Part shown: positions 1 to 64,000 of the stretch, piece after piece
How the letters are laid out: every line of letters starts with the position of its first letter
Numbering within the stretch: the first letter of the stretch is position 1
Source of the DNA: Dehalococcoidia bacterium
Lineage (GTDB): Bacteria > Chloroflexota > Dehalococcoidia > Lucifugimonadales > Lucifugimonadaceae
DNA: 64,000 nucleotides
Assembly (NCBI GenBank): GCA_965242765.1
Contig: CBDESY010000003.1
Location: 4,578 to 68,577, forward strand
Direction: 5' to 3'
Notes under the pieces: generated by a model
The model's database searches: none
Told to the model about the DNA's origin: nothing
The model's input: only the letters and a program-made list of their open reading frames with translations
Program-made: the position numbers and the translations under genes

Positions 1-140
1 TCATCGCACTTTTCATAGCCGGCTACCTATTCGGTAAGACTTTGATTTCTAGACCAACATCAGCGTCGACGGATGGTGTCTGAGCAGTCCGTCGTCCGCG
101 TGGAGCCCCGGACGCCATCACCCGGGGTTTCACAAACGTT

Positions 141-545
141 TCAGCTGAGCGGTCCGCCGAATATCTTACCTAGACCGCCTGCGATGTTGCCGATCACAGA
201 AGCTATGGCACCGCCCATGACGCGCCAAATCGTCAGGAACATGACGACGAAGCCGACGCTTGCAAGTAGAGTTCGGAAAAATCCCCAACCATCCGAGAAC
301 ACATTCTCGTAGCCAGAGAACGCAAAAATGGCAAACAATCCATAGGCGATTTTGCCCATCGCTCCAAGTAGACCGAACGGATTCTGGAGTATCGTCTGAA
401 GCGATTGCATCGCTTCATTAAAGCTTTCGATCGGTCCGACATCACCCCAAGCAGCATCAGCACCAGTCGCACTAAGAGCCCACAATTCAGCTAGCGAACA
501 TGCGATGTGCAACCCGGCGAATACCAGATATAGCTTTACTGTCAC
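141..545 (-). CDS. small multi-pass membrane protein coupled to giant ORF A
   Basis: 134-aa ORF. Its GTG start overlaps the TGA stop of 542..10630 (GTGA). Several hydrophobic Gly-rich helices (GLFAIFAF, VGFVVMFLTIW, GGAIASVIGNIAGGLG). No family recognised. Confidence 0.55.
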   Translation of the reverse strand: MTVKLYLVFAGLHIACSLAELWALSATGADAAWGDVGPIESFNEAMQSLQTILQNPFGLLGAMGKIAYGLFAIFAFSGYENVFSDGWGFFRTLLASVGFVVMFLTIWRVMGGAIASVIGNIAGGLGKIFGGPLS

Positions 546-3500
546 CTAGTGCCTCTTCGTTTCCCGTAGCCGGCCTGTTCCATAGTAACGCCCTTGGGCA
601 AGAAGCCAGTCAACATGTCGCCACCACCGCCACGACGACCGCCACCGCCGCCACGACGTTTAGGCTTATCCAAACGCGGCACTGGCATCTTGTTCATCTC
701 TTTCAAGCGCGCTTCGAGTTGGCGTTCGGCCTTCTCTACAGCTTCGGCTTCATGCTTACCTCTGATTTGTGTTTCTGCCTTCAGTGCGGCATACTCCCTA
801 ACCTTGCGGTCGTATTCGGCTTCAAGTTCAGCAACACTTCTTTCATCATCGGATTGATCATCAACCTCTACATCCAATTCCATCGCAAAGAGTCCTGCTT
901 GCGGGCCGGAACCCTTCAACGTATCGATGGCATCGTCAACTTCTACAAGCGCGTCACGCAATTCCTTCTTACGCGTTTCCCGCGCTTCAGGCAGACCTCG
1001 CAACCACTCAATCTCTTGCTCGCGGCGTTTCATGTTACGAACGATAAGTTTTTCTTCCCATTCATCGAGGTTGTAGTCGTTAAAGCGGTTTTCGTCGTAT
1101 TCGTTCAGGCCTTCAAGATTGCCAATCAGAACATCTATGTCCCCTTCTTCTTCTAGGGATAGACGCACATCGGCAATGCGTTGTTGCACGGATAAACTTT
1201 GATCGATCAACTCATTATGCCGATCCTCAGCTCTTCGCACGGAATCGTCGCCGATTTGATTCCCCGCCTTGAACCTGTGATCCATGCTATCTTGATGGCG
1301 CGCAATGCGACGCATCAATTCGTCTTCTTGACGATACAAGTCAATTAGTTGTCTGAAAGGCTTGCTGTTCCTAAAAGGCTCGCTGTCACGCGGCGGCTTA
1401 GGTTGAAGCGATTCAAATTGCTCTTGAGGTTTGGCAACTGGAGCGGACGGCTTGGGCTTAGATACTGCTTTAGCTTCGAGAGCCCACGTCTTATCGGATT
1501 GCCGAATCGCTTCTTCAAGTTGCGCCAACGACTGAGGTGTCATTGGAACATCTTGCATCCATGCTTCGCGTGACTCTCTGTAAGGTCGGTTATGCCTACG
1601 ACGTATTTCTTCGGCTAGTGCAGCCAACCTATCCAAAGCGTCGGGATCCGCCATCGTCATACCTCGCAGATTTGCCAGATTTGCGCGGCGACGCGCCCAT
1701 CCCCTATATTCCTCGATGTCTGGTAATTCATCATGCTCTTCAGCATAACGGGGACGATATACGACTTCAGAGAGTTCCGGTGCTGTAGACAGGGACAACC
1801 ACGGCTTGGCTTCCAAGTGCTTATCAAAATCAGTGCGTCGATTATAAGCAACTGCGGACTTTGCTAGCTTCTCGATGTATCTTTCAGACGGAACCGCCAG
1901 ACCGAGTTCAGCAGTTTTCTTAGCGGCATCGGACATGACATCTATAAAATAACGCGTCGAATCGTCCACATCTACAGTTTGTGAGTCGTCTGTGCGCTTT
2001 AACGGCGGCGGCTTCAACTCTGGTTCAGGTTCTTCAACTACCACTTTGGGCGGCGGCGGCTTCAACTCTGGTTCAGGCTTTTCAACTACCACTTTGGGCG
2101 GCGGCGGCTTCAGCTCTGGTTCAGGTTCTTCGACTACCACTTTGGGCGGCGGTGCTGGAACTGGTGTTGGCGGCGGTGCTTGCGGCGGTGTTGCGAAATC
2201 AGGGTCGATTTTATCGCCCTCGTAAGGCGGAACTTCGTGGCTACCTCCGGCAAGTTGTCCCAATGCCGACTCTTTGTTCACAAAGTCACCTGACGACAAC
2301 CCTGTAAGACGTTTGTCTTCAAGTGCGTCTTTTAAGAAAGACTCTTTAGTCCTTCCAGTTTTAGTTAGATCACGTTCAGCGGCGACCAATGCGTCTTCGG
2401 GAGAGTTAACCTCTGTGAACTGGTTCATGTCCCACATCGGTATCGCATCTTGGCTAACTGCGTTCCCGCTTGCATGTTGCACGTATTTCCCCAGCAGTTG
2501 TGCGATGGTCACTGGGGAACGATTGATTGCGTGCAATTTTCGAAACAGCGCGCGCTGTCGATCTGTGAGTGCGGACACTGTTAACGGTCCGAAACCTCTA
2601 GATATGAAGAATTGGTCGATTTCGTAAGGGAACTTTGCTTTCCTGTCACGGAACTTACGAGATTCAGGGTATGTTTCAAGCACCCGCATCAAGTCATCGG
2701 CGATGTCATACTCGGGTTCCAACTCTCCCTTTGAAATTGCATTGCGTAACTTCACCAAATCAAGCAACCCGCGCTCTACTCCCCTTTTTATCTGTCCGAT
2801 GTCGCTTGATGTGTCCTGATTGAACCATGGCTTCAACACTCGGTCGGCGGATGGGGAATTGCCCAATGCGTAAGTAAGCGCGGCTTTCTTTATCCTTGTC
2901 CGACCAGCATCGGAAATACTACCCGTCGAATCGAAAAAGCCACTAGTGTTGCCACTAGTCATCAGACCGACTAACTCTTGCAACGTTTCCTGATTGTCAG
3001 AACGTTTCAAAATGTCGTCAAAGGTTTTATCCCCTTTATCTTCGGACGACACTTCATTGAGCGATGCTAGTTGTTCAATGATTTCAGGCGTGAACATCGC
3101 GGCATCTTGTTGTGACTGTTCCTGCGTAGTCAGGGTCGCAGTCCGGGGTTGGTTACCTTGTCTAACAATCTCAGGGATGTCTGCCTTATTGAGAACGCGG
3201 CTAACAAGCATCGGATTTTCGAGTTGCATAGCGCGTTCAATGTCTTCTTCAGAGAACCCCATCAACTCGGCTTCTTCGCGCAACGCTTCGCGGTATGCTT
3301 CCATTCGACCGGGTATCGTTTCTGCAAGTTTGAAAGCCATCACGCGGCCGTTGCCGTCAAGCACCATGCCCCTTGAGTCAATGATGGGCGGACCGCCGCC
3401 TAAACCTCGCGAGTCCAACAATGGAAGCGGTTGCAAATCAAGCGCAGTCCCATATACCCAAGCCACAGTATCTTCACGATTGCGCGGTTGCAACGACTCT

Positions 3501-6500
3501 GAATGTGCATATTGAGGGTTTGGATCACCCGAACGCGGCATGTGCGATTGAATCACTTGCGAAGCGTCAATGATGTAGTAGCGCGTGTCGAACGTAGTGC
3601 TGCCTACCCCATAACGTTTACGTTTGGCACCCGATATAGCACCCTCGGTGACACCTTCATCAGACAGTTCAACTGGCTTATCGTCTTCACGCGCCTTCTG
3701 GCGTTCTTGAATCTCAATCTGCTTCTGAACATCACGCTGTTGTTGCTTCGTAAGGTAAGATACATCGATTTCAAGGTCTGGAGGTGCCGATGGCTTGGTA
3801 GCGGTAAGATTCCCTAGGCGATCAACGATATTGTCAAGGGATTTGAAGATGGCATTAACCTGCTTGCGCTGTTTAGCCGTTCGACCCTCCTTGCGAGATT
3901 CGTATCTTTCATTAGACCTCAGCGCGCTCAATTCCGATTTAGACAATCGAATCTGGTTGCCATCGCCGGTTGGCACGACCAACGCGCCGTCGTCATCAAC
4001 ATAAGGACGGCCCTCTGCTTTGGCTTTGGCGTTGAACTCCGACTTATGCGTCCCATCCAGCACTGGTTCGGCTTCAAGAAAGATTTCATCCAACAAATCT
4101 TGCTTCACTGCATCGATTTCAGTCGCCTGTTCCCTAAGCCGAACTACCAATCTCTCCACTTCATCCTGCGTACCCTTGCGCAAATCGCCCCATCGGGCAC
4201 CAAGGCGACTATGAATCCACCGATTATTCTTGTATGAAGGCAGTGTCCACGCTTCTATCGGTAATGTTTTAGCCTCTCTAATCCACTTCGATGTTCCAAC
4301 CAGATCGGTAACAGTGTCTTTGTCGAAACGCATCCATTTCCGTTTTTGCTCGATGCTGTCTAAACGCTCTTGCAGACGTTTCACAAACCGCGCGCCAGAT
4401 TCTTCGTCGATGGTCTGCAGGTCTTTCCTGCGTCTTTCAAGATGTTCTTCCAACGAGTCAAAATCACCCTGTGGTCGTGCCGACTCAAAGCGGTTCTTCA
4501 AAGCCTCTTCAGTCCATGCCCGGTCGCGGACATCTCCCTCGAAACGAATATGTTTGGCGTTGCTTGCTTGCAAGGTTTCCCAAGCGTCAAGGACTTCATT
4601 CATTGAAACAAGAACGTCATTGAACTCCAAATCAGGTGTAGGATCAACGTCGTTAAAGTCCGACGAGTCGATTTGCACTATTGGGACATCGCCGCTCGGT
4701 GAACTCGGAACATCAGTTTGATTAGATGGTTCGGGTTGCGTCGGTCTGGACAACGCGTCTTTGACGGCTTTGCGCGCACGGCGCGCAATTCGCAACTGTT
4801 CGTTGATAGCTTCAGCGTGTGCATCCAACTGCCCTTGCGGATGCATGTATATCTTTTCTTCTATCGCTCTGGCGTTAGCGGGAATTTTCCACGTTTCAGG
4901 ATCGCGAACTCTGCCAAACCTAAATCTGTTGTCTTCAGGTAAGTACTTGTCAATCGCTTCAAAGGCAGTTTTGATGGCAGATCGTCCATCTTCAATGTCA
5001 TTCGCAGTTGGCGCGGGTTGCTCATCTTCGGGCGGCGGCTCCTGTCGCAAGAAGTTAGAAGGGCGCATGACCAATGGCGCGGGTTGCTCATCTTCGGACG
5101 GCGTTGATATCGATTCCTTATCCTTACGTTCGGGCTTGATGCCTCTTTCTTCACGCCAATCTGCAAGTCGTTTCTCAGCAGCCTTCAAATCTTTAGCCGA
5201 CCACTGCAACGGACGCGCATAGATGTTGTTTTCCGATCCCAGCACCTGTGCCACTTCATCTTCGTTGTAACCAAACTCGGCAACTTGCTCAGCTGTCAAG
5301 TTATCTCGGTTCACGCTTTGTGTGCCGTGCTTACGCTTAAAGCGATTGAAGGCTAGGTTCGCCGCTTTCACACGATCAAGATTCTCGGATAAGTCCTTGA
5401 TCTGCCTTTCCATTCGTTCTTCAAAGTCAACATCATCATCGAAGGTCTGTTCCAACTCGTGTTCCAACCCGATGATGTGTCCGAGATACGCGGCATCAAC
5501 TTGAAGTCCACGATTGTCCGCGGCTCGCTGACGCTTAGTTCGTTCCAACTCGGCTTCGAGTTTCTGGCGGTAAGTCTTAGGGACATCGTTGGTTTCGTCA
5601 GTCGGAGTTTGATTATCAGTAGCAGGTTTATCTTTGTGCGATTGTTCACTGATTGCGTCTTCTGCTTTCGGATTATCGCCCTGCGCCCGCGCCAACGCCG
5701 CTTTAAGCACCTCGTGGTAAGTTGGCTCAGACAATTTCGGCTTTTCGAGATACTCTCGCGTCTGCCTTCCAACCGCATTGATCGTTTTTTCTTGCCGTTC
5801 CCTCAACTCGCGTTTGGTATAAGGCACACGATCCGTCCATTGATAACGATTCTCATTAATATCAGCTAAATCGCCTGAGCTGATTTCAAAAGACAGCTTG
5901 CCCGGAATGACCTCAATGCGAGTCTTCATATGGGCAAGCGGGACATCTCGCGAAACGATTTCGGAATCATTCTGCTTGAAAGAATCGCGCACCAGCTGGT
6001 CTACTGCCTCAAGCAAAGGTCGCCTGATACCCGCCGCACTCCGGCGATTTCCTTGTTCTAGAGCCGACCTGTATCTTTCAGACAGGTCGTGTATTTTCGC
6101 AATCTCTTCATCAGTGGCGACGCGCTTCGCCACTTCTCGCTCGAACGCCTTGAGGTCTTTATCCCACTTTCGAGCGGCTGAAGTCCAGATAGGGTCGTAG
6201 CCTATATCGCGCGCCATCTCAGCGCGGTCCTTCTTACTCAGATCAAGTCCCACATCCTCCAACTTGCGTTGTATCAATTCGAGCGAGTGCTTATGTGCGG
6301 CGATAGGGTCTTTGCGATTCAGTTCAACAAAGCCTGCTATTTCATCGGGCGTAAACTGAATCTGGCTTGCTGTCAATGCTGGATTCTTTGAATTGGTCGG
6401 CATATCAACGCTCTCCTTGATGCCGGGGGATAAACTAGCGTCGATGCGTTCTATCATATCCGCCCATTTATCACTTCGTTCTTCATAGAAATCGATGTCG

Positions 6501-9500
6501 CTCTCGCTAGCTCCGCCTTCTTCCATGGTTTCAGATATGTAATCTGAAAGGCTCAGTTCACTCTTTAATTTTTCGCGCAAAGTACTTCGTTCTTCGTCCG
6601 TCAGCTCTTCACCAGCGTCGAAGCGTCGCTCAAGTTCTTCAACCTCCCTGAACTTTTCAACCGCCGCCTTGCTTCGTTGATGTGTCCACTGCTCTTCAGG
6701 GATGTCTTTGATCAACCGATACTCAGCGCCGTAATCGGTTTTGTGGAAATCTCTACCCGACGCGTCAGCAACGGCGACCACAGTGTATTTTCCATCGGCT
6801 TCTTTGATGCGCTGCTTCATAATGGCACCGAAATCTCTGTAGCGATGGTTTTCGATGTAAGGTCTGGATTCTTCGATTAAATCAAGCACCTCGCTCTGTG
6901 GAACATCAACGCTGTACACCCGGCTATCGCGGGTAGACACTGCAAAATCGTGCGCCAAGTCCTCTGAAGGCGATAGCGACAACAACCCAAGCCCAAAGCG
7001 GTCGCCGGTGTGATTCGACATCTTGGTCGTCGGCGCGCCGCTAAAACGTCGCGGAGTTCCGTGATGCAGCCTTATTGTCTTGGGAACAAAAGGCTTGGGC
7101 TTCCAATCTGGGATTTCAATCGGCGTGGGAGGGAATGACTGAATCTCTTCGGCAAACTTTTCGTTAGGGGAATATCCATAGCCGTAGTCCTCGAGAAGAC
7201 GCTCGCTTTCTTGCGACAATACGTTACCGCTATCAAGCTCTTCCTTGATAGCGTCCCTGACTTCTTGCAACTCCTCAGCATCTTCGGCGATACCAGATTT
7301 TATTGCATCGATGTTGGACTCGGTATCCTCTACGAAGCGTTTGTATTCGTCCGCGTCTTCAATTCTGGGCAGTTCGTATTCGGCAACATCAATTTCGTAT
7401 TTAATCTCTTCAAGCGTAGGTTCCGGGGGGTTCTCTTTTGCTTGAACGAGGTAACGATGGATCAACGAATTGTCGATTTCGTCAGGCAGTTTCCGCATCT
7501 TACCCTTGTGGCGTTCAACGAACTCTGAAACGTCGGATATCCCGTACCGGCGCGCCAATGCTTCTAACACGCGGGCATCATCCAGCGTCTTAGAGTCTGC
7601 GGTTCCAAAGTCGCCAATCTCGATGTCTTGCGGACGATAGTAGGACGGCCTTTGGTCATGGTCAGAGATTCGGATAGATGTTTCAAAGTCTTCGTCGTCA
7701 CCACGCCACGAAGAAAGAGTCAGATAGGTTGAATCGGATAGATTGCTCTTATCGATGTCCACAGCGTCAACACCCAACTCCGGCAACACCTCAAGCAGAT
7801 ATTCGACTTGATTCCTAATCTTTCGATCATACGGCATCGAATGTTCAGGGACTGTGATTTTTCTTGCGCGCTTAATCGGTGATATCGGAGTGTCGGCGCG
7901 TGTTGGCAGTTCAAGTGCGGTCGCAGTTGGTGTATCAGGCAGCAGGTTTCGTTGTCCAACATCTTTCAAAATCGGCAATGAAGTTTGTGCTTCCTCATGT
8001 GGTTGAAGTGCGGAGTGCAACGCATAAACGATTGCATTATCTTTGAGCGTTCGCCCAGTCCCATCCGGTCTCGTCTGTCTATCCATATATGGCAGAAAAC
8101 GTCCGTCAAACTCTACGAAATCGTAATAGTGACCAAACCCAGTCGATGCACGATATTTAATATAGTTCGCAAAACGTGACCGGGTTTCACGCTTCCACTC
8201 TTCGTAGTCCTCTAGTTTTTCAGGAACTGGAAGCAACCTGTTCGGGATGCGAAGCACTTTGGCATTGTCGGGGACTTCTGCTTCCGGCACCTCATATTCG
8301 TCGATAACATCAAGTAGCCTACGCTCCCGGATAAACAGTTGAGCGCGCATCAAATTGTCAAGTTCCTTGGGGTCGGCGCGACCTAACAGCACCGCCTTTT
8401 CGAGTTCATGTTTCTCGGTTTCCAATCGATACTGGTGAGTCGCCTTCACCAAATCGGGAATAGGATCGGGTGATTCGTAATACGCCATCATCGCTTGCAA
8501 ATCGAGTGGTGCGCGTTGTTTGAACAAATCTTGATCGTGAGTGCGCTCTTGCAATCTTTTCACTTGTCTTGCGTATCGACTAGATAAATCTTTGATGTCC
8601 TCGAAAAGCTCGGCTTCGGCAATTGAGCGCATTTCATATCCGACCAACTGACGATCATAACCGCCAACAAGAAAATTAAGCACGTCCGACTTGCGCGCGT
8701 TATCAGCGAACCGATTGATTGTGGTTTGCGGACGTTGAACATGCTTAAGGTCCATGCTCTTCCGCTTCTCAGCGAAGATGTCCGCCGCGCGCTGGCGATA
8801 CTCCTCTTGGCTTGGGAACAGACTATCAACAATCGCCAACTTCTCTTCTTCAGACTTGTTGGCAAGGTCGTCCGGTATTTTGCGCGTTGGTCGCTTCAGA
8901 TACTCAAGGCTTTTCGTGTAAGCGTCGGAACGCTCAGGGTCAAAGATGATGTTGGGGTCAATCTCGGAGAGGCTAATTTCGTTGATCTCCGAGCGAGAAT
9001 CTTCCATCATCCTTCGATGGTTAACGGCGGTATTCTTACCCACTTTTTCTATCTGATCGGGCGTAAGTCTGAGGTGATAGAGTTCGGTTGCCCTTCTGAA
9101 ATTGTCAAGCGTTTGTTGGGTAAAGCGTGTATCTGGCGATTCCAAGAAAGAACGCCAGTCATAACCCAATCCAGCCTGCAACCTCTTATCTCGCTGCAAT
9201 TCCCCTCTATTTGCTAGCAACACTGACTTCGCCAGGTCGTCTGCGTCATCGATGTCAATACCACTCGCCTTGCCGATCCTACGGAGTGAATTGGCGATTG
9301 CTCCCTCAGTCATCACCGCATTGCTCAGCTTGGAATAATCCTTGGCAACACGCTTACGTATTTCTGCCTTGGTGCCTTCGTAGCCTTTAAGCTTGGCGTA
9401 TTCGCTGATGATGTCTGATACAGATTTGCGGTACTTCGTCTTCATCGCAAGATTATGTTTCTTGCGCGTTTTGGTGATAACTTGGTATGCTTCGTTCACC

Positions 9501-10630
9501 TCTGGCTTCATTCGACCAAGATGCCGGTCGTATAAATCCAACTTCTTTTTTGCAGGCTGGTCGGGGTGTGCCTGCCTGTACCACTGCATCGGGTTAGGCA
9601 AGTCATCAAGGATTGATGTTTCATCGTCGTGCCAAGGTTTGCCAGAGCCGATTCTGTTGATTTCTTTTCGCAAAACACCGCGCGTAGCCACATGTTCGGC
9701 GATGGCGGTCATCAACTGACGTTCTTCATCATCAAGGCTCCCAATCTCTCCCAACACCGATGGATCGGGGGCTATATGTACTGCGCTGTAAGTCGGGTTG
9801 TGAAGTGCTTTGCGATATTTTTTCGCCGCTGCGTCTTCAGCGTACTCGGCGGTAAACCTGTCGATTGCTTTAGCTGCAACCTCTGGGTGTCCGTGTTTCT
9901 CAAGCAACTCCCTAAAGGCATTCACCCAATCTTCTTCATGCGCTTCTTCTTGATTGTGAGCATGCCAAGCTGGTGCCAAGATATGAGCGTACTCATGCAA
10001 CACCATTGACGACAGTCGCCCGTCTTTTTCAATCAACCATTCAGGTGTAGCATCAGGACTGATAAAACAGATTTCGTTGCTACCTGTGTGAACGTGCGCG
10101 GAATGGTTGCCAGGCAACTTTGAATCTCTAGTGCAACCAAAGCTAATCGCTTCGAGTTCGGGCAGCGCGTCGAAGATTGGCTTCAGTCCGTAACGCTCTG
10201 CGCGCTCTTTCCAGATTCGGTTGTAACGCGGTGCTTGATCGCTATCAGCACTTGGCAACTCCTCAGGGAACTTGCCGTTACGTTTCCTATCTAAAGGATA
10301 GGGTTCGATAATCTGCTTACCTTCAGAGCGGCGGCGCGCATCAATCGCTTGTCGCCTGTCGTTCCACTCGCCCCAGGCTTTCCGCAAGGCAACTTTCCTG
10401 TTGGCAGCTTTCCCTACAAACTCTATCCATTCTTCGCCGTAAGGCCCCGTTTCAGCCTCTTGGTGTATCCACGCAGCAAGATCACGATAACGTTCTCTGG
10501 AATGCATCAGGCGCAGATAGTTTGCCTCGGGGTTATCACTCAACTCACCGGCTTGCGTCATAAAATCCAGCCAATCCTCGTCAGAGGTCATTGGCTGGTT
10601 GGTGTACGGATTGACGAACTGCTTGGTCAT
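542..10630 (-). CDS. giant polyvalent-type protein A (3362 aa; SprT/zincin-like plus ParB-like motifs)
   Basis: Uninterrupted 10.1-kb ORF. N-terminal 'VLHEYAHILAP...HEEDW' at nt 9977-10003. 'LQPRNRED...LDGNGRVMAF' at nt ~3300-3590. Three 16-aa Pro-rich repeats. The remainder is highly charged. ATGA overlap with the upstream ORF 10627..10992. Confidence 0.9.
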   Translation of the reverse strand: MTKQFVNPYTNQPMTSDEDWLDFMTQAGELSDNPEANYLRLMHSRERYRDLAAWIHQEAETGPYGEEWIEFVGKAANRKVALRKAWGEWNDRRQAIDARRRSEGKQIIEPYPLDRKRNGKFPEELPSADSDQAPRYNRIWKERAERYGLKPIFDALPELEAISFGCTRDSKLPGNHSAHVHTGSNEICFISPDATPEWLIEKDGRLSSMVLHEYAHILAPAWHAHNQEEAHEEDWVNAFRELLEKHGHPEVAAKAIDRFTAEYAEDAAAKKYRKALHNPTYSAVHIAPDPSVLGEIGSLDDEERQLMTAIAEHVATRGVLRKEINRIGSGKPWHDDETSILDDLPNPMQWYRQAHPDQPAKKKLDLYDRHLGRMKPEVNEAYQVITKTRKKHNLAMKTKYRKSVSDIISEYAKLKGYEGTKAEIRKRVAKDYSKLSNAVMTEGAIANSLRRIGKASGIDIDDADDLAKSVLLANRGELQRDKRLQAGLGYDWRSFLESPDTRFTQQTLDNFRRATELYHLRLTPDQIEKVGKNTAVNHRRMMEDSRSEINEISLSEIDPNIIFDPERSDAYTKSLEYLKRPTRKIPDDLANKSEEEKLAIVDSLFPSQEEYRQRAADIFAEKRKSMDLKHVQRPQTTINRFADNARKSDVLNFLVGGYDRQLVGYEMRSIAEAELFEDIKDLSSRYARQVKRLQERTHDQDLFKQRAPLDLQAMMAYYESPDPIPDLVKATHQYRLETEKHELEKAVLLGRADPKELDNLMRAQLFIRERRLLDVIDEYEVPEAEVPDNAKVLRIPNRLLPVPEKLEDYEEWKRETRSRFANYIKYRASTGFGHYYDFVEFDGRFLPYMDRQTRPDGTGRTLKDNAIVYALHSALQPHEEAQTSLPILKDVGQRNLLPDTPTATALELPTRADTPISPIKRARKITVPEHSMPYDRKIRNQVEYLLEVLPELGVDAVDIDKSNLSDSTYLTLSSWRGDDEDFETSIRISDHDQRPSYYRPQDIEIGDFGTADSKTLDDARVLEALARRYGISDVSEFVERHKGKMRKLPDEIDNSLIHRYLVQAKENPPEPTLEEIKYEIDVAEYELPRIEDADEYKRFVEDTESNIDAIKSGIAEDAEELQEVRDAIKEELDSGNVLSQESERLLEDYGYGYSPNEKFAEEIQSFPPTPIEIPDWKPKPFVPKTIRLHHGTPRRFSGAPTTKMSNHTGDRFGLGLLSLSPSEDLAHDFAVSTRDSRVYSVDVPQSEVLDLIEESRPYIENHRYRDFGAIMKQRIKEADGKYTVVAVADASGRDFHKTDYGAEYRLIKDIPEEQWTHQRSKAAVEKFREVEELERRFDAGEELTDEERSTLREKLKSELSLSDYISETMEEGGASESDIDFYEERSDKWADMIERIDASLSPGIKESVDMPTNSKNPALTASQIQFTPDEIAGFVELNRKDPIAAHKHSLELIQRKLEDVGLDLSKKDRAEMARDIGYDPIWTSAARKWDKDLKAFEREVAKRVATDEEIAKIHDLSERYRSALEQGNRRSAAGIRRPLLEAVDQLVRDSFKQNDSEIVSRDVPLAHMKTRIEVIPGKLSFEISSGDLADINENRYQWTDRVPYTKRELRERQEKTINAVGRQTREYLEKPKLSEPTYHEVLKAALARAQGDNPKAEDAISEQSHKDKPATDNQTPTDETNDVPKTYRQKLEAELERTKRQRAADNRGLQVDAAYLGHIIGLEHELEQTFDDDVDFEERMERQIKDLSENLDRVKAANLAFNRFKRKHGTQSVNRDNLTAEQVAEFGYNEDEVAQVLGSENNIYARPLQWSAKDLKAAEKRLADWREERGIKPERKDKESISTPSEDEQPAPLVMRPSNFLRQEPPPEDEQPAPTANDIEDGRSAIKTAFEAIDKYLPEDNRFRFGRVRDPETWKIPANARAIEEKIYMHPQGQLDAHAEAINEQLRIARRARKAVKDALSRPTQPEPSNQTDVPSSPSGDVPIVQIDSSDFNDVDPTPDLEFNDVLVSMNEVLDAWETLQASNAKHIRFEGDVRDRAWTEEALKNRFESARPQGDFDSLEEHLERRRKDLQTIDEESGARFVKRLQERLDSIEQKRKWMRFDKDTVTDLVGTSKWIREAKTLPIEAWTLPSYKNNRWIHSRLGARWGDLRKGTQDEVERLVVRLREQATEIDAVKQDLLDEIFLEAEPVLDGTHKSEFNAKAKAEGRPYVDDDGALVVPTGDGNQIRLSKSELSALRSNERYESRKEGRTAKQRKQVNAIFKSLDNIVDRLGNLTATKPSAPPDLEIDVSYLTKQQQRDVQKQIEIQERQKAREDDKPVELSDEGVTEGAISGAKRKRYGVGSTTFDTRYYIIDASQVIQSHMPRSGDPNPQYAHSESLQPRNREDTVAWVYGTALDLQPLPLLDSRGLGGGPPIIDSRGMVLDGNGRVMAFKLAETIPGRMEAYREALREEAELMGFSEEDIERAMQLENPMLVSRVLNKADIPEIVRQGNQPRTATLTTQEQSQQDAAMFTPEIIEQLASLNEVSSEDKGDKTFDDILKRSDNQETLQELVGLMTSGNTSGFFDSTGSISDAGRTRIKKAALTYALGNSPSADRVLKPWFNQDTSSDIGQIKRGVERGLLDLVKLRNAISKGELEPEYDIADDLMRVLETYPESRKFRDRKAKFPYEIDQFFISRGFGPLTVSALTDRQRALFRKLHAINRSPVTIAQLLGKYVQHASGNAVSQDAIPMWDMNQFTEVNSPEDALVAAERDLTKTGRTKESFLKDALEDKRLTGLSSGDFVNKESALGQLAGGSHEVPPYEGDKIDPDFATPPQAPPPTPVPAPPPKVVVEEPEPELKPPPPKVVVEKPEPELKPPPPKVVVEEPEPELKPPPLKRTDDSQTVDVDDSTRYFIDVMSDAAKKTAELGLAVPSERYIEKLAKSAVAYNRRTDFDKHLEAKPWLSLSTAPELSEVVYRPRYAEEHDELPDIEEYRGWARRRANLANLRGMTMADPDALDRLAALAEEIRRRHNRPYRESREAWMQDVPMTPQSLAQLEEAIRQSDKTWALEAKAVSKPKPSAPVAKPQEQFESLQPKPPRDSEPFRNSKPFRQLIDLYRQEDELMRRIARHQDSMDHRFKAGNQIGDDSVRRAEDRHNELIDQSLSVQQRIADVRLSLEEEGDIDVLIGNLEGLNEYDENRFNDYNLDEWEEKLIVRNMKRREQEIEWLRGLPEARETRKKELRDALVEVDDAIDTLKGSGPQAGLFAMELDVEVDDQSDDERSVAELEAEYDRKVREYAALKAETQIRGKHEAEAVEKAERQLEARLKEMNKMPVPRLDKPKRRGGGGGRRGGGGDMLTGFLPKGVTMEQAGYGKRRGTR
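2003..2146 (-). repeat. 3 x 48-bp in-frame tandem repeat (PPPKVVVEEPEPELKP)
   Basis: Units start at 2003, 2051 and 2099. Each differs from the others at about 2 nt. Confidence 0.9.
3300..3590 (-). other. ParB/sulfiredoxin-like domain inside giant A
   Basis: 'YYIIDASQVIQSH...YAHSESLQPRNRED...GGPPIIDSRGMVLDGNGRVMAF'. This matches the recalled lQpRdR ... sGNGRt signature of ParB-like domains in phage/plasmid polyvalent proteins. Confidence 0.55.
9880..10110 (-). other. SprT/zincin-like metallopeptidase motif region inside giant A
   Basis: HExxH 'HEYAH' followed by 'AHNQEEAHEEDW'. The same signature occurs in the stand-alone ORF 45947..46387 ('LHEYAHIIAPNEYHHHGLLW'). Confidence 0.5.
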
Positions 10631-10992
10631 TCAACTACACACTGAGGATCGCCCATCGTCGCTACGGGTGCGAGAACTTCAACCGCGCACTTTGCGGCCG
10701 GTGCGTCGTGACGGATTTCCAGCAAATCGAACCAAGCGGAATCAATCAACGTCTGATAGTAATCGACATCGACTAGTTCATCGATTCTGTCTTGCCTGTC
10801 CCATATCTCATAAGGCGATTCAAGCGGCTTGGGTGCGAAGTCTTTAATCGCTCCGAGAGTCGTCTGAACCACAACAAAAGCGTTATTCAGTTCGTCTGCA
10901 TCGTCCGTTTCTTCAATGGCCTTGCCTAGACTGGCTTCGGCAGCCTTCAGATAAACGTATATGTCCTCGAATAGTCGATCAAGCTTCGTCAT
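10627..10992 (-). CDS. acidic hypothetical protein
   Basis: 121-aa ORF. Its stop overlaps the start of giant A (ATGA). No motif recognised. Confidence 0.55.
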   Translation of the reverse strand: MTKLDRLFEDIYVYLKAAEASLGKAIEETDDADELNNAFVVVQTTLGAIKDFAPKPLESPYEIWDRQDRIDELVDVDYYQTLIDSAWFDLLEIRHDAPAAKCAVEVLAPVATMGDPQCVVE

Positions 10993-11185
10993 CAGATTCC
11001 TTCTTTTTCGTTGCCTGAACCGGCATTACATTCCAAAACACTTCACCATCGTCATCAACGACGATCAGAGGTGCATAAACATTCCCATGCCCAGCATCGA
11101 ATCGGTCACGCGCCAATTCACTCAAACGCGTAAGCAACGCGTCTGTGCCTTCGTGGTTGCTGGTGTCTTCAGGTTCGATGTTCAT
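10979..11185 (-). CDS. small acidic hypothetical protein
   Basis: 68-aa ORF lying in the operon chain, with a short overlap with each neighbour. Confidence 0.45.
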   Translation of the reverse strand: MNIEPEDTSNHEGTDALLTRLSELARDRFDAGHGNVYAPLIVVDDDGEVFWNVMPVQATKKKESDDEA

Positions 11186-11400
11186 ATCACGGGCAGTCCA
11201 TCAGGTTCGTTTCTGTAGGCTGGGTCGTAACCCAGTATCTCGATACACATGTCGTAACAACTCGGACATAGCAGAATCCAGTTTTCACGACCGGGATAGT
11301 TCAACTTGCGACGCTCTTCAGCGTTGGCGGGTATCATCTCGCTAACTTCATTGTTGCATGTAGCGTTCCTGCAGATTTCCACGTTCATTACAACCGACAC
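11182..11400 (-). CDS. small Cys-rich (zinc-ribbon-like) protein
   Basis: 72 aa with 'CRNATC ... CPSC' cysteine pairs. ATGA-type overlap with the downstream ORF. Confidence 0.5.
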   Translation of the reverse strand: MSVVMNVEICRNATCNNEVSEMIPANAEERRKLNYPGRENWILLCPSCYDMCIEILGYDPAYRNEPDGLPVI

Positions 11401-11418
11401 TGTTCGATCTCCTTGCGT

Positions 11419-12375
11419 CTAGGTTTGCATGCTACGCAACCGCTCGAAGCGTTGCATCATATCAGGGTCTTGACTAAGGTCTACGAAATCGCTGTCATCG
11501 TCTTTTTGCTTGCGGCGACCGCCACGAACTGGCGCGCCAATGTGTTCACGAAGATCGTCGGACGTTGCACGAAGCCGAGCCGCAAAGTCTAGTTCGGCAA
11601 GTGTGTCGTAGCACATCGACGCTTCAAAAACATCTTTGTATGCCGGTCGGAAAGCGCGGCATCTTGGCATCGGGGTTACCCAGCGTTGACGCATATGCAA
11701 GTGATCGGGCGGCTCTGTAAAAGTCAACGGGTTGCCGACCATCTCCCAAACCAACAACTTGCAGAAATCATACTTGCCCGGAACTCGCACATAGTTGTCA
11801 CGCTTACCCCATCGCGGCTTGCCGCGCTTGCGGGGGACTTTGCGATATGTCGATTTCCTCGGATACCAAGCGCGCGTCACGTTGGGACGTAAAGCCGCGA
11901 AAACCTGCATGTCAGTTTGGGCGGTGAATACGATATGGATTCCATTCTTGCGAAGTGCGGCAAGCGACTCAGTCATAAACACGGCCGATGTTGATGTTGA
12001 CGAATACTTGCTGACATAACTTTGAAGCTCATCGAGGAAAACGATTGTGTTTTTGTAGTTCTTGGCAAGAGTGTAGAGGTCGTTGAGGTCTACTTCTTCA
12101 CCAAACTTCAATCCCGACGCGGATCCGTAGGCTACTCGCACACCGCGTTCGTAAAGACCTTTGAGCCATGAAACCGCCATCAATGTCTTGCCAGAACCCA
12201 TCGCGCCGAAAATCCCAGTAACCCCACTACCCGGATGTGGCTTGCGCGCATTGGAATCAATCGCCTTTCGGTGACGTTCCTTCACCAACGCAATCATCCG
12301 CTCTTCGTCGGCTTTCTTATGAACTGAGCCACCCGTTGATTCGGCAGTTGCGCCGCCGCCGAAGTTGCTAACCAT
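11419..12375 (-). CDS. P-loop NTPase, Zot/pI-like (assembly/packaging-type ATPase)
   Basis: Walker A 'GIFGAMGSGKT', Walker B 'IVFLDELQ', then 'GIHIVFTAQ'. This pattern resembles Zot-family ATPases (FLFIDEC ... DICLTTQ as recalled). Confidence 0.7.
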   Translation of the reverse strand: MVSNFGGGATAESTGGSVHKKADEERMIALVKERHRKAIDSNARKPHPGSGVTGIFGAMGSGKTLMAVSWLKGLYERGVRVAYGSASGLKFGEEVDLNDLYTLAKNYKNTIVFLDELQSYVSKYSSTSTSAVFMTESLAALRKNGIHIVFTAQTDMQVFAALRPNVTRAWYPRKSTYRKVPRKRGKPRWGKRDNYVRVPGKYDFCKLLVWEMVGNPLTFTEPPDHLHMRQRWVTPMPRCRAFRPAYKDVFEASMCYDTLAELDFAARLRATSDDLREHIGAPVRGGRRKQKDDDSDFVDLSQDPDMMQRFERLRSMQT

Positions 12376-12600
12376 AATGAACCTCGTGGATCGTCAATCG
12401 CACATGCTTAAACAATAGCACGTGACGGAGCAACTTGAAGCTTGCGCCGGCCCGCGCATACCGACGCAAGTTGCATCTTTGCTTTTTCCATCCCTTGCAG
12501 CGCGGTTATTCAGCGTCACACTCCGCAACGCTACAAAATGTTGATGCGCGCCACCAATTCCGAATTTTCGTCAAGTACGCATGAAACAGTCGCGGTTCAC

Positions 12601-14577
12601 TCATGCCACACCTCCAACATCACACCGCAGCTCAAGCGTAGTATCGTTGCCGAAGATGTCGATTACCTTGACTACGATATGCTTTTCGCCTGGATCCGCA
12701 TACTCATGCGGATCTGAACGCAGATTCAACGTCCGATCTCGCCGGGTGCGATACGATTGCCACTGATTGACAAACACCTCGCCGTCATACTCGAAATCTA
12801 CGGACCAGTAATCGATCCAATCCGACCACTCAGTCGGCGTGTTGGTCAGCTTCTGACGCATATATTCATCGACCGCGGGAATGAAGCTTGTCAGCTCAAC
12901 CTGTGCTGCCATGTGATACGGCGTTTCGACAGAAGCTTCGGCTACTGACAGCTCGAAGAAGTTGATGCCGCCGGCATCGATGTTGCGCTGATCGAGAATC
13001 TCGCGAGGGATGTTCCGCAGAGTGATTGCCACTCCCGTTGAATGCCGCAACTCATCGCGCAATGCCGGATTCAAGCCCATCTCCCACTCCCAACCTAGAA
13101 CATCCACCGACTTGAAGCCGTTATCGACGCACTCCTGCACGACGGCGCGCAGCTCATCAGCCGATACTGGTGCATCGGTAGCTCCGACATGTACCGCCGC
13201 GCCTTCACGGATACCATGCACGTAAGTAAACTGATCGGGCATCGGACGCGCCTTGTAGAGATTCAAGATGAAGTCGATGTAATTAGACATCGCCTCGACA
13301 CCCGACCAGTATTGACGTTCGTATCGTCCCAGGTTCTGCACCTCAAACGGACGGCATCCCTCGATATCCAACAACCGCTTACGCGTAGTCTGAATAGCAA
13401 AACGTCCGATATCCACTCCAATCCAGCGTCGCCCCAACTTTTCCGCAACCGCGGCGGTAGTTCCAGAGCCTACGAAGCAATCTAGAACGAGGTTGCCTTC
13501 GTTGGACGATGCTTTGATGATGCGCTCTAACAGGGCCTCGGGTTTTTGAGTGGGGTAGCCGAGATACTCGTTGGATCGAGTAGCGGTCTGAAACGAACTT
13601 ATATCCGTCCAAACATCACCAATCGGAATACCAGATTCATCGGCATAATATCTTCTATTTGCTCTCTGGCGGTATCGACGCCCATCAGCGTCTTGGCCTT
13701 TGAACATCTTTCGTACATATTCCTCTGAATACGGCTCGTACTGTGTATTAAATAGGTACTCCGATGACTGGGTAAAGTAAAAGATTGTGTCATGGTCTCT
13801 AACCCAATTTGCGGTACGACTTTTGAATCCCGAGCGAGATTTCATTTGCCAAATGATTTCGCGCTTGAAATTCAACGAGTTACGTGCCTCCAAGGCCATC
13901 CGAATGTGATGGTTGGCGGTGGCATCACAATGCACGTATAGCGCTCCCTTGTCGCTTAGCAAACAACCAAGGAGCGAAGCCACACTTGCGAACCAGGGCG
14001 TGTATGAATCCTGCCGTTCGCCCCACATATCTCGGTAAGCAACTTCCTCCAAAATACTTGGAAGTTTCTCCACGCTAGCATCCCCCACCTGCGTCTTATA
14101 CGAAAAATCCGCCCCTGTGGCAAAGGGCGGATCGATGTAGATGAGGTCTATTTTGCCGGCGAACTCTTCTAGAAGAGATGAGAGTACGAGTTTGTTGTCG
14201 CCCCAGATCAGCCGGTTACGCCAGCCGGGAGTCCACCAATCCGGGAGATCAACACGGCCGGTGTCTACGTCGAACTGATATGTATTAGTACGCCCGCGCG
14301 AACCGTTTCCTGCTCTCTCTCTCTCTCTCTCTCTCTCAGAAACGCGCCGCGTCGTTCTCGCGTGCGCGCGAGAACGCTCCTGTTCTGTGGCTACTAATTG
14401 AGCCTGATCGGCCCGCGAGCGTCGGACATCATTGACGCGCTCGATTGTCTGGAATGGCAACGATATGCGTTCGATAGGTTTATTCTTGCCTGGCCAGACT
14501 AGTTCTACGCGTTCGTAGTCGTGTGTGGGAGAGCAGTCTGGGCATGGCATTTTCGTCTTTGGTCCCTTGTTGATCAT
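12601..14577 (-). CDS. DNA methyltransferase, beta-class N6A/N4C (Type III Mod-like)
   Basis: 658 aa with 'ELVWPGK', 'LIWGDN', motif IV 'IDLIYIDPPFATGADF' and motif I 'LDCFVGSGTTAAVAEKLGRRWIGVD'. The order IV->I is as in the N6_N4 MTase family. Confidence 0.85.
   Translation of the reverse strand: MINKGPKTKMPCPDCSPTHDYERVELVWPGKNKPIERISLPFQTIERVNDVRRSRADQAQLVATEQERSRAHARTTRRVSERERERERAGNGSRGRTNTYQFDVDTGRVDLPDWWTPGWRNRLIWGDNKLVLSSLLEEFAGKIDLIYIDPPFATGADFSYKTQVGDASVEKLPSILEEVAYRDMWGERQDSYTPWFASVASLLGCLLSDKGALYVHCDATANHHIRMALEARNSLNFKREIIWQMKSRSGFKSRTANWVRDHDTIFYFTQSSEYLFNTQYEPYSEEYVRKMFKGQDADGRRYRQRANRRYYADESGIPIGDVWTDISSFQTATRSNEYLGYPTQKPEALLERIIKASSNEGNLVLDCFVGSGTTAAVAEKLGRRWIGVDIGRFAIQTTRKRLLDIEGCRPFEVQNLGRYERQYWSGVEAMSNYIDFILNLYKARPMPDQFTYVHGIREGAAVHVGATDAPVSADELRAVVQECVDNGFKSVDVLGWEWEMGLNPALRDELRHSTGVAITLRNIPREILDQRNIDAGGINFFELSVAEASVETPYHMAAQVELTSFIPAVDEYMRQKLTNTPTEWSDWIDYWSVDFEYDGEVFVNQWQSYRTRRDRTLNLRSDPHEYADPGEKHIVVKVIDIFGNDTTLELRCDVGGVA
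14313..14336 (-). repeat. (CT)12 / (AG)12 dinucleotide microsatellite inside the methyltransferase CDS
   Basis: Twelve uninterrupted CT units read directly from the sequence. They encode 'ERERERER' near the N-terminus of 12601..14577. Confidence 0.95.
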
Positions 14578-14587
14578 CGACTTCTCC

Positions 14588-15070
14588 TCATGTAGTCAAC
14601 ATGAACTCATTCAGTTCGCGGCGAGCTTGTTCGCGCTGTTTGTATTCGAACTCACGCTTAAAACATTCAGCAGCAAGTTCGTTCCAAATTTTCAAAAGAT
14701 ACTCAGCGTCATCGGTTGGATGACAGAACGCGCAGTAGCCCTCTTTGATGGCTCCTCTCCTGCAACGCGTCAAACGTTTATGATGCGGCTTGCGCTTTAC
14801 TTTGGACTTGCACTGAGGTGGGTCGTAGTAAAGACTGAACTCTACGCCTTCTTTGAAGTATGTGCCTGGGTTGCAGATATTGACAAAAGGTTTTGGCATC
14901 CCCCCTCCCCGAAACTCATTCGGAATAATCGCAACCTTGAAACGCTTTGTATCGTCCCATAGGTAGTGTTGATCGCAAACAAGGCACTTGAATATCGACT
15001 TTCCCCAGTTGACACATTCTTGCTTCGATGCGGCGGCGCGGCAATCTAGATTAGGGCATCTAAAAGTCAT
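14588..15070 (-). CDS. Cys-rich zinc-ribbon protein
   Basis: 160 aa with 'CPNLDC ... CLVC' and further Cys/His pairs. 1-nt stop/start coupling with the upstream ORF (TGATG). Confidence 0.55.
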   Translation of the reverse strand: MTFRCPNLDCRAAASKQECVNWGKSIFKCLVCDQHYLWDDTKRFKVAIIPNEFRGGGMPKPFVNICNPGTYFKEGVEFSLYYDPPQCKSKVKRKPHHKRLTRCRRGAIKEGYCAFCHPTDDAEYLLKIWNELAAECFKREFEYKQREQARRELNEFMLTT

Positions 15071-15255
15071 CAGTTCTCCTCAAGCAGTTGGCGCGCAACC
15101 AGTCGTACTATGCATTCTTCGCAACACCAGGTCTTTGGCGGAGCGCAAGGTTCGTCCCAACCAACCTCGGAACTCGGCGGTAGTGGCTCTTGGTAGTGCG
15201 TCGTGTAATCAGCAAACACGTTGTTCAACTCGGATAGTTGTATCTGACTTCTCAT
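15070..15255 (-). CDS. small hypothetical protein
   Basis: 61 aa, coupled on both sides (ATGA and TGATG overlaps). Contains a 'WCCEEC' cluster. Confidence 0.4.
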   Translation of the reverse strand: MRSQIQLSELNNVFADYTTHYQEPLPPSSEVGWDEPCAPPKTWCCEECIVRLVARQLLEEN

Positions 15256-15689
15256 ACCTTGTTCGCAAATCTACCGCCAACTCGCCTGCTTCTGGAGGCC
15301 TTAAAGGCCGCAAGTTGCATGCCGCAGTTGCGGTCGCATGTCTTACGACTTTTGAAGTTGCTCATCGGTTCGTCTTCACGCCGCACCAACGTAGAGCCGC
15401 ACCAATGGCAATCTCGTTCCTCTGGATCACCAGCAGATCGGTAACACGTGATACCACAGTACTTCCGTTTTTTAAACCCCGACTGATGCTCATAAGATTT
15501 CTGCTTCAGCACCTTGCCGCATTTGAAACAGGTGCCGTCTGGATTGCGTTCGTATTTTTCATCCAGAATCGTCAGCTTAGATTTGTATTCGTGGTTAACG
15601 CCGAACGACCGACTGCATTGCATGCACTTGAACAAAAATTGTTCATCCCGCAAGCGTCGCACAAATCCTGAGCATCTAGGGCAAATCAT
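15252..15689 (-). CDS. multi-zinc-finger protein
   Basis: 145 aa with 'CPRC...CMQC', 'CFKC', 'KYCGITC' and 'KTCDRNC' (FCS/YacG-like spacing). ATGA overlap with the methyltransferase 15686..16927. Confidence 0.55.
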   Translation of the reverse strand: MICPRCSGFVRRLRDEQFLFKCMQCSRSFGVNHEYKSKLTILDEKYERNPDGTCFKCGKVLKQKSYEHQSGFKKRKYCGITCYRSAGDPEERDCHWCGSTLVRREDEPMSNFKSRKTCDRNCGMQLAAFKASRSRRVGGRFANKV

Positions 15690-16927
15690 TGCATCACCAT
15701 CGGGTATGGAACTTGGGTTATTCGCTCGGCTGCGATCTCAAGATAGTCGGCATTGAGGTCACATCCTACGCCGCGCCGCGCCAGCGATTGAGCGACGGCG
15801 ACTGTGGTGCCGCTGCCGACGAAGGGGTCCAGCACAGTCGCCGGCACCACATCAGCATCGCAGTCGCACGACGGCGACCAGCCGAGTAACTCAACACGTT
15901 TCTCTCTTCGCACAGACAAACTGATAGACTCGTGTCCCCGCTCTACGCTTTTAGGTCCGTTAGTCCTGCGATTGCCCGGGTTCACGTAAGAGACGCTCAC
16001 GTCCCGCACCCATTGCGACCCGCAGTTAGAGCAGACGCCCTTCGCGCTAGTTCCCGCCAATATGCAACGGCGCGGCAATTCGTCGGGGAAAGTTGCAAAG
16101 TGGGCATCCGAACGACCTTGCAGCGGGATAACCCACACATTGTGGGCGTTGGCACCGCGCGCAAGGTGTTCTGGCGTATGTGCGTGGTGTTCAGCGCGTA
16201 TGCCATTGATTTGACGATTCGGGTAGCGTTTTCTCTGATGCGACAAGCCGACTTTTGTATGAACATCATCACCAGCGCGCGCACCGTCTTTGAACCCAGC
16301 AATTGCATCCCAACTCGCTCCGGGGTCATTTTGATAAACTAGTTTCGTCCGTATGGCATCGCCATCGTAGAAATATTTGCCGCTCTTCACAAACAGGAAA
16401 ATCAACTCGTATGCGGTTGTCGGTCTATCTCGAATCGATTCAGGCATCGGATTAGGCTTGTGCCAAAATATCGCTGAGCGGAGTATCCAACCATCATCCT
16501 GAAGCGCAAACGCAATCCGCCATGGCATTCCCATCAAGTTTTTAGGGCGTAGACCCAACCCACCAGAACCCGCTTTTCGTGCCATCCCATTCAGATCGCC
16601 CGGCACGTCACCAGACATCCTCACGCGTCCACTGCCGCTAGAGTAAGCGTCCCCGTAATTCAACCAAAACACACCATCATCGCGCAGTACGCGCCAAATC
16701 TCGCTCCCGACTGCAACCATGTTGTCCACATGCTCTAGAAACGACGCTTCGTCGCCGATTCCGTTTTCTATCCCATAATCCCGCAGCCCCCAGTACGGCG
16801 GCGATGTCACAACGCAATGCACAGACTCGTCCTCTAAAGGCAAGCAACGCGCGTCGGTGTGATGCAGACTGCTAAACCCGTTGTCAAATACCTTACTCAT
16901 CGACAATTTCAATGACTCTGCTACCAT
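15686..16927 (-). CDS. DNA methyltransferase, beta-class (SPPY; possibly N4-cytosine)
   Basis: 413 aa with motif IV 'HCVVTSPPYWGLRDYG' and motif I 'LDPFVGSGTTVAVAQSLARRGVGCDL'. An alternative start lies at 16900. Confidence 0.85.
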   Translation of the reverse strand: MVAESLKLSMSKVFDNGFSSLHHTDARCLPLEDESVHCVVTSPPYWGLRDYGIENGIGDEASFLEHVDNMVAVGSEIWRVLRDDGVFWLNYGDAYSSGSGRVRMSGDVPGDLNGMARKAGSGGLGLRPKNLMGMPWRIAFALQDDGWILRSAIFWHKPNPMPESIRDRPTTAYELIFLFVKSGKYFYDGDAIRTKLVYQNDPGASWDAIAGFKDGARAGDDVHTKVGLSHQRKRYPNRQINGIRAEHHAHTPEHLARGANAHNVWVIPLQGRSDAHFATFPDELPRRCILAGTSAKGVCSNCGSQWVRDVSVSYVNPGNRRTNGPKSVERGHESISLSVRREKRVELLGWSPSCDCDADVVPATVLDPFVGSGTTVAVAQSLARRGVGCDLNADYLEIAAERITQVPYPMVMQ

Positions 16928-17126
16928 CCAACACGATTACCGCAGGTTTCATGCCCTTTGACTCGCAATCCGGCTCATGCAACAACGGACGATACTCGGA
17001 CCTGGACGGAGTACATGTGCAGCCACTTTTTCTACCCCAGTCCGGGCAATCATCACGATGCCCCCCCACCAACTCTTCATCGCAGTAGCAACATATCTCT
17101 TTGAGCAATTTCGCCGGTCTATCCAT
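16893..17126 (-). CDS. small Cys-rich protein
   Basis: 77 aa with 'CCYCDEE...HRDDCPDWGRKSGCTC...CES'. Confidence 0.45.
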   Translation of the reverse strand: MDRPAKLLKEICCYCDEELVGGHRDDCPDWGRKSGCTCTPSRSEYRPLLHEPDCESKGMKPAVIVLDGSRVIEIVDE

Positions 17127-17337
17127 GAATCAACTCCCCATGTTCAGGACCCAGTCTGTGTCTGCAATAGTCGCCCGAAGTCGCACAGTCGCAACCGCAG
17201 TTTTCGTTGATTTTGTTGCATGAACAATTTCTCGAACATTCCAAGTGTGCGCTGTATCGATGCCCGAAGCCGCGCTTGATCATCACGCCGTCTGTGTCAC
17301 TCGTAAGGGTCATACACCACCACATTTTCGCCGGCAC
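17119..17337 (-). CDS. small Cys-rich protein
   Basis: 72 aa with many Cys ('CSRNCSCNKINENCGCDC'). The start is uncertain because internal Met codons exist. Confidence 0.45.
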   Translation of the reverse strand: MPAKMWWCMTLTSDTDGVMIKRGFGHRYSAHLECSRNCSCNKINENCGCDCATSGDYCRHRLGPEHGELIHG

Positions 17338-17575
17338 ATTTTCTCATTTCATCCGCGTGGATTTCACAAATCACTGTTTCATCGTCGTAGCGATGGTCAC
17401 ATAAGTAGCCGCAGCAGGCGGTACCATCACATTCACCATGCTTCTCGATGTAGTTGACCTCGCAGAGTTTCCAAACTTGATAATGCGCGTCGCAAAACAG
17501 AACCCATTCGTCCACTCCTTGATAGCCGCCGGTGATTATCTTGCATTGGTGCGGGTGCCTCGTATCTATGCTCAT
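17297..17575 (-). CDS. small Cys-rich protein ('CDxHY' family)
   Basis: 92 aa containing 'LFCDAHYQVWKLC'. Similar motifs occur in 47637..47903 ('VPCDKHYDL') and 17823..18101. Confidence 0.5.
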   Translation of the reverse strand: MSIDTRHPHQCKIITGGYQGVDEWVLFCDAHYQVWKLCEVNYIEKHGECDGTACCGYLCDHRYDDETVICEIHADEMRKCAGENVVVYDPYE

Positions 17576-17823
17576 AACTGATTCTCTCTCAGAAACGCTT
17601 CTATGTATCGATCTGATATTTGTTGAGCCAGTTCATCATCCATCGTGAACAGGTCGGCGAAAAGTCTTGAATCTTCATACTTGCTTTCTTCGAGAACCCA
17701 ATACGGACTTCTCCCGTACTTCCTGATGTAAAAGTGAAACACATTGCCTATTGTCCGTTCGTAAACGTAACCTTCCCTTCGTCTGACACGCCGCCACAAC
17801 GTCGGGAACATGTCTTGCATCAT
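17572..17823 (-). CDS. hypothetical protein
   Basis: The ORF track gives 17572..17880. The ATG at 17823 overlaps the upstream stop by 1 nt (TGATG), which is the coupling pattern used elsewhere in this operon. Confidence 0.45.
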   Translation of the reverse strand: MMQDMFPTLWRRVRRREGYVYERTIGNVFHFYIRKYGRSPYWVLEESKYEDSRLFADLFTMDDELAQQISDRYIEAFLRENQL

Positions 17824-18101
17824 CACTCCTGTTTCATCAGAGCGCAACACAACTCGACTGCGCGCCAATGCAACTCGCACAAGTGTCCCTCAGTCCCCGG
17901 CGCACACATCTTGTCGTGATAGTCGGTATCAGTTAAATCGTCGTTGGTGAAATTTTTGACACCGCGTTCCGCGCCAAGTTGTTCCAGATAATGCTCGAAG
18001 CATCGGCGTTGCGTATCGGTGTGATCCAAACACATCACCACACGGCCTTCGTACGCGGCATCTCCGACATTCGCAGGTCGGCATTTTTCATTGGCGTTCA
18101 T
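17823..18101 (-). CDS. small Cys/His-rich protein
   Basis: 92 aa with 'VMCLDHTDTQRRCFEHY ... MCAPGTEGHLCELH'. It is the first gene after the terminator at 18112-18147. Confidence 0.5.
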   Translation of the reverse strand: MNANEKCRPANVGDAAYEGRVVMCLDHTDTQRRCFEHYLEQLGAERGVKNFTNDDLTDTDYHDKMCAPGTEGHLCELHWRAVELCCALMKQE

Positions 18102-18111
18102 AGAGGTTCAC

Positions 18112-18147
18112 AAAAAGAACGGGGCGGCAATAGGGTAACCGCCCCGT
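18112..18147 (-). terminator. intrinsic terminator downstream of the Fn3 giant genes
   Basis: 9-bp GC stem (acggggcgg 18119-18127 pairing with ccgccccgt 18139-18147) and an 11-nt loop. On the minus strand it is followed by TCTTTTTG. Confidence 0.6.
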
Positions 18148-18441
18148 GTTGATCGGCGCGCATAGGTAACCGCGATGTTGTCTGCAGGGAGCGCGCCGTC
18201 GAAATGTGGGCATAGCTGAACCGAGCCATCACTTTTAGCCGAACGTTCGGCAAGGTTCATTCTTGCAGCTCTGCGTCTACCATTCGTAGCTAATGCGACG
18301 CGGTGAAAGAGTGCCATCGGTTTACCTATTTTGAAGTGCATACCCACGATTGTGACTGAAGTCCCTTCGCTTCTGATATAACATTTTATACCCGCAACAT
18401 GTCATGTCAAGTCCTAGTCTGCACTTTCGCATCTTCTTTTT

Positions 18442-21400
18442 CTAGCCTGCCCTTCGGAATATCGCAATCATCCCGGCCACCACCACCAGAACTAGCGGCG
18501 CGGCGACGAAGCTGAACGGCAACCCGCCGACTGTGGGAGCCAACACTATCCAAGAAGTCGTCAGGAGCAGAAACAGAATCGCAACTCTAGCTTGTTGATT
18601 CGAACCGGGCGTTAAGAAGTAACCAGCACCGGCTACCAATGCCGAAGCCGCAACCGCCAACCCGACCGATAATCCTTGCGTCTGCAAAGCACCTTCACCA
18701 ACTCCTAAAGCACCCAGAAAATCCCTAGTGCCAAAATCTTCGGGAGTGTTTTCGGGATTGGCAGCTGAGGGCGTGGCGGTCGCCAACACTTCATTGAAAG
18801 GAGATACCGGCAACGCTGAACGTGTCGCATCGTAGTAACGAGGAGCCGACCATCCGCTTCGCTCATTCCCTTCAAGCACTGAACGGACTGAAAACCAGCT
18901 CGCGGTGCCGTGCAACACGTAAGCCAACTGCTCAGTGGACCTTGCAACCGCACCGGCGCCCTTGAACGTAGTAAGCGTCGGCTCCCGCAAAATCGGATCT
19001 ATCGTTCCGAAATCATTGAGTTGTCCGCCGCCTTCCCATCGCACTACAGTACGCATCGGCGACGTTTCAACGCCAAAGACATGCGCGCCGGCTGGGACTG
19101 CTTCAGTGTAGATTTCGGTAGCAATCGAAGGGTCTAAGTCAACGATCAACTCCACAAACTCTTGACGCGTTTCCTCAGTTGCTAAATCAACGCGCGTATC
19201 TACTGTCAACAATTCCCATTCCATCCAATCCGTCGCCACACTGATCAATCTAGAATACGCATCGCCTTGGAGAACCAGATAAAACGAATCGTTCGACTGG
19301 TCACCGTACATCGCAAGGACGTAGAAACTAGTCCCCGACAATCGTATCTGGTAAGACGGTCCGCCGTCTACCACTTGTGGATTTTCAACCCCTATCCAAC
19401 AACCTGAGGGACATCGATAATCGGAATGAGAGATTATATGTCCCCCCGAAGCATAGCCGACACGCTCGCCATGATTGCCCGACAGCAGTTTTGCGCGTGA
19501 AATCCCTTGCGACTGCAACAACCGAGAGTCTTGATAGCCGAGTCGTTCCCGCAATTCGTAGAACAATGCATCCTCGATGTTCGTCCAGCGAATCACCACT
19601 TCATCGCGGTCACCGGCCAGCCTGCTGAGGTGAACATCAAATATCTCCGGCGGGCGCGGCAAAGTTCTACCACCAGCACCCTCAGGTTCACTGCATTCGA
19701 CAGTTCCCGAAGATATGTCAGCGACGATGCTCACAACCAAAGTGTCTGAATACTCCGCGCCAAACTCGAACTCGGCATAAAGCCTGAAATCGTAACGTTG
19801 CCCAGCAAGTGCCGCCGGCAACGAATAAGTAGCTGCATCGCCTGCCAGTCTCACTTCTTCATAATCGATTTCATTGCCAGTTCGCCATTCGACAATCATC
19901 GCACTTGGTGTTTCGGAACCCGGCACAGCAACAGTAGGCGGCGACCATGAAAGTGTTAGACCAACATTACGTTGTTGATTCCCTCCCCCCGTAACAGCTA
20001 CGGCTTCGGCTTGGCAACTTGTCGGATCAGCGCGTTCTCCAGACAACGCCGCGCTTTGCACTACATAAGCCGAATATCGATTTTCACTATTGACTACCCG
20101 AACCGCTCGAACCCTGAAGGCGTAGGATGCACCAACCGACAACCCATCGACATCAACGCTCAAAACGTTGGATGCGATGTCATTGTTGATCGTCGTCCAC
20201 GTCGTGTCACCAGCCGCCTGATACGAAGCTTGATATTTTTCAGCTGCTGGTGCGGGCCCGGCCTGCCACGACAATGTTGCGTCAGCGAGTGCATTGTTGT
20301 CCATATCGACTGTTATCGATACCGATACATTGATAGGCGCGCCTGGCGCGCCTGCGCTATCGTCAATCACAGTTGCAGTGACGGCCGTGGACCATTGTCC
20401 TGCGCCGCCGCCTGGAGCCGGAGCGCGCGCCCTGATTCGAAACGTGTAATCGTCGCCGACGACTAGCTTTGGGAGAGTCAAAGTCGAAAGATTCGGACTG
20501 ATGGTGTCGTCCACGGTAGTCACGCTTCGATGCGTAGTTTCGAGATCGAACCCGGCAATCGTGACTAGAGCGGATTGCGTCCAATCCAATTTCAAGCCGT
20601 TCACAATTTGCGTCACAGTCAAGGTTGTCGGCTGCGACGGATAAAACCGCTGAGCAGTGACATAGCCTGAGTACCTGAACTCTCCCATAAATGTCCGATA
20701 ACCTCGAACTCTTACACAGTACTGCGTGTTTGCCGAAACCGGCGCAAACACATACATCAGCGCGCTGCCGACATTCGTTTCCGTCCACGCGCCAGTACAA
20801 CCATTCTGTATCTCTACCGCGTAACCCTGCGTCGCCGGTCCGGTAGTCGGTGCTTTCCAGTTCATCAAGATTTCGCCACGTGCTGCCGTCTGGTTGTAAA
20901 AAGCAGTGGCAGTCACGCTGATAGGCGCGTTGGGGCCATCTTCTGCTTCGTTGACAGTCGTGACATTCGCCGTCGCAAACGGCGAAGAATGTGTAGCGTT
21001 TTGCGCCCTGAACCTAAAATCGTAAGCGGTTTGATCAGTCAATCCCGTAACTGTGAATGAACTGCTTGCCTTGGGTATCGTCCCCGCCGAAGTCCATGCA
21101 CTCGCAGTTCCTAATTTGTATTCCAGATACCAACTGACAACTTCGCTCAACAACTTGGCACCCCCACTCCATGAAGCCGTCACACGAGTAGCACCGGCCG
21201 TAATCGTCAACGTCGGTGTTTCCATCAAGTAAATCGCAGCCACAGTCACCCATGCCGAACGACGTATCGAAGGGTTGGGACAATTGACGGGATCGGCGCA
21301 AATCTTACGAATCGAACGGACTCTAATGCTGGTAGTCGTCGCTACTTTAGGAGTGGCGGAAACTAATGTAGTCGTGTCTTTGAACTCTTGAATCCTACCA

Positions 21401-23298
21401 GACGGAACGCCGTCGGACATGCTCTGGGCTTCATATGCGTCAAGATTGGTGTCGTCGGTCGGCGGTGTCCAGCTATAAGACACGTTCATGTTCTCGCCAT
21501 TGTCCGTCGGCGCGCCGATTGCAATCGCAACCGACATTGGCGGGTTAGGCGCGCCAACCGAATCGTCTAACGTCTTTGTCGTCGCCCAACGGCGTATTCC
21601 ATTGCGGTTTGAAGACGATTTTTTACGCACTCCGAAGCAATAATCGATATCGTGCGACAAGCCTGTAGCCGTATAGGTTCGAGTCGTCGAAGTCGATATG
21701 TCTGCCTTGTTTGTCAACGGGGTAGGCTTAGGCGCATCACCGCAAGTAGTCCCAGTGGTGATCTGCCCCCATGCCACTTCCCATGTTTCTGCAGTGGTCG
21801 AAGTGACCGAAGCGTCTACCCAATTCACGACAACCGATTCCACGTCCGGAGTCAGTGAAACAGAGGTAGGAGCAGGCGGTATCGGATAAACGTTGCCTGA
21901 AGCCGTCGCCGCGGTGCCAGTTCCGTTGTTGTTCTTCGCCGCTACCGAAATCGTCGCCGCTTGAACGTTGCGCGTGGGATCATATGGCACCAACACAGTT
22001 TCAGTAAGATCGTTTGCCGCAAGATTGCGGGTGACACCACTTGGCAAGGGGACGTTCGATTTAAATGTGTAACCCGTGACAGTACCGGCGGGAGCCTTCC
22101 ATGTGCAGACGATTCGTCCGTCTGATCGATTGCGGCTGCTACCTCGATCAAATCCGTTAGACACTGTGCAACTCAAACTTTGCGGCGGTTGCGGCACTGG
22201 CGACCATACAAACGATGCTGAGTATCTGCGTTGCGAATTGCCTTCAGAGTTGAAGGCGACAACGGCGACTCGGTAAGTGTTCCCAGCTGTGAGATTGCCT
22301 GAAGCGTTGAATGTGCGGGTGTAGGTGCTTGAGTTCGTTGCGCCGAGCGTGGAACATGTCGTGCCAGTGGCACCCGCGCAGAGCAATACAGTGTAGCCAG
22401 TCGCGGAATTGAACGTTGAAGCCGCCCAAGAAACCTTGAACGTCGTCATGCTGGTAGTGGAATCGACTGTGACGCTCGGCGGTGCGGACGGAGCCTTGGT
22501 TACATCCGTTATAAAAGAATAGTAAGCGGCTTGATATAGGCCATTCTGAACTTCGCCTGGACTTTTGTTGAAGACAGTGCCATAGTCATCATATAAATCC
22601 TCCAGGCCATAGTTCGCGGTATTGTCCGATGTTTTCAAGGAAAAACGGATAGTGGAAGTCGATGCTGTATTCTCTATATCTCCGGATACTCGGTCTGCAA
22701 CCCTACATCCATCAAGCAATCCGGGTTTGTGTTGTGAGCTAAATGTAGAACAAGCAATGTGTACAGAGTTAACCAACGATGGTACGGGGATTGCTCCTGT
22801 GAGAACAAAATATGAAAGACGTTTTGAGCTGACAGCGCCTGATTGCACGATTATTTCGTCCACTCCCAAAGCATTCCCGTTACTAACGTTCATCACGCGC
22901 AAACCGCTACGTGGTTGTGGCGAGTCCTTACATCGTTTGTCGGTGACATCAGAAGGCACGTGTTCACGCGCGCTGGCAAGTAAGTAACACACAAAACGAT
23001 AGCCAGTAACATTGCCAAACCCTGGCACCGCATGTGTCGATGGAGTTTGTGAAGCTAACTTATATGATGCGCTGTATCCGTCACCGCTACCGAAAATGTG
23101 GCCTTGCGACGAGTTCACCAGTAATATCTGAGCAGCCCACCTTGACAGACCGGCTATTGGCAAACTTGGTTTGGCTGTCTGCCGTTCCCTAACGCACGGA
23201 TTTTCCGTCCCGCAACCCGTCTTTTGCGCGCTTGCTTGATCGGCTACTCCTATCAGCATCAGCGCGGCGACCATCGCCACGAGCCATCGAGTTCGCAT
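18442..23298 (-). CDS. giant Fn3-repeat surface protein B with C-terminal 3-helix membrane anchor
   Basis: About 1618 aa from the ATG at 23298 (the track's TTG is at 23328). Signal peptide 'MRTRWLVAMVAALMLIGVADQASAQ'. Many W...Y...Y.V.A.N..G.S Fn3-like units. C-terminal hydrophobic segments ending in 'IFRRAG'. Confidence 0.88.
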   Translation of the reverse strand: MRTRWLVAMVAALMLIGVADQASAQKTGCGTENPCVRERQTAKPSLPIAGLSRWAAQILLVNSSQGHIFGSGDGYSASYKLASQTPSTHAVPGFGNVTGYRFVCYLLASAREHVPSDVTDKRCKDSPQPRSGLRVMNVSNGNALGVDEIIVQSGAVSSKRLSYFVLTGAIPVPSLVNSVHIACSTFSSQHKPGLLDGCRVADRVSGDIENTASTSTIRFSLKTSDNTANYGLEDLYDDYGTVFNKSPGEVQNGLYQAAYYSFITDVTKAPSAPPSVTVDSTTSMTTFKVSWAASTFNSATGYTVLLCAGATGTTCSTLGATNSSTYTRTFNASGNLTAGNTYRVAVVAFNSEGNSQRRYSASFVWSPVPQPPQSLSCTVSNGFDRGSSRNRSDGRIVCTWKAPAGTVTGYTFKSNVPLPSGVTRNLAANDLTETVLVPYDPTRNVQAATISVAAKNNNGTGTAATASGNVYPIPPAPTSVSLTPDVESVVVNWVDASVTSTTAETWEVAWGQITTGTTCGDAPKPTPLTNKADISTSTTRTYTATGLSHDIDYCFGVRKKSSSNRNGIRRWATTKTLDDSVGAPNPPMSVAIAIGAPTDNGENMNVSYSWTPPTDDTNLDAYEAQSMSDGVPSGRIQEFKDTTTLVSATPKVATTTSIRVRSIRKICADPVNCPNPSIRRSAWVTVAAIYLMETPTLTITAGATRVTASWSGGAKLLSEVVSWYLEYKLGTASAWTSAGTIPKASSSFTVTGLTDQTAYDFRFRAQNATHSSPFATANVTTVNEAEDGPNAPISVTATAFYNQTAARGEILMNWKAPTTGPATQGYAVEIQNGCTGAWTETNVGSALMYVFAPVSANTQYCVRVRGYRTFMGEFRYSGYVTAQRFYPSQPTTLTVTQIVNGLKLDWTQSALVTIAGFDLETTHRSVTTVDDTISPNLSTLTLPKLVVGDDYTFRIRARAPAPGGGAGQWSTAVTATVIDDSAGAPGAPINVSVSITVDMDNNALADATLSWQAGPAPAAEKYQASYQAAGDTTWTTINNDIASNVLSVDVDGLSVGASYAFRVRAVRVVNSENRYSAYVVQSAALSGERADPTSCQAEAVAVTGGGNQQRNVGLTLSWSPPTVAVPGSETPSAMIVEWRTGNEIDYEEVRLAGDAATYSLPAALAGQRYDFRLYAEFEFGAEYSDTLVVSIVADISSGTVECSEPEGAGGRTLPRPPEIFDVHLSRLAGDRDEVVIRWTNIEDALFYELRERLGYQDSRLLQSQGISRAKLLSGNHGERVGYASGGHIISHSDYRCPSGCWIGVENPQVVDGGPSYQIRLSGTSFYVLAMYGDQSNDSFYLVLQGDAYSRLISVATDWMEWELLTVDTRVDLATEETRQEFVELIVDLDPSIATEIYTEAVPAGAHVFGVETSPMRTVVRWEGGGQLNDFGTIDPILREPTLTTFKGAGAVARSTEQLAYVLHGTASWFSVRSVLEGNERSGWSAPRYYDATRSALPVSPFNEVLATATPSAANPENTPEDFGTRDFLGALGVGEGALQTQGLSVGLAVAASALVAGAGYFLTPGSNQQARVAILFLLLTTSWIVLAPTVGGLPFSFVAAPLVLVVVAGMIAIFRRAG

Positions 23299-23302
23299 CC
23301 AA

Positions 23303-26300
23303 CTAACCTGCCCTTCTGAATATCGCAATCATGCCGGCGATTATCACCAGCACCAGTGGCGCGGCGACGAAGCTGAACGGCAACCCGCCGACTGTGGGAG
23401 CCAACACTATCCAAGAAGTAGTCAAGAGCAGAAACAGAATCGCAACTCTAGCTTGTTGATTCGAACCCGGCGTTAAGAAGTAACCAGCACCGGCTACCAA
23501 TGCCGAAGCCGCAACCGCCAACCCGACTGAGAAGCCTTGTGTCTGCAAGGCACCTTCACCAACTCCCAACGCACCCAGAAAATCCCTAGTGCCAAAATCT
23601 TCAGGGGTGTTTTCTGGATTGTCGGCCGAGGGTGTAGCGGTCGGCAACAAATTCTCATGCGGCGGCGGCGGCAATGCGGACCGCGTGGCATCGTAGTGGC
23701 GCGGCGCGGACCATCCGCTTCGTTCGTTGTTCTCAAAGACTGAACGGACTGAAAACCATGTTTCTGTGCCGTGCAACACATAAGCCACTTGTTCTGTTGC
23801 TCTTGCGATGCCGCCCGCGCCTTCAAAAGTCGTCAGAGTCGGTCTACGAAGAATCGAATCGTAGTAACCGTACTCGGTAGTTTGCCCGCCTGCAGACCAT
23901 CGGATTATCGTGCGTTGAACATTATTGCCCGCGCCGAATTGATAAGCACCAGTTGGAATCGTTTCGGTATAGATTTCGTCTGCGATGGCAGGGTCAAGGT
24001 CGGTTTCAAACTCGATGAACGATTGCGACACTTCTTCGGTAACAGGATCGACGCGGGTATCGACTGTCAAGATGTCCCACTGAAACCAATCTGCCTTGAC
24101 GCTCGAAAGAAACTCGAACAAATCCCCTTGAAGAACCAGATAGTAACTATCGTTTGAGCGATCTGCATACATGGCCAAGACCCAATGATTGTTCCCGTCG
24201 ACTCGAATGCTATAGGTAGGCCCATCGGTAGTTGCGGTTGGTGCTTCAATCCCAAGCCAACACGCTGAAGGACATGTGTAATTGGCATGTTGAATCAAGT
24301 GTCCGCGCGCTGCGTAACCCACTCTTGACAGATCGTTCCCCGATATCGGGTCCGCTCGTGAAATCCCGTCGGTCTGTAATTTTCGTGAGTCCTGGTAGCC
24401 CAATCGTTCCCGCAACTCGTAGAACTGCGCTTGCTCCTGATACGTCCAACGCACAATCACTTCATCGCGGTCACCGCTTGGACGATTCAAGTGAACATCA
24501 AAAATCTCAGGCGGTCTGTTTATCGTGACGGATTCGGCATCTTCTGGCGCGGTGCAATCGATGGTTCCGGCCGAGAGGTCGGCGACAATCGACACCACAA
24601 GCGTATCTGAGTATGCATCGCCAAAAGCGAACTCGGCGTAAAGCCGAAAATCGTAACGTTGACCGACTAAGACGTTCGGCAAAGTGTAGCTGCTGATTGT
24701 TCCGCCAAGTTTGACAGGACGATAGTTAATTGTGTCGCCAGTGCGCCATTCGACTACCATGGCAGTCGGCGTTTCCACGTCCTCTTTAACATCGTTTGGC
24801 GGAGTCCACGAGAGAGTCAGTCCTACTTGTGCTTGTTGTCCCGTCCCTGCAGATACGGCGGCGGCTTTGGCTGCGCAGTCTTCAGGATTGATGCGCTCAC
24901 CTGGTGCAACAGCGTTGACGGCGGCATATTGGGAATAACGTTTTTCGCCTTCGAGTTTGCGGAACGCCCGCACTCGAAACGTGTAAACAGTCCCGCCTTT
25001 GACTCCCTCGGCGTTGATGCTGGTGGTAGATGCTGAGATATCGTTATTGATGGTAGTCCAAGTTTCCGCACCGGACGCTTGATAACTAGCTTCGTATCCT
25101 TCAGTGGCGGGATTGACACCAACGTTCCAAGAAAACATGATGTCTACCAGCTGCGCGTTGTTTTGATCTTCGGTGATAGTCGTGGACAACATGGTCGGAG
25201 TTCCCGGGCCATTCGTCAACTCGCTTGCAACTGTTCCCGACACACTGGCAGACCATTGCCCGCATCCTTCTCCCGGTGCGTCTGCACATGCTCTGATTCG
25301 ATAGGAGTACATCTCTCCTTCTTCAAGATTCTTCAGTCGCAACTTGCGCGCGGCCGAGTTCACTGTATCGTCTACAGTAACTTTTGAATCGTAGGTCTGC
25401 TCAAGCTCGAAGTTGCCAATTTTCACTGTGTCGGCAAGCGTCCAGTTCAAAACGAAGCCGCCGATCACGGAGAGAAGCGATGTCATTACGGGTTGCGACG
25501 GAAAATACCGTTCTGCCGTCACGTATCCAGAGTATCGAGTTTCAGGAATCACAGTACGATATCCCCTTACCCGAATGCAATATCTCGTGTTTGGCGATAG
25601 ATTTGTCCATGTATATGTAATGGCCGTGATGCCACTGGTATCCGTCCATGCGCCTGCACAACCTGTTTGGATGCCGACTTCATAACCCGCCGCCGCGGGT
25701 CCGCCAACTGCTGATTTCCATCGCAGGATCAAATTGCCTTGATTCGTCGTGTTGTTGAAAAAAGCCGTGGCACGAACATTGCTGGGCGAGTTGGGTCCGC
25801 CCGTTGTTTCAGATACGGTGCTTATCGTTGCTTCGGCGAAGGCAGAAGAATGACTTGAGTTCTGCGCGCGCAGGCGCAGGTCGTAAGACGTTTCATCTTC
25901 GAGATTTGTGATTCGGAATGTCGATGTAGCCTTAGCGATGGAAGATGTCGCCGTCCACGTGCTACCGCTACTCAATTTGTAATCCAAATCCCATGTAGAT
26001 ACTGCCGACAACAACTCCGCGCTTCCGGTCCATGACGCTTGAATTGATACCGCCCCGGCGGTAAGCGTCAAAGTTGGAGCTTCCATGAGATAGACACCAC
26101 TTGACGCGCTTACCCACTTGGAAACACGATAGGAGGGGTTTGTGCATACCAGATTGTCCTCGCATATCAGTCTGTATGAGCGCACACGCGCGTTTGTTTC
26201 AGTGCCATTGGACACTTCTTGGCTCAGCGAGGTAGAAGAGTACTTGAGCCGTTGATCATCCTCTTGACTGATGTCGTTTGAAAGCGTCTCGATTTCGTAG

Positions 26301-28105
26301 CCGTCAAGGTTGGTCGTATCGCTTGGTGGAACCCAGCTGAAAGTCACGCTGTGCTTCAAGCCATCAGAAGACAACGCTCCAACGGCTATTGATACTGATT
26401 GTGGCGGATCGGGTGCGCCTTCGGATGCGGTAATGGTCGATGTCGTCGCATAGTATTTCACTCCGTTTCGGTCGTCAGACGATTTTTTACTCACAGCGAA
26501 GCAGTAATCCGTATTCGCTTCAATTCCCGACACTGTGTACGTACGCACAGCCGATTTTTCAACCTCGTGGTTGTCCGTAAGTGGAACTGGATTTTCAGAC
26601 CCGCCGCAAGTCGTGTTGTTGGCTCCTTCTCCCCATTCGATCAACCATGTTTCCTCAGTTAAAGCGGTTACCGATGCGTCTACCCATTCAACCTTTACGA
26701 ATGAAACGTCAGGGGTAAGCTTCACTGATGAAGGCGCGGTGGGCAACGGATACACCATGCCAGTTGCAGTTGCCGCGGTGCCATCTCCGAAAGTGTTGAC
26801 ACCTAAAACTGATATCGAATAGTTTTGAACATCGCGCTCGTAATCGTAAGGAACGGTCACGCTTTCAGTAAGGTCGTTTGCCGCCAAGGTCCGTGACACG
26901 CCAGTCGGCAAAGGGACATTGGATGTGAACTTGTAACCAGTGACGGCTCTGGTTGGTGCTTTCCAGGTGCAAGTAATTTCACCTGAAGACTTTCGATCAT
27001 TCGCGCTTTTGTCGTATCCGTTGACAGCTTTGCAACTCAAGTTGTTCGGCGGTCCGGGTGTTTGACTCCAAGTGAACGCCGGAGAATATGCCACTGGAGA
27101 ATCGCCATTGGCGTTAGTTGCGATAACAGCGATTCGATAGGTAAGTCCGGCAGTAAGTTTCCCGGATGTTGCGTAAGTCGCCGTGAAAGTCGACGCGTTC
27201 GCAGTTCCAAGAGCAACACAAACAGTTCCGCTTGCCCCGGCGCAAAATTGGATTTTGTAACTGGTTGGATTTCCAAACGATGGCTTGGTCCAAGTCACGC
27301 CGATCTGCGTCGCAGAGGTTGTAGAGTCGACGACGATTGATGGCACTGGGGTTGGTGCACCCGAAATCTCCCACGTCAATTTGTAAGCCAAGTTTGCAGT
27401 ATCATCGAAATCGTTACTCCAGCTCTGGTAAGAATACCCGCTAGTCTGTGATGTCTGAAAGTCGAACTCAATGGTGGTGTTCGAGTCGCCGTCATGCAAT
27501 GCCGTGTAGCTCAGTGGCGTAGTGCAGGAACTGAGAAGGGGGTAATCACTGGCGTCGTCGGTGGTATTTTTGCATCCGATTGTCAAAGAACGGATCGAAG
27601 CTTGCGTTGGGACTAACTTGTTCAACACAAGATAGGATTTGCGCGTTGAACCAGTTACCGCACCTGTTTCGGTATACAGCTTATAGCTGTAGTACTTCAC
27701 AGAATTGTTGATGAGGACAATCCCTTGATTGTTCCATGTTGCTGCGCCATGAGAAGATGTGTCGGGCGCACTGGAACAGGCCCTGTATTTGTTATGGTAG
27801 ATAGTCTTCTGAAATACAAGCAACGCGGCAGTCGACGTTTGGCACGAACCGGTGTATGAATTTTTGGAACCCACACCAGGTATGTCGTAATTTCCCGCCC
27901 CAGTCTGAGGCGGAAGCATCCGTGTGGGAATGCTTATACCGATACCTGGAGGAGCGACTACCAAAGAAACATCACGACTGAACGTTCCTGAAGTCAAAGA
28001 TGGTGGTGTGACCTGACGCTGACGCTGTTGCGGCTGGGCATCGACATCAAAACCGATCAGCAACGTTGCGACTACAACCAATAATCCGAAGATTCGATAC
28101 CACAT
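23303..28105 (-). CDS. giant Fn3-repeat surface protein A (paralog of 18442..23298)
   Basis: About 1600 aa from the ATG at 28105 (the track's ATG is at 28129). 'MWYRIFGLLVVVATLLIGFDVDAQ' signal peptide, with AGGTGA 4 nt upstream. Collinear with paralog B, and the last ~110 aa are almost identical. Confidence 0.88.
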   Translation of the reverse strand: MWYRIFGLLVVVATLLIGFDVDAQPQQRQRQVTPPSLTSGTFSRDVSLVVAPPGIGISIPTRMLPPQTGAGNYDIPGVGSKNSYTGSCQTSTAALLVFQKTIYHNKYRACSSAPDTSSHGAATWNNQGIVLINNSVKYYSYKLYTETGAVTGSTRKSYLVLNKLVPTQASIRSLTIGCKNTTDDASDYPLLSSCTTPLSYTALHDGDSNTTIEFDFQTSQTSGYSYQSWSNDFDDTANLAYKLTWEISGAPTPVPSIVVDSTTSATQIGVTWTKPSFGNPTSYKIQFCAGASGTVCVALGTANASTFTATYATSGKLTAGLTYRIAVIATNANGDSPVAYSPAFTWSQTPGPPNNLSCKAVNGYDKSANDRKSSGEITCTWKAPTRAVTGYKFTSNVPLPTGVSRTLAANDLTESVTVPYDYERDVQNYSISVLGVNTFGDGTAATATGMVYPLPTAPSSVKLTPDVSFVKVEWVDASVTALTEETWLIEWGEGANNTTCGGSENPVPLTDNHEVEKSAVRTYTVSGIEANTDYCFAVSKKSSDDRNGVKYYATTSTITASEGAPDPPQSVSIAVGALSSDGLKHSVTFSWVPPSDTTNLDGYEIETLSNDISQEDDQRLKYSSTSLSQEVSNGTETNARVRSYRLICEDNLVCTNPSYRVSKWVSASSGVYLMEAPTLTLTAGAVSIQASWTGSAELLSAVSTWDLDYKLSSGSTWTATSSIAKATSTFRITNLEDETSYDLRLRAQNSSHSSAFAEATISTVSETTGGPNSPSNVRATAFFNNTTNQGNLILRWKSAVGGPAAAGYEVGIQTGCAGAWTDTSGITAITYTWTNLSPNTRYCIRVRGYRTVIPETRYSGYVTAERYFPSQPVMTSLLSVIGGFVLNWTLADTVKIGNFELEQTYDSKVTVDDTVNSAARKLRLKNLEEGEMYSYRIRACADAPGEGCGQWSASVSGTVASELTNGPGTPTMLSTTITEDQNNAQLVDIMFSWNVGVNPATEGYEASYQASGAETWTTINNDISASTTSINAEGVKGGTVYTFRVRAFRKLEGEKRYSQYAAVNAVAPGERINPEDCAAKAAAVSAGTGQQAQVGLTLSWTPPNDVKEDVETPTAMVVEWRTGDTINYRPVKLGGTISSYTLPNVLVGQRYDFRLYAEFAFGDAYSDTLVVSIVADLSAGTIDCTAPEDAESVTINRPPEIFDVHLNRPSGDRDEVIVRWTYQEQAQFYELRERLGYQDSRKLQTDGISRADPISGNDLSRVGYAARGHLIQHANYTCPSACWLGIEAPTATTDGPTYSIRVDGNNHWVLAMYADRSNDSYYLVLQGDLFEFLSSVKADWFQWDILTVDTRVDPVTEEVSQSFIEFETDLDPAIADEIYTETIPTGAYQFGAGNNVQRTIIRWSAGGQTTEYGYYDSILRRPTLTTFEGAGGIARATEQVAYVLHGTETWFSVRSVFENNERSGWSAPRHYDATRSALPPPPHENLLPTATPSADNPENTPEDFGTRDFLGALGVGEGALQTQGFSVGLAVAASALVAGAGYFLTPGSNQQARVAILFLLLTTSWIVLAPTVGGLPFSFVAAPLVLVIIAGMIAIFRRAG

Positions 28106-28109
28106 CGTG

Positions 28110-28439
28110 TCACCTGCGCGGTCGTCCATGACTGTCGTACCCCGGCCAGTCGGTGCGCGCTTGTTCTCTATTCATCGATAGACGATTGGCGCGCGTGTTG
28201 GTAGACACCCGGCGCGGCTTTTTCCGCGCGGGTCGTTTACGCACCAAACCATCCATAATCTCTCGGACTTGAAACGTCGTTGCGATGATGCAGACGATGG
28301 CGATGGCATAAAGCAGATACTCGAAAAGCCACGCAACCTCGCCATACGCTTCAAAGCGTTCATTGGTGCCTACCCATGAACCAAATACCGCGCAAAGCGC
28401 GGCACTTGCTCCCAAAGCGAATATGCCAAGTATCTGCAT
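28110..28439 (-). CDS. small 2-TM membrane protein with basic tail, coupled to giant ORF B
   Basis: 109 aa. Its start overlaps the stop of 28439..37804 by 1 nt. Two hydrophobic helices are followed by 'RKRPARKKPRR'. Confidence 0.55.
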   Translation of the reverse strand: MQILGIFALGASAALCAVFGSWVGTNERFEAYGEVAWLFEYLLYAIAIVCIIATTFQVREIMDGLVRKRPARKKPRRVSTNTRANRLSMNREQARTDWPGYDSHGRPRR

Positions 28440-31400
28440 CAGCGAGATTTACGGCCGCGCGTATCGTAACCCGCCGTTGCGAGTGATACGCCGCGCGGCA
28501 TCGCTTGTGCAACCAATCGATCATGCACAGATACTCGCCGCTTGCTAGGACGTTTTCTGCGCGTAGTGCGTAAGACTTGTACATCCCGCATGTTTGGATT
28601 CGGCATGTTCACTTTGGGCATGACGCTTCGGTCACTTTCCACTTTGTCTTTTACCGCCTCGCCAGTCGTAAAGTTCACGATGTAGTAATCGCCACTTTCG
28701 GGATCCCGAACACGTGCCAACTCCACCGATCTCCCGCCTTGCGCGTCGACCTCGTCCATCGTGTAATCGCCTTCATTTTCCGCATCCCAAGGCGGCAATG
28801 GGCGCGGACGCTTCTTACGTTCAGTCAACGCTTCAAGCACTTTCCAGTCGTAAGGCTCTAGTGGATTGAACGGCGGTATATCTATAGGATCGAACTGGAC
28901 TTGGTCGATAGTTTCTACGGGTTGCACGACGGGGATTGTCACAGGGTCATCTACTGTGTCGTCAATGGTGACCGGTTCGTCAAGATCGTCGGTGATTTCA
29001 GTATCGAGCTCTTCTTCAATGGTTTCGTTTAACTCACTGCCATAATCAAACGTAACTTCATTTTGGACTTGAACTTGATTCTGAACCTGGTTCTGAACTT
29101 GGTTCTGAACCTGATTCTGAACCTGATTCTGAACTTGGTTCTGAACTTGGTTCTGAACCTGGTTCTGAATCTCCTGCTGAACCTGTTCTTGTTGCTGTAT
29201 TTCTTGGTGCAGCTCTTCTTGAAGTTCGTCCTGAAGTTCGTCCTGCAACTCTTCTTGAAGTTCGTCCTGAAGTTCGTCCTGCAACTCTTCTTGAAGTTCG
29301 TCCTGCAACTCTTCTTGAAGTTCGTCCTGAAGTTCGTCTTGCAACTCTTCTTGAAGTTCGTCTTGAAGTTCGTCCTGAAGTTCGTCCTGCAGCTCTTCTT
29401 GAAGTTCGTCTTGAAGCTGGGTGCCCGTGTCTTCGTACTGCTCAGTTTCTTGTTGTGTCACCTGGTCTTCGAGTTCGTCGGCATCGGTTTCATCAAGTTC
29501 TTCACGCGTGGTATAACCGCTCATGTCCTCGATGATTCGGGTTTGCAGGTCAGTATCGGTTTGGGTATCGTCAAGTATTTCAGACAACTTCTCCATCTCG
29601 GCGGCTTGAGCTTCGTTGATGCTCTGCATACGCGCGCTTTGCTCAACGTCGGCCAGTTGATCGGTTTTGATGTCGGACGGCACGTATCTACCCAAATCAG
29701 CATCATCAGTGACGTTTTGTTCAGTGTCTTCGTTTGCTTCTGTTTGCTGTCTGGTGGTTTGAACATCCGCACTTTCGTTCAACTCCCTAGCAAAATCAGG
29801 GGTGTTGCTTGAGCGAGATTCGGCTTGGATTGATGGTGTGTAATCCATGAAGGCATCATGAATCTCCGACGGCGTGTAACCTAGCGACGAACCCAACACG
29901 ATAACTGCCGCCGGGATTCCGACTGCAGCGCGTGAAGCAGCGCCAATCAGGCCGGGGTCTTTAGGATCAAGAAATCCCCGTTCGCCTTCGTGCTTCAATT
30001 TGGCATATTGGACTTTGTCGCCGACAGGCATCAACTTCACGATGCCGTCCTTGGCAAGCTCTCTTTCCCAGTCCGCGTCGTCCCGCGCCTTGTTTTCTTC
30101 TCTCAGACGTATTTGCTCGGCTTCAGCTTCGGCGATTGCGGCATCTTCACGCGTTTTCACTTCGTCATAGAGGTTGAACAACTTGGCGCGGTCACGCTTA
30201 GACATTCGTGAATCACGCCGTCCTTGTTCTTGAAGCATGTCGTACTCGGTTTCCAACAAATTCGCCCAATCTTTAACCGATTCGGGTTGAACTGGAGTGC
30301 GATAAGCAGGATTGAACTCTTCGAGCTGGTCGGTTTTGTTTCGGCCTTCTTTGTAACGCGCCTCTGCGCCAAAGCCGTCGTCACGAAACACCTCTTCAAT
30401 CTCTTGCTCTCTGGGTGTCGGCGCGCCCTCGATTCGTGCTTTGATAGTTTCCGCGTCTGGATTAGCGAGTTCCGGAACGAACCCCCTACGCTTATCCATA
30501 ATCACAACGTCCGGGTCTGTGCCTTCGTTCGTCGGTCGATTGCCAAGAGTCTGGCTAAGCAGCTCAGGACGCTCCGGCCTAACTATGTTTTCCCGATAAA
30601 CACGTCCCAAACTACTATCTGCATGAACATTCGACAAGTTGTCAAGAAACGGCGACAATCCCTGTTGCTTCACTTGTTCAAACGGCACGGCCGGAGCGGG
30701 ACGACTGAAACCATCGGGGACTAATGCGCTTTGTCCATGCCTGAACTCTTCAAACATCGTCGGTTGCTCTTGCGGTGTGACCTGTCCCTCTTCAACGACT
30801 GCGCGCGGTATGTGACTGTTGTTTTCTCCCGTCAAATCTGCTTCGCGTTCTGTGAACGTCAAAACATCATCTACCGATTGCGGTTGCCCTGGCTTTTTAA
30901 CCACGCCTGATTTGTAGGCTTGCTCAAGCAACAATCGGTCGTAGTTGCTGTTTGGATCGGGATCACGGCCGAACGCGTTGCGGAACCAACGCCTATCAAC
31001 GTCCCAGACTTGAGGACGTGATGTTTGCGTATCGCTGCCCTTGGTGATGTAAATCGGTGGAACATCAAAGGTGGTGGATGGTAGTTGCGTAGCCAACGGC
31101 CCGCGTTCCGGGACTACCACATCATTGATGCTGTCACCAAACACGTTGAACTCGAAAGGTATCTGATAATCAGGTGTGACGCTCGTACGGGTGACGATAT
31201 CTCCCTCAGGTGCTTCAAACAATTGCCCGCGTGTTGGCGTGCTGTAGCGCAAAGCCGGGTTTTCGTCCATCATCACATCGTCGATGAACGCGTAACGCTC
31301 CCCTGAATCAAGGCGTTGAAGATTGCGGATGTTTTCTTGCGCTTGTTCGATCTTCTTCTCGTTCGCATCAAGAAAATCAAACATCTTATCGCTGGCTTGC

Positions 31401-34400
31401 TTGTTATTTGTGCCGCCGAACCACGAACGAATCGGACCTGTGACGCTTAGGTGTCTACCTTGATCGTTGCGATTCAAAATCGCCCTTGGCACATACTGGA
31501 CTGTTGAACTGTCGGATATGGTTGGTGAAACTGCGTGGGCTTCAAGATTCAGATTCAACGAGTCCCAGAAGTCGCGGTCGGACTTCAAGGTTCCACTGTT
31601 TGCATCTTGAAGGTCGCCCATCTGATTCCGCTCGGAACGATCATATGCATAACCCTCAGGTGTATTTGGATCGTAGTGCGCCTGGGTTGGTGTTTCGCCC
31701 CTCAGGAAGTTAAGCACCAACTGACCGCCCTTTGTTTCTTTCCATGAAGCAGGCAACACCTTGGACATCGCGTTTTCAAACGGGGTTCCAATAGGTCCGG
31801 TGCCACTTCCAACACCATCTAAACCGGTGTTATGCCGAAGCGTCGGTTCACCGAGTATCGAAACCAAATCATCATGAGTCGCATCAAAGCTTTCACGCGC
31901 AATACCGATATCTCGGACGTTGGTTGCGATCATCGCTTCGACCGCGTCGTTCCGCAAGAGATTCCAAACCCTGTTATCTCCTTCACTTGCAGTAGTCGCA
32001 TCGTAATCGCGGCCTGTCAAATCCCTAAACAAGTCCGCAGTCACTTGAGGTATGGCTTCGGGTGATGCCATCTCATATCGGTTCACGTTCGAATCGCCGT
32101 CTAACATCGCTTCTTGTTGCGACGCACTCTGTTTCGCCCATGAAACCGGCAACAGTCCGCCGCTAAACTCCATTCCATATGAAGCCGCGTACGTAGCTGT
32201 GCTGAGTGCATATAGGACAGCGTTGTAAAGACTGGGATTGTAGAAAGGATCGTTTTGGACGTGTGTGCCTTCGCCGAAGTCAAACCCTAGAAACTCGCCG
32301 CCGCCCGTCCATGTTTCAGCGAAGTTCTGCGCCACTTCTTCAAGTGGTTCTTTCAGCAGCTCTGCAGCACCCTTCACAGGTGCCAACGCAGTCGCAATTG
32401 AAGCCGGCACGGCTAAACCGACGTTCATCAGAGCGTTGTTGGGACGGAATGGCATGACGGCATCAGGTATCTTGACGGCAAAGTCCCCGTATCCAAACGT
32501 TGCGCCACCGCGCAGCACTTGCGGATTGCGAATCGAATCAATCAATTGCGTCCCTAGACCTTGCAACATCCCTTCGTTACCGATGTCGGTCACACTCCCA
32601 TGCGTATTGTCCCATCGAGTGCCAGACCATTCATTACTCCAAATCCCTTCAGGACGCGGCACTATCATGCCGGTTTCGACATCAACAAGGTTTGGCATGT
32701 CATCACGTCCGAAGTACTGGCGTCCTTCGTGGTGATACACGCCACCTGGTTCTTCACGAATGCCGTAAGCATTTGTCACAACGTCGTAGAAGTTTGGAAC
32801 ATCGCCACTTGGCACGGGAATGGCGTTGTTTGATTTTGATGGTGCGACATCCGTCACACGATGTGTTTCACCATCGATGGACACGCCAACCAATCGGCGA
32901 TTAGATTCGATGTCGGGTATCAAATTAGCGGCGTTGCCTGCAATCACACCCAATCCGAACGGAGCTAAACTACCAGCGACACCTAGAGCAGATTTCGCCC
33001 AATTCGTGCCGGACACTGGATCGCCAAACACAGGGTTGGCTCCTACTGGTGTGCGAGAGCCGTCCGCGCCTATCTCATACCAAACGTCCCTTTCTTCATC
33101 CCAAGCGAGTTTACGACCATCTTCAAGCGTTACTCCCGCCGCCATGTTGTAAGTGTTGTCCAGTGCGTTGCGCGTAGTGTTGATTTGCAGTTCCCGCAAC
33201 ATGCCCGGTTGCATTTCATACTCGGCTTCGACTCTTGCGAGCTCTTTTTTGCCAGCGTCATTGACATCCATCAAGGTCATCAACTGCACAACTGATTGAG
33301 GTGTGTTCGTCGGTTCTTCGCCACGCGCTAGAGCCGCTCGCAGTTTGCGCGCTTCTTGTTCCGGGTCGGCTATCCCCTCATCCTCTTGCATCGTCTCGAC
33401 TAATCGATCTATTTCAGATTGGGTTTGATCAATTTTGTTTGTTGCATTGATTTTTTCTATATAGAGACCTTGATCGACTTGGCGCGGATTGTTCGGCGCG
33501 CTTTCACGCGTTGCAAACCTAACCAGTTCTTCCTCGAACCAATCAGGATTGCTTTCGTCTATCTCCCGTCCCTCTAAAAGAGCGATACCGCGCAGTTTTT
33601 GTTCACGCGCGGCCTGACGTTCGTCTTCATCGATGTATTCGTGAACCAACCGCTGATCGTCATTGAGTGAAGCGACACGCGTGTTTGCGTCATATTCGCC
33701 ATCGTCACGCCTTTGCTCGTATTCGTCACGTGACATGTACTCGATGTTGTCGGGATCCTTGAGATTGTAGACCGCAACCTGCCCGTCGTTTTCTTTTTCG
33801 AGCAACGGCGCAAAGTCCCCAAAGTTCTCTTTGTTTCGGTCGCTAATGCGCGCGTTGATTTGAGAGTAGACAGCGTCCAAGTCGTCCCACGACTTTACGT
33901 TGCTGATGTCCACGCCGTAATCAAGCGCATTTCTTCGCACCTTGTTTACCGCCACACCTAACGCCGCATCATCCAAGTCGCCCCAGTCCTGTATCTCTCC
34001 GATATCGACGTTTGAAGCGAAGGGATCGTTCACCAGTTCACGTCTTGCGATGTCCAACATCGCTGCGTCTACGTTTTTGAGATCGAAAGAGCCGACGCGG
34101 TTATCTTCATACTGGCCGGTAAGCGCGTTCCAAGTCGTCGTATCGCTGATGCCGAGTTCGTCATACTTTCCGTCTATGAAGTCCGCGATGTGTTGCTTTA
34201 CTTCAACAAGCGTTCCCGTATCGTCTACATCTAACGACCTTGCAGTCCGTCCCCACTGCGCTCGCTCATTTTCGTTGGCAATTCGTTCCGCATTTTCCTG
34301 CACTTCAGTCAACACGGACTGCACTTCTTCTAACGTGTTTAATTCAGGCCGTCTATAATCAACAACTTCACCCGTCAGGTCGTCAATCTGTTCTGCAAGT

Positions 34401-37400
34401 CCCGATTCGTCTAGTTTCTTTTGCGTGAACCCCCTAACCGCCTCCTGTGCGTCGCCGACGTTATCGAAATCTCCCAATCCCAGCTGATCTGCTGCACTTA
34501 TCCAGCTTTGGTCGACGTTGTGCTGATTGACATCTTGCAAGTATTGGTTGACATCTTCCCAACTTTCCAACTGGCGATCATCGAAACCAACACGTCTACC
34601 ATAGTTTAATGCCTTAGCTATGTTTACATCTAGATAAACCTTTTGTGCATCATAGATGTTGTTTATTTCTGGCGTATGGTCTAACGGCGTTACGTATCGT
34701 TCAAGCTCGGGGTCTACCCCGTGTTCTCTAAATTGATTTCCTAAGTTGCCGGCTATGCGTTCCATGACTTCGGTGGGTTCGCCTAGATGGTTCTCGTGCA
34801 GGTGAACTGCAAGTTGGCGCGCTTGAAAGTCTTCGATGCCCTCTTGGGACATCAGGTCTACAACATAGGCATAGCCTTCATCATCGCTGTTCGATCCGAA
34901 CTGCTTCGAGAGTTCATACCCCCTATGTTTGATGCGTTCTTCCAATTCTTCGTTCGTAAGTTCACGAGTGTTGGACATCTCGCCTATCGGGGTAAACTCC
35001 CCATCGATTATCGTATGCGGCGACACATCCACATCGAAAGCATTCGCAATCGTAAGCAGTTGATGACGTTTCAACATCGCATTGCCTTCATCGACGCCTT
35101 CTTCGGTCGTAAGGTCGGGGATGTCTTCAGGTTTAACGCCTATGCTTAACAGCTGCCCTTCAAACGCTTCACGATTCGCTTGTTCATGGTCGGCGATAGA
35201 TTCTTGAACTCGTGATCGGTAGTAGGGATTGGCAGCCAACTCATCCAGGGTGTAAGGCTTGCCAGTCGCCGGGTTGATAGGCATGTCAAGGTCTTTGTGC
35301 TTGTCAATGACATCGACCAAGTTCATTGCATTGAATGTGTCGGCAGCCAGTTTGATGTTTTCAGGTGTCTGCCCCATCTCCTCGAATGGCGAGAAGTCCC
35401 ATCCCTTCAGTTCATATTCGTCCTTGATGTTGCGCCAAGTCTCTCCACCAGACGCGCCACCAGCAGCGTTGTATTCATCTACGAATCTATTCATCTCTGC
35501 CGTCGCAGCCGGTCCACCTTTGGCTATCACATCCCAGTCTGGTGGCTCGACTCCCGCGTCTGCCGCGTCGATATCTACTCGAACTCTGTCTGCAAGCAAG
35601 GTTTCAGACTGCACTCTGTTCCATTCTTTCGTCGCATCAGTGCCACCTTTGAATATGATGTTCATGTCCAGCGGCTTGACACCGGCTTCTTCAGCCTGCG
35701 AGTTGATCTTTGCAACCTGTTCCGCAGTCACTCCCATGTTTTCAAATATCTGTTTACCATACCCACCAACTTGCCCCGTCGTCTTAAAAAGCTCAACTTC
35801 ATTGTCATGTTCCACCTCTCTAGCCTGAGGTAAATCATTCACATATCGATTCCATTCATCAATCCCTTCCTGATTCGGACGACTAACCTTCACCCAATCA
35901 ATCCCCATGCCCAGTTGATCGCTCTCTTTTATGGCATTGATCATCTCTTCTTGCGTCAGTCCTAAGTGATTAACCTCAATCGGATTGCCTTGATCATCCA
36001 AAACGATATTGCCGTCTTCGTCCCGTTTGTGTCGCACAACTTGGTTGTAGAGCGGGTCGTAGAGGTCAGGATTGAGAACCCTATCATTTTGTTCGTGTTC
36101 TATTCTGGCTTGCTCGATTTCTTTATTTTTATTATCAAACCTACTTACGAAACTGTTCCATTCATTTTGCGCTTCTTCTCCCCCCTTGGCAAGAACCTTT
36201 ACATCCGGCGGCTCGATGCCGATACGCTTTGCATGTCGGACACCATCCGCTATTTGTTGGGCACTCACACCCGCTTTAGTCACCACGGGTGTCAAACCCA
36301 AATCCACTTCCTGTTGATCTGGAACAACCTGCAACTCTCCATACGAACTTTCCCTAACTCCCCTTTCGCCAGCAACTACAGCGTTGATCATTCGATTGAA
36401 CTCATCACTTGCCGTTGCACCGCCGTTGCGAATTATGTCATCGTTAACCGCTATACCCAAAGATTTAGCACGCCTTAACCATCCATCAAAGTTGTTTTCT
36501 TTAAGCGTTTCATCCCACCTGCGACTGATTTCCTTGGCAACGCTTTGATGCCATTGCCTAGAGTAATCAGGGTCGTATTTTGGAGAATTAGGGTCGGCGA
36601 TGCTTCTGTCGAACTCAAAACCTTCGCCCAAATCTTGAGCTATATTTTCGTTGTTCGTGAATACCTTATCGTTTGCTTCATCTAGCTTCTCTTTCAAATA
36701 TCCCCTATCTGTCAAAGCTTGATTTGCATCGAAATCAATCCCCAACTGTTCCATCTGGGTAGCAGTTGTCGAAACGTAACTTTCATATTCGGCTTCCGCC
36801 TCAGCGTCAGCAACGGCCTGTTGCTCTTCTCTCTGTTTACGGAATTGAGCATCGAGTCCTCGAAGATACTTAGCACCAGAATCAAAATCGTTTCCTTTGA
36901 TGGATTTTCGCAAACCCATTCGATCTGAAACCCGACCGCTCATCAGAAATCGAGCAAGCTCTTCAGGATCGCCTTGCCCATATTCATTGGTGAGTCCAAC
37001 ACTCTTCGCTATAGACCTTGCCTGGTTGATCGACACGCCGAACCCATTGCTCAGCAAGTTGCGCCAATCCAGATTCTCGCCTTGCTCAGGTCTGAACTCG
37101 TCTAGCCAATAATCTTCGTCGTCATCAGATTTGGTGTCTGTAACAACCAAACTAGAAGAATCAGGGGTGGTTTTGACATCACCGGTCTTGGATTTGGGAG
37201 CATCGTCGACTTCAACATCTACTTCATCGTCTTCAATTTGGTTCATCAAGGACTGCAAGGCTTGATAAAGCTCAGCCTCAGAAAACCCAGAATTGTAGAT
37301 AGCTTCTTGCCGTTGCTCTCCGATGGTGTCGAACAAGAACGCAAAGTCACTGAGGGAATCATACCCCTTGATCGCCACAACGGAACCCGACTTGCGGGTT

Positions 37401-37804
37401 ATTCCACGTTTACTATCCCTTTCACGTTCACGTCCCTCAGCTGTTGGAGTTCTCTTGGTTGGAGTTCTCTTGGTTGGAGTTCTCTTGGTTGGAGTTCTCT
37501 TGAATTTCGGCTTCTTCTTTGGAACGTTGTGTTCCAGAAGTTTCTCCTCAGTTTCTATGTCAGAACTCGGACTATCCGTCGGCTTCTTAGTTGGAACTTT
37601 GGTCTTCTTAATGTCTTGTATACGATTTCGACGATTGATCTCTTGTTCTTCGCGAAAGAGTTCGTCATCGGCATAGTAATCCTTACCCCGATTCGAACTC
37701 TCTTTCTTGACCTGTTTCTTTGGGACCTCTCGTATACGATTTCGACGATTGATCTCTTGTTCTTCGCGAAAGAGTTCGTCATCGGCGTAGTAATCACGGG
37801 CCAT
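28439..37804 (-). CDS. giant repeat-rich protein B (3121 aa), function unknown
   Basis: Uninterrupted 9.4-kb ORF with GGAGA 7 nt upstream of the ATG. Contains a duplicated 38-aa N-terminal module, (KRTPT)4, at least 5 copies of a 'G[IV]xPxD..KGG..A..E[WF]NR' module, and (QDEL/QEEL)n and (QNQV)n arrays. No catalytic motif recognised. Confidence 0.9.
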   Translation of the reverse strand: MARDYYADDELFREEQEINRRNRIREVPKKQVKKESSNRGKDYYADDELFREEQEINRRNRIQDIKKTKVPTKKPTDSPSSDIETEEKLLEHNVPKKKPKFKRTPTKRTPTKRTPTKRTPTAEGRERERDSKRGITRKSGSVVAIKGYDSLSDFAFLFDTIGEQRQEAIYNSGFSEAELYQALQSLMNQIEDDEVDVEVDDAPKSKTGDVKTTPDSSSLVVTDTKSDDDEDYWLDEFRPEQGENLDWRNLLSNGFGVSINQARSIAKSVGLTNEYGQGDPEELARFLMSGRVSDRMGLRKSIKGNDFDSGAKYLRGLDAQFRKQREEQQAVADAEAEAEYESYVSTTATQMEQLGIDFDANQALTDRGYLKEKLDEANDKVFTNNENIAQDLGEGFEFDRSIADPNSPKYDPDYSRQWHQSVAKEISRRWDETLKENNFDGWLRRAKSLGIAVNDDIIRNGGATASDEFNRMINAVVAGERGVRESSYGELQVVPDQQEVDLGLTPVVTKAGVSAQQIADGVRHAKRIGIEPPDVKVLAKGGEEAQNEWNSFVSRFDNKNKEIEQARIEHEQNDRVLNPDLYDPLYNQVVRHKRDEDGNIVLDDQGNPIEVNHLGLTQEEMINAIKESDQLGMGIDWVKVSRPNQEGIDEWNRYVNDLPQAREVEHDNEVELFKTTGQVGGYGKQIFENMGVTAEQVAKINSQAEEAGVKPLDMNIIFKGGTDATKEWNRVQSETLLADRVRVDIDAADAGVEPPDWDVIAKGGPAATAEMNRFVDEYNAAGGASGGETWRNIKDEYELKGWDFSPFEEMGQTPENIKLAADTFNAMNLVDVIDKHKDLDMPINPATGKPYTLDELAANPYYRSRVQESIADHEQANREAFEGQLLSIGVKPEDIPDLTTEEGVDEGNAMLKRHQLLTIANAFDVDVSPHTIIDGEFTPIGEMSNTRELTNEELEERIKHRGYELSKQFGSNSDDEGYAYVVDLMSQEGIEDFQARQLAVHLHENHLGEPTEVMERIAGNLGNQFREHGVDPELERYVTPLDHTPEINNIYDAQKVYLDVNIAKALNYGRRVGFDDRQLESWEDVNQYLQDVNQHNVDQSWISAADQLGLGDFDNVGDAQEAVRGFTQKKLDESGLAEQIDDLTGEVVDYRRPELNTLEEVQSVLTEVQENAERIANENERAQWGRTARSLDVDDTGTLVEVKQHIADFIDGKYDELGISDTTTWNALTGQYEDNRVGSFDLKNVDAAMLDIARRELVNDPFASNVDIGEIQDWGDLDDAALGVAVNKVRRNALDYGVDISNVKSWDDLDAVYSQINARISDRNKENFGDFAPLLEKENDGQVAVYNLKDPDNIEYMSRDEYEQRRDDGEYDANTRVASLNDDQRLVHEYIDEDERQAAREQKLRGIALLEGREIDESNPDWFEEELVRFATRESAPNNPRQVDQGLYIEKINATNKIDQTQSEIDRLVETMQEDEGIADPEQEARKLRAALARGEEPTNTPQSVVQLMTLMDVNDAGKKELARVEAEYEMQPGMLRELQINTTRNALDNTYNMAAGVTLEDGRKLAWDEERDVWYEIGADGSRTPVGANPVFGDPVSGTNWAKSALGVAGSLAPFGLGVIAGNAANLIPDIESNRRLVGVSIDGETHRVTDVAPSKSNNAIPVPSGDVPNFYDVVTNAYGIREEPGGVYHHEGRQYFGRDDMPNLVDVETGMIVPRPEGIWSNEWSGTRWDNTHGSVTDIGNEGMLQGLGTQLIDSIRNPQVLRGGATFGYGDFAVKIPDAVMPFRPNNALMNVGLAVPASIATALAPVKGAAELLKEPLEEVAQNFAETWTGGGEFLGFDFGEGTHVQNDPFYNPSLYNAVLYALSTATYAASYGMEFSGGLLPVSWAKQSASQQEAMLDGDSNVNRYEMASPEAIPQVTADLFRDLTGRDYDATTASEGDNRVWNLLRNDAVEAMIATNVRDIGIARESFDATHDDLVSILGEPTLRHNTGLDGVGSGTGPIGTPFENAMSKVLPASWKETKGGQLVLNFLRGETPTQAHYDPNTPEGYAYDRSERNQMGDLQDANSGTLKSDRDFWDSLNLNLEAHAVSPTISDSSTVQYVPRAILNRNDQGRHLSVTGPIRSWFGGTNNKQASDKMFDFLDANEKKIEQAQENIRNLQRLDSGERYAFIDDVMMDENPALRYSTPTRGQLFEAPEGDIVTRTSVTPDYQIPFEFNVFGDSINDVVVPERGPLATQLPSTTFDVPPIYITKGSDTQTSRPQVWDVDRRWFRNAFGRDPDPNSNYDRLLLEQAYKSGVVKKPGQPQSVDDVLTFTEREADLTGENNSHIPRAVVEEGQVTPQEQPTMFEEFRHGQSALVPDGFSRPAPAVPFEQVKQQGLSPFLDNLSNVHADSSLGRVYRENIVRPERPELLSQTLGNRPTNEGTDPDVVIMDKRRGFVPELANPDAETIKARIEGAPTPREQEIEEVFRDDGFGAEARYKEGRNKTDQLEEFNPAYRTPVQPESVKDWANLLETEYDMLQEQGRRDSRMSKRDRAKLFNLYDEVKTREDAAIAEAEAEQIRLREENKARDDADWERELAKDGIVKLMPVGDKVQYAKLKHEGERGFLDPKDPGLIGAASRAAVGIPAAVIVLGSSLGYTPSEIHDAFMDYTPSIQAESRSSNTPDFARELNESADVQTTRQQTEANEDTEQNVTDDADLGRYVPSDIKTDQLADVEQSARMQSINEAQAAEMEKLSEILDDTQTDTDLQTRIIEDMSGYTTREELDETDADELEDQVTQQETEQYEDTGTQLQDELQEELQDELQDELQDELQEELQDELQDELQEELQDELQEELQDELQDELQEELQDELQDELQEELHQEIQQQEQVQQEIQNQVQNQVQNQVQNQVQNQVQNQVQNQVQNQVQVQNEVTFDYGSELNETIEEELDTEITDDLDEPVTIDDTVDDPVTIPVVQPVETIDQVQFDPIDIPPFNPLEPYDWKVLEALTERKKRPRPLPPWDAENEGDYTMDEVDAQGGRSVELARVRDPESGDYYIVNFTTGEAVKDKVESDRSVMPKVNMPNPNMRDVQVLRTTRRKRPSKRRVSVHDRLVAQAMPRGVSLATAGYDTRGRKSR
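29063..29420 (-). repeat. two adjacent 12-bp in-frame tandem arrays ((QNQV)n and (QDEL/QEEL)n)
   Basis: ttctgaacctgg-type units at ~29075-29170 and ttcgtcctgaag/ctcttcttgaag-type units at ~29200-29417, read directly from the sequence. Confidence 0.9.
37446..37505 (-). repeat. 4 x 15-bp in-frame tandem repeat (KRTPT)
   Basis: ggagttctcttggtt repeated from 37446. The last unit is partial. Confidence 0.9.
37618..37795 (-). repeat. 114-bp-period duplication at the 5' end of giant B
   Basis: A 64-nt core (gtatacgatttcgacgattgatctcttgttcttcgcgaaagagttcgtcatcggc[a/g]tagtaatc) occurs at 37618-37681 and 37732-37795. It encodes 'DYYADDELFREEQEINRRNRI' twice. Confidence 0.9.
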
Positions 37805-38142
37805 GGCGCATTCTCCATCAAGTAATCGTTATGAGTTGATGTTGAATCTAACAGACTATCTGAAAATGGCGATGCCATAAACGTCAACAAGCAGGACGTA
37901 GAGCATGTTCAAATCATGTCGCGCGCGCGCGCGAATGTGATGCGTGTGTGCGGATGTGCGAATCCGCACCCGCGCCCAGTACGTGTCGGTATCGCGCACA
38001 AAACAAAAATATGCTAAAATCAAGGTGTGGATCCCAAGCGTCAGGGTCCCAATCAACTCGCGCAGACGGAGCTTGCTCTGTCTGCGCCAATCTTTGCGGT
38101 CGGGTATAATATATTACACACCGAGTTGATTGGAGTAGCACC
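37805..38142. promoter_or_regulatory. divergent intergenic control region
   Basis: 338-bp gap between divergently transcribed giant B and 38143..38982. Contains TATAAT at 38105-38110, TGCTAAAAT at ~38011-38019 and a (CG)6 / alternating Pu-Py tract at ~37921-37965. Confidence 0.4.
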
Positions 38143-38982
38143 ATGACCAAAGGATTGGGATTGATGATACTGGTTTGCGTCGTCGCAATGGGTTGCGACT
38201 TCCTGACGCAATCGCCAGCATCGAACCGAGAACGTGCAGTTCAAGGATCGCCGGACGCAGACATTCTCGCCGTCGATACAAGCGAAGAAATCGAGGTTGT
38301 AGATGATGTCGATCTCGATTCCTCTATCGAGGACGGATTCGTTGAAGACCGACCATTGTCAGACGTCATCAAGAACGAAGCCTGCGAAATGGTTCGGACG
38401 ATTGTAAGTGGTGAAACATCGCACAGCGATTTCACTCGATGGATTTTCGGACAGCCAGACCTGATGGGCGACGCGCTCATAGCCGACTTCTTCCACAACG
38501 CACTGAGGGTTTACGCAAAATTGCACCAAAGCGCAATTCACCCAGACGAGACGTTCAACGAAACGTTTACGGCAAATCGCAACGCTATGCTTGAGGTTTT
38601 GGAGATTCGTTGCGGACTGGCTACGAACATCGGCGCGCAAGGACTACCGCCGGGATGTTCAATGTGGGATCAATACATCGTAGGGGCTATAAGCTCATAC
38701 CAGTTCGAATCAGATTATGTAGCTCAGATAGGAACACCGACATATTGGGACGATTACAATTCCGAGTTGGCATTCTTGTCGATTATCTTCAGAGGTGCAA
38801 ACCTAGGGAACGACTTCACTACGGCGAACGCGGATTTGGATTGGGAGATAGGCGCGCTTCATACCATGATCGACGAAGTCTGCGACCCCAATTCATATCG
38901 TGACCAAGTTGACGATCAAGATTTAAGCATCGAAGACATCCCGCCAGAATTGTTGCCCGAAGGATTCGAAAATGGCGGGTAA
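38143..38982 (+). CDS. acidic lipoprotein
   Basis: 279 aa with 'MTKGLGLMILVCVVAMGC|DF' (signal peptide plus lipobox-like AMGC). GGAG lies 5 nt upstream of the ATG. Confidence 0.65.
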   Translation: MTKGLGLMILVCVVAMGCDFLTQSPASNRERAVQGSPDADILAVDTSEEIEVVDDVDLDSSIEDGFVEDRPLSDVIKNEACEMVRTIVSGETSHSDFTRWIFGQPDLMGDALIADFFHNALRVYAKLHQSAIHPDETFNETFTANRNAMLEVLEIRCGLATNIGAQGLPPGCSMWDQYIVGAISSYQFESDYVAQIGTPTYWDDYNSELAFLSIIFRGANLGNDFTTANADLDWEIGALHTMIDEVCDPNSYRDQVDDQDLSIEDIPPELLPEGFENGG

Positions 38983-39775
38983 ACGACGAACGCTTTACCT
39001 GAACAACGACGACGAATGGAACCAGTTCAAAGCATTGGCGAAGCCGAGTCCGTCGGCGGTGATAAGCGACTTCGTAAGGTCATACATCGGTACGGACAAA
39101 GCCGCGCCACAACCAAAGAAACCTAAGCGCAACATCGATCTTCAGGTAATCAAAGAGTTGTGCAACAGTCACGCTTGGTTTCAAGTTCTCTGGAACTACC
39201 AACCGGAGCGATGGTGGTTTCATCTAGACCTTGATCCTGCAGGATGGGTTGAACACGTTGAAGCCGTCTACGGATGTTGCGATTTAGTTCTCGAAGCCGT
39301 ATCCGCAATCGATTATCTGAGTGCCAAGGGACTTGTGCGAACCAACATCATCTCGTTTTTTGAAGCCAACTGGTTGCAGCGTTCTTTTACGCATCAAGGG
39401 CATCTTGAAAACACTGCGACTGACAGGACGTATTCACAACCTACGCAGTCGGGGACATTCGATAAGCCAAGTGAAGCTGATATTTGTTGCTGGAAACGCA
39501 CTTTGGAGAGCATACGCAAAGCACTCCGCAACGATTCTGACTTCAATACGTATCTTGCAAATACTCAGTTGATAGGTTTGCGTCGCAACATCGCTTACGT
39601 CCGAGTTCCGAACGCATACCGCGCCCAGTGGATCGAAACGCACGTGAAGGGTGCAATGCGACGCGGCCTTGAACAATCGTTTGGTCGCAAAATCAAGACC
39701 GAGTTCATCTTCGACGAAGGTACTGTTACCTTAAGCCGAGTTGACTTCGCACAACTTTCCAACCGCGGTACCTAG
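38972..39775 (+). CDS. RHH-like N-terminus fused to a DnaA-domain-I-like C-terminus
   Basis: N-terminus 'RRTLYLNNDDEWNQFKALAK...AVISDFVRSYI' (ribbon-helix-helix pattern). The C-terminus 'CWKRTLESIRKAL..DSDFNTYLANTQLIGLRRNIAYVRVPNAYRAQWIETHV...LEQSFGRKIKTEFIF' parallels E. coli DnaA residues 'LWQQCLARLQDEL..EFSMWIRPLQ...LALYAPNRFVLDWVRDKY'. Confidence 0.55.
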   Translation: MAGKRRTLYLNNDDEWNQFKALAKPSPSAVISDFVRSYIGTDKAAPQPKKPKRNIDLQVIKELCNSHAWFQVLWNYQPERWWFHLDLDPAGWVEHVEAVYGCCDLVLEAVSAIDYLSAKGLVRTNIISFFEANWLQRSFTHQGHLENTATDRTYSQPTQSGTFDKPSEADICCWKRTLESIRKALRNDSDFNTYLANTQLIGLRRNIAYVRVPNAYRAQWIETHVKGAMRRGLEQSFGRKIKTEFIFDEGTVTLSRVDFAQLSNRGT

Positions 39776-41060
39776 CACCACCAGACCGACTCGGTTGTGT
39801 GCTGAACGGCTCGCCGCCTAGAGCGTGGAAGGCGCGATAAATCATGCGTTGCGTGAAGCCGTGATTTGGTACCGCGGCGTTTAACCATCGAATCAACGAT
39901 GGTGCATGAATGATGACGTGCTGCGGGAACTGCACCGGCAACCACGGCGGATAACTTTCAACATCAAACGACGCTGCCTGTTTCGGTTGCTTGTTGGTGG
40001 CCGGATTAGAGAGGATGTATTGAGTGCAAAGCGCGCGAAAATGCGAGGTTGACGTTTCTTGATCGCCCATATCCAGTCGTTCCGCGCAGTCAAACAACGT
40101 TTGGGCGATGTTCGACCATTCGTCCATCGTGTAGTTGTTAATCATGTCTTTCATGTAAGGCGATAAGCGTTCTCGGAACAAACTGAGTTTCAACACTTCG
40201 CGGACCTTGAGCGACAGAACACGCAACCGATCATCGTATGGATCCCAAATATGGAAATCAAAGTCGGGTTGGTCGCCTTTGTACATGACGATCTTGCGAA
40301 TATCAGTGCCAATATGGTCGTTCAGGCGCGCCAACCCATCGGTATTTTCGTTCTCGGTCGGTGGAACTGCCACGACTTCGCTGGTAATCGTCGGAACTGA
40401 TAGCGGTTCAGATTCCCCCGCCGAGTAATCCAACAACAACCGAACATCATGCTTTCGTTCGACGGCGAATACCAATTTCACGGGTTCGGCAGGCGATACA
40501 TCGTGGTTCATCGTATCTGGTAGATGCAGCCAGAACGGAACGTCATCGATGTTCTGCACCTCCCAACCATGTATCCGCGCGGCGACTTTCATCTGATTCG
40601 CAAAACTTCGATACGCTTTCACCATGTCCGCGCTTTGATCGGCAGACCGCAACTTCAATGGCTTGTCAAAAAGCCATACCGCTTCAAGCCCATCGCCGGT
40701 GTTTACCAACATCGTAGGATCGTTCAGGTCGGCGACCAAGTTGATCGCATCATCCCAATCAGGCTTGATGTAACGCTCTCGGTCTGGTGTGCGTTTGGCA
40801 AATCGGACGGCAAAACCTGGAATGCTAGCGATTTCTTCGGCTGCGAGTTTAGAGTCGTAAACCTCTACGCTGTCTTCATGCGGCCACGTCGCGAGCGACA
40901 CCAGCAACTCTTCATCGCTGTAACTCTGAAGGTAATCCTGAGCATCCTCTACGCTTTCAACCCAAATCGCCCTTTGAGTAATCGGGACCCACAACTGAAA
41001 CCCACTCTTAGGCGGGACTCGATTGAATATTTGCTCAAAGATCAACTTACCATCCACCAA
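39726..41060 (-). CDS. hypothetical replication-module protein, possibly degenerate AEP (primase-polymerase)-like
   Basis: 444 aa. 'NTGDGLEAVWLFDKP' sits where AEPs have sGxGxHxyw, and 'FWLHLPDTMNHD' where they have hRhPGTxNxK. No DxD motif is present. The 3' end overlaps the convergent 38972..39775 by 50 nt. Confidence 0.5.
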   Translation of the reverse strand: MVDGKLIFEQIFNRVPPKSGFQLWVPITQRAIWVESVEDAQDYLQSYSDEELLVSLATWPHEDSVEVYDSKLAAEEIASIPGFAVRFAKRTPDRERYIKPDWDDAINLVADLNDPTMLVNTGDGLEAVWLFDKPLKLRSADQSADMVKAYRSFANQMKVAARIHGWEVQNIDDVPFWLHLPDTMNHDVSPAEPVKLVFAVERKHDVRLLLDYSAGESEPLSVPTITSEVVAVPPTENENTDGLARLNDHIGTDIRKIVMYKGDQPDFDFHIWDPYDDRLRVLSLKVREVLKLSLFRERLSPYMKDMINNYTMDEWSNIAQTLFDCAERLDMGDQETSTSHFRALCTQYILSNPATNKQPKQAASFDVESYPPWLPVQFPQHVIIHAPSLIRWLNAAVPNHGFTQRMIYRAFHALGGEPFSTQPSRSGGARYRGWKVVRSQLGLR

Positions 41061-41310
41061 TATCAGACGTGGAGCCGCCTGAAAGTAACCCCGTTCGTTG
41101 CCACAGACGGAACCAGCAAGCGGCTTTCTTCAGTTTAGCACCTCGAAAGTGCATAGATATGCATACGAACACCATCAATCCAGCAACATGATTCTGGATA
41201 TTTTGCTCTCTGAATCCCTGGCGGTCTAACCCGCGAGTAAATCGCCGTATGTTACACTCTCAAACAGCACCGAGTTGATTGGGATACAACCATGCAGCAA
41301 AAGACGCAAC
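41061..41310. promoter_or_regulatory. divergent intergenic control region with 13-codon uORF (41292..41330)
   Basis: Gap between 39726..41060 (-) and the Replicase gene. The motif GCACCGAGTTGATTGG (41267-41282) lies 9 nt before an ATG. That ATG opens a mini-ORF 'MQQKTQHAFTNH' which overlaps the in-frame Replicase ATG at 41311. Confidence 0.4.
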
Positions 41311-42498
41311 ATGCCTTCACGAATCACTGAACGACACGTGAAGCGGTTCAACGAAGCCATCCCCGACGAACTCAAAGTGCTGGGCTACTCGGACGGGCCG
41401 GTTGCACCACGCGCAACCAACGACCTCGAAGCTGGAACCACGCACTTACCGCCGTCATGGGCTTTCAAGCGCATCTTCATAGAAATGTCCGCCGAGAACT
41501 GCTTCAATGGGATCTACCAAGACATCGATGAAGCCGATGCGGAGATGATTATCGATGAAGCAATCGAAGAACGTTTAGTAGTCCCCCCAAGTTACGTAAC
41601 GATCAACGATGCGACGGGGCATGCACAAGTCGGATGGTTCTTGAAAACACCAGTTCACAACAACCCCGGTCAATCTTCGTTCAAGGCACTCAACTTCTTC
41701 CATGCCATCGACGCTTACTACTCCCAAGTTCTGCGCGCAGACTCGGCTTTCAGTGGACGGATAATGCGTAATCCAGTACATCCACTCGCAAAGACCGAGT
41801 TTGGCTCCAAAGCCGACGGCTTCACATTAAGCGAACTGGCAAGCGTGATGCCGCCGTACACCAATCAGCTGCGTTTGATCAGGCAACGTGGCAAAAGCAC
41901 CTACGGAAAACGATACAACTCGAACCGACTACGCATCGAAGCTCAAAGCGTATCCTTTGGAATGCGGAATGAGTGGATAGCCAATGGCGCGGGACGCGGT
42001 TGGCGCAAGTACACCAACCACGGCGGAATCATGTACGTATGTGATGAGATAGAATCCGAGATAGTAGACCTCAATCAATGCTTGCCTTCACCAATGAAAG
42101 ATACTGAGGTCGCCTGTATCATTCGCAGTTTAGAGAAACAACGCATGACTTCCGGGTTTGCAGTTCAAGAACGTCGCCGACGGGCAGCCGACAGCGGACG
42201 TAAAAGCGGCATGGTGCGACGGGAACGCACCAAAGAGCGTGATCAAGCGATTGTCAGGGACTTTGGCACCACCGAGCGCGAGCAAAGTGCGCTAGGTCGC
42301 AAATACGGACTTTCACGCAAGGCGATACATCACATCCTGCGGCGCGATGGGGCTCTACTGTCGCCTAAAGAACGCGATGCCCAAATCGTAGACCTGTTTC
42401 TAAACAACAAAAACATCACCGATATCGCAACTCGGCTTCGGACATCCCGTCCAACTGTGTATCGGTGCCTTCAACGCAACGGATTGCATGGTGTATGA
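41311..42498 (+). CDS. plasmid-type replication initiator (ColE2/pAL5000 'Replicase' family, AEP-like) with C-terminal HTH
   Basis: 'YQDIDEADA' (DxD), 'VPPSYVTINDATGHAQVGWFLKTPV', 'YYSQVLRADSAFSGRIMRNPVHP' and 'GFTLSELASVM' match the recalled Replicase family signature. C-terminal 'ITDIATRLRTSRPTVYRCLQRNG'. The track's TTG start is at 41275. Confidence 0.7.
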   Translation: MPSRITERHVKRFNEAIPDELKVLGYSDGPVAPRATNDLEAGTTHLPPSWAFKRIFIEMSAENCFNGIYQDIDEADAEMIIDEAIEERLVVPPSYVTINDATGHAQVGWFLKTPVHNNPGQSSFKALNFFHAIDAYYSQVLRADSAFSGRIMRNPVHPLAKTEFGSKADGFTLSELASVMPPYTNQLRLIRQRGKSTYGKRYNSNRLRIEAQSVSFGMRNEWIANGAGRGWRKYTNHGGIMYVCDEIESEIVDLNQCLPSPMKDTEVACIIRSLEKQRMTSGFAVQERRRRAADSGRKSGMVRRERTKERDQAIVRDFGTTEREQSALGRKYGLSRKAIHHILRRDGALLSPKERDAQIVDLFLNNKNITDIATRLRTSRPTVYRCLQRNGLHGV

Positions 42499-42586
42499 TG
42501 ACAGCACGATCCTTTGATGATTTGGGATTGTGCTTTTCCCGCCGACTGCCACGCGATTGAACTCGAAAGGGTCTTGGCAGGACGGC

Positions 42587-42636
42587 GGGTTTTTAGCAAC
42601 TAAAAACCCCGCGCCATTGCTGGCGCGGGGTTAGAT
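42587..42636. terminator. bidirectional terminator between convergent genes
   Basis: GC stem ccccgcgcc (42607-42615) pairing with ggcgcgggg (42622-42630), with TTTTTAG following on the minus strand. It overlaps an AT-rich stem gggttttta (42587-42595) pairing with taaaaaccc (42601-42609). Confidence 0.6.
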
Positions 42637-42653
42637 TCATCGTTGCGCAGTTT

Positions 42654-43118
42654 TCAGACAGGCATCCAAGATGTGACTACTTTTGATCTCCATGCTTCAA
42701 GCACATCCGCCGGCGTTTTGGTGGGGATAGTGCCTATCCGACAAACTGACATTCTGGTTGAGTCGTTCTCGGTCCAAATCCAAGCGAAGATGACCCGAAA
42801 GGTTTCGTCGTCGATGGCATCGTATTCGTGGCCCGGATAGTCATCTTGGATGAACTCAATACATCTTGGGTGGTCTTTCCAGTCACCGAAGTGATCGCAA
42901 CTTGAAGTGACGTAAACCTCGTCGAGATTGGAGAGTAACTCGGACATAGAAGCGTTGGCGCGGTCGATAGACTCAAAAGCGGTGTCCACGAATCCTTTTA
43001 GATCGCTCTGGAAACTGCCTACAAATTTTCCAGAGTGAAATGTTTTGAACTCATACCACGCCGAGGGATGTTCATCAGCGTCTTTTTTGAGTGCAATAGG
43101 GTCGGTGATGCGGTTCAT
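42654..43118 (-). CDS. hypothetical protein
   Basis: 154-aa acidic ORF. No motif recognised. Confidence 0.55.
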   Translation of the reverse strand: MNRITDPIALKKDADEHPSAWYEFKTFHSGKFVGSFQSDLKGFVDTAFESIDRANASMSELLSNLDEVYVTSSCDHFGDWKDHPRCIEFIQDDYPGHEYDAIDDETFRVIFAWIWTENDSTRMSVCRIGTIPTKTPADVLEAWRSKVVTSWMPV

Positions 43119-43123
43119 GCGGT

Positions 43124-43609
43124 TCAGTATCCAATTTCAAGCACATCCGCAATTTCTTTGATCGAGTAGACGACGTGGTACTCCCCGCCGTTCGAGATGA
43201 TTGTTTCGCCCATTATTTCCTGAGTTCCAGTCGGCTTACCTTTGCTGGATTTGAGTTCAAACGCTATGAACCGATAGCCTTTGAGAACGATGATGTCAGG
43301 CACGCCGGGCTGTCCAGTAGAGTAAACACCACCAGGCACCGCTAGGGACGACGTGTCGAAGTAGCAGACCTTATTGATTTTCAGAAAACAGACTGCGAGG
43401 TGTTGAAACACCGCTTCACGTTCGAATTTGTGGTCGATTTGTATCGGAAACATCCTCGCATTGCCCTCTCGTTGCCTTTCAGATTTCGGTCTGCGAGTTG
43501 GTGCCTGTGCCATCTCGCAAATTTTTTGCGACCATCTATCTAGACGCTCTTTGGAACTTTGGATATCCCGTCCAAGCCTATCGATCAACAGTTTTTCTTT
43601 AGGTCCCAT
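43124..43609 (-). CDS. VRR-NUC-type (PD-(D/E)xK) nuclease
   Basis: 'GVPDIIVLKGYRFIAFELKSSKGKPTGTQEIMGETIISNGGEYHVV' fits the G.PD...ExK...Q...G pattern of VRR-NUC domains. Confidence 0.65.
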   Translation of the reverse strand: MGPKEKLLIDRLGRDIQSSKERLDRWSQKICEMAQAPTRRPKSERQREGNARMFPIQIDHKFEREAVFQHLAVCFLKINKVCYFDTSSLAVPGGVYSTGQPGVPDIIVLKGYRFIAFELKSSKGKPTGTQEIMGETIISNGGEYHVVYSIKEIADVLEIGY

Positions 43610-43627
43610 ATGTGTACCCTCCTTGGG

Positions 43628-43948
43628 CTAAAACATCGTCACTTGGCCTTCAAGCACCAGGGACTGTGGTGCATCGGCATCGTCGGCATCATCGAACTCT
43701 AGGAAATCCGCAAACGAAGTTCTCCTCGTGAAGTGCGGATCGTCGATTTCGACTATCGCCGGCGGTAGACAAGTCGGACGTCCCGGGCAGATTTGGCAGA
43801 CTGCTTGGAACAACCGACGAAAACCCGAACCGTCGATACGGTCCTGGTAGCCCGTATTGTGGCTATCCATGGAACATCCACACTTGGGGCAGTTCCCGTC
43901 CCCACGGGTGTAGTTTGTCCACGCAATATCCAATTTCCACTCATGCAT
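43628..43948 (-). CDS. Cys-rich zinc-binding protein with acidic tail
   Basis: 106 aa with 'CPKCGC...H' and 'CQICPGRPTC'. Confidence 0.5.
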   Translation of the reverse strand: MHEWKLDIAWTNYTRGDGNCPKCGCSMDSHNTGYQDRIDGSGFRRLFQAVCQICPGRPTCLPPAIVEIDDPHFTRRTSFADFLEFDDADDADAPQSLVLEGQVTMF

Positions 43949-44030
43949 TTTGCTACCTCTGAATCAGGCATCCTGTTTCCAGTATATAAGATGTTATATC
44001 AGCGCAAGCGTGGAATCGTGCATTTTGGGT

Positions 44031-44432
44031 GATTTTAGCCGATTTTAGCCGATTCTGAGGTATCCAAGGGGTATCGGCTAGAACGCCTGAAATCCGTCGA
44101 TTCTGGGCGATTCTAGGGTATCCAAGGGGTATCGGCTAGAACGCCTGAAATCCGTCGATTCTAGGGGATTCTAGGGTATCCAAGGGGTATCGGCTAGAAC
44201 GCCTGAAATCCGTCGATTCTGGGGGATTCTAGGGTATCCAAGGGGTATCGGCTAGAACGCCTGAAATCCGTCGATTCTAGGGGATTCTAGGGTATCCAAG
44301 GGGTATCGGCTAGAACGCCTGAAATCCGTCGATTCTAGGGGATTCTAGGGTATCCAAGGGGTATCGGCTAGAACGCCTGAAATCCGTCGATTCTAGGGGA
44401 TTCTAGGGGATCCAGTGGGTATCGGTTGAACC
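44031..44432. repeat. 58-bp tandem direct repeat, 6 near-perfect copies plus 1 degenerate copy (iteron-like)
   Basis: 'tatccaagggg' recurs at 44061, 44119, 44177, 44235, 44293 and 44351 (period 58), with a degenerate copy at 44409. The array is preceded by gattttagcc x2. It is flanked by ATGTTATAT at 43991-43999 and 44477-44485. Confidence 0.95.
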
Positions 44433-44525
44433 TCGAAAATCGAGGATAGATTTCTCCGAAAACAGCACCACGTAACATGTTATATATGCTAGGATTGAAG
44501 AAACACTTGAGAAAGGAGCAATCTC

Positions 44526-45077
44526 ATGAAATATGAAATCGTATACGCAGACCCTCCCTGGATGGAACGCGGTGCAGGCAAATCGAAGCGTGGTGCCGAC
44601 CGCCATTATCCGTTGATGCACACCAACGACATCAAGGATGTCTGGCTTGACGTCGGCGATGATGTCGCTGATGATGCATTCCTGTTTCTCTGGGTCACGG
44701 ACAACTTCCTTGAGGACGGCTTAGCGGTGATGCGGACGTGGGGATTCCAATACAAAAGGACTTTCGTCTGGGTGAAGAACTCGATGGGACTTGGATTTTA
44801 CGCTCGCGGGCAACATGAAATCTGCCTCCTCGGTCTGAAGGGTAAGCCTGCCAGATCACGCCGTCCGGACGGCGGTAGCGGGGGACACGACATCGCACCA
44901 TCGGTTATTTTTGCCGATAAATCCAAGCACTCGAAGAAGCCCGAATCATTTTACGAGGTGATAGAAGGCTTTAAGTCATCCCCAGAATCCAAGTGCCTGG
45001 AACTGTTTGCGAGAAACACCCGTCCGGGATGGGACTCGTGGGGTAACGAACTGGAAACCCTACAACCTTCGCTATGA
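44526..45077 (+). CDS. MT-A70 family DNA (adenine) methyltransferase
   Basis: 183 aa with 'IVYADPPWMERGAG...HYPLM' (DPPW motif). AAGGAG lies 7 nt upstream of the ATG. Confidence 0.8.
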   Translation: MKYEIVYADPPWMERGAGKSKRGADRHYPLMHTNDIKDVWLDVGDDVADDAFLFLWVTDNFLEDGLAVMRTWGFQYKRTFVWVKNSMGLGFYARGQHEICLLGLKGKPARSRRPDGGSGGHDIAPSVIFADKSKHSKKPESFYEVIEGFKSSPESKCLELFARNTRPGWDSWGNELETLQPSL

Positions 45078-45385
45078 AGACATCCACTCGAAAAGACACA
45101 ACGCAGACCTTCAGGATAGCTCCGCTCTGGCTCCAGCACTACATCGATTGCTTGGGGAATGAAGCAGGGGACGATCTTAAGGTTCACGATACATCGGGGC
45201 GCGGAACTCGGCTAACGGCATCTGAATCGGTAGTGGACGACATGATCGACCACTGCATCGATTTGGGTTCACGCCAGGATGAAATCATCAACAAAAGGTT
45301 TCGAGCGGGTGTATTGCGAAGCCGACATGCCGCATTACGACGCTTGCTTGAAATCAAGGCAAAGTTCCAGGAGCAAAGTCAATAA
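45074..45385 (+). CDS. hypothetical protein
   Basis: 103 aa. ATGA overlap with the MT-A70 gene. Confidence 0.5.
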   Translation: MKTSTRKDTTQTFRIAPLWLQHYIDCLGNEAGDDLKVHDTSGRGTRLTASESVVDDMIDHCIDLGSRQDEIINKRFRAGVLRSRHAALRRLLEIKAKFQEQSQ

Positions 45386-45479
45386 GCCGAAACGGCGGCT
45401 TCATGCCGCCGTCCGCGCAATGGTGCGATTGCGCGCTGATGATGGCACAGGCACCAACTCGCAACCAAGGAGATAATCG

Positions 45480-45950
45480 ATGACCGATTTCAACAATAAA
45501 CATGAGCGAAACATCATGTATTTCGCCCTCAGAAGAACCTCGTCTGTGGGAATACGCGTACTCAACACATCGCAGGTTTACTTCGTTAACCAGGCGGGAC
45601 AGGATATCGGATGGTTCGCCAGCTTGCACCGATATCGAGGCGATCCAACTGTTTGGGAAGTTTACCGACCTAATTTTCGTGGGACCAGCAACGCCAACTC
45701 GCACATTTTCTGGAAGTCTTTTGATGATGTGCTAGAAGCCGCGCAGAACGTGGAATGGCAGATGCACAACATCAACGATGGCTACGCCGAAGAGTTTGGA
45801 TTGACAGAAAATCCCGACTGGATTAGACAACGTGCCATCCAAGAATACCTCGTTTGGTTAGATCGAATCAGCGAGTTTCGTGCCAAACACGATGCTTGGC
45901 TTCGATGTCGCCAAGCGGAGTTGCAAGCTGAAACGGCAGAAGCATCGTGA
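45480..45950 (+). CDS. hypothetical protein
   Basis: 156-aa ORF overlapping the next ORF by 4 nt. Confidence 0.55.
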   Translation: MTDFNNKHERNIMYFALRRTSSVGIRVLNTSQVYFVNQAGQDIGWFASLHRYRGDPTVWEVYRPNFRGTSNANSHIFWKSFDDVLEAAQNVEWQMHNINDGYAEEFGLTENPDWIRQRAIQEYLVWLDRISEFRAKHDAWLRCRQAELQAETAEAS

Positions 45951-46387
45951 TCTACCGACGAACCACACAACCAAATCCGCTTCGGCAACTGTTCACCATG
46001 TTGCCGAAGCTACGCTTCGTTTCATGGGGATGTTCAGAAACCGGACGATATAGCGAGGTGACAAGAGCCCACGTCCATGATGGTGGGATTTGTGTGTTGG
46101 AACGCAACGTCCGACCTGAAATGCTGTTGAACATCAACAGCGATGATCGATTGGTTCCAGCGACGCTGACGCTTCACGAATACGCTCATATCATCGCGCC
46201 GAACGAATACCATCACCACGGACTGCTATGGCAGGCTGCCTACCGAGAACTATGCTCGGATTTCAAGATGGAACCCGGTATCGTCGATTGTGATGCAGGT
46301 GATTGGTCGGTTCCAATAGGGACGTTTGAAGCTCTTGAGCAATCGGACGGATGGCACAGCCAAATCGAACCCGCGCTAGCGGTTTGA
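45947..46387 (+). CDS. stand-alone SprT/zincin-like metallopeptidase
   Basis: 'TLHEYAHIIAPNEYHHHGLLWQAAYRELC'. Same signature as the N-terminal domain of giant A. Confidence 0.6.
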   Translation: MIYRRTTQPNPLRQLFTMLPKLRFVSWGCSETGRYSEVTRAHVHDGGICVLERNVRPEMLLNINSDDRLVPATLTLHEYAHIIAPNEYHHHGLLWQAAYRELCSDFKMEPGIVDCDAGDWSVPIGTFEALEQSDGWHSQIEPALAV

Positions 46388-46419
46388 GAGGAATAAGAGA
46401 TGAGCGAAAGAAGTGACGT

Positions 46420-47607
46420 ATGAACTACACCATCCACAATGCCGATGCCATAAGCGGTCTGCGCCAACTCGAAGCCGAGTCTGTGCAGACTGTCTTCACG
46501 TCACCGCCGTATTTCGGACTCAGGTCTTACGGCACTGATCCAGTGGTATGGGGTGAAGCCGACTGCGAGCCATGCTACTGGAAGCCCGCGCCACAGCAAA
46601 ACACGAAGCTTGGTATCCAAGGCAACACCAACGGCATCTATACCGCCGATAGATCGAACAAGGGCAAGCTCTACGCAACATCCGAAGCTGCACCATCCGG
46701 CTCTATCTGCGAGCGATGCAACTCTTGGAAAGGGGAGTTGGGTGGCGAACCAACTGTAGACCGATTTGTTGATAACTTGGTATCGGTTTTCAGCGAGGTT
46801 TGGCGCGTGTTGCGGAAAGACGGGACTGTTTGGCTCAATATCGGCGACTCCTATGCTGGTAGCGGTAGAGGAGCCGGCACCACTCGGCGCGGCGACATTC
46901 AACGTTCGTCGACGGGAACGCTTGGATTGCAACCCGACCGAGATAAGACAGTGCGCGCCAAGAACCTCTACGGGGTTCCGTGGCGACTTGCGCTAGCCTT
47001 GCAGTCTTATGGATGGATAATCCGCAACGATTTGATCTGGCACAAGCCGAATCCGATGCCAGAAAGTGTGAAAGATCGACTTACTCGCTCACATGAGCAT
47101 GTCTTTCTGTTGGTGAAATCCAGTCGGACTCTGTTTTGGAAACATGATGACGGACGGATTGTTTACGAAGAGCCAGAGCCAGACATCCAAACCTACGAAG
47201 CCGAAGACGACCACGGCAATCCCGTCACAGTCAAACGCAATCGATGGTCTGGCCGACACTACTACTACGATGGTGATGCCATCAGGGACTACGGCAAGAG
47301 CGAAAGTCGCAAAGGTTCAAAGACGGGTGCCAATGCGCGTGATGTGTGGACTTTGCCGCCTTCGAGTTACAAGGGCGCGCACTTTGCGACATTCCCGGAA
47401 ACACTGGTAGAGCGTTGCATACTCGCGAGTTCCCGAACTAACGACTTGGTTTTGGACCCATTCACGGGCAGTGGCACTACCGGTGCTGTGGCGTTGCAAC
47501 TCGGACGGCGGTTTGTTGGCATCGAACTCAAGTCGGAGTATGTCGAACTCGCAACGAAACGAATCAACGAAGCCAAAGAACAACCGACGTTCCTTCGGTT
47601 CTTCTAG
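46420..47607 (+). CDS. DNA methyltransferase, beta-class (SPPY; possibly N4-cytosine)
   Basis: 395 aa with 'TVFTSPPYFGLRSYG' and 'VLDPFTGSGTTGAVALQLGRRFVGIEL'. Paralogous in layout to 15686..16927. Confidence 0.85.
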   Translation: MNYTIHNADAISGLRQLEAESVQTVFTSPPYFGLRSYGTDPVVWGEADCEPCYWKPAPQQNTKLGIQGNTNGIYTADRSNKGKLYATSEAAPSGSICERCNSWKGELGGEPTVDRFVDNLVSVFSEVWRVLRKDGTVWLNIGDSYAGSGRGAGTTRRGDIQRSSTGTLGLQPDRDKTVRAKNLYGVPWRLALALQSYGWIIRNDLIWHKPNPMPESVKDRLTRSHEHVFLLVKSSRTLFWKHDDGRIVYEEPEPDIQTYEAEDDHGNPVTVKRNRWSGRHYYYDGDAIRDYGKSESRKGSKTGANARDVWTLPPSSYKGAHFATFPETLVERCILASSRTNDLVLDPFTGSGTTGAVALQLGRRFVGIELKSEYVELATKRINEAKEQPTFLRFF

Positions 47608-47636
47608 AGATTGAAAATGAACAAGAGGGAGGCAGA

Positions 47637-47903
47637 ATGATGAGCCGATGCTACATAGATTTGCTACCAGACGACGATCAAACGGACGGCGAGAACGAAT
47701 ACATCGTGCCTTGCGACAAACACTACGATCTTGCGCCAACCGGCGTGTTTCATCGAATGGAAATGTGGAAACATCTATCCCCGAAGCAGTTCCTAGATGT
47801 ATTCCTTTGTGTTGATGAATGGGCTAAGCGGATGGGTCCTGTGATGAAGGAACGTAATGGGTTGGACACGCGCACGTTTGACATCGATTCTTGTAAACAT
47901 TGA
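47637..47903 (+). CDS. small Cys-containing protein ('CDxHY' family)
   Basis: 88 aa with 'YIVPCDKHYDLAP'. GAGGGAGG lies upstream of the ATG. Confidence 0.5.
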   Translation: MMSRCYIDLLPDDDQTDGENEYIVPCDKHYDLAPTGVFHRMEMWKHLSPKQFLDVFLCVDEWAKRMGPVMKERNGLDTRTFDIDSCKH

Positions 47904-47921
47904 ACAGTCGGAAGGATCAAA

Positions 47922-48272
47922 ATGCCAAAAGAAATATTTAACGCACCAATGAGACGCAGCCGGCGCTTCTGGGAGCGAGCAATAAACCAGACAAAACGCA
48001 TATTCCCAAACATGAACAAAAACAGTTCACGATGCATCTACTGCAATCACCGACTCGATGAACACACCCTGACAACAAAGCCAGCATGGATTACATGGTG
48101 CGACGAAGCCAACGAAAAACACGAAATCACCGAACACGGCAGATACCAAACGATCTACGCCATCAAATGCAATACATGCAAAATGCAAATCGGAAGTGAA
48201 CAAGTAATCTGTTACCTGCGAAGCACCATGAACGGAGAACAGGTTCACATAACAAAATCCGAAATGCCATGA
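47922..48272 (+). CDS. Cys-rich zinc-ribbon protein
   Basis: 116 aa with 'CIYCNH...H', 'WCDE' and 'CNTCKMQ...C'. Confidence 0.5.
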   Translation: MPKEIFNAPMRRSRRFWERAINQTKRIFPNMNKNSSRCIYCNHRLDEHTLTTKPAWITWCDEANEKHEITEHGRYQTIYAIKCNTCKMQIGSEQVICYLRSTMNGEQVHITKSEMP

Positions 48273-48529
48273 CAGTCCGCGCTACAGACCTTGGAATGCC
48301 AGGCCCGGGGATCTTCTTTGACAAGGGTTGCGAAGTTTCGCCAAGCTGTTTGAAGTGTCCGCTGCCTGAATGCAAGTATGAAAGTCCGCCACGGCGGAAA
48401 CGATCAGGTCGAAACGACCGCATCATCTCGATGCACAACACGGGTATGGACGTAAAATCAATATCCGAAGCTTTGAATACAAGCGAACGGACAGTGTACC
48501 GAGTGATCCAACTCGGACGACGAAAGTAA
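48269..48529 (+). CDS. small HTH DNA-binding protein with N-terminal Cys cluster
   Basis: 86 aa with 'CEVSPSCLKCPLPEC' followed by 'VKSISEALNTSERTVYRVIQ' (HTH). Resembles the C-terminal HTH of the Replicase. Confidence 0.55.
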   Translation: MTVRATDLGMPGPGIFFDKGCEVSPSCLKCPLPECKYESPPRRKRSGRNDRIISMHNTGMDVKSISEALNTSERTVYRVIQLGRRK

Positions 48530-48533
48530 ACCC

Positions 48534-48830
48534 ATGAAACCGCCTCTACCTATCAAACCTGCGACCAAAGCGATTACTCGTAGGAAAATAAGGCGGTTCA
48601 TCCGTCGCATCTATCAAGCCGTTGCTGCTTCTTCGTTGCTGTTTTTTGCCTTCGTCTTACCCAAAGAACACGCTGCGGAGTTCACGATCTTCGTCATCAT
48701 GGTTCTCGCCGGAGTAACCGCCTACGACCTGCAGATTGACGCTAACCGCGCCAAGCGGCGCTCAGTGTTGAAGAGCAACATTCCCAAAGATAAGGACTTG
48801 CGGGACGTAGATGACAGCGATTCGGAGTGA
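48534..48830 (+). CDS. small membrane protein
   Basis: 98 aa with two hydrophobic helices (AASSLLFFAFVL, FTIFVIMVLAGVTAY) and an acidic tail. Confidence 0.5.
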   Translation: MKPPLPIKPATKAITRRKIRRFIRRIYQAVAASSLLFFAFVLPKEHAAEFTIFVIMVLAGVTAYDLQIDANRAKRRSVLKSNIPKDKDLRDVDDSDSE

Positions 48831-49017
48831 TATTTCCGCTTGGAAAGGCGAAACGGCATCGTCACAGCGCAACGACAGACACCTAAGATGAACTGTGACA
48901 CCTTTCACCCGTCTATCGTTGCGCTACGGGCGCGGCTTTTCACTGAATCTGCCCCGTATTTCGAGTTAGCGGCGGCCTGTTCGACGGGAGGTCGGCGTTC
49001 GTCGTGGCATTCTGTGT

Positions 49018-49440
49018 TCACCCAACATTCTTACGTGCTTGACTCATCAATTTGCGTTTTGTCTTCGGACTGATCTTTTTGACTTTGCGGCGACGACGAT
49101 ACGATCTTTCCAAGCGGTTGTATTCCTTCTTACGTGAAGCCGACTGAGCGGCACGGCGTTTCTTGCCGACCAATGCGATCCGTCCGTCAATGAACCGCAT
49201 AGCAAACAGTATCACCACAACCAACGGGATAAGCAAGATGATCGCTGATAGTATCCCTGAGTACTGATTGTCTGCCAGCGCACCGGATGTAGGGAGTGCG
49301 ACCAAGTCGTTGAACGCGCCGCCCTCGCTGAACAAAGCCAGCAGAACTGGAACGCCGATGACCAATCCGACTAGGATAAGTCCGACATTCGTAAATGCCG
49401 ACTGAACATCGAACTCAAACTTGACCTTGCGTCGTTTCAT
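49018..49440 (-). CDS. hairpin membrane protein, type A (short loop, long basic tail)
   Basis: 140 aa with 'GLILVGLVIGVPVLLALFSEGGAFNDL..LPTSGALADNQYSGILSAIILLIPLVVV', then a K/R-rich tail. ATGA overlap with the upstream paralog. Confidence 0.75.
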   Translation of the reverse strand: MKRRKVKFEFDVQSAFTNVGLILVGLVIGVPVLLALFSEGGAFNDLVALPTSGALADNQYSGILSAIILLIPLVVVILFAMRFIDGRIALVGKKRRAAQSASRKKEYNRLERSYRRRRKVKKISPKTKRKLMSQARKNVG

Positions 49441-49934
49441 CGTCTGCGCCTATCAGGGACGATTTCATCATCACTATTCAACCGCAACCCACGACTTTTA
49501 AGCCGCATACCAATTTCGGTTCCTCGCCGATTCTCTTGCATAGCCTTGGCGTTCAACCGCATCGCTGCGTCCATATCACCTCTATCCATGTGGCGATCTA
49601 CTTTATCCATATATCGCTTTGCTTTTCGGTGGTGATATTTGCCACGTTGCCTAGCGGTGAAGTTCAAGACATTATCTCCCATGAACTTCCACACGAAGAA
49701 CGCCACTACGATCAACGGGATAAGCAAGATGATCGCCGACAAGATGCCGGAGTACTGATTGTCTGCAAGTGCGCCGGATGTTGGGAGTTCAGTCAAGTCG
49801 TTGAATGCACCGCCTTCACTGAACAAAGCCAGCAGGACTGGAACTCCAATCACCAGACCTATCAGCAACCCGGCCACCGCCATGAACGCCGCTTTAACGT
49901 TCAATCCACCACTTGATTTGCGTTTTCTAGGCAT
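49437..49934 (-). CDS. hairpin membrane protein, type A
   Basis: The ATG at 49934 ('MPRKRKSSGG') has AGGGGG 6 nt upstream (the track start is 49964). Same TM1-loop-TM2 core with a ~85-aa basic tail. Confidence 0.75.
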   Translation of the reverse strand: MPRKRKSSGGLNVKAAFMAVAGLLIGLVIGVPVLLALFSEGGAFNDLTELPTSGALADNQYSGILSAIILLIPLIVVAFFVWKFMGDNVLNFTARQRGKYHHRKAKRYMDKVDRHMDRGDMDAAMRLNAKAMQENRRGTEIGMRLKSRGLRLNSDDEIVPDRRRR

Positions 49935-49956
49935 AACATTCCCCCTATACAGGAGA

Positions 49957-50451
49957 CTACTCAATCAGTTCAGGCTCTCCAATGGCAGTCCGGATGCGCT
50001 TGGCAATGGATTTGTCGCGGGCAGTCATAATACGCTCGGCAAGGGCATAATCCGCCTTAGACGGCTTACCAGCCCTGAGGCGCTTGTTCATCTGCGCTCT
50101 AGGCGACGATCGTGCCTTTGCTTTCCCGCCACGTCGAGTTGATTTCTTACCGCCGCCGAGCGAGCCGAGCGACATTCCCTGTCCGCTTAGGAAGCGGAAG
50201 GCGAAGAACGCCACTACGATCAACGGGATAAGCAAGATGATCGCCGACAAGATGCCGGAGTACTGGTTGTCGGCAAGTGCGCCGGATGTCGGTAGAGCAG
50301 TCAAGTCGTTGAATGCACCGCCCTCGCTGAACAAAGCGAGTAGCACAGGCACACCAATTACCAGACCAACCAGAAGCCCTGCAACTGCGGTGAAAGCGGT
50401 GCTAGCGTTCAAGCCGCCCATCATTCCGCCATTCTTTTTTTTATGTGCCAT
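49957..50451 (-). CDS. hairpin membrane protein, type A
   Basis: 164 aa, nearly identical to 50708..51178 over the core and the first part of the tail. An A8 run spans codons 4-6 (nt 50435-50442). Confidence 0.75.
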   Translation of the reverse strand: MAHKKKNGGMMGGLNASTAFTAVAGLLVGLVIGVPVLLALFSEGGAFNDLTALPTSGALADNQYSGILSAIILLIPLIVVAFFAFRFLSGQGMSLGSLGGGKKSTRRGGKAKARSSPRAQMNKRLRAGKPSKADYALAERIMTARDKSIAKRIRTAIGEPELIE

Positions 50452-50485
50452 TTTCTATCTATGCTCCTGTTTCGGAACTCAATAT

Positions 50486-50634
50486 CTACATACGCTCTCT
50501 AAAGAAGCGGAAGGCGAAGAAGGCGACGATTGCCAAAGGAATCAGCTGGCGAATATCGCCGTAAGCACGGGAACACCGATCACCAGTCCGACTAGCAACA
50601 CCGCCACACCTGCAAAGCTATCTTGAGCGTTCAT
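50486..50634 (-). pseudogene. decayed type-B hairpin gene (N-terminal TM fused out of frame to the C-terminal TM)
   Basis: ATG at 50634 encodes 'MNAQDSFAGVAVLLVGLVIGVPVLTAIFAS' followed by a stop. Downstream, in the -1 frame, lies 'LIPLAIVAFFAFRFFRERM*', nearly identical to the 3' end of 51235..51780. The whole central region is deleted. Confidence 0.7.
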
Positions 50635-50654
50635 CGTCGTTAACAGAGATTTAC

Positions 50655-50690
50655 AGATAAGCGCGTTGATGGCAACCAACGCGCTTATCT
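50655..50690 (-). terminator. 14-bp perfect hairpin downstream of 50708..51178 (no T-tract)
   Basis: agataagcgcgttg (50655-50668) pairs with caacgcgcttatct (50677-50690) around an 8-nt loop. Confidence 0.35.
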
Positions 50691-50707
50691 TTGTGCGTCA
50701 ATACTGA

Positions 50708-51178
50708 CTAAACCGCGGGCGGTGCTGGTCCACCGGCTTGTAGAATGCGCTGGGCAAGGGCAATGTCCGACTTAGACGGCCTACCAGCCCTGATGCGCTT
50801 GTTCATCTGCGCTCTAGGCGACAATCGTGCCTTTGCTTTCCCGCCACGTCGAGTTGATTTCTTACCGCCGCCGAGCGAGCCGAGCGACATTCCCTGTCCG
50901 CTTAGGAAGCGGAAGGCGAAGAACGCCACTACGATCAACGGGATAAGCAAGATGATCGCCGACAAGATGCCGGAGTACTGGTTGTCTGCAAGTGCGCCGG
51001 ATGTCGGTAGAGCAGTCAAGTCGTTGAACGCCCCACCCTCGCTGAAGAGAGCGAGTAGAACTGGAACTCCAATTACCAGTCCGACTAGCAACCCTGCAAC
51101 TGCGGTGAAAGCGGTGCTAGCGTTCAAGCCGCCCATCATCCCGCCGCTCTTCTTGGTCGTTCTTTTCTTCTTTGCCAT
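50708..51178 (-). CDS. hairpin membrane protein, type A
   Basis: 156 aa: 'MAKKKRTTKKSGG', then the TM1-loop-TM2 core, then the basic tail 'GGKKSTRRGGKAKARLSPRAQMNKRIRAGRPSK'. Confidence 0.75.
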   Translation of the reverse strand: MAKKKRTTKKSGGMMGGLNASTAFTAVAGLLVGLVIGVPVLLALFSEGGAFNDLTALPTSGALADNQYSGILSAIILLIPLIVVAFFAFRFLSGQGMSLGSLGGGKKSTRRGGKAKARLSPRAQMNKRIRAGRPSKSDIALAQRILQAGGPAPPAV

Positions 51179-51234
51179 GTTTCTGTTTCCTCTTTGCGTT
51201 TCGTTGTTTCGCGTTTCCGAAAGTTAGGGATTGC

Positions 51235-51780
51235 CTACATGCGCTCTCTAAAGAAGCGGAAGGCGAAGAAGGCGACGATTGCCAAAGGAATCAGCAGGAT
51301 TGCAGCTGTCAAGATGCCGGAGTACGGGTTCGAAGACAACTGGGCATCATTGTTAACCGCTGAGTTTCCCGTAGTGTTCGCACCAGCATCAAAAGCTACT
51401 GCGTTCACATCAGTTCCGCCGCTGTTACAAGTACTGGGCAAAGTAAGTGGCGTAGTGGTCGGCTTGATTTCAACGAAATTGCCTGTAGTGCCGTCTGTCG
51501 AATAGCCATGTCCTGCTACTGAAGCAGATCCCCACGCCGCGGCGGCAAAGGTCAAGGTTGAAAGTTGAGCACCATTCTGCAAAGTAACATCATTCGGAGC
51601 AGTAGAGTAAGCTCCGTTTGAGATTCCACTCGTCACACTATACTCGCACGTCCCCTCTGCAACTCCTTGAAGTTGTGAAAACGGACCGCCAGTAGCAAAG
51701 ATCGCCGTAAGCACGGGAACACCGATGACTAGTCCGACTAGCAACATCGCCACGCCCATAAAGGCAGTTTTAGCGTTCAT
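51235..51780 (-). CDS. hairpin membrane protein, type B (variable Cys-pair ectodomain)
   Basis: 181 aa: 'MNAKTAFMGVAMLLVGLVIGVPVLTAIFATGG...LQGVAEGTC', then a ~110-aa variable region with a second Cys, then 'NPYSGILTAAILLIPLAIVAFFAFRFFRERM'. Confidence 0.75.
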   Translation of the reverse strand: MNAKTAFMGVAMLLVGLVIGVPVLTAIFATGGPFSQLQGVAEGTCEYSVTSGISNGAYSTAPNDVTLQNGAQLSTLTFAAAAWGSASVAGHGYSTDGTTGNFVEIKPTTTPLTLPSTCNSGGTDVNAVAFDAGANTTGNSAVNNDAQLSSNPYSGILTAAILLIPLAIVAFFAFRFFRERM

Positions 51781-51856
51781 TCAGGATTTCTCCCATTAGT
51801 ACGCGTTTCAATTTTCGGTGCGTTTCAATTGCAAATATACACCAAAGTTGCCAAGT
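51744..51856. repeat. 113-bp exact duplication (copy 1) covering the 5' end and upstream region of type-B genes
   Basis: Identical to 52464..52576, giving a 720-bp period. Contains the direct repeat AATTGAAACGC x2 (minus-strand sense). Confidence 0.9.
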
Positions 51857-51885
51857 TGTGCAAACAATGGCATAAATCTGCTCGG

Positions 51886-52500
51886 CTAGAATCGCTCGCG
51901 GAAGAAACGGAAGGCGAAGAAGGCGACGATTGCCAAAGGAATCAGCAGGATTGCAGCTGTCAAGATACCGGCATAGGGGTTGTCTGACAATTGAGCGTCG
52001 GAAACTGACGCCGCGTTGCCTATAACGTAAGCATCGTTGACCAGGGCGGGGTAAGGCACTGCGGCTATATCGTCCCCGGCCGCATTGCAATTCTGACTCA
52101 GATTGGGATTACCCGTCCCGAGCGCATAAGCCGAGTCGTCGATATTGATCGTCAGCACATTGACCGACGGTACGACGGTACCTGATCCGGTAGGTGCTTG
52201 TGCAATCCACCCGTATCCAGTTTCACCAGCGGCCGGCTTTGCAGCCTCAGCGGCGATTGTTGGCAATGCCACAGTAGAATAAGTCACCCCATCGGGGATT
52301 GTGAACCCGCGCGCCAATGGTGGCGGCACTGCATCCGAAGCCAACCCCGTCGTTGGGCTCCAGTCGCAAGTCCCCTCTGCAACTCCTTGAAGTTGCCCAA
52401 AGGGGCCGCTAGTCGCGAAAATAGCAGTCAGCACCGGTACGCCTATCACTAGTGCGACTAACAACATCGCCACGCCCATAAAGGCAGTTTTAGCGTTCAT
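51886..52500 (-). CDS. hairpin membrane protein, type B
   Basis: 204 aa. The N- and C-terminal ~35 aa match 51235..51780, but the ~130-aa centre cannot be aligned with it. Confidence 0.75.
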   Translation of the reverse strand: MNAKTAFMGVAMLLVALVIGVPVLTAIFATSGPFGQLQGVAEGTCDWSPTTGLASDAVPPPLARGFTIPDGVTYSTVALPTIAAEAAKPAAGETGYGWIAQAPTGSGTVVPSVNVLTINIDDSAYALGTGNPNLSQNCNAAGDDIAAVPYPALVNDAYVIGNAASVSDAQLSDNPYAGILTAAILLIPLAIVAFFAFRFFRERF

Positions 52501-52576
52501 TCAGGATTTCTCCCATTAGTACGCGTTTCAATTTTCGGTGCGTTTCAATTGCAAATATACACCAAAGTTGCCAAGT
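52464..52576. repeat. 113-bp exact duplication (copy 2)
   Basis: Identical to 51744..51856. Confidence 0.9.
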
Positions 52577-52579
52577 CGG

Positions 52580-52951
52580 CTAGAATCGCTCGCGGAAGAA
52601 ACGGAAGGGGTTGCAGAGGGGACTTGCGACTGGAGCCCAACGACGGGGTTGGCTGAAGAAGGCGACGATTGCCAAAGGAATCAGCAGGATTACAGCTGTC
52701 AAGATACCGGCATAGGGGTTGTCTGACAATTGAGCGTCGGAAACTGACGCCGCGTTGCCTATAACGTAACGATCGACGCAAGGCACAGACCCCGTCGTTG
52801 GGATCCAGTCGCAAGTCCCCTCTGCAACTCCTTGAAGTTGCCCAAAGGGGCCGCTAGTCGCGAAAATAGCAGTCAGCACCGGTACGCCTATATTTAGTGC
52901 GACTAACAACATACCCATAGCCGCGCCGGCGAAAGGAGCCTTACCATTCAT
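52580..52951 (-). CDS. hairpin membrane protein, type B, rearranged (centre deleted, 45-nt inverted insertion in tail)
   Basis: 123 aa and still an open frame. 'AFF[SQPRRWAPVASPLCNP]FRFFRERF', where the bracketed part is encoded by an inverted copy of the 'GVAEGTCDWSPTTGLA' coding segment. Confidence 0.6.
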   Translation of the reverse strand: MNGKAPFAGAAMGMLLVALNIGVPVLTAIFATSGPFGQLQGVAEGTCDWIPTTGSVPCVDRYVIGNAASVSDAQLSDNPYAGILTAVILLIPLAIVAFFSQPRRWAPVASPLCNPFRFFRERF

Positions 52952-53001
52952 TTGAGTGTCCTCTGCGTTTCAATTCAAATCGTATCACAAAAACACCAGT
53001 T

Positions 53002-54336
53002 TCACCGACGCAACAATCGGCGTATATCGGTACTCAGCGCTGCGAAACTGATGCTTTCCACGAACTGATCGATGCTGTCATGGAGAATAGTCGCAGACGT
53101 TACGCCCATGCCGACAACTCGGCCTTGCAGGTCGATCAAAGCGGACCCGCTCGAACCACTTACTTGCGCGGCGGAATGTGCAAGTCGATATTGTCCGTCT
53201 ATCAAGAACTCGCCGGACACATTCCCTCTCGAAACGAATGGATCGCCAGACAGATTGACGGGATAGCCGAGCATCACAACGTCCTCGCCGGGTTCGGGGA
53301 TGTGCGTCGCCAATGTCAACGAAGGCACGTTGGATGGTGATGTGAAAGAGAGTATCGCTATGTCTTGAGCCGCGTTATGAGCGTGAAGTTGCGCTGATAT
53401 GGTCTGCCCTTTCACAACAACCGAAATCGACGAAATATTTTCTACAGTGTGATAAGCCGTAGCCACAAGTCCGTTTCCGACGACGAATCCTGAACCAGAA
53501 CCAGACGATGTGACGACTTTGACGATTGAACTCGTGACATTGCGAACTAATCGAGTCAAATCTACATTCGGTTGTGGTGTAGCAGTCGGTTGCGGGGTCG
53601 CAGTTGGTTGTGGTGTGGCGTGTGGGAATCGGTAGTCGTCGAGGTAGCTTTCTACAGTTGCTTCGACATTCACGGGATCCCTGCGAAACGTCAAGGCTGC
53701 TGCCACTGCCGTCTTTTCAACATCAGGAGTCGGCGGAATTGCCTGCGGCGTGGGAGTGTCGGGGATTGCGAACGGCGTTGCGGTCGGTTGCGGTGTGGGA
53801 GTGTCGGGGATAACGATTGTGAATGGTGTCGCAGTCGGCTGCGGCGTGGGAGTGTCGGGGATAACGATTGTGAATGGTGTCGCAGTCGGCTGCGGCGTAG
53901 GCGCATCGGGTAAGACGATTGGCGTGATCGTCGGGTACGGCGTAACTGTCGGGGTCAATTCATCCATGATGATTATGGCAGCTATGGCAGTTGCATAAGC
54001 ATCAATCGCAGTCGGCTCCGCATGAGGTGTAGGAGTATCAGGTAAAACGATTGGTGTAGCCGTCGGTTGCGGTGTGGGAATGTCGGGTAAGACGATTGGC
54101 GTGGCCGTCGGAATTGGCGTGATCGTCGGTGTTTCCAAGAGCAACACTTCGAGTACTGCGACGGCCGTCGCATAAGCGTCGATGGGTGTCGGCTCTATAT
54201 GTGGCGTAGGTGTGTCAGGAAAAACGAATGGCGTAGGTGTCGGGATGGTCGGCGGCGCGTCGTCTTGCGATGCACCGCCGGAGCAAGCTGTTAGCGCAAC
54301 GCTGACAGCGATGATGGTGATGGTTGTTTTGAACAT
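53002..54336 (-). CDS. lipoprotein trypsin-like (S1/HtrA-type) serine protease with Pro/Thr-rich repeats
   Basis: 'IIAVSVALTAC|SGG' lipobox. Repeats 'PTPQPTATPFTIVIPDT'. Catalytic-type motifs 'GFVVGNGLVATAYHTVE' (His), 'DIAILSF' (Asp) and 'GSSGSALIDLQGRVVGMG' (Ser). The start abuts the stop of 54337..54855. Confidence 0.8.
   Translation of the reverse strand: MFKTTITIIAVSVALTACSGGASQDDAPPTIPTPTPFVFPDTPTPHIEPTPIDAYATAVAVLEVLLLETPTITPIPTATPIVLPDIPTPQPTATPIVLPDTPTPHAEPTAIDAYATAIAAIIIMDELTPTVTPYPTITPIVLPDAPTPQPTATPFTIVIPDTPTPQPTATPFTIVIPDTPTPQPTATPFAIPDTPTPQAIPPTPDVEKTAVAAALTFRRDPVNVEATVESYLDDYRFPHATPQPTATPQPTATPQPNVDLTRLVRNVTSSIVKVVTSSGSGSGFVVGNGLVATAYHTVENISSISVVVKGQTISAQLHAHNAAQDIAILSFTSPSNVPSLTLATHIPEPGEDVVMLGYPVNLSGDPFVSRGNVSGEFLIDGQYRLAHSAAQVSGSSGSALIDLQGRVVGMGVTSATILHDSIDQFVESISFAALSTDIRRLLRR
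53795..53896 (-). repeat. 2 x 51-bp perfect in-frame tandem repeat in the protease gene
   Basis: Units start at 53795 and 53846. More diverged Pro/Thr-coding copies flank them. Confidence 0.9.
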
Positions 54337-63149: not shown

Positions 63150-63323
63150 TATCGTCTAACTCCCATGACCATGCCGCCAAGAGCTTTGTCGCTACATCGC
63201 AAATGATATCTCAAGTCTAGATAAACAACCGGCGGAGTTTCGGAAGTCCCTACTACCACGCGCACAATGTTTTCGGACTCACGAATGACTTTCAAACATC
63301 CCTGGCAACGCATAGCCGCTACC

Positions 63324-63563
63324 TCAATCCCGTATCCACAATCTCCACGCCGCTATAGCCAGAGCCACGGCTATCGTGCAGAGCAACGCCGTCCATATAG
63401 GCACGATGCCGGCCATCGTTAATCCCCAACATACTCCGAAACCTGCAAGCAACGCTAGATTGGCTTGCCTAGTAACAACCAAGGTAAGAAATACCGATAG
63501 GATTATCGATATTCCCACGATGGTCGCCGCGCCGCCAGGTGCATTGTCCCAAAACTCAAACAT
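63324..63563 (-). CDS. small multi-TM membrane protein
   Basis: 79 aa, almost entirely hydrophobic. Confidence 0.5.
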   Translation of the reverse strand: MFEFWDNAPGGAATIVGISIILSVFLTLVVTRQANLALLAGFGVCWGLTMAGIVPIWTALLCTIAVALAIAAWRLWIRD

Positions 63564-63615
63564 GGATAGATTTTGCTTTCAGATCAACAAAGTAGTCCGA
63601 AACTACTGTGTGTAT

Positions 63616-63999
63616 CTATTCATCTTCTTCCAACAACTTCGCATATCGTTTCGTCTGCGACGCGAGTTCCTCTGCCAACTTCTTCATAAGCGGATGAAAA
63701 GCTTTGGCAGATATCTCGAAGTCTTCGTCATTCTTCATCGTCATCAACCATTCACGCGCTTGATCTCTAGCCTTCCTATCCTTTGGATCGATGTCGGCGA
63801 TTTCTATTTCATCAAGACGCAACATCAGGCTTGCCAACTGCGCGCTATTGCGGTCATCGATTGATTCATCGACGCATTCACGCGCGTAATCTCGGTAAAT
63901 GCGATAAGCGCGCGTTGCTCTTTCACGCGTCTTGGGCATCCGAACGTTCACTTGCATAGCGCGTTCCATCATCGCATCAGCTGCGTCCCAAGCTTGCAT
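63616..63999 (-). CDS. hypothetical protein (start at or beyond the window edge)
   Basis: 127-aa charged helical ORF. The frame is open up to the window end. Confidence 0.45.
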   Translation of the reverse strand: MQAWDAADAMMERAMQVNVRMPKTRERATRAYRIYRDYARECVDESIDDRNSAQLASLMLRLDEIEIADIDPKDRKARDQAREWLMTMKNDEDFEISAKAFHPLMKKLAEELASQTKRYAKLLEEDE

Positions 64000-64000
64000 T

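Follow-up and report, generated by a model that had tools for sequence, protein, structure and literature searches.

A ~68-kb plasmid-like replicon with a Zot/pI-like ATPase and giant proteins that probably spreads in membrane-derived particles

Introduction

The closest described counterparts of the element analysed here are the IME1 elements of Dehalococcoides and Dehalogenimonas, which have been proposed to be budding, likely filamentous dsDNA viruses of the Chloroflexota, and which dominate metaviromes with co-occurring filaments and vesicles (Nesbo et al., bioRxiv 10.64898/2026.09.15.751708, Sept 2026). They measure 20,930-28,058 bp and encode a tyrosine recombinase, a resolvase and an archaeal primase-helicase. 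More distant parallels are found in the pI (Zot) assembly ATPase of the Inoviridae/Tubulavirales, in the VP1 and VP3 proteins of the fusellovirus SSV1 and in the capsid-less membrane-vesicle virions of the Pleolipoviridae (HRPV-1, His2) and Plasmaviridae (Acholeplasma phage L2). A further parallel is the plasmidion pR1SE of Halorubrum lacusprofundi, a ~50-kb plasmid that encodes the membrane proteins of the vesicles in which it reaches new cells (Erdmann et al. 2017, reviewed in PMC6524685).

The DNA studied here, referred to as the window, comprises 64,000 nt of a 68,657-nt source contig, of which ~4.6 kb lie outside it. The source element is plasmid-like and ~68 kb long, encodes a ColE2-type primase Rep, and probably spreads in membrane-derived particles, like the Dehalococcoides virus lineage proposed only in 2026. 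Such spread is proposed because no capsid, tail or conjugation genes were detected in the window, yet a filamentous-phage-type assembly ATPase, two-helix membrane proteins and anchored giant spikes are encoded there.

Results

Gene organisation

All substantial ORFs between positions 141 and 37804 lie on the minus strand, and their order along transcription starts with the 3121-aa giant and ends with the 134-aa membrane protein (Table 1). An earlier interpretation based on the nucleotide sequence, hereafter the sequence-only reading, described this block as a single translationally coupled 37-kb super-operon. The gene content that it listed is real (two giants, two Fn3 giants, a terminator, Cys-rich ORFs, two DNA methyltransferases, the ATPase and a membrane protein) and so is the coupling, with 13 of the 18 junctions overlapping, six by 4 nt of the ATGA type and two by 1 nt. 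The block is, however, divided into several transcription units instead of forming one operon, since a promoter and a terminator delimit a small unit inside it and gaps of 170-340 nt occur at three places. The promoter of that unit is near-consensus sigma-70 (TTGACA-16-TAAAAT, 18410->18383) and is followed by a ~240-nt leader or possible 79-aa ORF, and by an intrinsic terminator hairpin with a U-run at ~18150-18112. The flagged 37 kb are mostly cargo, namely giants, methyltransferases and Cys-rich ORFs, and not the candidate structural module; the structural genes likely lie outside the block, at 49018-58506, which is also where most of the many small membrane proteins noted by the sequence-only reading are found.

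Table 1 Features of the window, with positions counted from its first nucleotide.
Feature	Coordinates	Strand	Evidence or remark
Multi-TM membrane protein, 134 aa	141..545	-	most conserved small gene of the family
Polyvalent-type giant, 3362 aa	542..10630	-	ddrB-ParB domain, Pfam PF18763 E = 6e-17
Cys-rich protein, 72 aa	11182..11400	-	immediately 3' of ATPase; conserved partner
Soluble Zot/pI-like P-loop ATPase, 318 aa, without TM	11419..12375	-	Pfam, PHROG, hhalign, Foldseek
Cargo block	12601..18101	-	six Cys-rich small ORFs, Cys-less ORF, two methyltransferases
N6/N4 DNA methyltransferases	15686-16927; 12601-14577	-	Pfam N6_N4_Mtase E = 4e-42 and 4e-44
Small separate transcription unit	18108..18410	-	near-consensus sigma-70 promoter, intrinsic terminator
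Fn3 giant, 1628 aa, paralogue of the 1608-aa one	18442..23328	-	Pfam fn3 E = 7e-33
Fn3 giant, 1608 aa	23303..28129	-	Pfam fn3 E = 9e-36
109-aa protein, 2 TM, basic tail	28110..28439	-	overlaps both neighbours; TM prediction
Acidic giant, 3121 aa, pI 4.4	28439..37804	-	core gene of the family
Replication region	38972..42498	mixed	Pfam, tblastn
DnaA_N-domain protein	38972-39775	+	Pfam DnaA_N E = 1e-6
Unknown protein, 444 aa	39726-41060	-	in replication region
ColE2-type primase Rep, C-terminal HTH	41275-42498	+	Pfam Replicase PF03090 E = 1e-14
MT-A70 orphan methyltransferase	44526-45077	+	profile match
phrog_67 methyltransferase	46420-47607	+	PHROG match
Eleven paralogous two-helix hairpin membrane proteins	49018..56923	-	TM prediction
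Lipoprotein trypsin-like protease	53002-54336	-	Pfam Trypsin_2 E = 2e-21; among hairpin proteins
N-terminally anchored protein, 411 aa, PT-repeat linker, and 61-aa 2-TM protein	57083..58506	-	head of membrane-protein block
Further phrog_67 methyltransferase	58756-59889	-	PHROG match
HNH endonuclease	61273-61653		profile match
Phage-family protein phrog_4652	61599-62252		E = 4e-31
2-TM protein, 79 aa	63324..63563	-	conserved in element family

Absence of capsid, tail and conjugation genes

Profile searches with nearly all window ORFs of at least 100 aa (Pfam, PHROGs, NCBIfam) returned no capsid, portal, terminase or tail protein and no VirB4/VirD4 or relaxase, a negative result of profile libraries that agrees with the earlier claim that tailed-phage and T4SS genes are lacking. 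These families are also missing among the precomputed Pfam matches on ~110 kb of relatives. The sole "tail" match, between a minor tail protein PHROG and the 1628-aa Fn3 giant (E = 9e-8), is confined to the Fn3 repeats.

That the element is part of a conventional virus, or a satellite of one, is very unlikely. Its capsid and packaging genes would then lie in the rest of the genome or be supplied by a helper phage, and the membrane proteins would serve superinfection exclusion or lysis. The window covers all but ~4.6 kb of the contig and about half of an 86-kb relative was inspected, which leaves some room for such genes; yet 4.6 kb is too small for a tailed-phage structural module, a complete circular 28.5-kb relative has no capsid or packaging genes on record, and neither end of the window cuts an ORF. 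The HNH endonuclease and the phrog_4652 protein are of kinds often found near terminases, and IME1 elements were themselves formerly suspected to be satellites; against this stand the absence of tRNAs from the window and of any nucleotide match to phage records, where the ATPase has no protein-level match either.

The ATPase and its partners

The ATPase matches Pfam AAA (6.7e-6) and Zot (8.6e-5, 22.5 bits against a cut-off of 20.3), a Zot-like PHROG (5e-5) and, by hhalign, M13 pI (95%). In Foldseek, the top PDB match of its AF2 model (pLDDT 76) is the Zot N-terminal domain 2r2a (E = 6e-7, TM 0.61) and the top viral matches are inovirus Zot proteins (E = 1e-8), so that Pfam, hhalign and fold together bear out the Zot/pI-like assignment made by the sequence-only reading. 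By TM prediction, the protein is missing the TM segment and C-terminal domain of pI. Sequence-level similarity is moderate to His2 ORF33 (77%) and insignificant to pleolipovirus VP8 (25%) and to plasmavirus L2 ORF3 (1%), the last of which matches the model at the fold level (E = 7e-6). Among 100 distant relatives of the ATPase, 34 match Pfam Zot. The protein is a candidate assembly, DNA-loading or extrusion motor.

Small proteins accompany the ATPase in the element family. Orthologues of the 72-aa Cys-rich protein (48-53% identical) directly follow the ATPase in the related contigs L001 and L003. The 134-aa membrane protein shares 82% identity with its counterpart in L003 and 53% with that of the 28.5-kb relative. 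The latter counterpart comes directly after the ATPase and is followed by a 65-aa 2-TM protein, itself 55% identical to the 79-aa 2-TM protein of the window, which is also 41% identical to an L004 protein.

Hairpin membrane proteins

The eleven hairpin paralogues share a layout of TM1, a variable loop or two-Cys ectodomain, and a TM2 with the motif "Y-x-G...L-x-P-L". Four are short forms with basic tails of 50-80 aa (pI 10.6-11.9) and the other seven carry ectodomains, and throughout the family the TM helices are conserved and the ectodomains variable. Only 15 members are present in 5.8 billion proteins, every one on related contigs, and the family adjoins the ATPase in L004, L101 and L095/L102. 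There is no PHROG match, and the similarity to SSV1 VP1 in hhalign is weak (27%, score 26.9, where shuffled controls reach at most 20.5). The hairpin proteins are candidates for particle or membrane structural proteins. The 411-aa and 61-aa proteins at the head of the block have no family match beyond low-complexity ones.

Giants and Fn3 spikes

The 3121-aa giant contains internal repeats and one or two weakly hydrophobic segments, its C terminus bears the motif ...AMPRGVSLATAGYDTRGRKSR, and no match to the protein was found in Pfam, PHROG or PDB. Its homologues in L013 and the 28.5-kb circle likewise stand in the order giant, small TM protein, Fn3 giant, and homologues of the 109-aa 2-TM protein adjoin the giant in L013 and L102. 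Both Fn3 giants start with a signal, contain several Fn3 domains and end in a hydrophobic anchor of ~75 aa. In the 1608-aa protein, a candidate spike or adhesin, a signal peptide precedes at least five Fn3 domains and the anchor ends in FRRAG, is nearly identical in the paralogue and is conserved in L001, L003 and L102. The 1628-aa paralogue is 49% identical to its L003 orthologue, and its true start is probably an internal ATG (MRTRWLV...).

The 3362-aa giant combines an N-terminal zincin-like HExxH motif with a ddrB-like ParB domain at aa 2345-2478 (phrog_5143, E = 2e-27), features that recall the P1 Dar-Ddr and polyvalent proteins, and ends in ...FLPKGVTMEQAGYGKRRGTR; a C-terminal motif Phi-P-x-G-V-...-Y-...-basic is common to both non-Fn3 giants. 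Orthologues are found in L001/L101 and L003 but not in the minimal 28.5-kb relative. The sequence-only reading had regarded both non-Fn3 giants as polyvalent, which fits this protein, even though one domain is recognised in its 3362 aa, but not the 3121-aa giant, which has no recognisable domain of the polyvalent or any other kind. Polyvalent and P1 Dar-Ddr antirestriction proteins enter new cells along with the DNA, and polyvalent ParB-type giants typify conjugative elements and phages alike.

The presence of such a giant (PF18763) would also suit a contact-dependent, T4SS-independent conjugation, in which the Fn3 giants and ectodomain hairpins would act as mating adhesins between wall-less cells, and the ATPase would pump plasmid DNA and giants through a junction of small membrane proteins. 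The plasmid-type Rep, the resemblance of the basic C-terminal motif of both giants to a secretion signal, the membrane anchoring of the adhesin-like Fn3 giants and the absence of relatives of the element from IMG/VR all point in this direction. Such conjugation is nevertheless unlikely, as profile searches of the window turned up neither a relaxase or oriT-type nickase nor a translocase of the VirB4/HerA or FtsK/TraB type. Moreover, no characterised Zot/pI-type ATPase is known to act outside virion assembly, IME1 elements with the same ATPase and membrane-protein architecture were recovered from virus fractions, and distant relatives of the ATPase reside in small virus-like elements, one of them with a protein-primed PolB.

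Replication and cargo

The Rep protein is ~25% identical to ColE2-type plasmid Rep genes over 71% of its length (tblastn); no integrase and no primase-helicase like that of IME1 was detected in the window. Because Rep is plasmid-type and ColE2-like, the element may still be read as a plasmid that carries a module for surface functions or transfer. The six small Cys-rich ORFs of the cargo block contain 7-10% Cys of the CxxC type, the 102-aa ORF at 17572-17880 has none, and the block differs from relative to relative. Orphan methyltransferases number five in the window.

Relatives and host

L004, L101 and the 28.5-kb relative each encode the ATPase, the 134-aa membrane protein and members of the hairpin family as a contiguous set, and across relatives the ATPase is syntenic with two-helix membrane proteins and spike-like anchored giants; relatives with the ATPase-hairpin linkage span 28-86 kb. 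The 28.5-kb relative is circular, with an 11-nt end overlap and an ORF in frame across the junction, and keeps only the core of giant, Fn3 spike, ATPase and membrane proteins. Distant ATPase relatives reside in elements of 13-19 kb, one with a protein-primed PolB, and adjoin signal-plus-C-terminal-anchor proteins and 2-TM proteins in each. The parts of the module are thus present and conserved together, with the folds or topologies given above.

In L013, a partial copy adjoins chromosomal genes, and the chromosome segment that it abuts is 100% identical to a Dehalococcoidia MAG. Judging from this one scaffold of a relative, the hosts are probably peptidoglycan-less Dehalococcoidia/SAR202 bacteria; SAR202 genomes are without peptidoglycan genes (PMC6306507). 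The host lineage is likely a sponge or coral symbiont, which would accord with a resident plasmid or island, not transmissible by itself, whose role is to remodel the symbiont surface, its Fn3 giants and small membrane proteins being eukaryote-like and directed towards the sponge or coral and its ATPase serving partition, secretion or housekeeping. Hypervariable ectodomains and recent tandem duplications in Fn3-rich proteins do fit surface variation, and the chromosomal neighbours of the L013 copy fit residence. This reading is quite unlikely, however, in that it leaves unexplained why a phage-type assembly ATPase and the hairpin family are strictly linked over elements of 28-86 kb and why the tails are basic and DNA-binding-like. 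Nor does it account for the ParB/DdrB-type giant and the five orphan methyltransferases, which would be useful to DNA entering new hosts, or for the minimal circular relative, which consists almost entirely of the module.

Discussion

The explanation that we favour, with about an even chance of being right, is a capsid-less, plasmid-replicating element whose membrane-based module would form particles. First, the eleven hairpin proteins and the two Fn3 megaspikes would insert into the cytoplasmic membrane, and the short hairpin forms would bind the dsDNA replicon beneath it with their long basic cytoplasmic tails. Next, the ATPase with its 72-aa and 134-aa partners would drive DNA loading and the extrusion or budding of an enveloped pleomorphic or filamentous particle without lysis, which is feasible because the host lineage has no peptidoglycan wall. 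Both non-Fn3 giants, which share the C-terminal motif, may be recruited into the particle and delivered with the DNA. Finally, in the new cell, the ParB/DdrB-like giant and pre-methylation by the five orphan methyltransferases would blunt restriction, and Rep would then re-establish the plasmid. The non-tailed, membrane-associated transfer vehicle proposed by the sequence-only reading thus gains from the missing tailed-phage and T4SS genes, the ATPase, the synteny and the IME1 precedent; it loses in that the 37 kb on which it was built are mostly cargo in several units and that Rep is of the plasmid ColE2-like type.

The chances appear balanced that the element, known here from its genes alone, works in the manner of IME1 and, in a looser sense, of fuselloviruses, pleolipoviruses, plasmaviruses and plasmidions. 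The likeness to IME1 is one of architecture as described in the preprint, not of sequence homology to IME1 HOGs, and comprises the host class Dehalococcoidia, the lack of tailed-phage hallmark genes, a pI-like ATPase with several small proteins directly after it that have TM segments or signal peptides and in some cases resemble SSV1 VP1, larger adhesion-type proteins with an anchor, circular episomes alongside chromosomal copies, and HNH endonucleases in accessory regions. While the circular relative is just above the IME1 size range, the window element, at 68.7 kb, is 2.5-3 times larger, has the ColE2-type Rep in place of the IME1 recombination and replication genes, and is further set apart by its 1600-aa Fn3 spikes, a pair of giants exceeding 3000 aa, its five methyltransferases and its eleven hairpin paralogues. 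It could, with roughly equal weight for and against, be a much larger, plasmid-replicating IME1-like variant that also carries giant proteins and would form particles. To our knowledge, a 68-kb dsDNA with 3000-aa proteins is far beyond the size of any known capsid-less bacterial virus. This counts against the favoured explanation, as do the absence of relatives from IMG/VR, the plasmid-type Rep, the weak similarity of the hairpins to SSV1 VP1 and the missing TM segment and C-terminal domain of the ATPase.

Among the other systems, inoviruses share the P-loop domain of pI and have structural proteins that, like all the candidates here, are membrane-inserted before assembly, some of the candidates having basic cytoplasmic tails like pVIII. 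In contrast to inoviruses, the window ATPase lacks a TM segment and periplasmic domain, the window element lacks a pIV secretin, rolling-circle Rep and ssDNA-binding protein, its genome is about ten times larger and presumably dsDNA, and its coat candidates are two-helix hairpins rather than the single-helix pVIII. SSV1 VP1/VP3 likewise consist of two hydrophobic helices with a variable loop between them, share the motifs "...P-x-I-V-x-x-[IV]-[DN]-x-L" after TM1 and "Y-x-G...L-x-P-L" at TM2, and belong to a virus that buds from hosts without peptidoglycan, although its host is archaeal, its genome 15 kb and without a pI-like ATPase, and the profile similarity to the hairpins marginal. The plasmidion pR1SE, compared by description only, similarly blurs the line between plasmid and virus in an archaeal host; we know of no pI-like ATPase reported for it. 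Pleolipoviruses and plasmaviruses, with genomes of 7-16 kb and no giant proteins, offer the concept of a capsid-less virion: a membrane vesicle whose spikes start with a signal and end in a TM anchor, with small membrane proteins inside and a conserved NTPase. Their hosts are without peptidoglycan, L2 ORF3 matches the window ATPase at the fold level, and His2 also carries many CxxC mini-ORFs.

Organization of the minus-strand gene block

The sequence-only reading of the window had described an unbroken block of minus-strand genes at 141-37804, and the ORF layout confirms it. The genes are tightly packed, with overlaps at 13 of the 18 junctions (six of 4 nt and two of 1 nt), and many starts are preceded by Shine-Dalgarno motifs. 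The block is nevertheless more than one operon, being divided into several units by an internal promoter, a terminator hairpin and further intergenic gaps of 170 and 225 nt. The near-consensus promoter lies directly past the stop codon of the last fibronectin type III (Fn3) giant, and the terminator noted earlier corresponds to a 10-bp GC-rich hairpin followed by a U-run, found ~240 nt downstream of the promoter and just upstream of the first Cys-rich ORF.

Features of the element and of its relatives, with coordinates in the window unless another contig is named
Feature	Position	Strand	Remark
Acidic giant, 3121 aa	28439-37804	-	First in transcription order
Two-TM protein, 109 aa	28110-28439	-	Second in transcription order
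Fn3 giant, 1608 aa	23303-28129	-	Paralogue of 18442-23328
Fn3 giant, 1628 aa	18442-23328	-	Paralogue of 23303-28129; stop codon at 18442
Promoter, TTGACA-16-TAAAAT	18410 to 18383	-	
Promoter, leader and terminator unit	18108-18410	-	Possible 79-aa ORF at 18108-18347
Terminator hairpin with U-run	~18150-18112		
Small Cys-rich ORFs and two N6/N4 DNA methyltransferases	12601-18101	-	
ATPase, 318 aa	11419-12375	-	Followed by three small ORFs
Giant with ddrB-like ParB domain, 3362 aa	542-10630	-	
Membrane protein, 134 aa	141-545	-	Last in transcription order
C-terminal motif of the giants	542-620; 28439-28510	-	
C-terminal motif, L003 (51-kb contig)	15040-15111		
C-terminal motif, L004	13743-13810; 18501-18570		
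Small CxxC-type Cys-rich ORFs	11182-18101	-	
Small CxxC-type Cys-rich ORFs	43628-48529; 58508-58744; 60208-61653		
Type II hammerhead ribozyme	45385-45454	+	Between ORFs 45074-45385 and 45480-45950
Second block, hairpin membrane proteins	49018-58506	-	
Tandem hairpin copies	49957-52500	-	Genes 49957-50451, 50708-51178, 51235-51780, 51886-52500
Hairpin gene	52580-52951		Resembles a deletion derivative
Trypsin-like lipoprotein protease	53002-54336	-	
HNH endonuclease, then phrog_4652 protein	61273-62252	+	
Small 2-TM protein	63324-63563		
ATPase gene, circular contig (L095)	10001-10950		Two frameshifts
Partial copy, L013	7676-15317		TARA_SAMEA6028956 scaffold_124

Absence of tailed-phage and conjugation genes

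The claim that the block carries no capsid, portal, terminase, tail or type IV secretion system (T4SS) gene was upheld by profile searches against Pfam, PHROGs and NCBIfam. The scans took in nearly all window ORFs of at least 100 aa and many smaller ones (NCBIfam in part), and no capsid, portal, terminase, tail, VirB4, coupling protein or relaxase gene was found with these profiles in the 64-kb window. First, the Caudoviricetes set of HK97-fold major capsid protein, portal, large terminase and tail is missing from every scanned ORF. Next, neither Pfam nor NCBIfam recovered the T4SS set of relaxase, type IV coupling protein and VirB4-type ATPase in the window. Finally, megablast of 24-kb pieces against the phage and plasmid collections showed no nucleotide likeness to any record, and tRNA genes are absent from the window.

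Several apparent matches were rejected: a PHROG 'minor tail protein' match (E = 9e-8) is confined to Fn3 repeats, those to the terminase large (E = 0.041, Walker A only) and small (E = 0.005, HNH-type) subunits are noise, and so is a Pfam 'T4SS' match of an 85-aa ORF (E = 0.004), which falls below the cut-off.

The missing morphogenesis genes would also be in keeping with a fragment or satellite of a conventional virus, a reading that appears very improbable; the window covers all but 4.6 kb of the 68,657-nt source contig, and no ORF runs off it at either end. Conjugation independent of a T4SS, in which the Fn3 giants would act as adhesins, is judged unlikely.

A soluble pI-like ATPase

The identification of a Zot/pI-like ATPase is borne out for the P-loop domain by four kinds of comparison. 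In Pfam the protein matches Zot (PF05707; 8.6e-5, 22.5 bits against a cut-off of 20.3), with AAA scoring similarly (6.7e-6), and among the PHROGs it matches the Zot-like family 197 (E = 5e-5). In hhalign the family profile gives probabilities of 95% for residues 3-137 of M13 pI (E = 3e-8), 77% for His2 ORF33 and 25% for HRPV-1 VP8. An AF2 model from a 14-sequence alignment (pLDDT 76; a 7-sequence alignment gave an unusable 49.5) has as its top PDB fold match in Foldseek the N-terminal domain of Neisseria Zot (2r2a; E = 6e-7, TM 0.61) and as its top viral match an inovirus Zot (E = 1e-8, TM 0.65); AMDV2_16 of an uncultured virus and the plasmavirus L2 ORF3 (E = 7e-6) matched as well. Despite this last fold match, a sequence-level link to L2 ORF3 was rejected (hhalign 1%).

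The 318 aa contain no hydrophobic stretch and hence no TM segment. The pI-type TM segment and extracytoplasmic C-terminal domain are both absent, and the C-terminal half is instead a family-specific soluble domain. Because the TM segment is lacking, the protein is a predicted soluble pI-like ATPase and not an orthologue of pI. In an exhaustive search of 1.84 billion representatives the profile recovered about a dozen full-length relatives and ~450 matching in the P-loop only; of 100 distant relatives scanned with Pfam, 61 matched AAA and 34 Zot. Close relatives number only six in 5.8 billion proteins. The ATPase found no match in the phage and plasmid collections (tblastn) or in the GTDB representative genomes, and neither it nor the hairpin family described below occurs in IMG/VR.

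A family of hairpin membrane proteins

A second minus-strand block, at 49018-58506, encodes eleven paralogues of one small membrane-protein family. All follow the same plan of a conserved TM1, a variable loop and a conserved TM2, with a Y-x-G motif before TM2 and L-x-P-L inside it. Four short members carry basic tails of 50-80 aa (pI 10.6-11.9), and the other seven bear ectodomains (40-130 aa) in which two cysteines are conserved. Genes for a trypsin-like lipoprotein protease, an anchored protein of 411 aa and a 2-TM protein of 61 aa lie among or next to them. The family has 15 members in 5.8 billion proteins, all from the same few contigs, and no PHROG match.

The similarity to VP1 and VP3 of SSV1 is marginal (hhalign probability 27%, score 26.9 against a maximum of 20.5 for composition-matched shuffles). 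The two-helix architecture is common to both and the alignment is in register, with P-x-I-V-x-x-[IV]-[DN]-x-L following TM1 and Y-x-G...L-x-P-L at TM2. Two pilin readings were rejected. Against a type IV pilin or Flp-like protein, the N-termini lack a class III signal motif and the ATPase is of another type than GspE/PilB; against a VirB2 pilin, the ectodomains are inserted in the loop between the helices and a T4SS is missing.

Within the tandem copies, the genes at 49957-50451 and 50708-51178 are 89% identical, while those at 51235-51780 and 51886-52500 have identical 25-nt upstream regions and different ectodomains. The family thus suggests recent tandem duplication with rapid diversification of the ectodomains. 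The protease has a long, repetitive N-terminal region rich in Pro and Thr (for example TPTPQPTATP) and may serve in the maturation of the membrane proteins.

The giant proteins

The 3362-aa giant contains a ddrB-ParB domain (Pfam, E = 6e-17) and, by eye, an HExxH motif; no further domain was recognised in it, and none at all in the 3121-aa acidic giant in Pfam, PDB and PHROG searches. Neither gave a useful match to PDB sequences. Polyvalent proteins, the multidomain giants that enter cells along with DNA, combine several conflict-related enzymatic domains, among them a ParB/DdrB-like one. Both giants end in a common motif, ...P[KR]GV[TS][ML]xxAGYxx[KR]..., which is kept in the L003 orthologue and is weaker in two L004 proteins. 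In its wider form, a hydrophobic residue ahead of P-[KR]-G-V-[TS]-x(5-6)-G/x-Y and basic residues behind it, the motif is borne by large soluble proteins of three related elements; it may be a packaging or export signal.

Conserved core and variable cargo in related elements

The gene order is retained in several related contigs. In the 86-kb contig (L001/L101/L012) an Fn3 giant is followed further on by the ATPase, a 70-aa protein, the ParB giant, a 139-aa protein and a hairpin protein, and the 51-kb contig (L003) has the same arrangement. In L004, which also contains a resolvase gene, the ATPase is 43% identical and nine hairpin genes lie directly upstream of it. The 28.5-kb contig ctg147865c (L102 and L095) is circular, as judged by an 11-nt end overlap with an ORF in frame across the junction. 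The window order of giant, small TM protein and Fn3 giant recurs on it, and its ATPase is followed by a homologue (132 aa) of the 134-aa membrane protein, a 65-aa 2-TM protein homologous to that encoded at 63324-63563, a minimal hairpin of 88 aa and another four hairpin proteins of larger size. The records for this contig list neither a ParB giant nor a methyltransferase, capsid or T4SS family. Its ATPase gene is spread over three reading frames, due to either long-read indel error or gene decay.

From this synteny, including that of the circular contig, it follows that the conserved core comprises two groups, the first formed by the acidic giant, the small TM protein and the Fn3 spike and the second by the pI-like ATPase, the 134-aa membrane protein and the hairpin proteins. 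Variable cargo is made up of the ParB giant, the methyltransferases, the Cys-rich ORFs and Rep. Were the window contig circular, the 141-37804 block would continue across the edge in the direction of the gene at 63324-63563 and of the block at 49-58.5 kb, matching the synteny of the relatives.

Two more distant contigs, L096 (JGI Ga0115863_1005549; 19,036 nt, GC 26%) and L006 (Ga0315294_10006045; 13,291 nt, GC 33%), encode a mini Zot-like ATPase of 170-186 aa with 2-TM mini-proteins adjacent. The ATPase also adjoins proteins of 585-870 aa, which have a signal at the N-terminus and a ~75-aa hydrophobic anchor at the C-terminus, the plan of the Fn3 giants. L096 also encodes a terminal protein-primed PolB, as does His2, and both contigs look like undescribed pleolipovirus-like or His2-like viruses.

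Host

A partial copy of the system on L013 lies beside Dehalococcoidia chromosomal genes and comprises an Eco57I-type methyltransferase, a hairpin protein and homologues of the 109-aa protein and of a giant, interrupted by an IS1595 transposase; possibly this is an element that has integrated or is decaying. The hairpin gene and the homologues of the 109-aa protein and the giant abut ordinary metabolic genes, and an adjacent ABC permease is 100% identical to the complete Dehalococcoidia MAG chromosome OZ220682.1 (a HiFi chromosome; 2.9 kb compared) and 85-98% identical to many MAGs titled Dehalococcoidia, SAR202 cluster or Chloroflexi. Going by their isolate names, we take several of these to be sponge or coral MAGs. 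The host of the window element is therefore likely a member of Dehalococcoidia/SAR202, as extrapolated from this one scaffold of a relative. A haloarchaeal or halophilic host was rejected, the median pI being 6.5 and Shine-Dalgarno motifs and lipoboxes being present. Because SAR202 genomes lack peptidoglycan synthesis genes (PMC6306507), the host likely resembles, by analogy, those of plasmaviruses and archaeal budding viruses, where there is just a membrane to cross (PMC6356626).

Replicon and cargo

On the plus strand, the centre of the window has genes for a DnaA_N-domain protein and for a primase Rep of the ColE2 type. Rep belongs to the PF03090 primase family (E = 1e-14; 55 bits, cut-off 26) and shares ~25% identity with annotated ColE2-type replication initiators over 71% of its length (tblastn). 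It is the only Rep found; neither a rolling-circle, pII-like Rep nor an ssDNA-binding protein turned up in any window scan, and Pfam detected no recombinase or primase-helicase in the window. Three methyltransferases, one of them MT-A70, are also encoded there, as are an endonuclease and an HNH endonuclease, and the element carries five methyltransferases altogether. A 444-aa ORF gave a single marginal match to plasmids (tblastn) and nothing useful among PDB sequences. The replicon and the surface proteins would also suit a resident plasmid that remodels the surface of its symbiont host; set beside the ATPase and hairpin genes kept in the core of the relatives, this reading is distinctly unlikely. 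A literature search found no SAR202 plasmids.

Comparison with known systems and a model for transfer

Capsid-less dsDNA viruses that bud or are extruded have been held to be essentially a speciality of archaea and Mollicutes. A preprint of September 2026 extended them to Dehalococcoides with IME1, elements of 21-28 kb in Dehalococcoides and Dehalogenimonas that are integrated or circular episomes and lack tailed-phage hallmarks (bioRxiv 10.64898/2026.09.15.751708). In IME1 a pI-like ATPase is directly followed by five conserved TM proteins, two of which structurally resemble SSV1 VP1, and anchored adhesion-type proteins are also carried; the conserved set consists of 14 HOGs, including a tyrosine recombinase, an SSR resolvase and an archaeal primase-helicase, with HOG00/01 being the VP1-like ones (bioRxiv 10.64898/2026.09.15.751708). 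IME1 dominate metaviromes, the viral fractions are full of filaments and vesicles, and the authors propose budding, likely filamentous dsDNA viruses confined to Chloroflexota (bioRxiv 10.64898/2026.09.15.751708).

The architecture of the window family is the one described for IME1. The linkage of an ATPase to small TM proteins that follow it recurs in the 28.5-kb relative, ATPase and membrane-protein genes are also linked in L004 and L101, and the hallmarks are absent. In contrast, the window element measures 68.7 kb, has a ColE2-type Rep in place of recombinase, resolvase and primase-helicase, and encodes five methyltransferases as well as Fn3 spikes of giant size and a pair of other giants of >3000 aa. 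It likewise differs from Inoviridae/Tubulavirales, which have a small ssDNA genome, a rolling-circle Rep and an ssDNA-binding protein. The spike architecture is analogous to that of Pleolipoviridae, whose hosts, however, are haloarchaeal rather than bacterial.

The non-tailed, membrane-associated transfer vehicle suggested from the sequence is the best available, though unproven, reading of this element, and some of the evidence for it comes from beyond 141-37804. Gene content, conservation, synteny, topologies and the ATPase fold are observed, and from them we infer the following steps. The hairpin proteins and spikes would populate the membrane and the basic tails would bind dsDNA, whereupon the pI-like ATPase and its partners of 72 and 134 aa would drive loading and budding or extrusion. 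The two non-Fn3 giants, which share a C-terminal motif, would be recruited and delivered, the ParB/DdrB-like giant and the methyltransferases would counter restriction, and Rep would re-establish the plasmid. As a whole, such a capsid-less membrane-particle mechanism has about an even chance of being correct.

More tentatively, and with some doubt, the element may be a 68-kb 'plasmid-virus' with ColE2-like replication that leaves wall-less SAR202/Dehalococcoidia in capsid-less membrane particles built of fusellovirus-VP1-like hairpins and 1600-aa Fn3 megaspikes, using an inovirus-type pI ATPase and co-packaging proteins of >3000 aa via a shared C-terminal signal. If true, it would exceed every other capsid-less bacterial virus in size by a wide margin and form a living link between inovirus assembly, plasmids and the spindle-shaped or pleomorphic viruses of archaea. 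Such a system has already been proposed for a sister lineage, and the novelty lies in the size of the element, its plasmid replicon, its giant spikes, the putative co-delivery of giant proteins and a host lineage of marine symbionts. The ATPase-plus-hairpin module would then also exist in marine symbiotic Dehalococcoidia/SAR202 and would be able to couple to a plasmid replicon, to scale to ~70-86 kb and to carry giant Fn3 spikes together with giants probably delivered with the DNA. It would offer a testable system for the passage from plasmid to virus or the reverse, for the targeting of very large proteins into particles, and for the movement of mobile DNA among abundant uncultured sponge and coral symbionts rich in restriction systems. 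The family is nearly invisible to virus and plasmid detectors, being absent from IMG/VR, PLSDB and INPHARED, with at most 15 proteins per family in 5.8 billion.

Additional features

The HNH endonuclease (phrog_589, E = 2e-10) and the protein that follows it (phrog_4652, a phage family of unknown function; E = 4e-31) are, besides the methyltransferases, the sole clearly phage-family proteins of the window. The unit preceding the Cys-rich, methyltransferase and ATPase genes consists of a strong promoter, a ~240-nt leader or possible short ORF and an intrinsic terminator. Its role could be that of a small RNA, or of an attenuator for the module that follows; the fold z-score is just -2.0. In the plus-strand block of methyltransferases and small ORFs, a 94-nt gap between two ORFs contains a type II hammerhead ribozyme, which scores 39.7 bits with Rfam RF02276 (gathering score 37) and may process a polycistronic transcript. 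Finally, small CxxC-type ORFs with 5-10% Cys are unusually numerous in the window element, and the annotated genome of the pleolipovirus His2 is likewise rich in small Cys-rich ORFs.

What the first reader, a model, noticed from the sequence alone, without database searches (positions are those of the whole stretch)
14313..14336. (AG)12 microsatellite inside a Mod-like methyltransferase gene, a candidate phase-variable 'phasevarion' switch on a mobile element
Twelve uninterrupted CT/AG dinucleotides lie about 80 codons into 12601..14577, encoding 'ERERERER'. The segment falls between the conserved 'ELVWPGK...FQTIE' N-terminus and the catalytic core.

Gain or loss of one unit would frameshift the gene. 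Simple-sequence repeats in the 5' part of Type III mod genes are the established mechanism of phase-variable methylation in Haemophilus, Neisseria and Helicobacter.

On a virus- or plasmid-like element this would randomise the element's own methylation pattern, or the host epigenome.
Basis: partly seen in the sequence, partly recalled or inferred. Interest (0 to 1): 0.65.

Follow-up and report, generated by a model that had tools for sequence, protein, structure and literature searches.

The report
Slippery repeat in captured methylase gene
A run of twelve AG pairs sits inside a DNA-methylase gene that a 69-kb plasmid-like element of a sponge-dwelling Dehalococcoidia bacterium copied from its host's Type III restriction system; relatives carry the same kind of repeat at many lengths, mostly out of frame, so it is very probably a known type of random on/off switch in a new setting.

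Summary
(CT)12.5 lies at 14313-14337 and is read as (AG)12 = ERERERER, residues 81-88 of ORF 12601..14577(-). It is the only long simple repeat in the window; about 4e-10 are expected by chance.

- **The gene.** It is a beta-class N6_N4 methyltransferase. Its relatives in Dehalococcoidia chromosomes are the mod genes of mod-res (Type III) operons.
- **The setting.** The window has no res. It keeps only the first 11 codons of res (MSEPRLFHAYL), identical to the start of an intact 871-aa Res on a 2.64-Mb contig. That contig also carries a mod copy differing by one residue. The window comes from a 68.7-kb contig with a plasmid-type Rep, an iteron-like array and five methyltransferase genes. It therefore captured its host's mod without res.
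- **The switch.** Orthologues carry (AG)6, 12, 14, 20 or 23, C12, C22, or G9, G10 or G15 at the same linker. Eleven of the 13 assembled tracts scored there are out of frame. The 39 codons upstream are still under strong purifying selection (dN/dS <= 0.12). The chromosomal copy appears to have a longer tract than the element's in-frame one.

Switching in this element was not seen directly, and a regulon (phasevarion) role is untested. Verdict: a new member of a known kind, of moderate interest.

The parts
14313..14337 (-). (AG)12 / (CT)12.5 simple-sequence repeat. It encodes ERERERER (residues 81-88) and is in frame (ON) at this length.
12601..14577 (-). Type III-family mod gene, a beta-class N6_N4 DNA methyltransferase of 658 aa. 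The ancestral start is ATG 14550 (MPCPDCS...). On the element the ORF is extended by 9 codons to ATG 14577.
   Evidence: Pfam PF01555, E 4e-44. Homologues start at MPCPDCS. phmmer hit to EcoP15I Mod 4zcf_A, E 8e-8.
14354..14375 (-). Palindrome GTTCTCGCG-CGCA-CGCGAGAAC, a 9-10-bp GC-rich hairpin 16 nt 5' of the tract. It is conserved in every relative that carries the (AG)n, C22 or G10 tract in this clade, and absent from the repeat-less L001.
   Evidence: (hairpin in the MFE fold of the 106-nt region; whole-region z -3.7).
14575..14589 (-). Element-supplied ribosome-binding site GAGGAG plus ATG 14577.
14551..14555 (.). Upstream breakpoint of the captured segment. Run contigs carrying another (chromosomal) context diverge from the window here, just 5' of ATG 14550.
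12572..12604 (-). Remnant of res. ATG overlaps the mod stop (ATGA). Its 11 codons MSEPRLFHAYL are identical to the start of the intact chromosomal Res P0133. The reading frame then runs into unrelated sequence and stops at 12506.
   Evidence: The shared unitig ends at 12576.
15686..16927 (-). Second solitary N6_N4 methyltransferase in the same minus-strand gene string.
41275..42498 (+). Replicase-family (PF03090) protein with an HTH domain; about 25% identical to plasmid replication initiators.
44040..44425 (.). 58-bp unit x 6.7, 96% identical: an iteron-like array between the Rep region and an MT-A70 methyltransferase gene.

Best explanation
The (AG)12 tract is a slippage-prone repeat of the kind that switches Type III mod genes on and off by frameshift.

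**Shown**
- The gene is a near-exact copy (1 residue differs in the 490 compared) of the mod gene of a chromosomal mod-res operon of a sponge-associated Dehalococcoidia bacterium.
- A 68.7-kb plasmid-like element acquired the segment from just upstream of the mod start codon to about 30 nt into res. This left it with a solitary Mod and a new ribosome-binding site.
- Across the clade, the same linker carries repeats of different kinds and lengths. These are mostly out of frame, while both halves of the gene stay intact.

**Inferred**
- In the host chromosome the tract switches Mod ON and OFF. Type III Res needs Mod, so the whole restriction system switches with it.
- On the element the in-frame copy methylates the host's Type III sites whatever the phase of the chromosomal copy. 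The element is therefore not cut when it meets cells whose system is ON.
- The tract came along with the gene and can still slip. The element's self-protection is therefore itself stochastic, with selection keeping the ON length in the elements that persist.
For: **Repeat and frame.**

**Family.**
- PF01555 with DPPF before FxGxG.
- In L001-L006, L008, L010, L011, L014, L082, L090 and L093 the orthologue is followed directly by an ORF of about 870 aa. Where scanned, this ORF carries ResIII, and in two loci RE_endonuc as well.

**Capture.**
- No res-like sequence occurs anywhere in the window (tblastn, best E about 1).
- The sequence after the mod stop encodes MSEPRLFHAYL, identical to the start of Res P0133 (871 aa). 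P0133 is on the 2,640,046-bp contig that also holds P0001, a mod copy differing only at A212S.
- In independent runs, 12576-14550 forms its own unitig at depth about 14, against 5 and 2.9 for the element flanks. Other contigs continue from both ends into non-window sequence.

**Element.** 68,657-bp contig; Replicase+HTH, a DnaA_N-like protein, a 58-bp x 6.7 array and five methyltransferases; no phage hallmark proteins.

**Hypermutability of the site.**
- Out-of-frame tracts: L002 (AG)14, L003 (AG)12, L081 (AG)23 and (AG)12 in two tandem paralogues, L090 (AG)20, L091 (GA)12, L092 (GA)6, L082 C22, L093 G10, L012 G9, L013 G15.
- In-frame tracts: the window and L006 C12.
- Nine of 26 mono/dinucleotide repeats in 15 loci fall in the 460-nt 5' region of mod, which is 2.3% of the sequence (p 5e-9).
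- A run contig spans the L002 site with a 10-nt gap. If that gap lies in the tract it gives (AG)9, which would be in frame.
- In runs X3 and X4, where the element's flank has no depth, contigs break at the tract with 3-4 further unaligned letters on both sides (at least 29 nt of tract). Run X1 bridges it at 25 nt.
- P0001 is called from the same internal GTG (VEKLPS) that follows the shifted tract in L003.

**Not decay.** The 39 codons upstream of the tract have dN/dS <= 0.12 with saturated dS, including among OFF alleles. The core ORFs of OFF alleles are full length.

[quoted passage not shown] The published criterion is at least 5 dinucleotide units, and GA[n] is known in Mycoplasma mod genes (PMC5909438). 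Mod alone methylates, Res needs Mod, and solitary methyltransferases on mobile elements are proposed antidotes (PMC4176335).
Against: - No raw reads were available. Length heterogeneity within one population of this element was not measured.
- The longer chromosomal tract is inferred from where k=31 contigs break and from a truncated gene call, not read directly.
- Pure-repeat k-mers are swamped by the animal host's own microsatellites.
- Some OFF states in long-read MAG assemblies could be consensus errors at repeats.
- Eleven of 13 alleles OFF is close to the 2/3 expected if lengths drift neutrally. ON may therefore be rarely needed.
- The element's host is inferred from sequence identity and co-occurrence only.
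- The target motif, the methylation and the protection are all untested.
- About 4.6 kb of the 68.7-kb contig lies outside the window and could in principle hold a res.
Confidence: 0.65

Rival explanations
1. Passive hitch-hiker. The repeat evolved as the switch of the chromosomal mod-res operon and was merely carried over. On the element it has no selected switching role, and the copy is a recent, possibly transient, acquisition that will be fixed ON, shortened or lost.
For: - The copy differs from the chromosomal gene by one residue, so it is very recent.
- The element already has four other solitary methyltransferases.
- Its tract is shorter than most relatives' (12 against 14-23 units) and apparently shorter than the chromosomal one.
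Against: This differs from the best explanation only in whether switching on the element matters. A 12-unit dinucleotide tract is far above the length at which slippage is frequent (PMC5909438), so the copy will vary whether or not that is selected.
Confidence: 0.2
2. Phasevarion. Random ON/OFF of this Mod changes genome-wide adenine methylation and thereby the expression of a set of host or element genes, giving phenotypically mixed symbiont populations.
For: - The mechanism is established for SSR-bearing Type III mod genes (PMC5909438).
- ON and OFF alleles coexist among relatives.
- The mod region is present in sponge metatranscriptome contigs.
Against: - There are no expression or methylome data.
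- The res partners of the relatives checked, and of the host, are intact and full length. This fits a working, phase-variable restriction system rather than a Mod kept only for regulation.
- RNA libraries may contain DNA.
Confidence: 0.15
3. Stable low-complexity linker. The tract simply encodes a tolerated (Glu-Arg)n spacer, and the frameshifts in relatives are assembly or consensus errors.
For: - The linker varies freely in length (about 48 to 154 residues) and in sequence among homologues.
- Long-read consensus can mis-size repeats.
Against: - Differences are large, not +/-1 unit: 6, 12, 14, 20 and 23 units.
- L081 carries 23 and 12 units in two paralogues with near-identical flanks. L091 and L092 have 12 and 6 units with identical flanks in short-read-style (scaffold) assemblies.
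- Different repeat types (AG, C, G) occupy the same spot.
- Gene callers in several independent assemblies produced N-truncated proteins.
Confidence: 0.05

Closest known systems
Phase-variable Type III mod genes (modA/modB/modH etc. of Haemophilus, Neisseria, Helicobacter, Moraxella; GA[n]-bearing mod genes of Mycoplasma), surveyed in Atack et al. 2018, PMC5909438
   Same: - A simple-sequence repeat lies inside the 5' part of a beta-class Mod ORF.
- The unit length is not a multiple of three.
- Tract length differs between strains, giving in-frame and out-of-frame alleles.
- The coding sequence is otherwise intact.
   Different: - The host is an uncultured Chloroflexota (Dehalococcoidia) sponge associate.
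- This copy has no res and sits on a plasmid-like element.
- The repeat type is interchangeable (AG, C or G) at one site next to a conserved palindrome.
- Neither switching rate nor regulon has been measured.
Solitary (orphan) methyltransferases carried by plasmids and phages as antidotes to host restriction (Oliveira et al. 2014, PMC4176335)
   Same: A methyltransferase without a cognate nuclease on a mobile element that carries several such genes. The expected effect is self-protection.
   Different: - The donor system is identifiable. The gene is a one-residue-different copy of the host's own Type III mod and still carries the first 11 codons of res. That survey concluded that most solitary genes do not derive from recent degradation of complete systems.
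- The captured gene carries a mutational switch.
EcoP1I / EcoP15I, the classical Type III systems of prophage-plasmid P1 and plasmid p15B (from general knowledge; EcoP15I Mod structure 4ZCF)
   Same: Type III Mod family on an extrachromosomal replicon. The N-terminal LxWxGK motif is followed by GDN...DPPY/F, then FxGxG. A sequence match to 4zcf_A was found.
   Different: Those elements carry complete mod-res operons and no repeat tract. The match to EcoP15I Mod is weak (E 8e-8, over residues 121-277 only).

Membership tests
Type III restriction-modification, Mod subunit | N6_N4 methyltransferase domain in beta-class order (motif IV DPPY/F before motif I FxGxG) | tested here: met
   PF01555 over residues 143-398, E 4e-44. 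DPPF lies at 14122-14133, upstream in the gene of FVGSGTT at 13459-13476.
Type III restriction-modification, Mod subunit | Sequence similarity to experimentally characterised Mod proteins | tested here: met
   phmmer against the PDB: EcoP15I Mod 4zcf_A E 8e-8, and 6k0w_B 'Mod' E 4e-6. Stronger hits go to the catalytic core of MboIIA and RsrI.
Type III restriction-modification, Mod subunit | Adjacent, co-oriented res gene (ResIII helicase plus endonuclease domain) | tested here: not met
   No res is found in the 64-kb window (tblastn); only an 11-codon remnant at 12604..12572. The feature is met in most of the relatives examined (L009 and L013 show no such ORF) and in the near-identical chromosomal copy's genome. 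The gene is therefore a solitary derivative of a Type III mod, not a complete system.
Type III restriction-modification, Mod subunit | Methylates one strand of a short asymmetric site | not testable with these tools
   Needs methylome data or expression of the cloned gene.
SSR-mediated phase-variable methyltransferase (phasevarion) | Repeat tract within the ORF of sufficient length (at least 5 dinucleotide units) and a unit not divisible by 3 | tested here: met
   12 units of 2 nt. The criterion is taken from PMC5909438.
SSR-mediated phase-variable methyltransferase (phasevarion) | Tract-length polymorphism giving both ON and OFF alleles among close relatives, with otherwise intact ORFs | tested here: met
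   Of the 13 assembled tracts scored, 2 are ON and 11 OFF; a further in-frame case is known only as a protein (P0002) and one (L011) is probably OFF. The element and chromosomal copies differ in tract length by inference. Upstream dN/dS <= 0.12.
SSR-mediated phase-variable methyltransferase (phasevarion) | Reversible, high-frequency length change within one population | tested here: inconclusive
   Only Logan contigs were available. They break at the tract, and host microsatellite k-mers interfere.
SSR-mediated phase-variable methyltransferase (phasevarion) | ON/OFF state changes the methylome and the expression of a regulon | not testable with these tools
   No methylome or matched expression data.
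Mobile-element solitary methyltransferase used against host restriction | Located on an extrachromosomal or mobile replicon | tested here: met
   68,657-bp contig separate from the 2.64-Mb chromosome contig. Replicase+HTH, an iteron-like array and distant plasmid Rep hits. Circularity was not tested.
Mobile-element solitary methyltransferase used against host restriction | Same specificity as a restriction system of the host | tested here: met
   One residue (A212S) differs from the chromosomal Mod over 490 aa. The chromosome encodes an intact Res. Identity of the recognition site is inferred from sequence identity.
Mobile-element solitary methyltransferase used against host restriction | Protects the element from cleavage | not testable with these tools
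   Needs a restriction/transfer assay.

The most novel reading that the evidence does not exclude
The element does more than hide from restriction: it takes over control of its host's phase-variable Type III system. An ON copy of the host's own mod, under the element's own translation signals, would supply Mod in trans to the intact chromosomal Res whenever the chromosomal mod has slipped OFF. Restriction would then be restored against competing phages and plasmids, while the element itself stays methylated.

In addition, the conserved palindrome plus an interchangeable repeat (AG, C or G) would be a portable mutational-switch module. It would sit in the mod linker and be maintained across a whole clade of sponge-associated Dehalococcoidia.
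Probability: 0.12. Interest if true: 0.75.

Novelty: new member of a known kind. Interest (0 to 1): 0.5.

Why it matters
Repeat-driven switching of methyltransferases has been studied almost entirely in small-genome pathogens. This case extends it in three ways.

- **A new ecological setting.** The same device recurs across a clade of uncultured Dehalococcoidia living in marine sponges. Restriction systems are unusually abundant there and viral pressure is thought to be high.
- **A dated capture event.** A mobile element lifted the modification half of its host's restriction system, and the scar of the nuclease gene is still visible.
- **A testable host-element interaction.** When a host turns its restriction system on and off at random, resident elements are left unmethylated part of the time. 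Carrying their own copy of the methylase would remove that risk.

The clade also offers many natural ON and OFF alleles. With long-read kinetics data, methylation state could be linked to tract length read by read.

Tried and rejected
**Searches that returned nothing**
- Exact-protein look-ups for P0001, P0133, P0009 and the window's own protein. The chromosomal copy's tract could therefore not be read directly.
- Pattern scans for the tract with its flanks in JGI metagenome contigs and in IMG/VR, and for the palindrome+(AG)n module in JGI metagenome contigs only.
- IMG/VR relatives of the mod protein are only 33-40% identical and carry no 5' tract.

**Read-level evidence that fell short**
- All runs holding the locus are stored only as k=31 contigs.
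- Pure-repeat words reach depths of 10^4-10^5 from the animal host's microsatellites. Contig breaks are therefore only indirect evidence.
- The 31-nt contigs over the tract were discounted as likely foreign.
- The L003 site gave a consistent 5-nt gap in four runs that I could not interpret.

**Readings rejected**
- A phage origin: no capsid, portal or terminase hits; only a protease-like and a Zot-like ATPase match.
- Pseudogene decay of OFF alleles: rejected because of dN/dS and the intact cores.
- Misassembly of mod into the contig: rejected because both junctions are present as k-mer overlaps in independent runs.

**Left open**
- The pairing of the tract flanks (CGTTTC/GAAACG) seen in the DNA fold was not convincingly conserved in relatives and was not pursued.
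Full report
**1.

Tandem Repeats Finder reports a perfect period-2 array of 12.5 copies at 14313-14337. The + strand reads TG(CT)12C-AGAA. On the minus strand it is read as S-ERERERER-A, residues 81-88 of the 658-aa ORF 12601..14577. Apart from (CG)7 at 37920 and (CG)5 at 62028, no other dinucleotide run in the window exceeds four units. A first-order Markov model expects about 4e-10 such tracts in 64 kb. The tract is in frame as it stands, and any change of one or two units would shift the frame.

**2. What the gene is**

The protein has a Pfam N6_N4_Mtase domain (PF01555, residues 143-398, E 4e-44). DPPF precedes FVGSGTT, which is the beta-class order typical of Mod subunits. Against solved structures it matches the catalytic cores of MboIIA and RsrI and, more weakly, the Mod subunit of EcoP15I (4zcf_A, E 8e-8).

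Family membership is clearest from context:
- The closest homologues (50-65% identity) are in Dehalococcoidia and other Chloroflexota MAGs.
- In L001-L006, L008, L010, L011, L014, L082, L090 and L093 the orthologue is followed immediately, on the same strand, by an ORF of about 870 aa. The four of these that I scanned against Pfam have a ResIII helicase domain, and two of them a C-terminal restriction-endonuclease domain. L009 and L013 show no such ORF.

The family is therefore the mod gene of canonical Type III mod-res operons. The homologues start at MPCPDCS, which corresponds to ATG 14550 in the window. The tract lies in a linker between the conserved N-terminus (ELVWPGK...LPFQTIERVNDVRRS) and the GDN/DPPF core. 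That linker ranges from about 48 to 154 residues among relatives.

**3. This copy has no res, and was captured from the host chromosome**

No res-like sequence exists anywhere in the window (tblastn with three Res proteins, best E about 1). Immediately after the mod stop, in the ATGA overlap typical of the operon, the window reads ATGAGTGAACCGCGACTGTTTCATGCGTACTTG = MSEPRLFHAYL. It then runs into unrelated sequence with a stop after 33 codons.

Two database results identify the donor:
- The protein database holds a 490-aa product (P0001) on a 2,640,046-bp NCBI contig. It differs from the window protein only at A212S, apart from its start codon.
- The window's own 658-aa product is on a separate 68,657-bp contig.

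A search with a relative's Res found an intact 871-aa Res (P0133) on that same 2.64-Mb contig. It begins MSEPRLFHAYLCPPNNQ..., so its first 11 residues equal the window's remnant.

Independent sequencing runs agree:
- In runs X1 and X2, window 12576-14550 forms its own unitig at depth 13-14.
- The element flanks (4000-12605 and 14521-17504) have depths of about 5 and 2.9.
- Other contigs continue from both ends of the shared segment into non-window sequence. One is a 10.5-kb contig in X4, which shows no depth on the element's flanks.
- All runs carry the A212S variant (13944 C>A).

The element therefore acquired a 2.0-kb piece running from just 5' of the mod start codon to about 30 nt into res. 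It supplies a new Shine-Dalgarno sequence (GAGGAG) and an in-frame ATG nine codons upstream. The res scar fixes the direction of transfer: from operon to element.

**4. What the element is**

The window has the following features:
- a Replicase-family protein with an HTH domain (41275-42498), about 25% identical to small-plasmid replication initiators;
- a protein with a DnaA_N-like domain;
- a 58-bp x 6.7 iteron-like array at 44040-44425;
- five DNA methyltransferase genes: 12601-14577, 15686-16927, 44526-45077 (MT-A70), 46420-47607 and 58756-59889;
- four giant ORFs of 1608-3362 aa, one with a ddrB-ParB domain and two rich in fibronectin type III repeats.

No capsid, portal or terminase was detected. 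I read it as a plasmid-like extrachromosomal element of a sponge-associated Dehalococcoidia bacterium. The runs that hold it are labelled sponge metagenome or metatranscriptome, or coded organisms. The host assignment rests on the near-identical mod segment and on co-occurrence.

**5. Is the tract a switch?**

I could not count lengths in raw reads, because every run is stored as k=31 contigs. The comparative evidence is nevertheless strong.

*Tract lengths and frames in relatives.* At the same linker position relatives carry the following tracts:

| Locus | Tract |
|---|---|
| L002 | (AG)14 |
| L003 | (AG)12 |
| L081 | (AG)23 and (AG)12, in two tandem paralogues with near-identical 5' regions |
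| L090 | (AG)20 |
| L091 and L092 | (GA)12 and (GA)6, with identical flanks |
| L082 | C22 |
| L093 | G10 |
| L012 and L013 | G9 and G15 |

L006 has C12 directly after its start codon, and L011 has C9 there. Translating across each tract shows the N-terminal segment and the core in different frames in all of these, except L006 (in frame) and L011 (probably out of frame; its start codon is uncertain and it is not counted). With the window, that is two ON and eleven OFF among the 13 tracts scored.

*Truncated gene calls.* This explains why about half of the 40 closest database proteins are N-truncated gene calls. Several begin just before a poly-proline stretch encoded by a poly-C tract.

*Enrichment.* Nine of the 26 mono/dinucleotide repeats in 15 loci fall within the 460-nt 5' region of mod, which is 2.3% of the sequence (binomial p 5e-9). 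With stricter thresholds the only one elsewhere is in the second mod of L081.

*Not decay.* The OFF alleles are not decaying. Their cores are full length. The 39 codons upstream of the tract have dN/dS <= 0.12 with saturated synonymous divergence.

*Differences within lineages.*
- A contig in run X16 spans the L002 site with a 10-nt gap. If the gap lies in the tract it gives (AG)9, which frame arithmetic puts ON, against the assembled OFF (AG)14.
- At the window's own locus, X3 and X4 show no depth on the element's flank, so their contigs come from the chromosomal copy. Those contigs break at the tract with 3-4 further letters that do not match the flanks. This implies at least 29 nt of tract.
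- X1, which contains the element, bridges the tract at exactly 25 nt.
- P0001 is called from the internal GTG (VEKLPS) that follows the known-OFF tract in L003.

Together these indicate that the chromosomal copy has a longer, probably out-of-frame tract, while the element's copy is ON.

**6. Mechanism and function**

Slipped-strand changes in repeats inside Type III mod genes are an established on/off mechanism. [quoted passage not shown] They set five units as the threshold for dinucleotides and noted GA[n] tracts in Mycoplasma mod genes (PMC5909438). Mod alone methylates, whereas restriction needs both subunits. Solitary methyltransferases on mobile elements are thought to act as antidotes (PMC4176335).

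My reading is as follows, and all three steps are inferred:
- In the chromosome the tract makes the whole restriction system phase-variable.
- The element's res-less ON copy keeps the element methylated at the host's sites whatever the chromosomal phase.
- The element thereby avoids being cut on transfer to, or on switching of, ON cells.

Because the tract was inherited, the element's protection can itself be lost and regained by slippage. Whether methylation also regulates genes (a phasevarion) is open. Because the partner res genes are intact, I favour a defence-related role.

A more speculative consequence is that the element's Mod could partner the chromosomal Res in trans and override an OFF host.

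**7. A conserved palindrome**

Sixteen nucleotides 5' of the tract lies GTTCTCGCG-CGCA-CGCGAGAAC (14354-14375). This hairpin appears in the minimum-free-energy DNA fold of the 106-nt region, which as a whole folds better than every one of 200 shuffles (z -3.7). The same palindrome precedes the tract in L002, L003, both L081 copies, L082 and L090-L093, whichever repeat type follows. It is absent from the repeat-less L001. It shows no covariation, so sequence and structure constraints cannot be separated. It may promote slippage, bind a factor, or be a REP-like insertion. This is unexplained.

**8. Novelty and verdict**

The mechanism is known, and so is the idea of mobile elements carrying solitary methyltransferases. 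Three things are new:
- the taxon and habitat; a full-text search found no paper linking sponge symbionts with phase-variable restriction;
- the recurrence of interchangeable repeats at one linker site across a clade;
- a clean example of a mobile element capturing the switchable mod of its host, with the res scar preserved.

I classify the finding as a new member of a known kind, of moderate interest.

Noticed in passing
window 14354-14375 (minus strand); also L002 ~10166, L003 ~10169, L081 ~3796 and ~6079, L082 ~3979, L090-L093: A GC-rich palindrome (TTCTCGCG-N3-5-CGCGAGAA) sits 8-25 nt 5' of the repeat in every tract-bearing relative of this subclade, whichever repeat type (AG, C, G) follows. 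It is absent from the repeat-less orthologue L001. Its function is unknown.
   Followed up: partly
window 44040-44425: A 58-bp unit is repeated 6.7 times at 96% identity, with an internal GATTCTAGGG sub-repeat. It lies between small ORFs and an MT-A70 methyltransferase gene, about 1.5 kb from the Replicase-family gene. It is probably an iteron-type origin.
   Followed up: no
window 12601-14577, 15686-16927, 44526-45077, 46420-47607, 58756-59889: Five DNA methyltransferase genes (three N6_N4, one MT-A70, one matching only PHROG methyltransferase families) occur in 64 kb with no restriction gene detected. This is an unusually heavy anti-restriction load.
   Followed up: partly
window 542-10630, 18442-23328, 23303-28129, 28439-37804 (all minus strand): Four giant ORFs (3362, 1628, 1608 and 3121 aa) take up about 45% of the window. 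One has a ddrB-ParB domain, two are paralogous fibronectin-III-rich proteins, and the largest-but-one has no Pfam match. Several contain in-frame tandem repeats (2003-2152, 29070-29416, 37443-37502).
   Followed up: partly
window 37920-37933: (CG)7 lies in the divergent intergenic region between the start of the 3121-aa ORF and the ORF at 38143. It has Z-DNA-forming potential.
   Followed up: no
L081 3630-5758 and 5913-7864: Two tandem mod paralogues lie upstream of one res. Their 5' regions are near-identical, but they carry (AG)23 and (AG)12. Both are out of frame, and the second has a further frameshift.
   Followed up: partly
L012 ~1880-1920 and L013 ~10125-10171: In Tepidiformaceae orthologues the linker carries a different module: an AT-rich stretch (TTTTTTTCGT.CTGATACTAAACATAAC) followed by G9 or G15. 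Both are out of frame.
   Followed up: partly
L091 ~1100-1330, L092 ~1270-1320 (and protein P0003): The mod linker also contains copies of a REP-like palindromic unit (CGTCATTCC...GGGAATC). This suggests the linker is a hot spot for the insertion of small repeats.
   Followed up: no
L018 9517-9534, 11177-11194, 17472-17485; L038 17142-17161; L041 5324-5344: Long homopolymers (C18, G18 inside the mod homologue, C14, C20, C21) lie near mod homologues in Vicinamibacterales and Phototrophicaceae MAGs. These may be further contingency loci or assembly artefacts.
   Followed up: no
L002 10002 and 10485-10514, runs X14-X16: Depth rises at the mod start (23.5 to 58.8 in X15), and there are unitig junctions at both ends of a 0.5-kb 5' segment. 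The mod 5' region may exist in more than one genomic context or haplotype in that host too.
   Followed up: no
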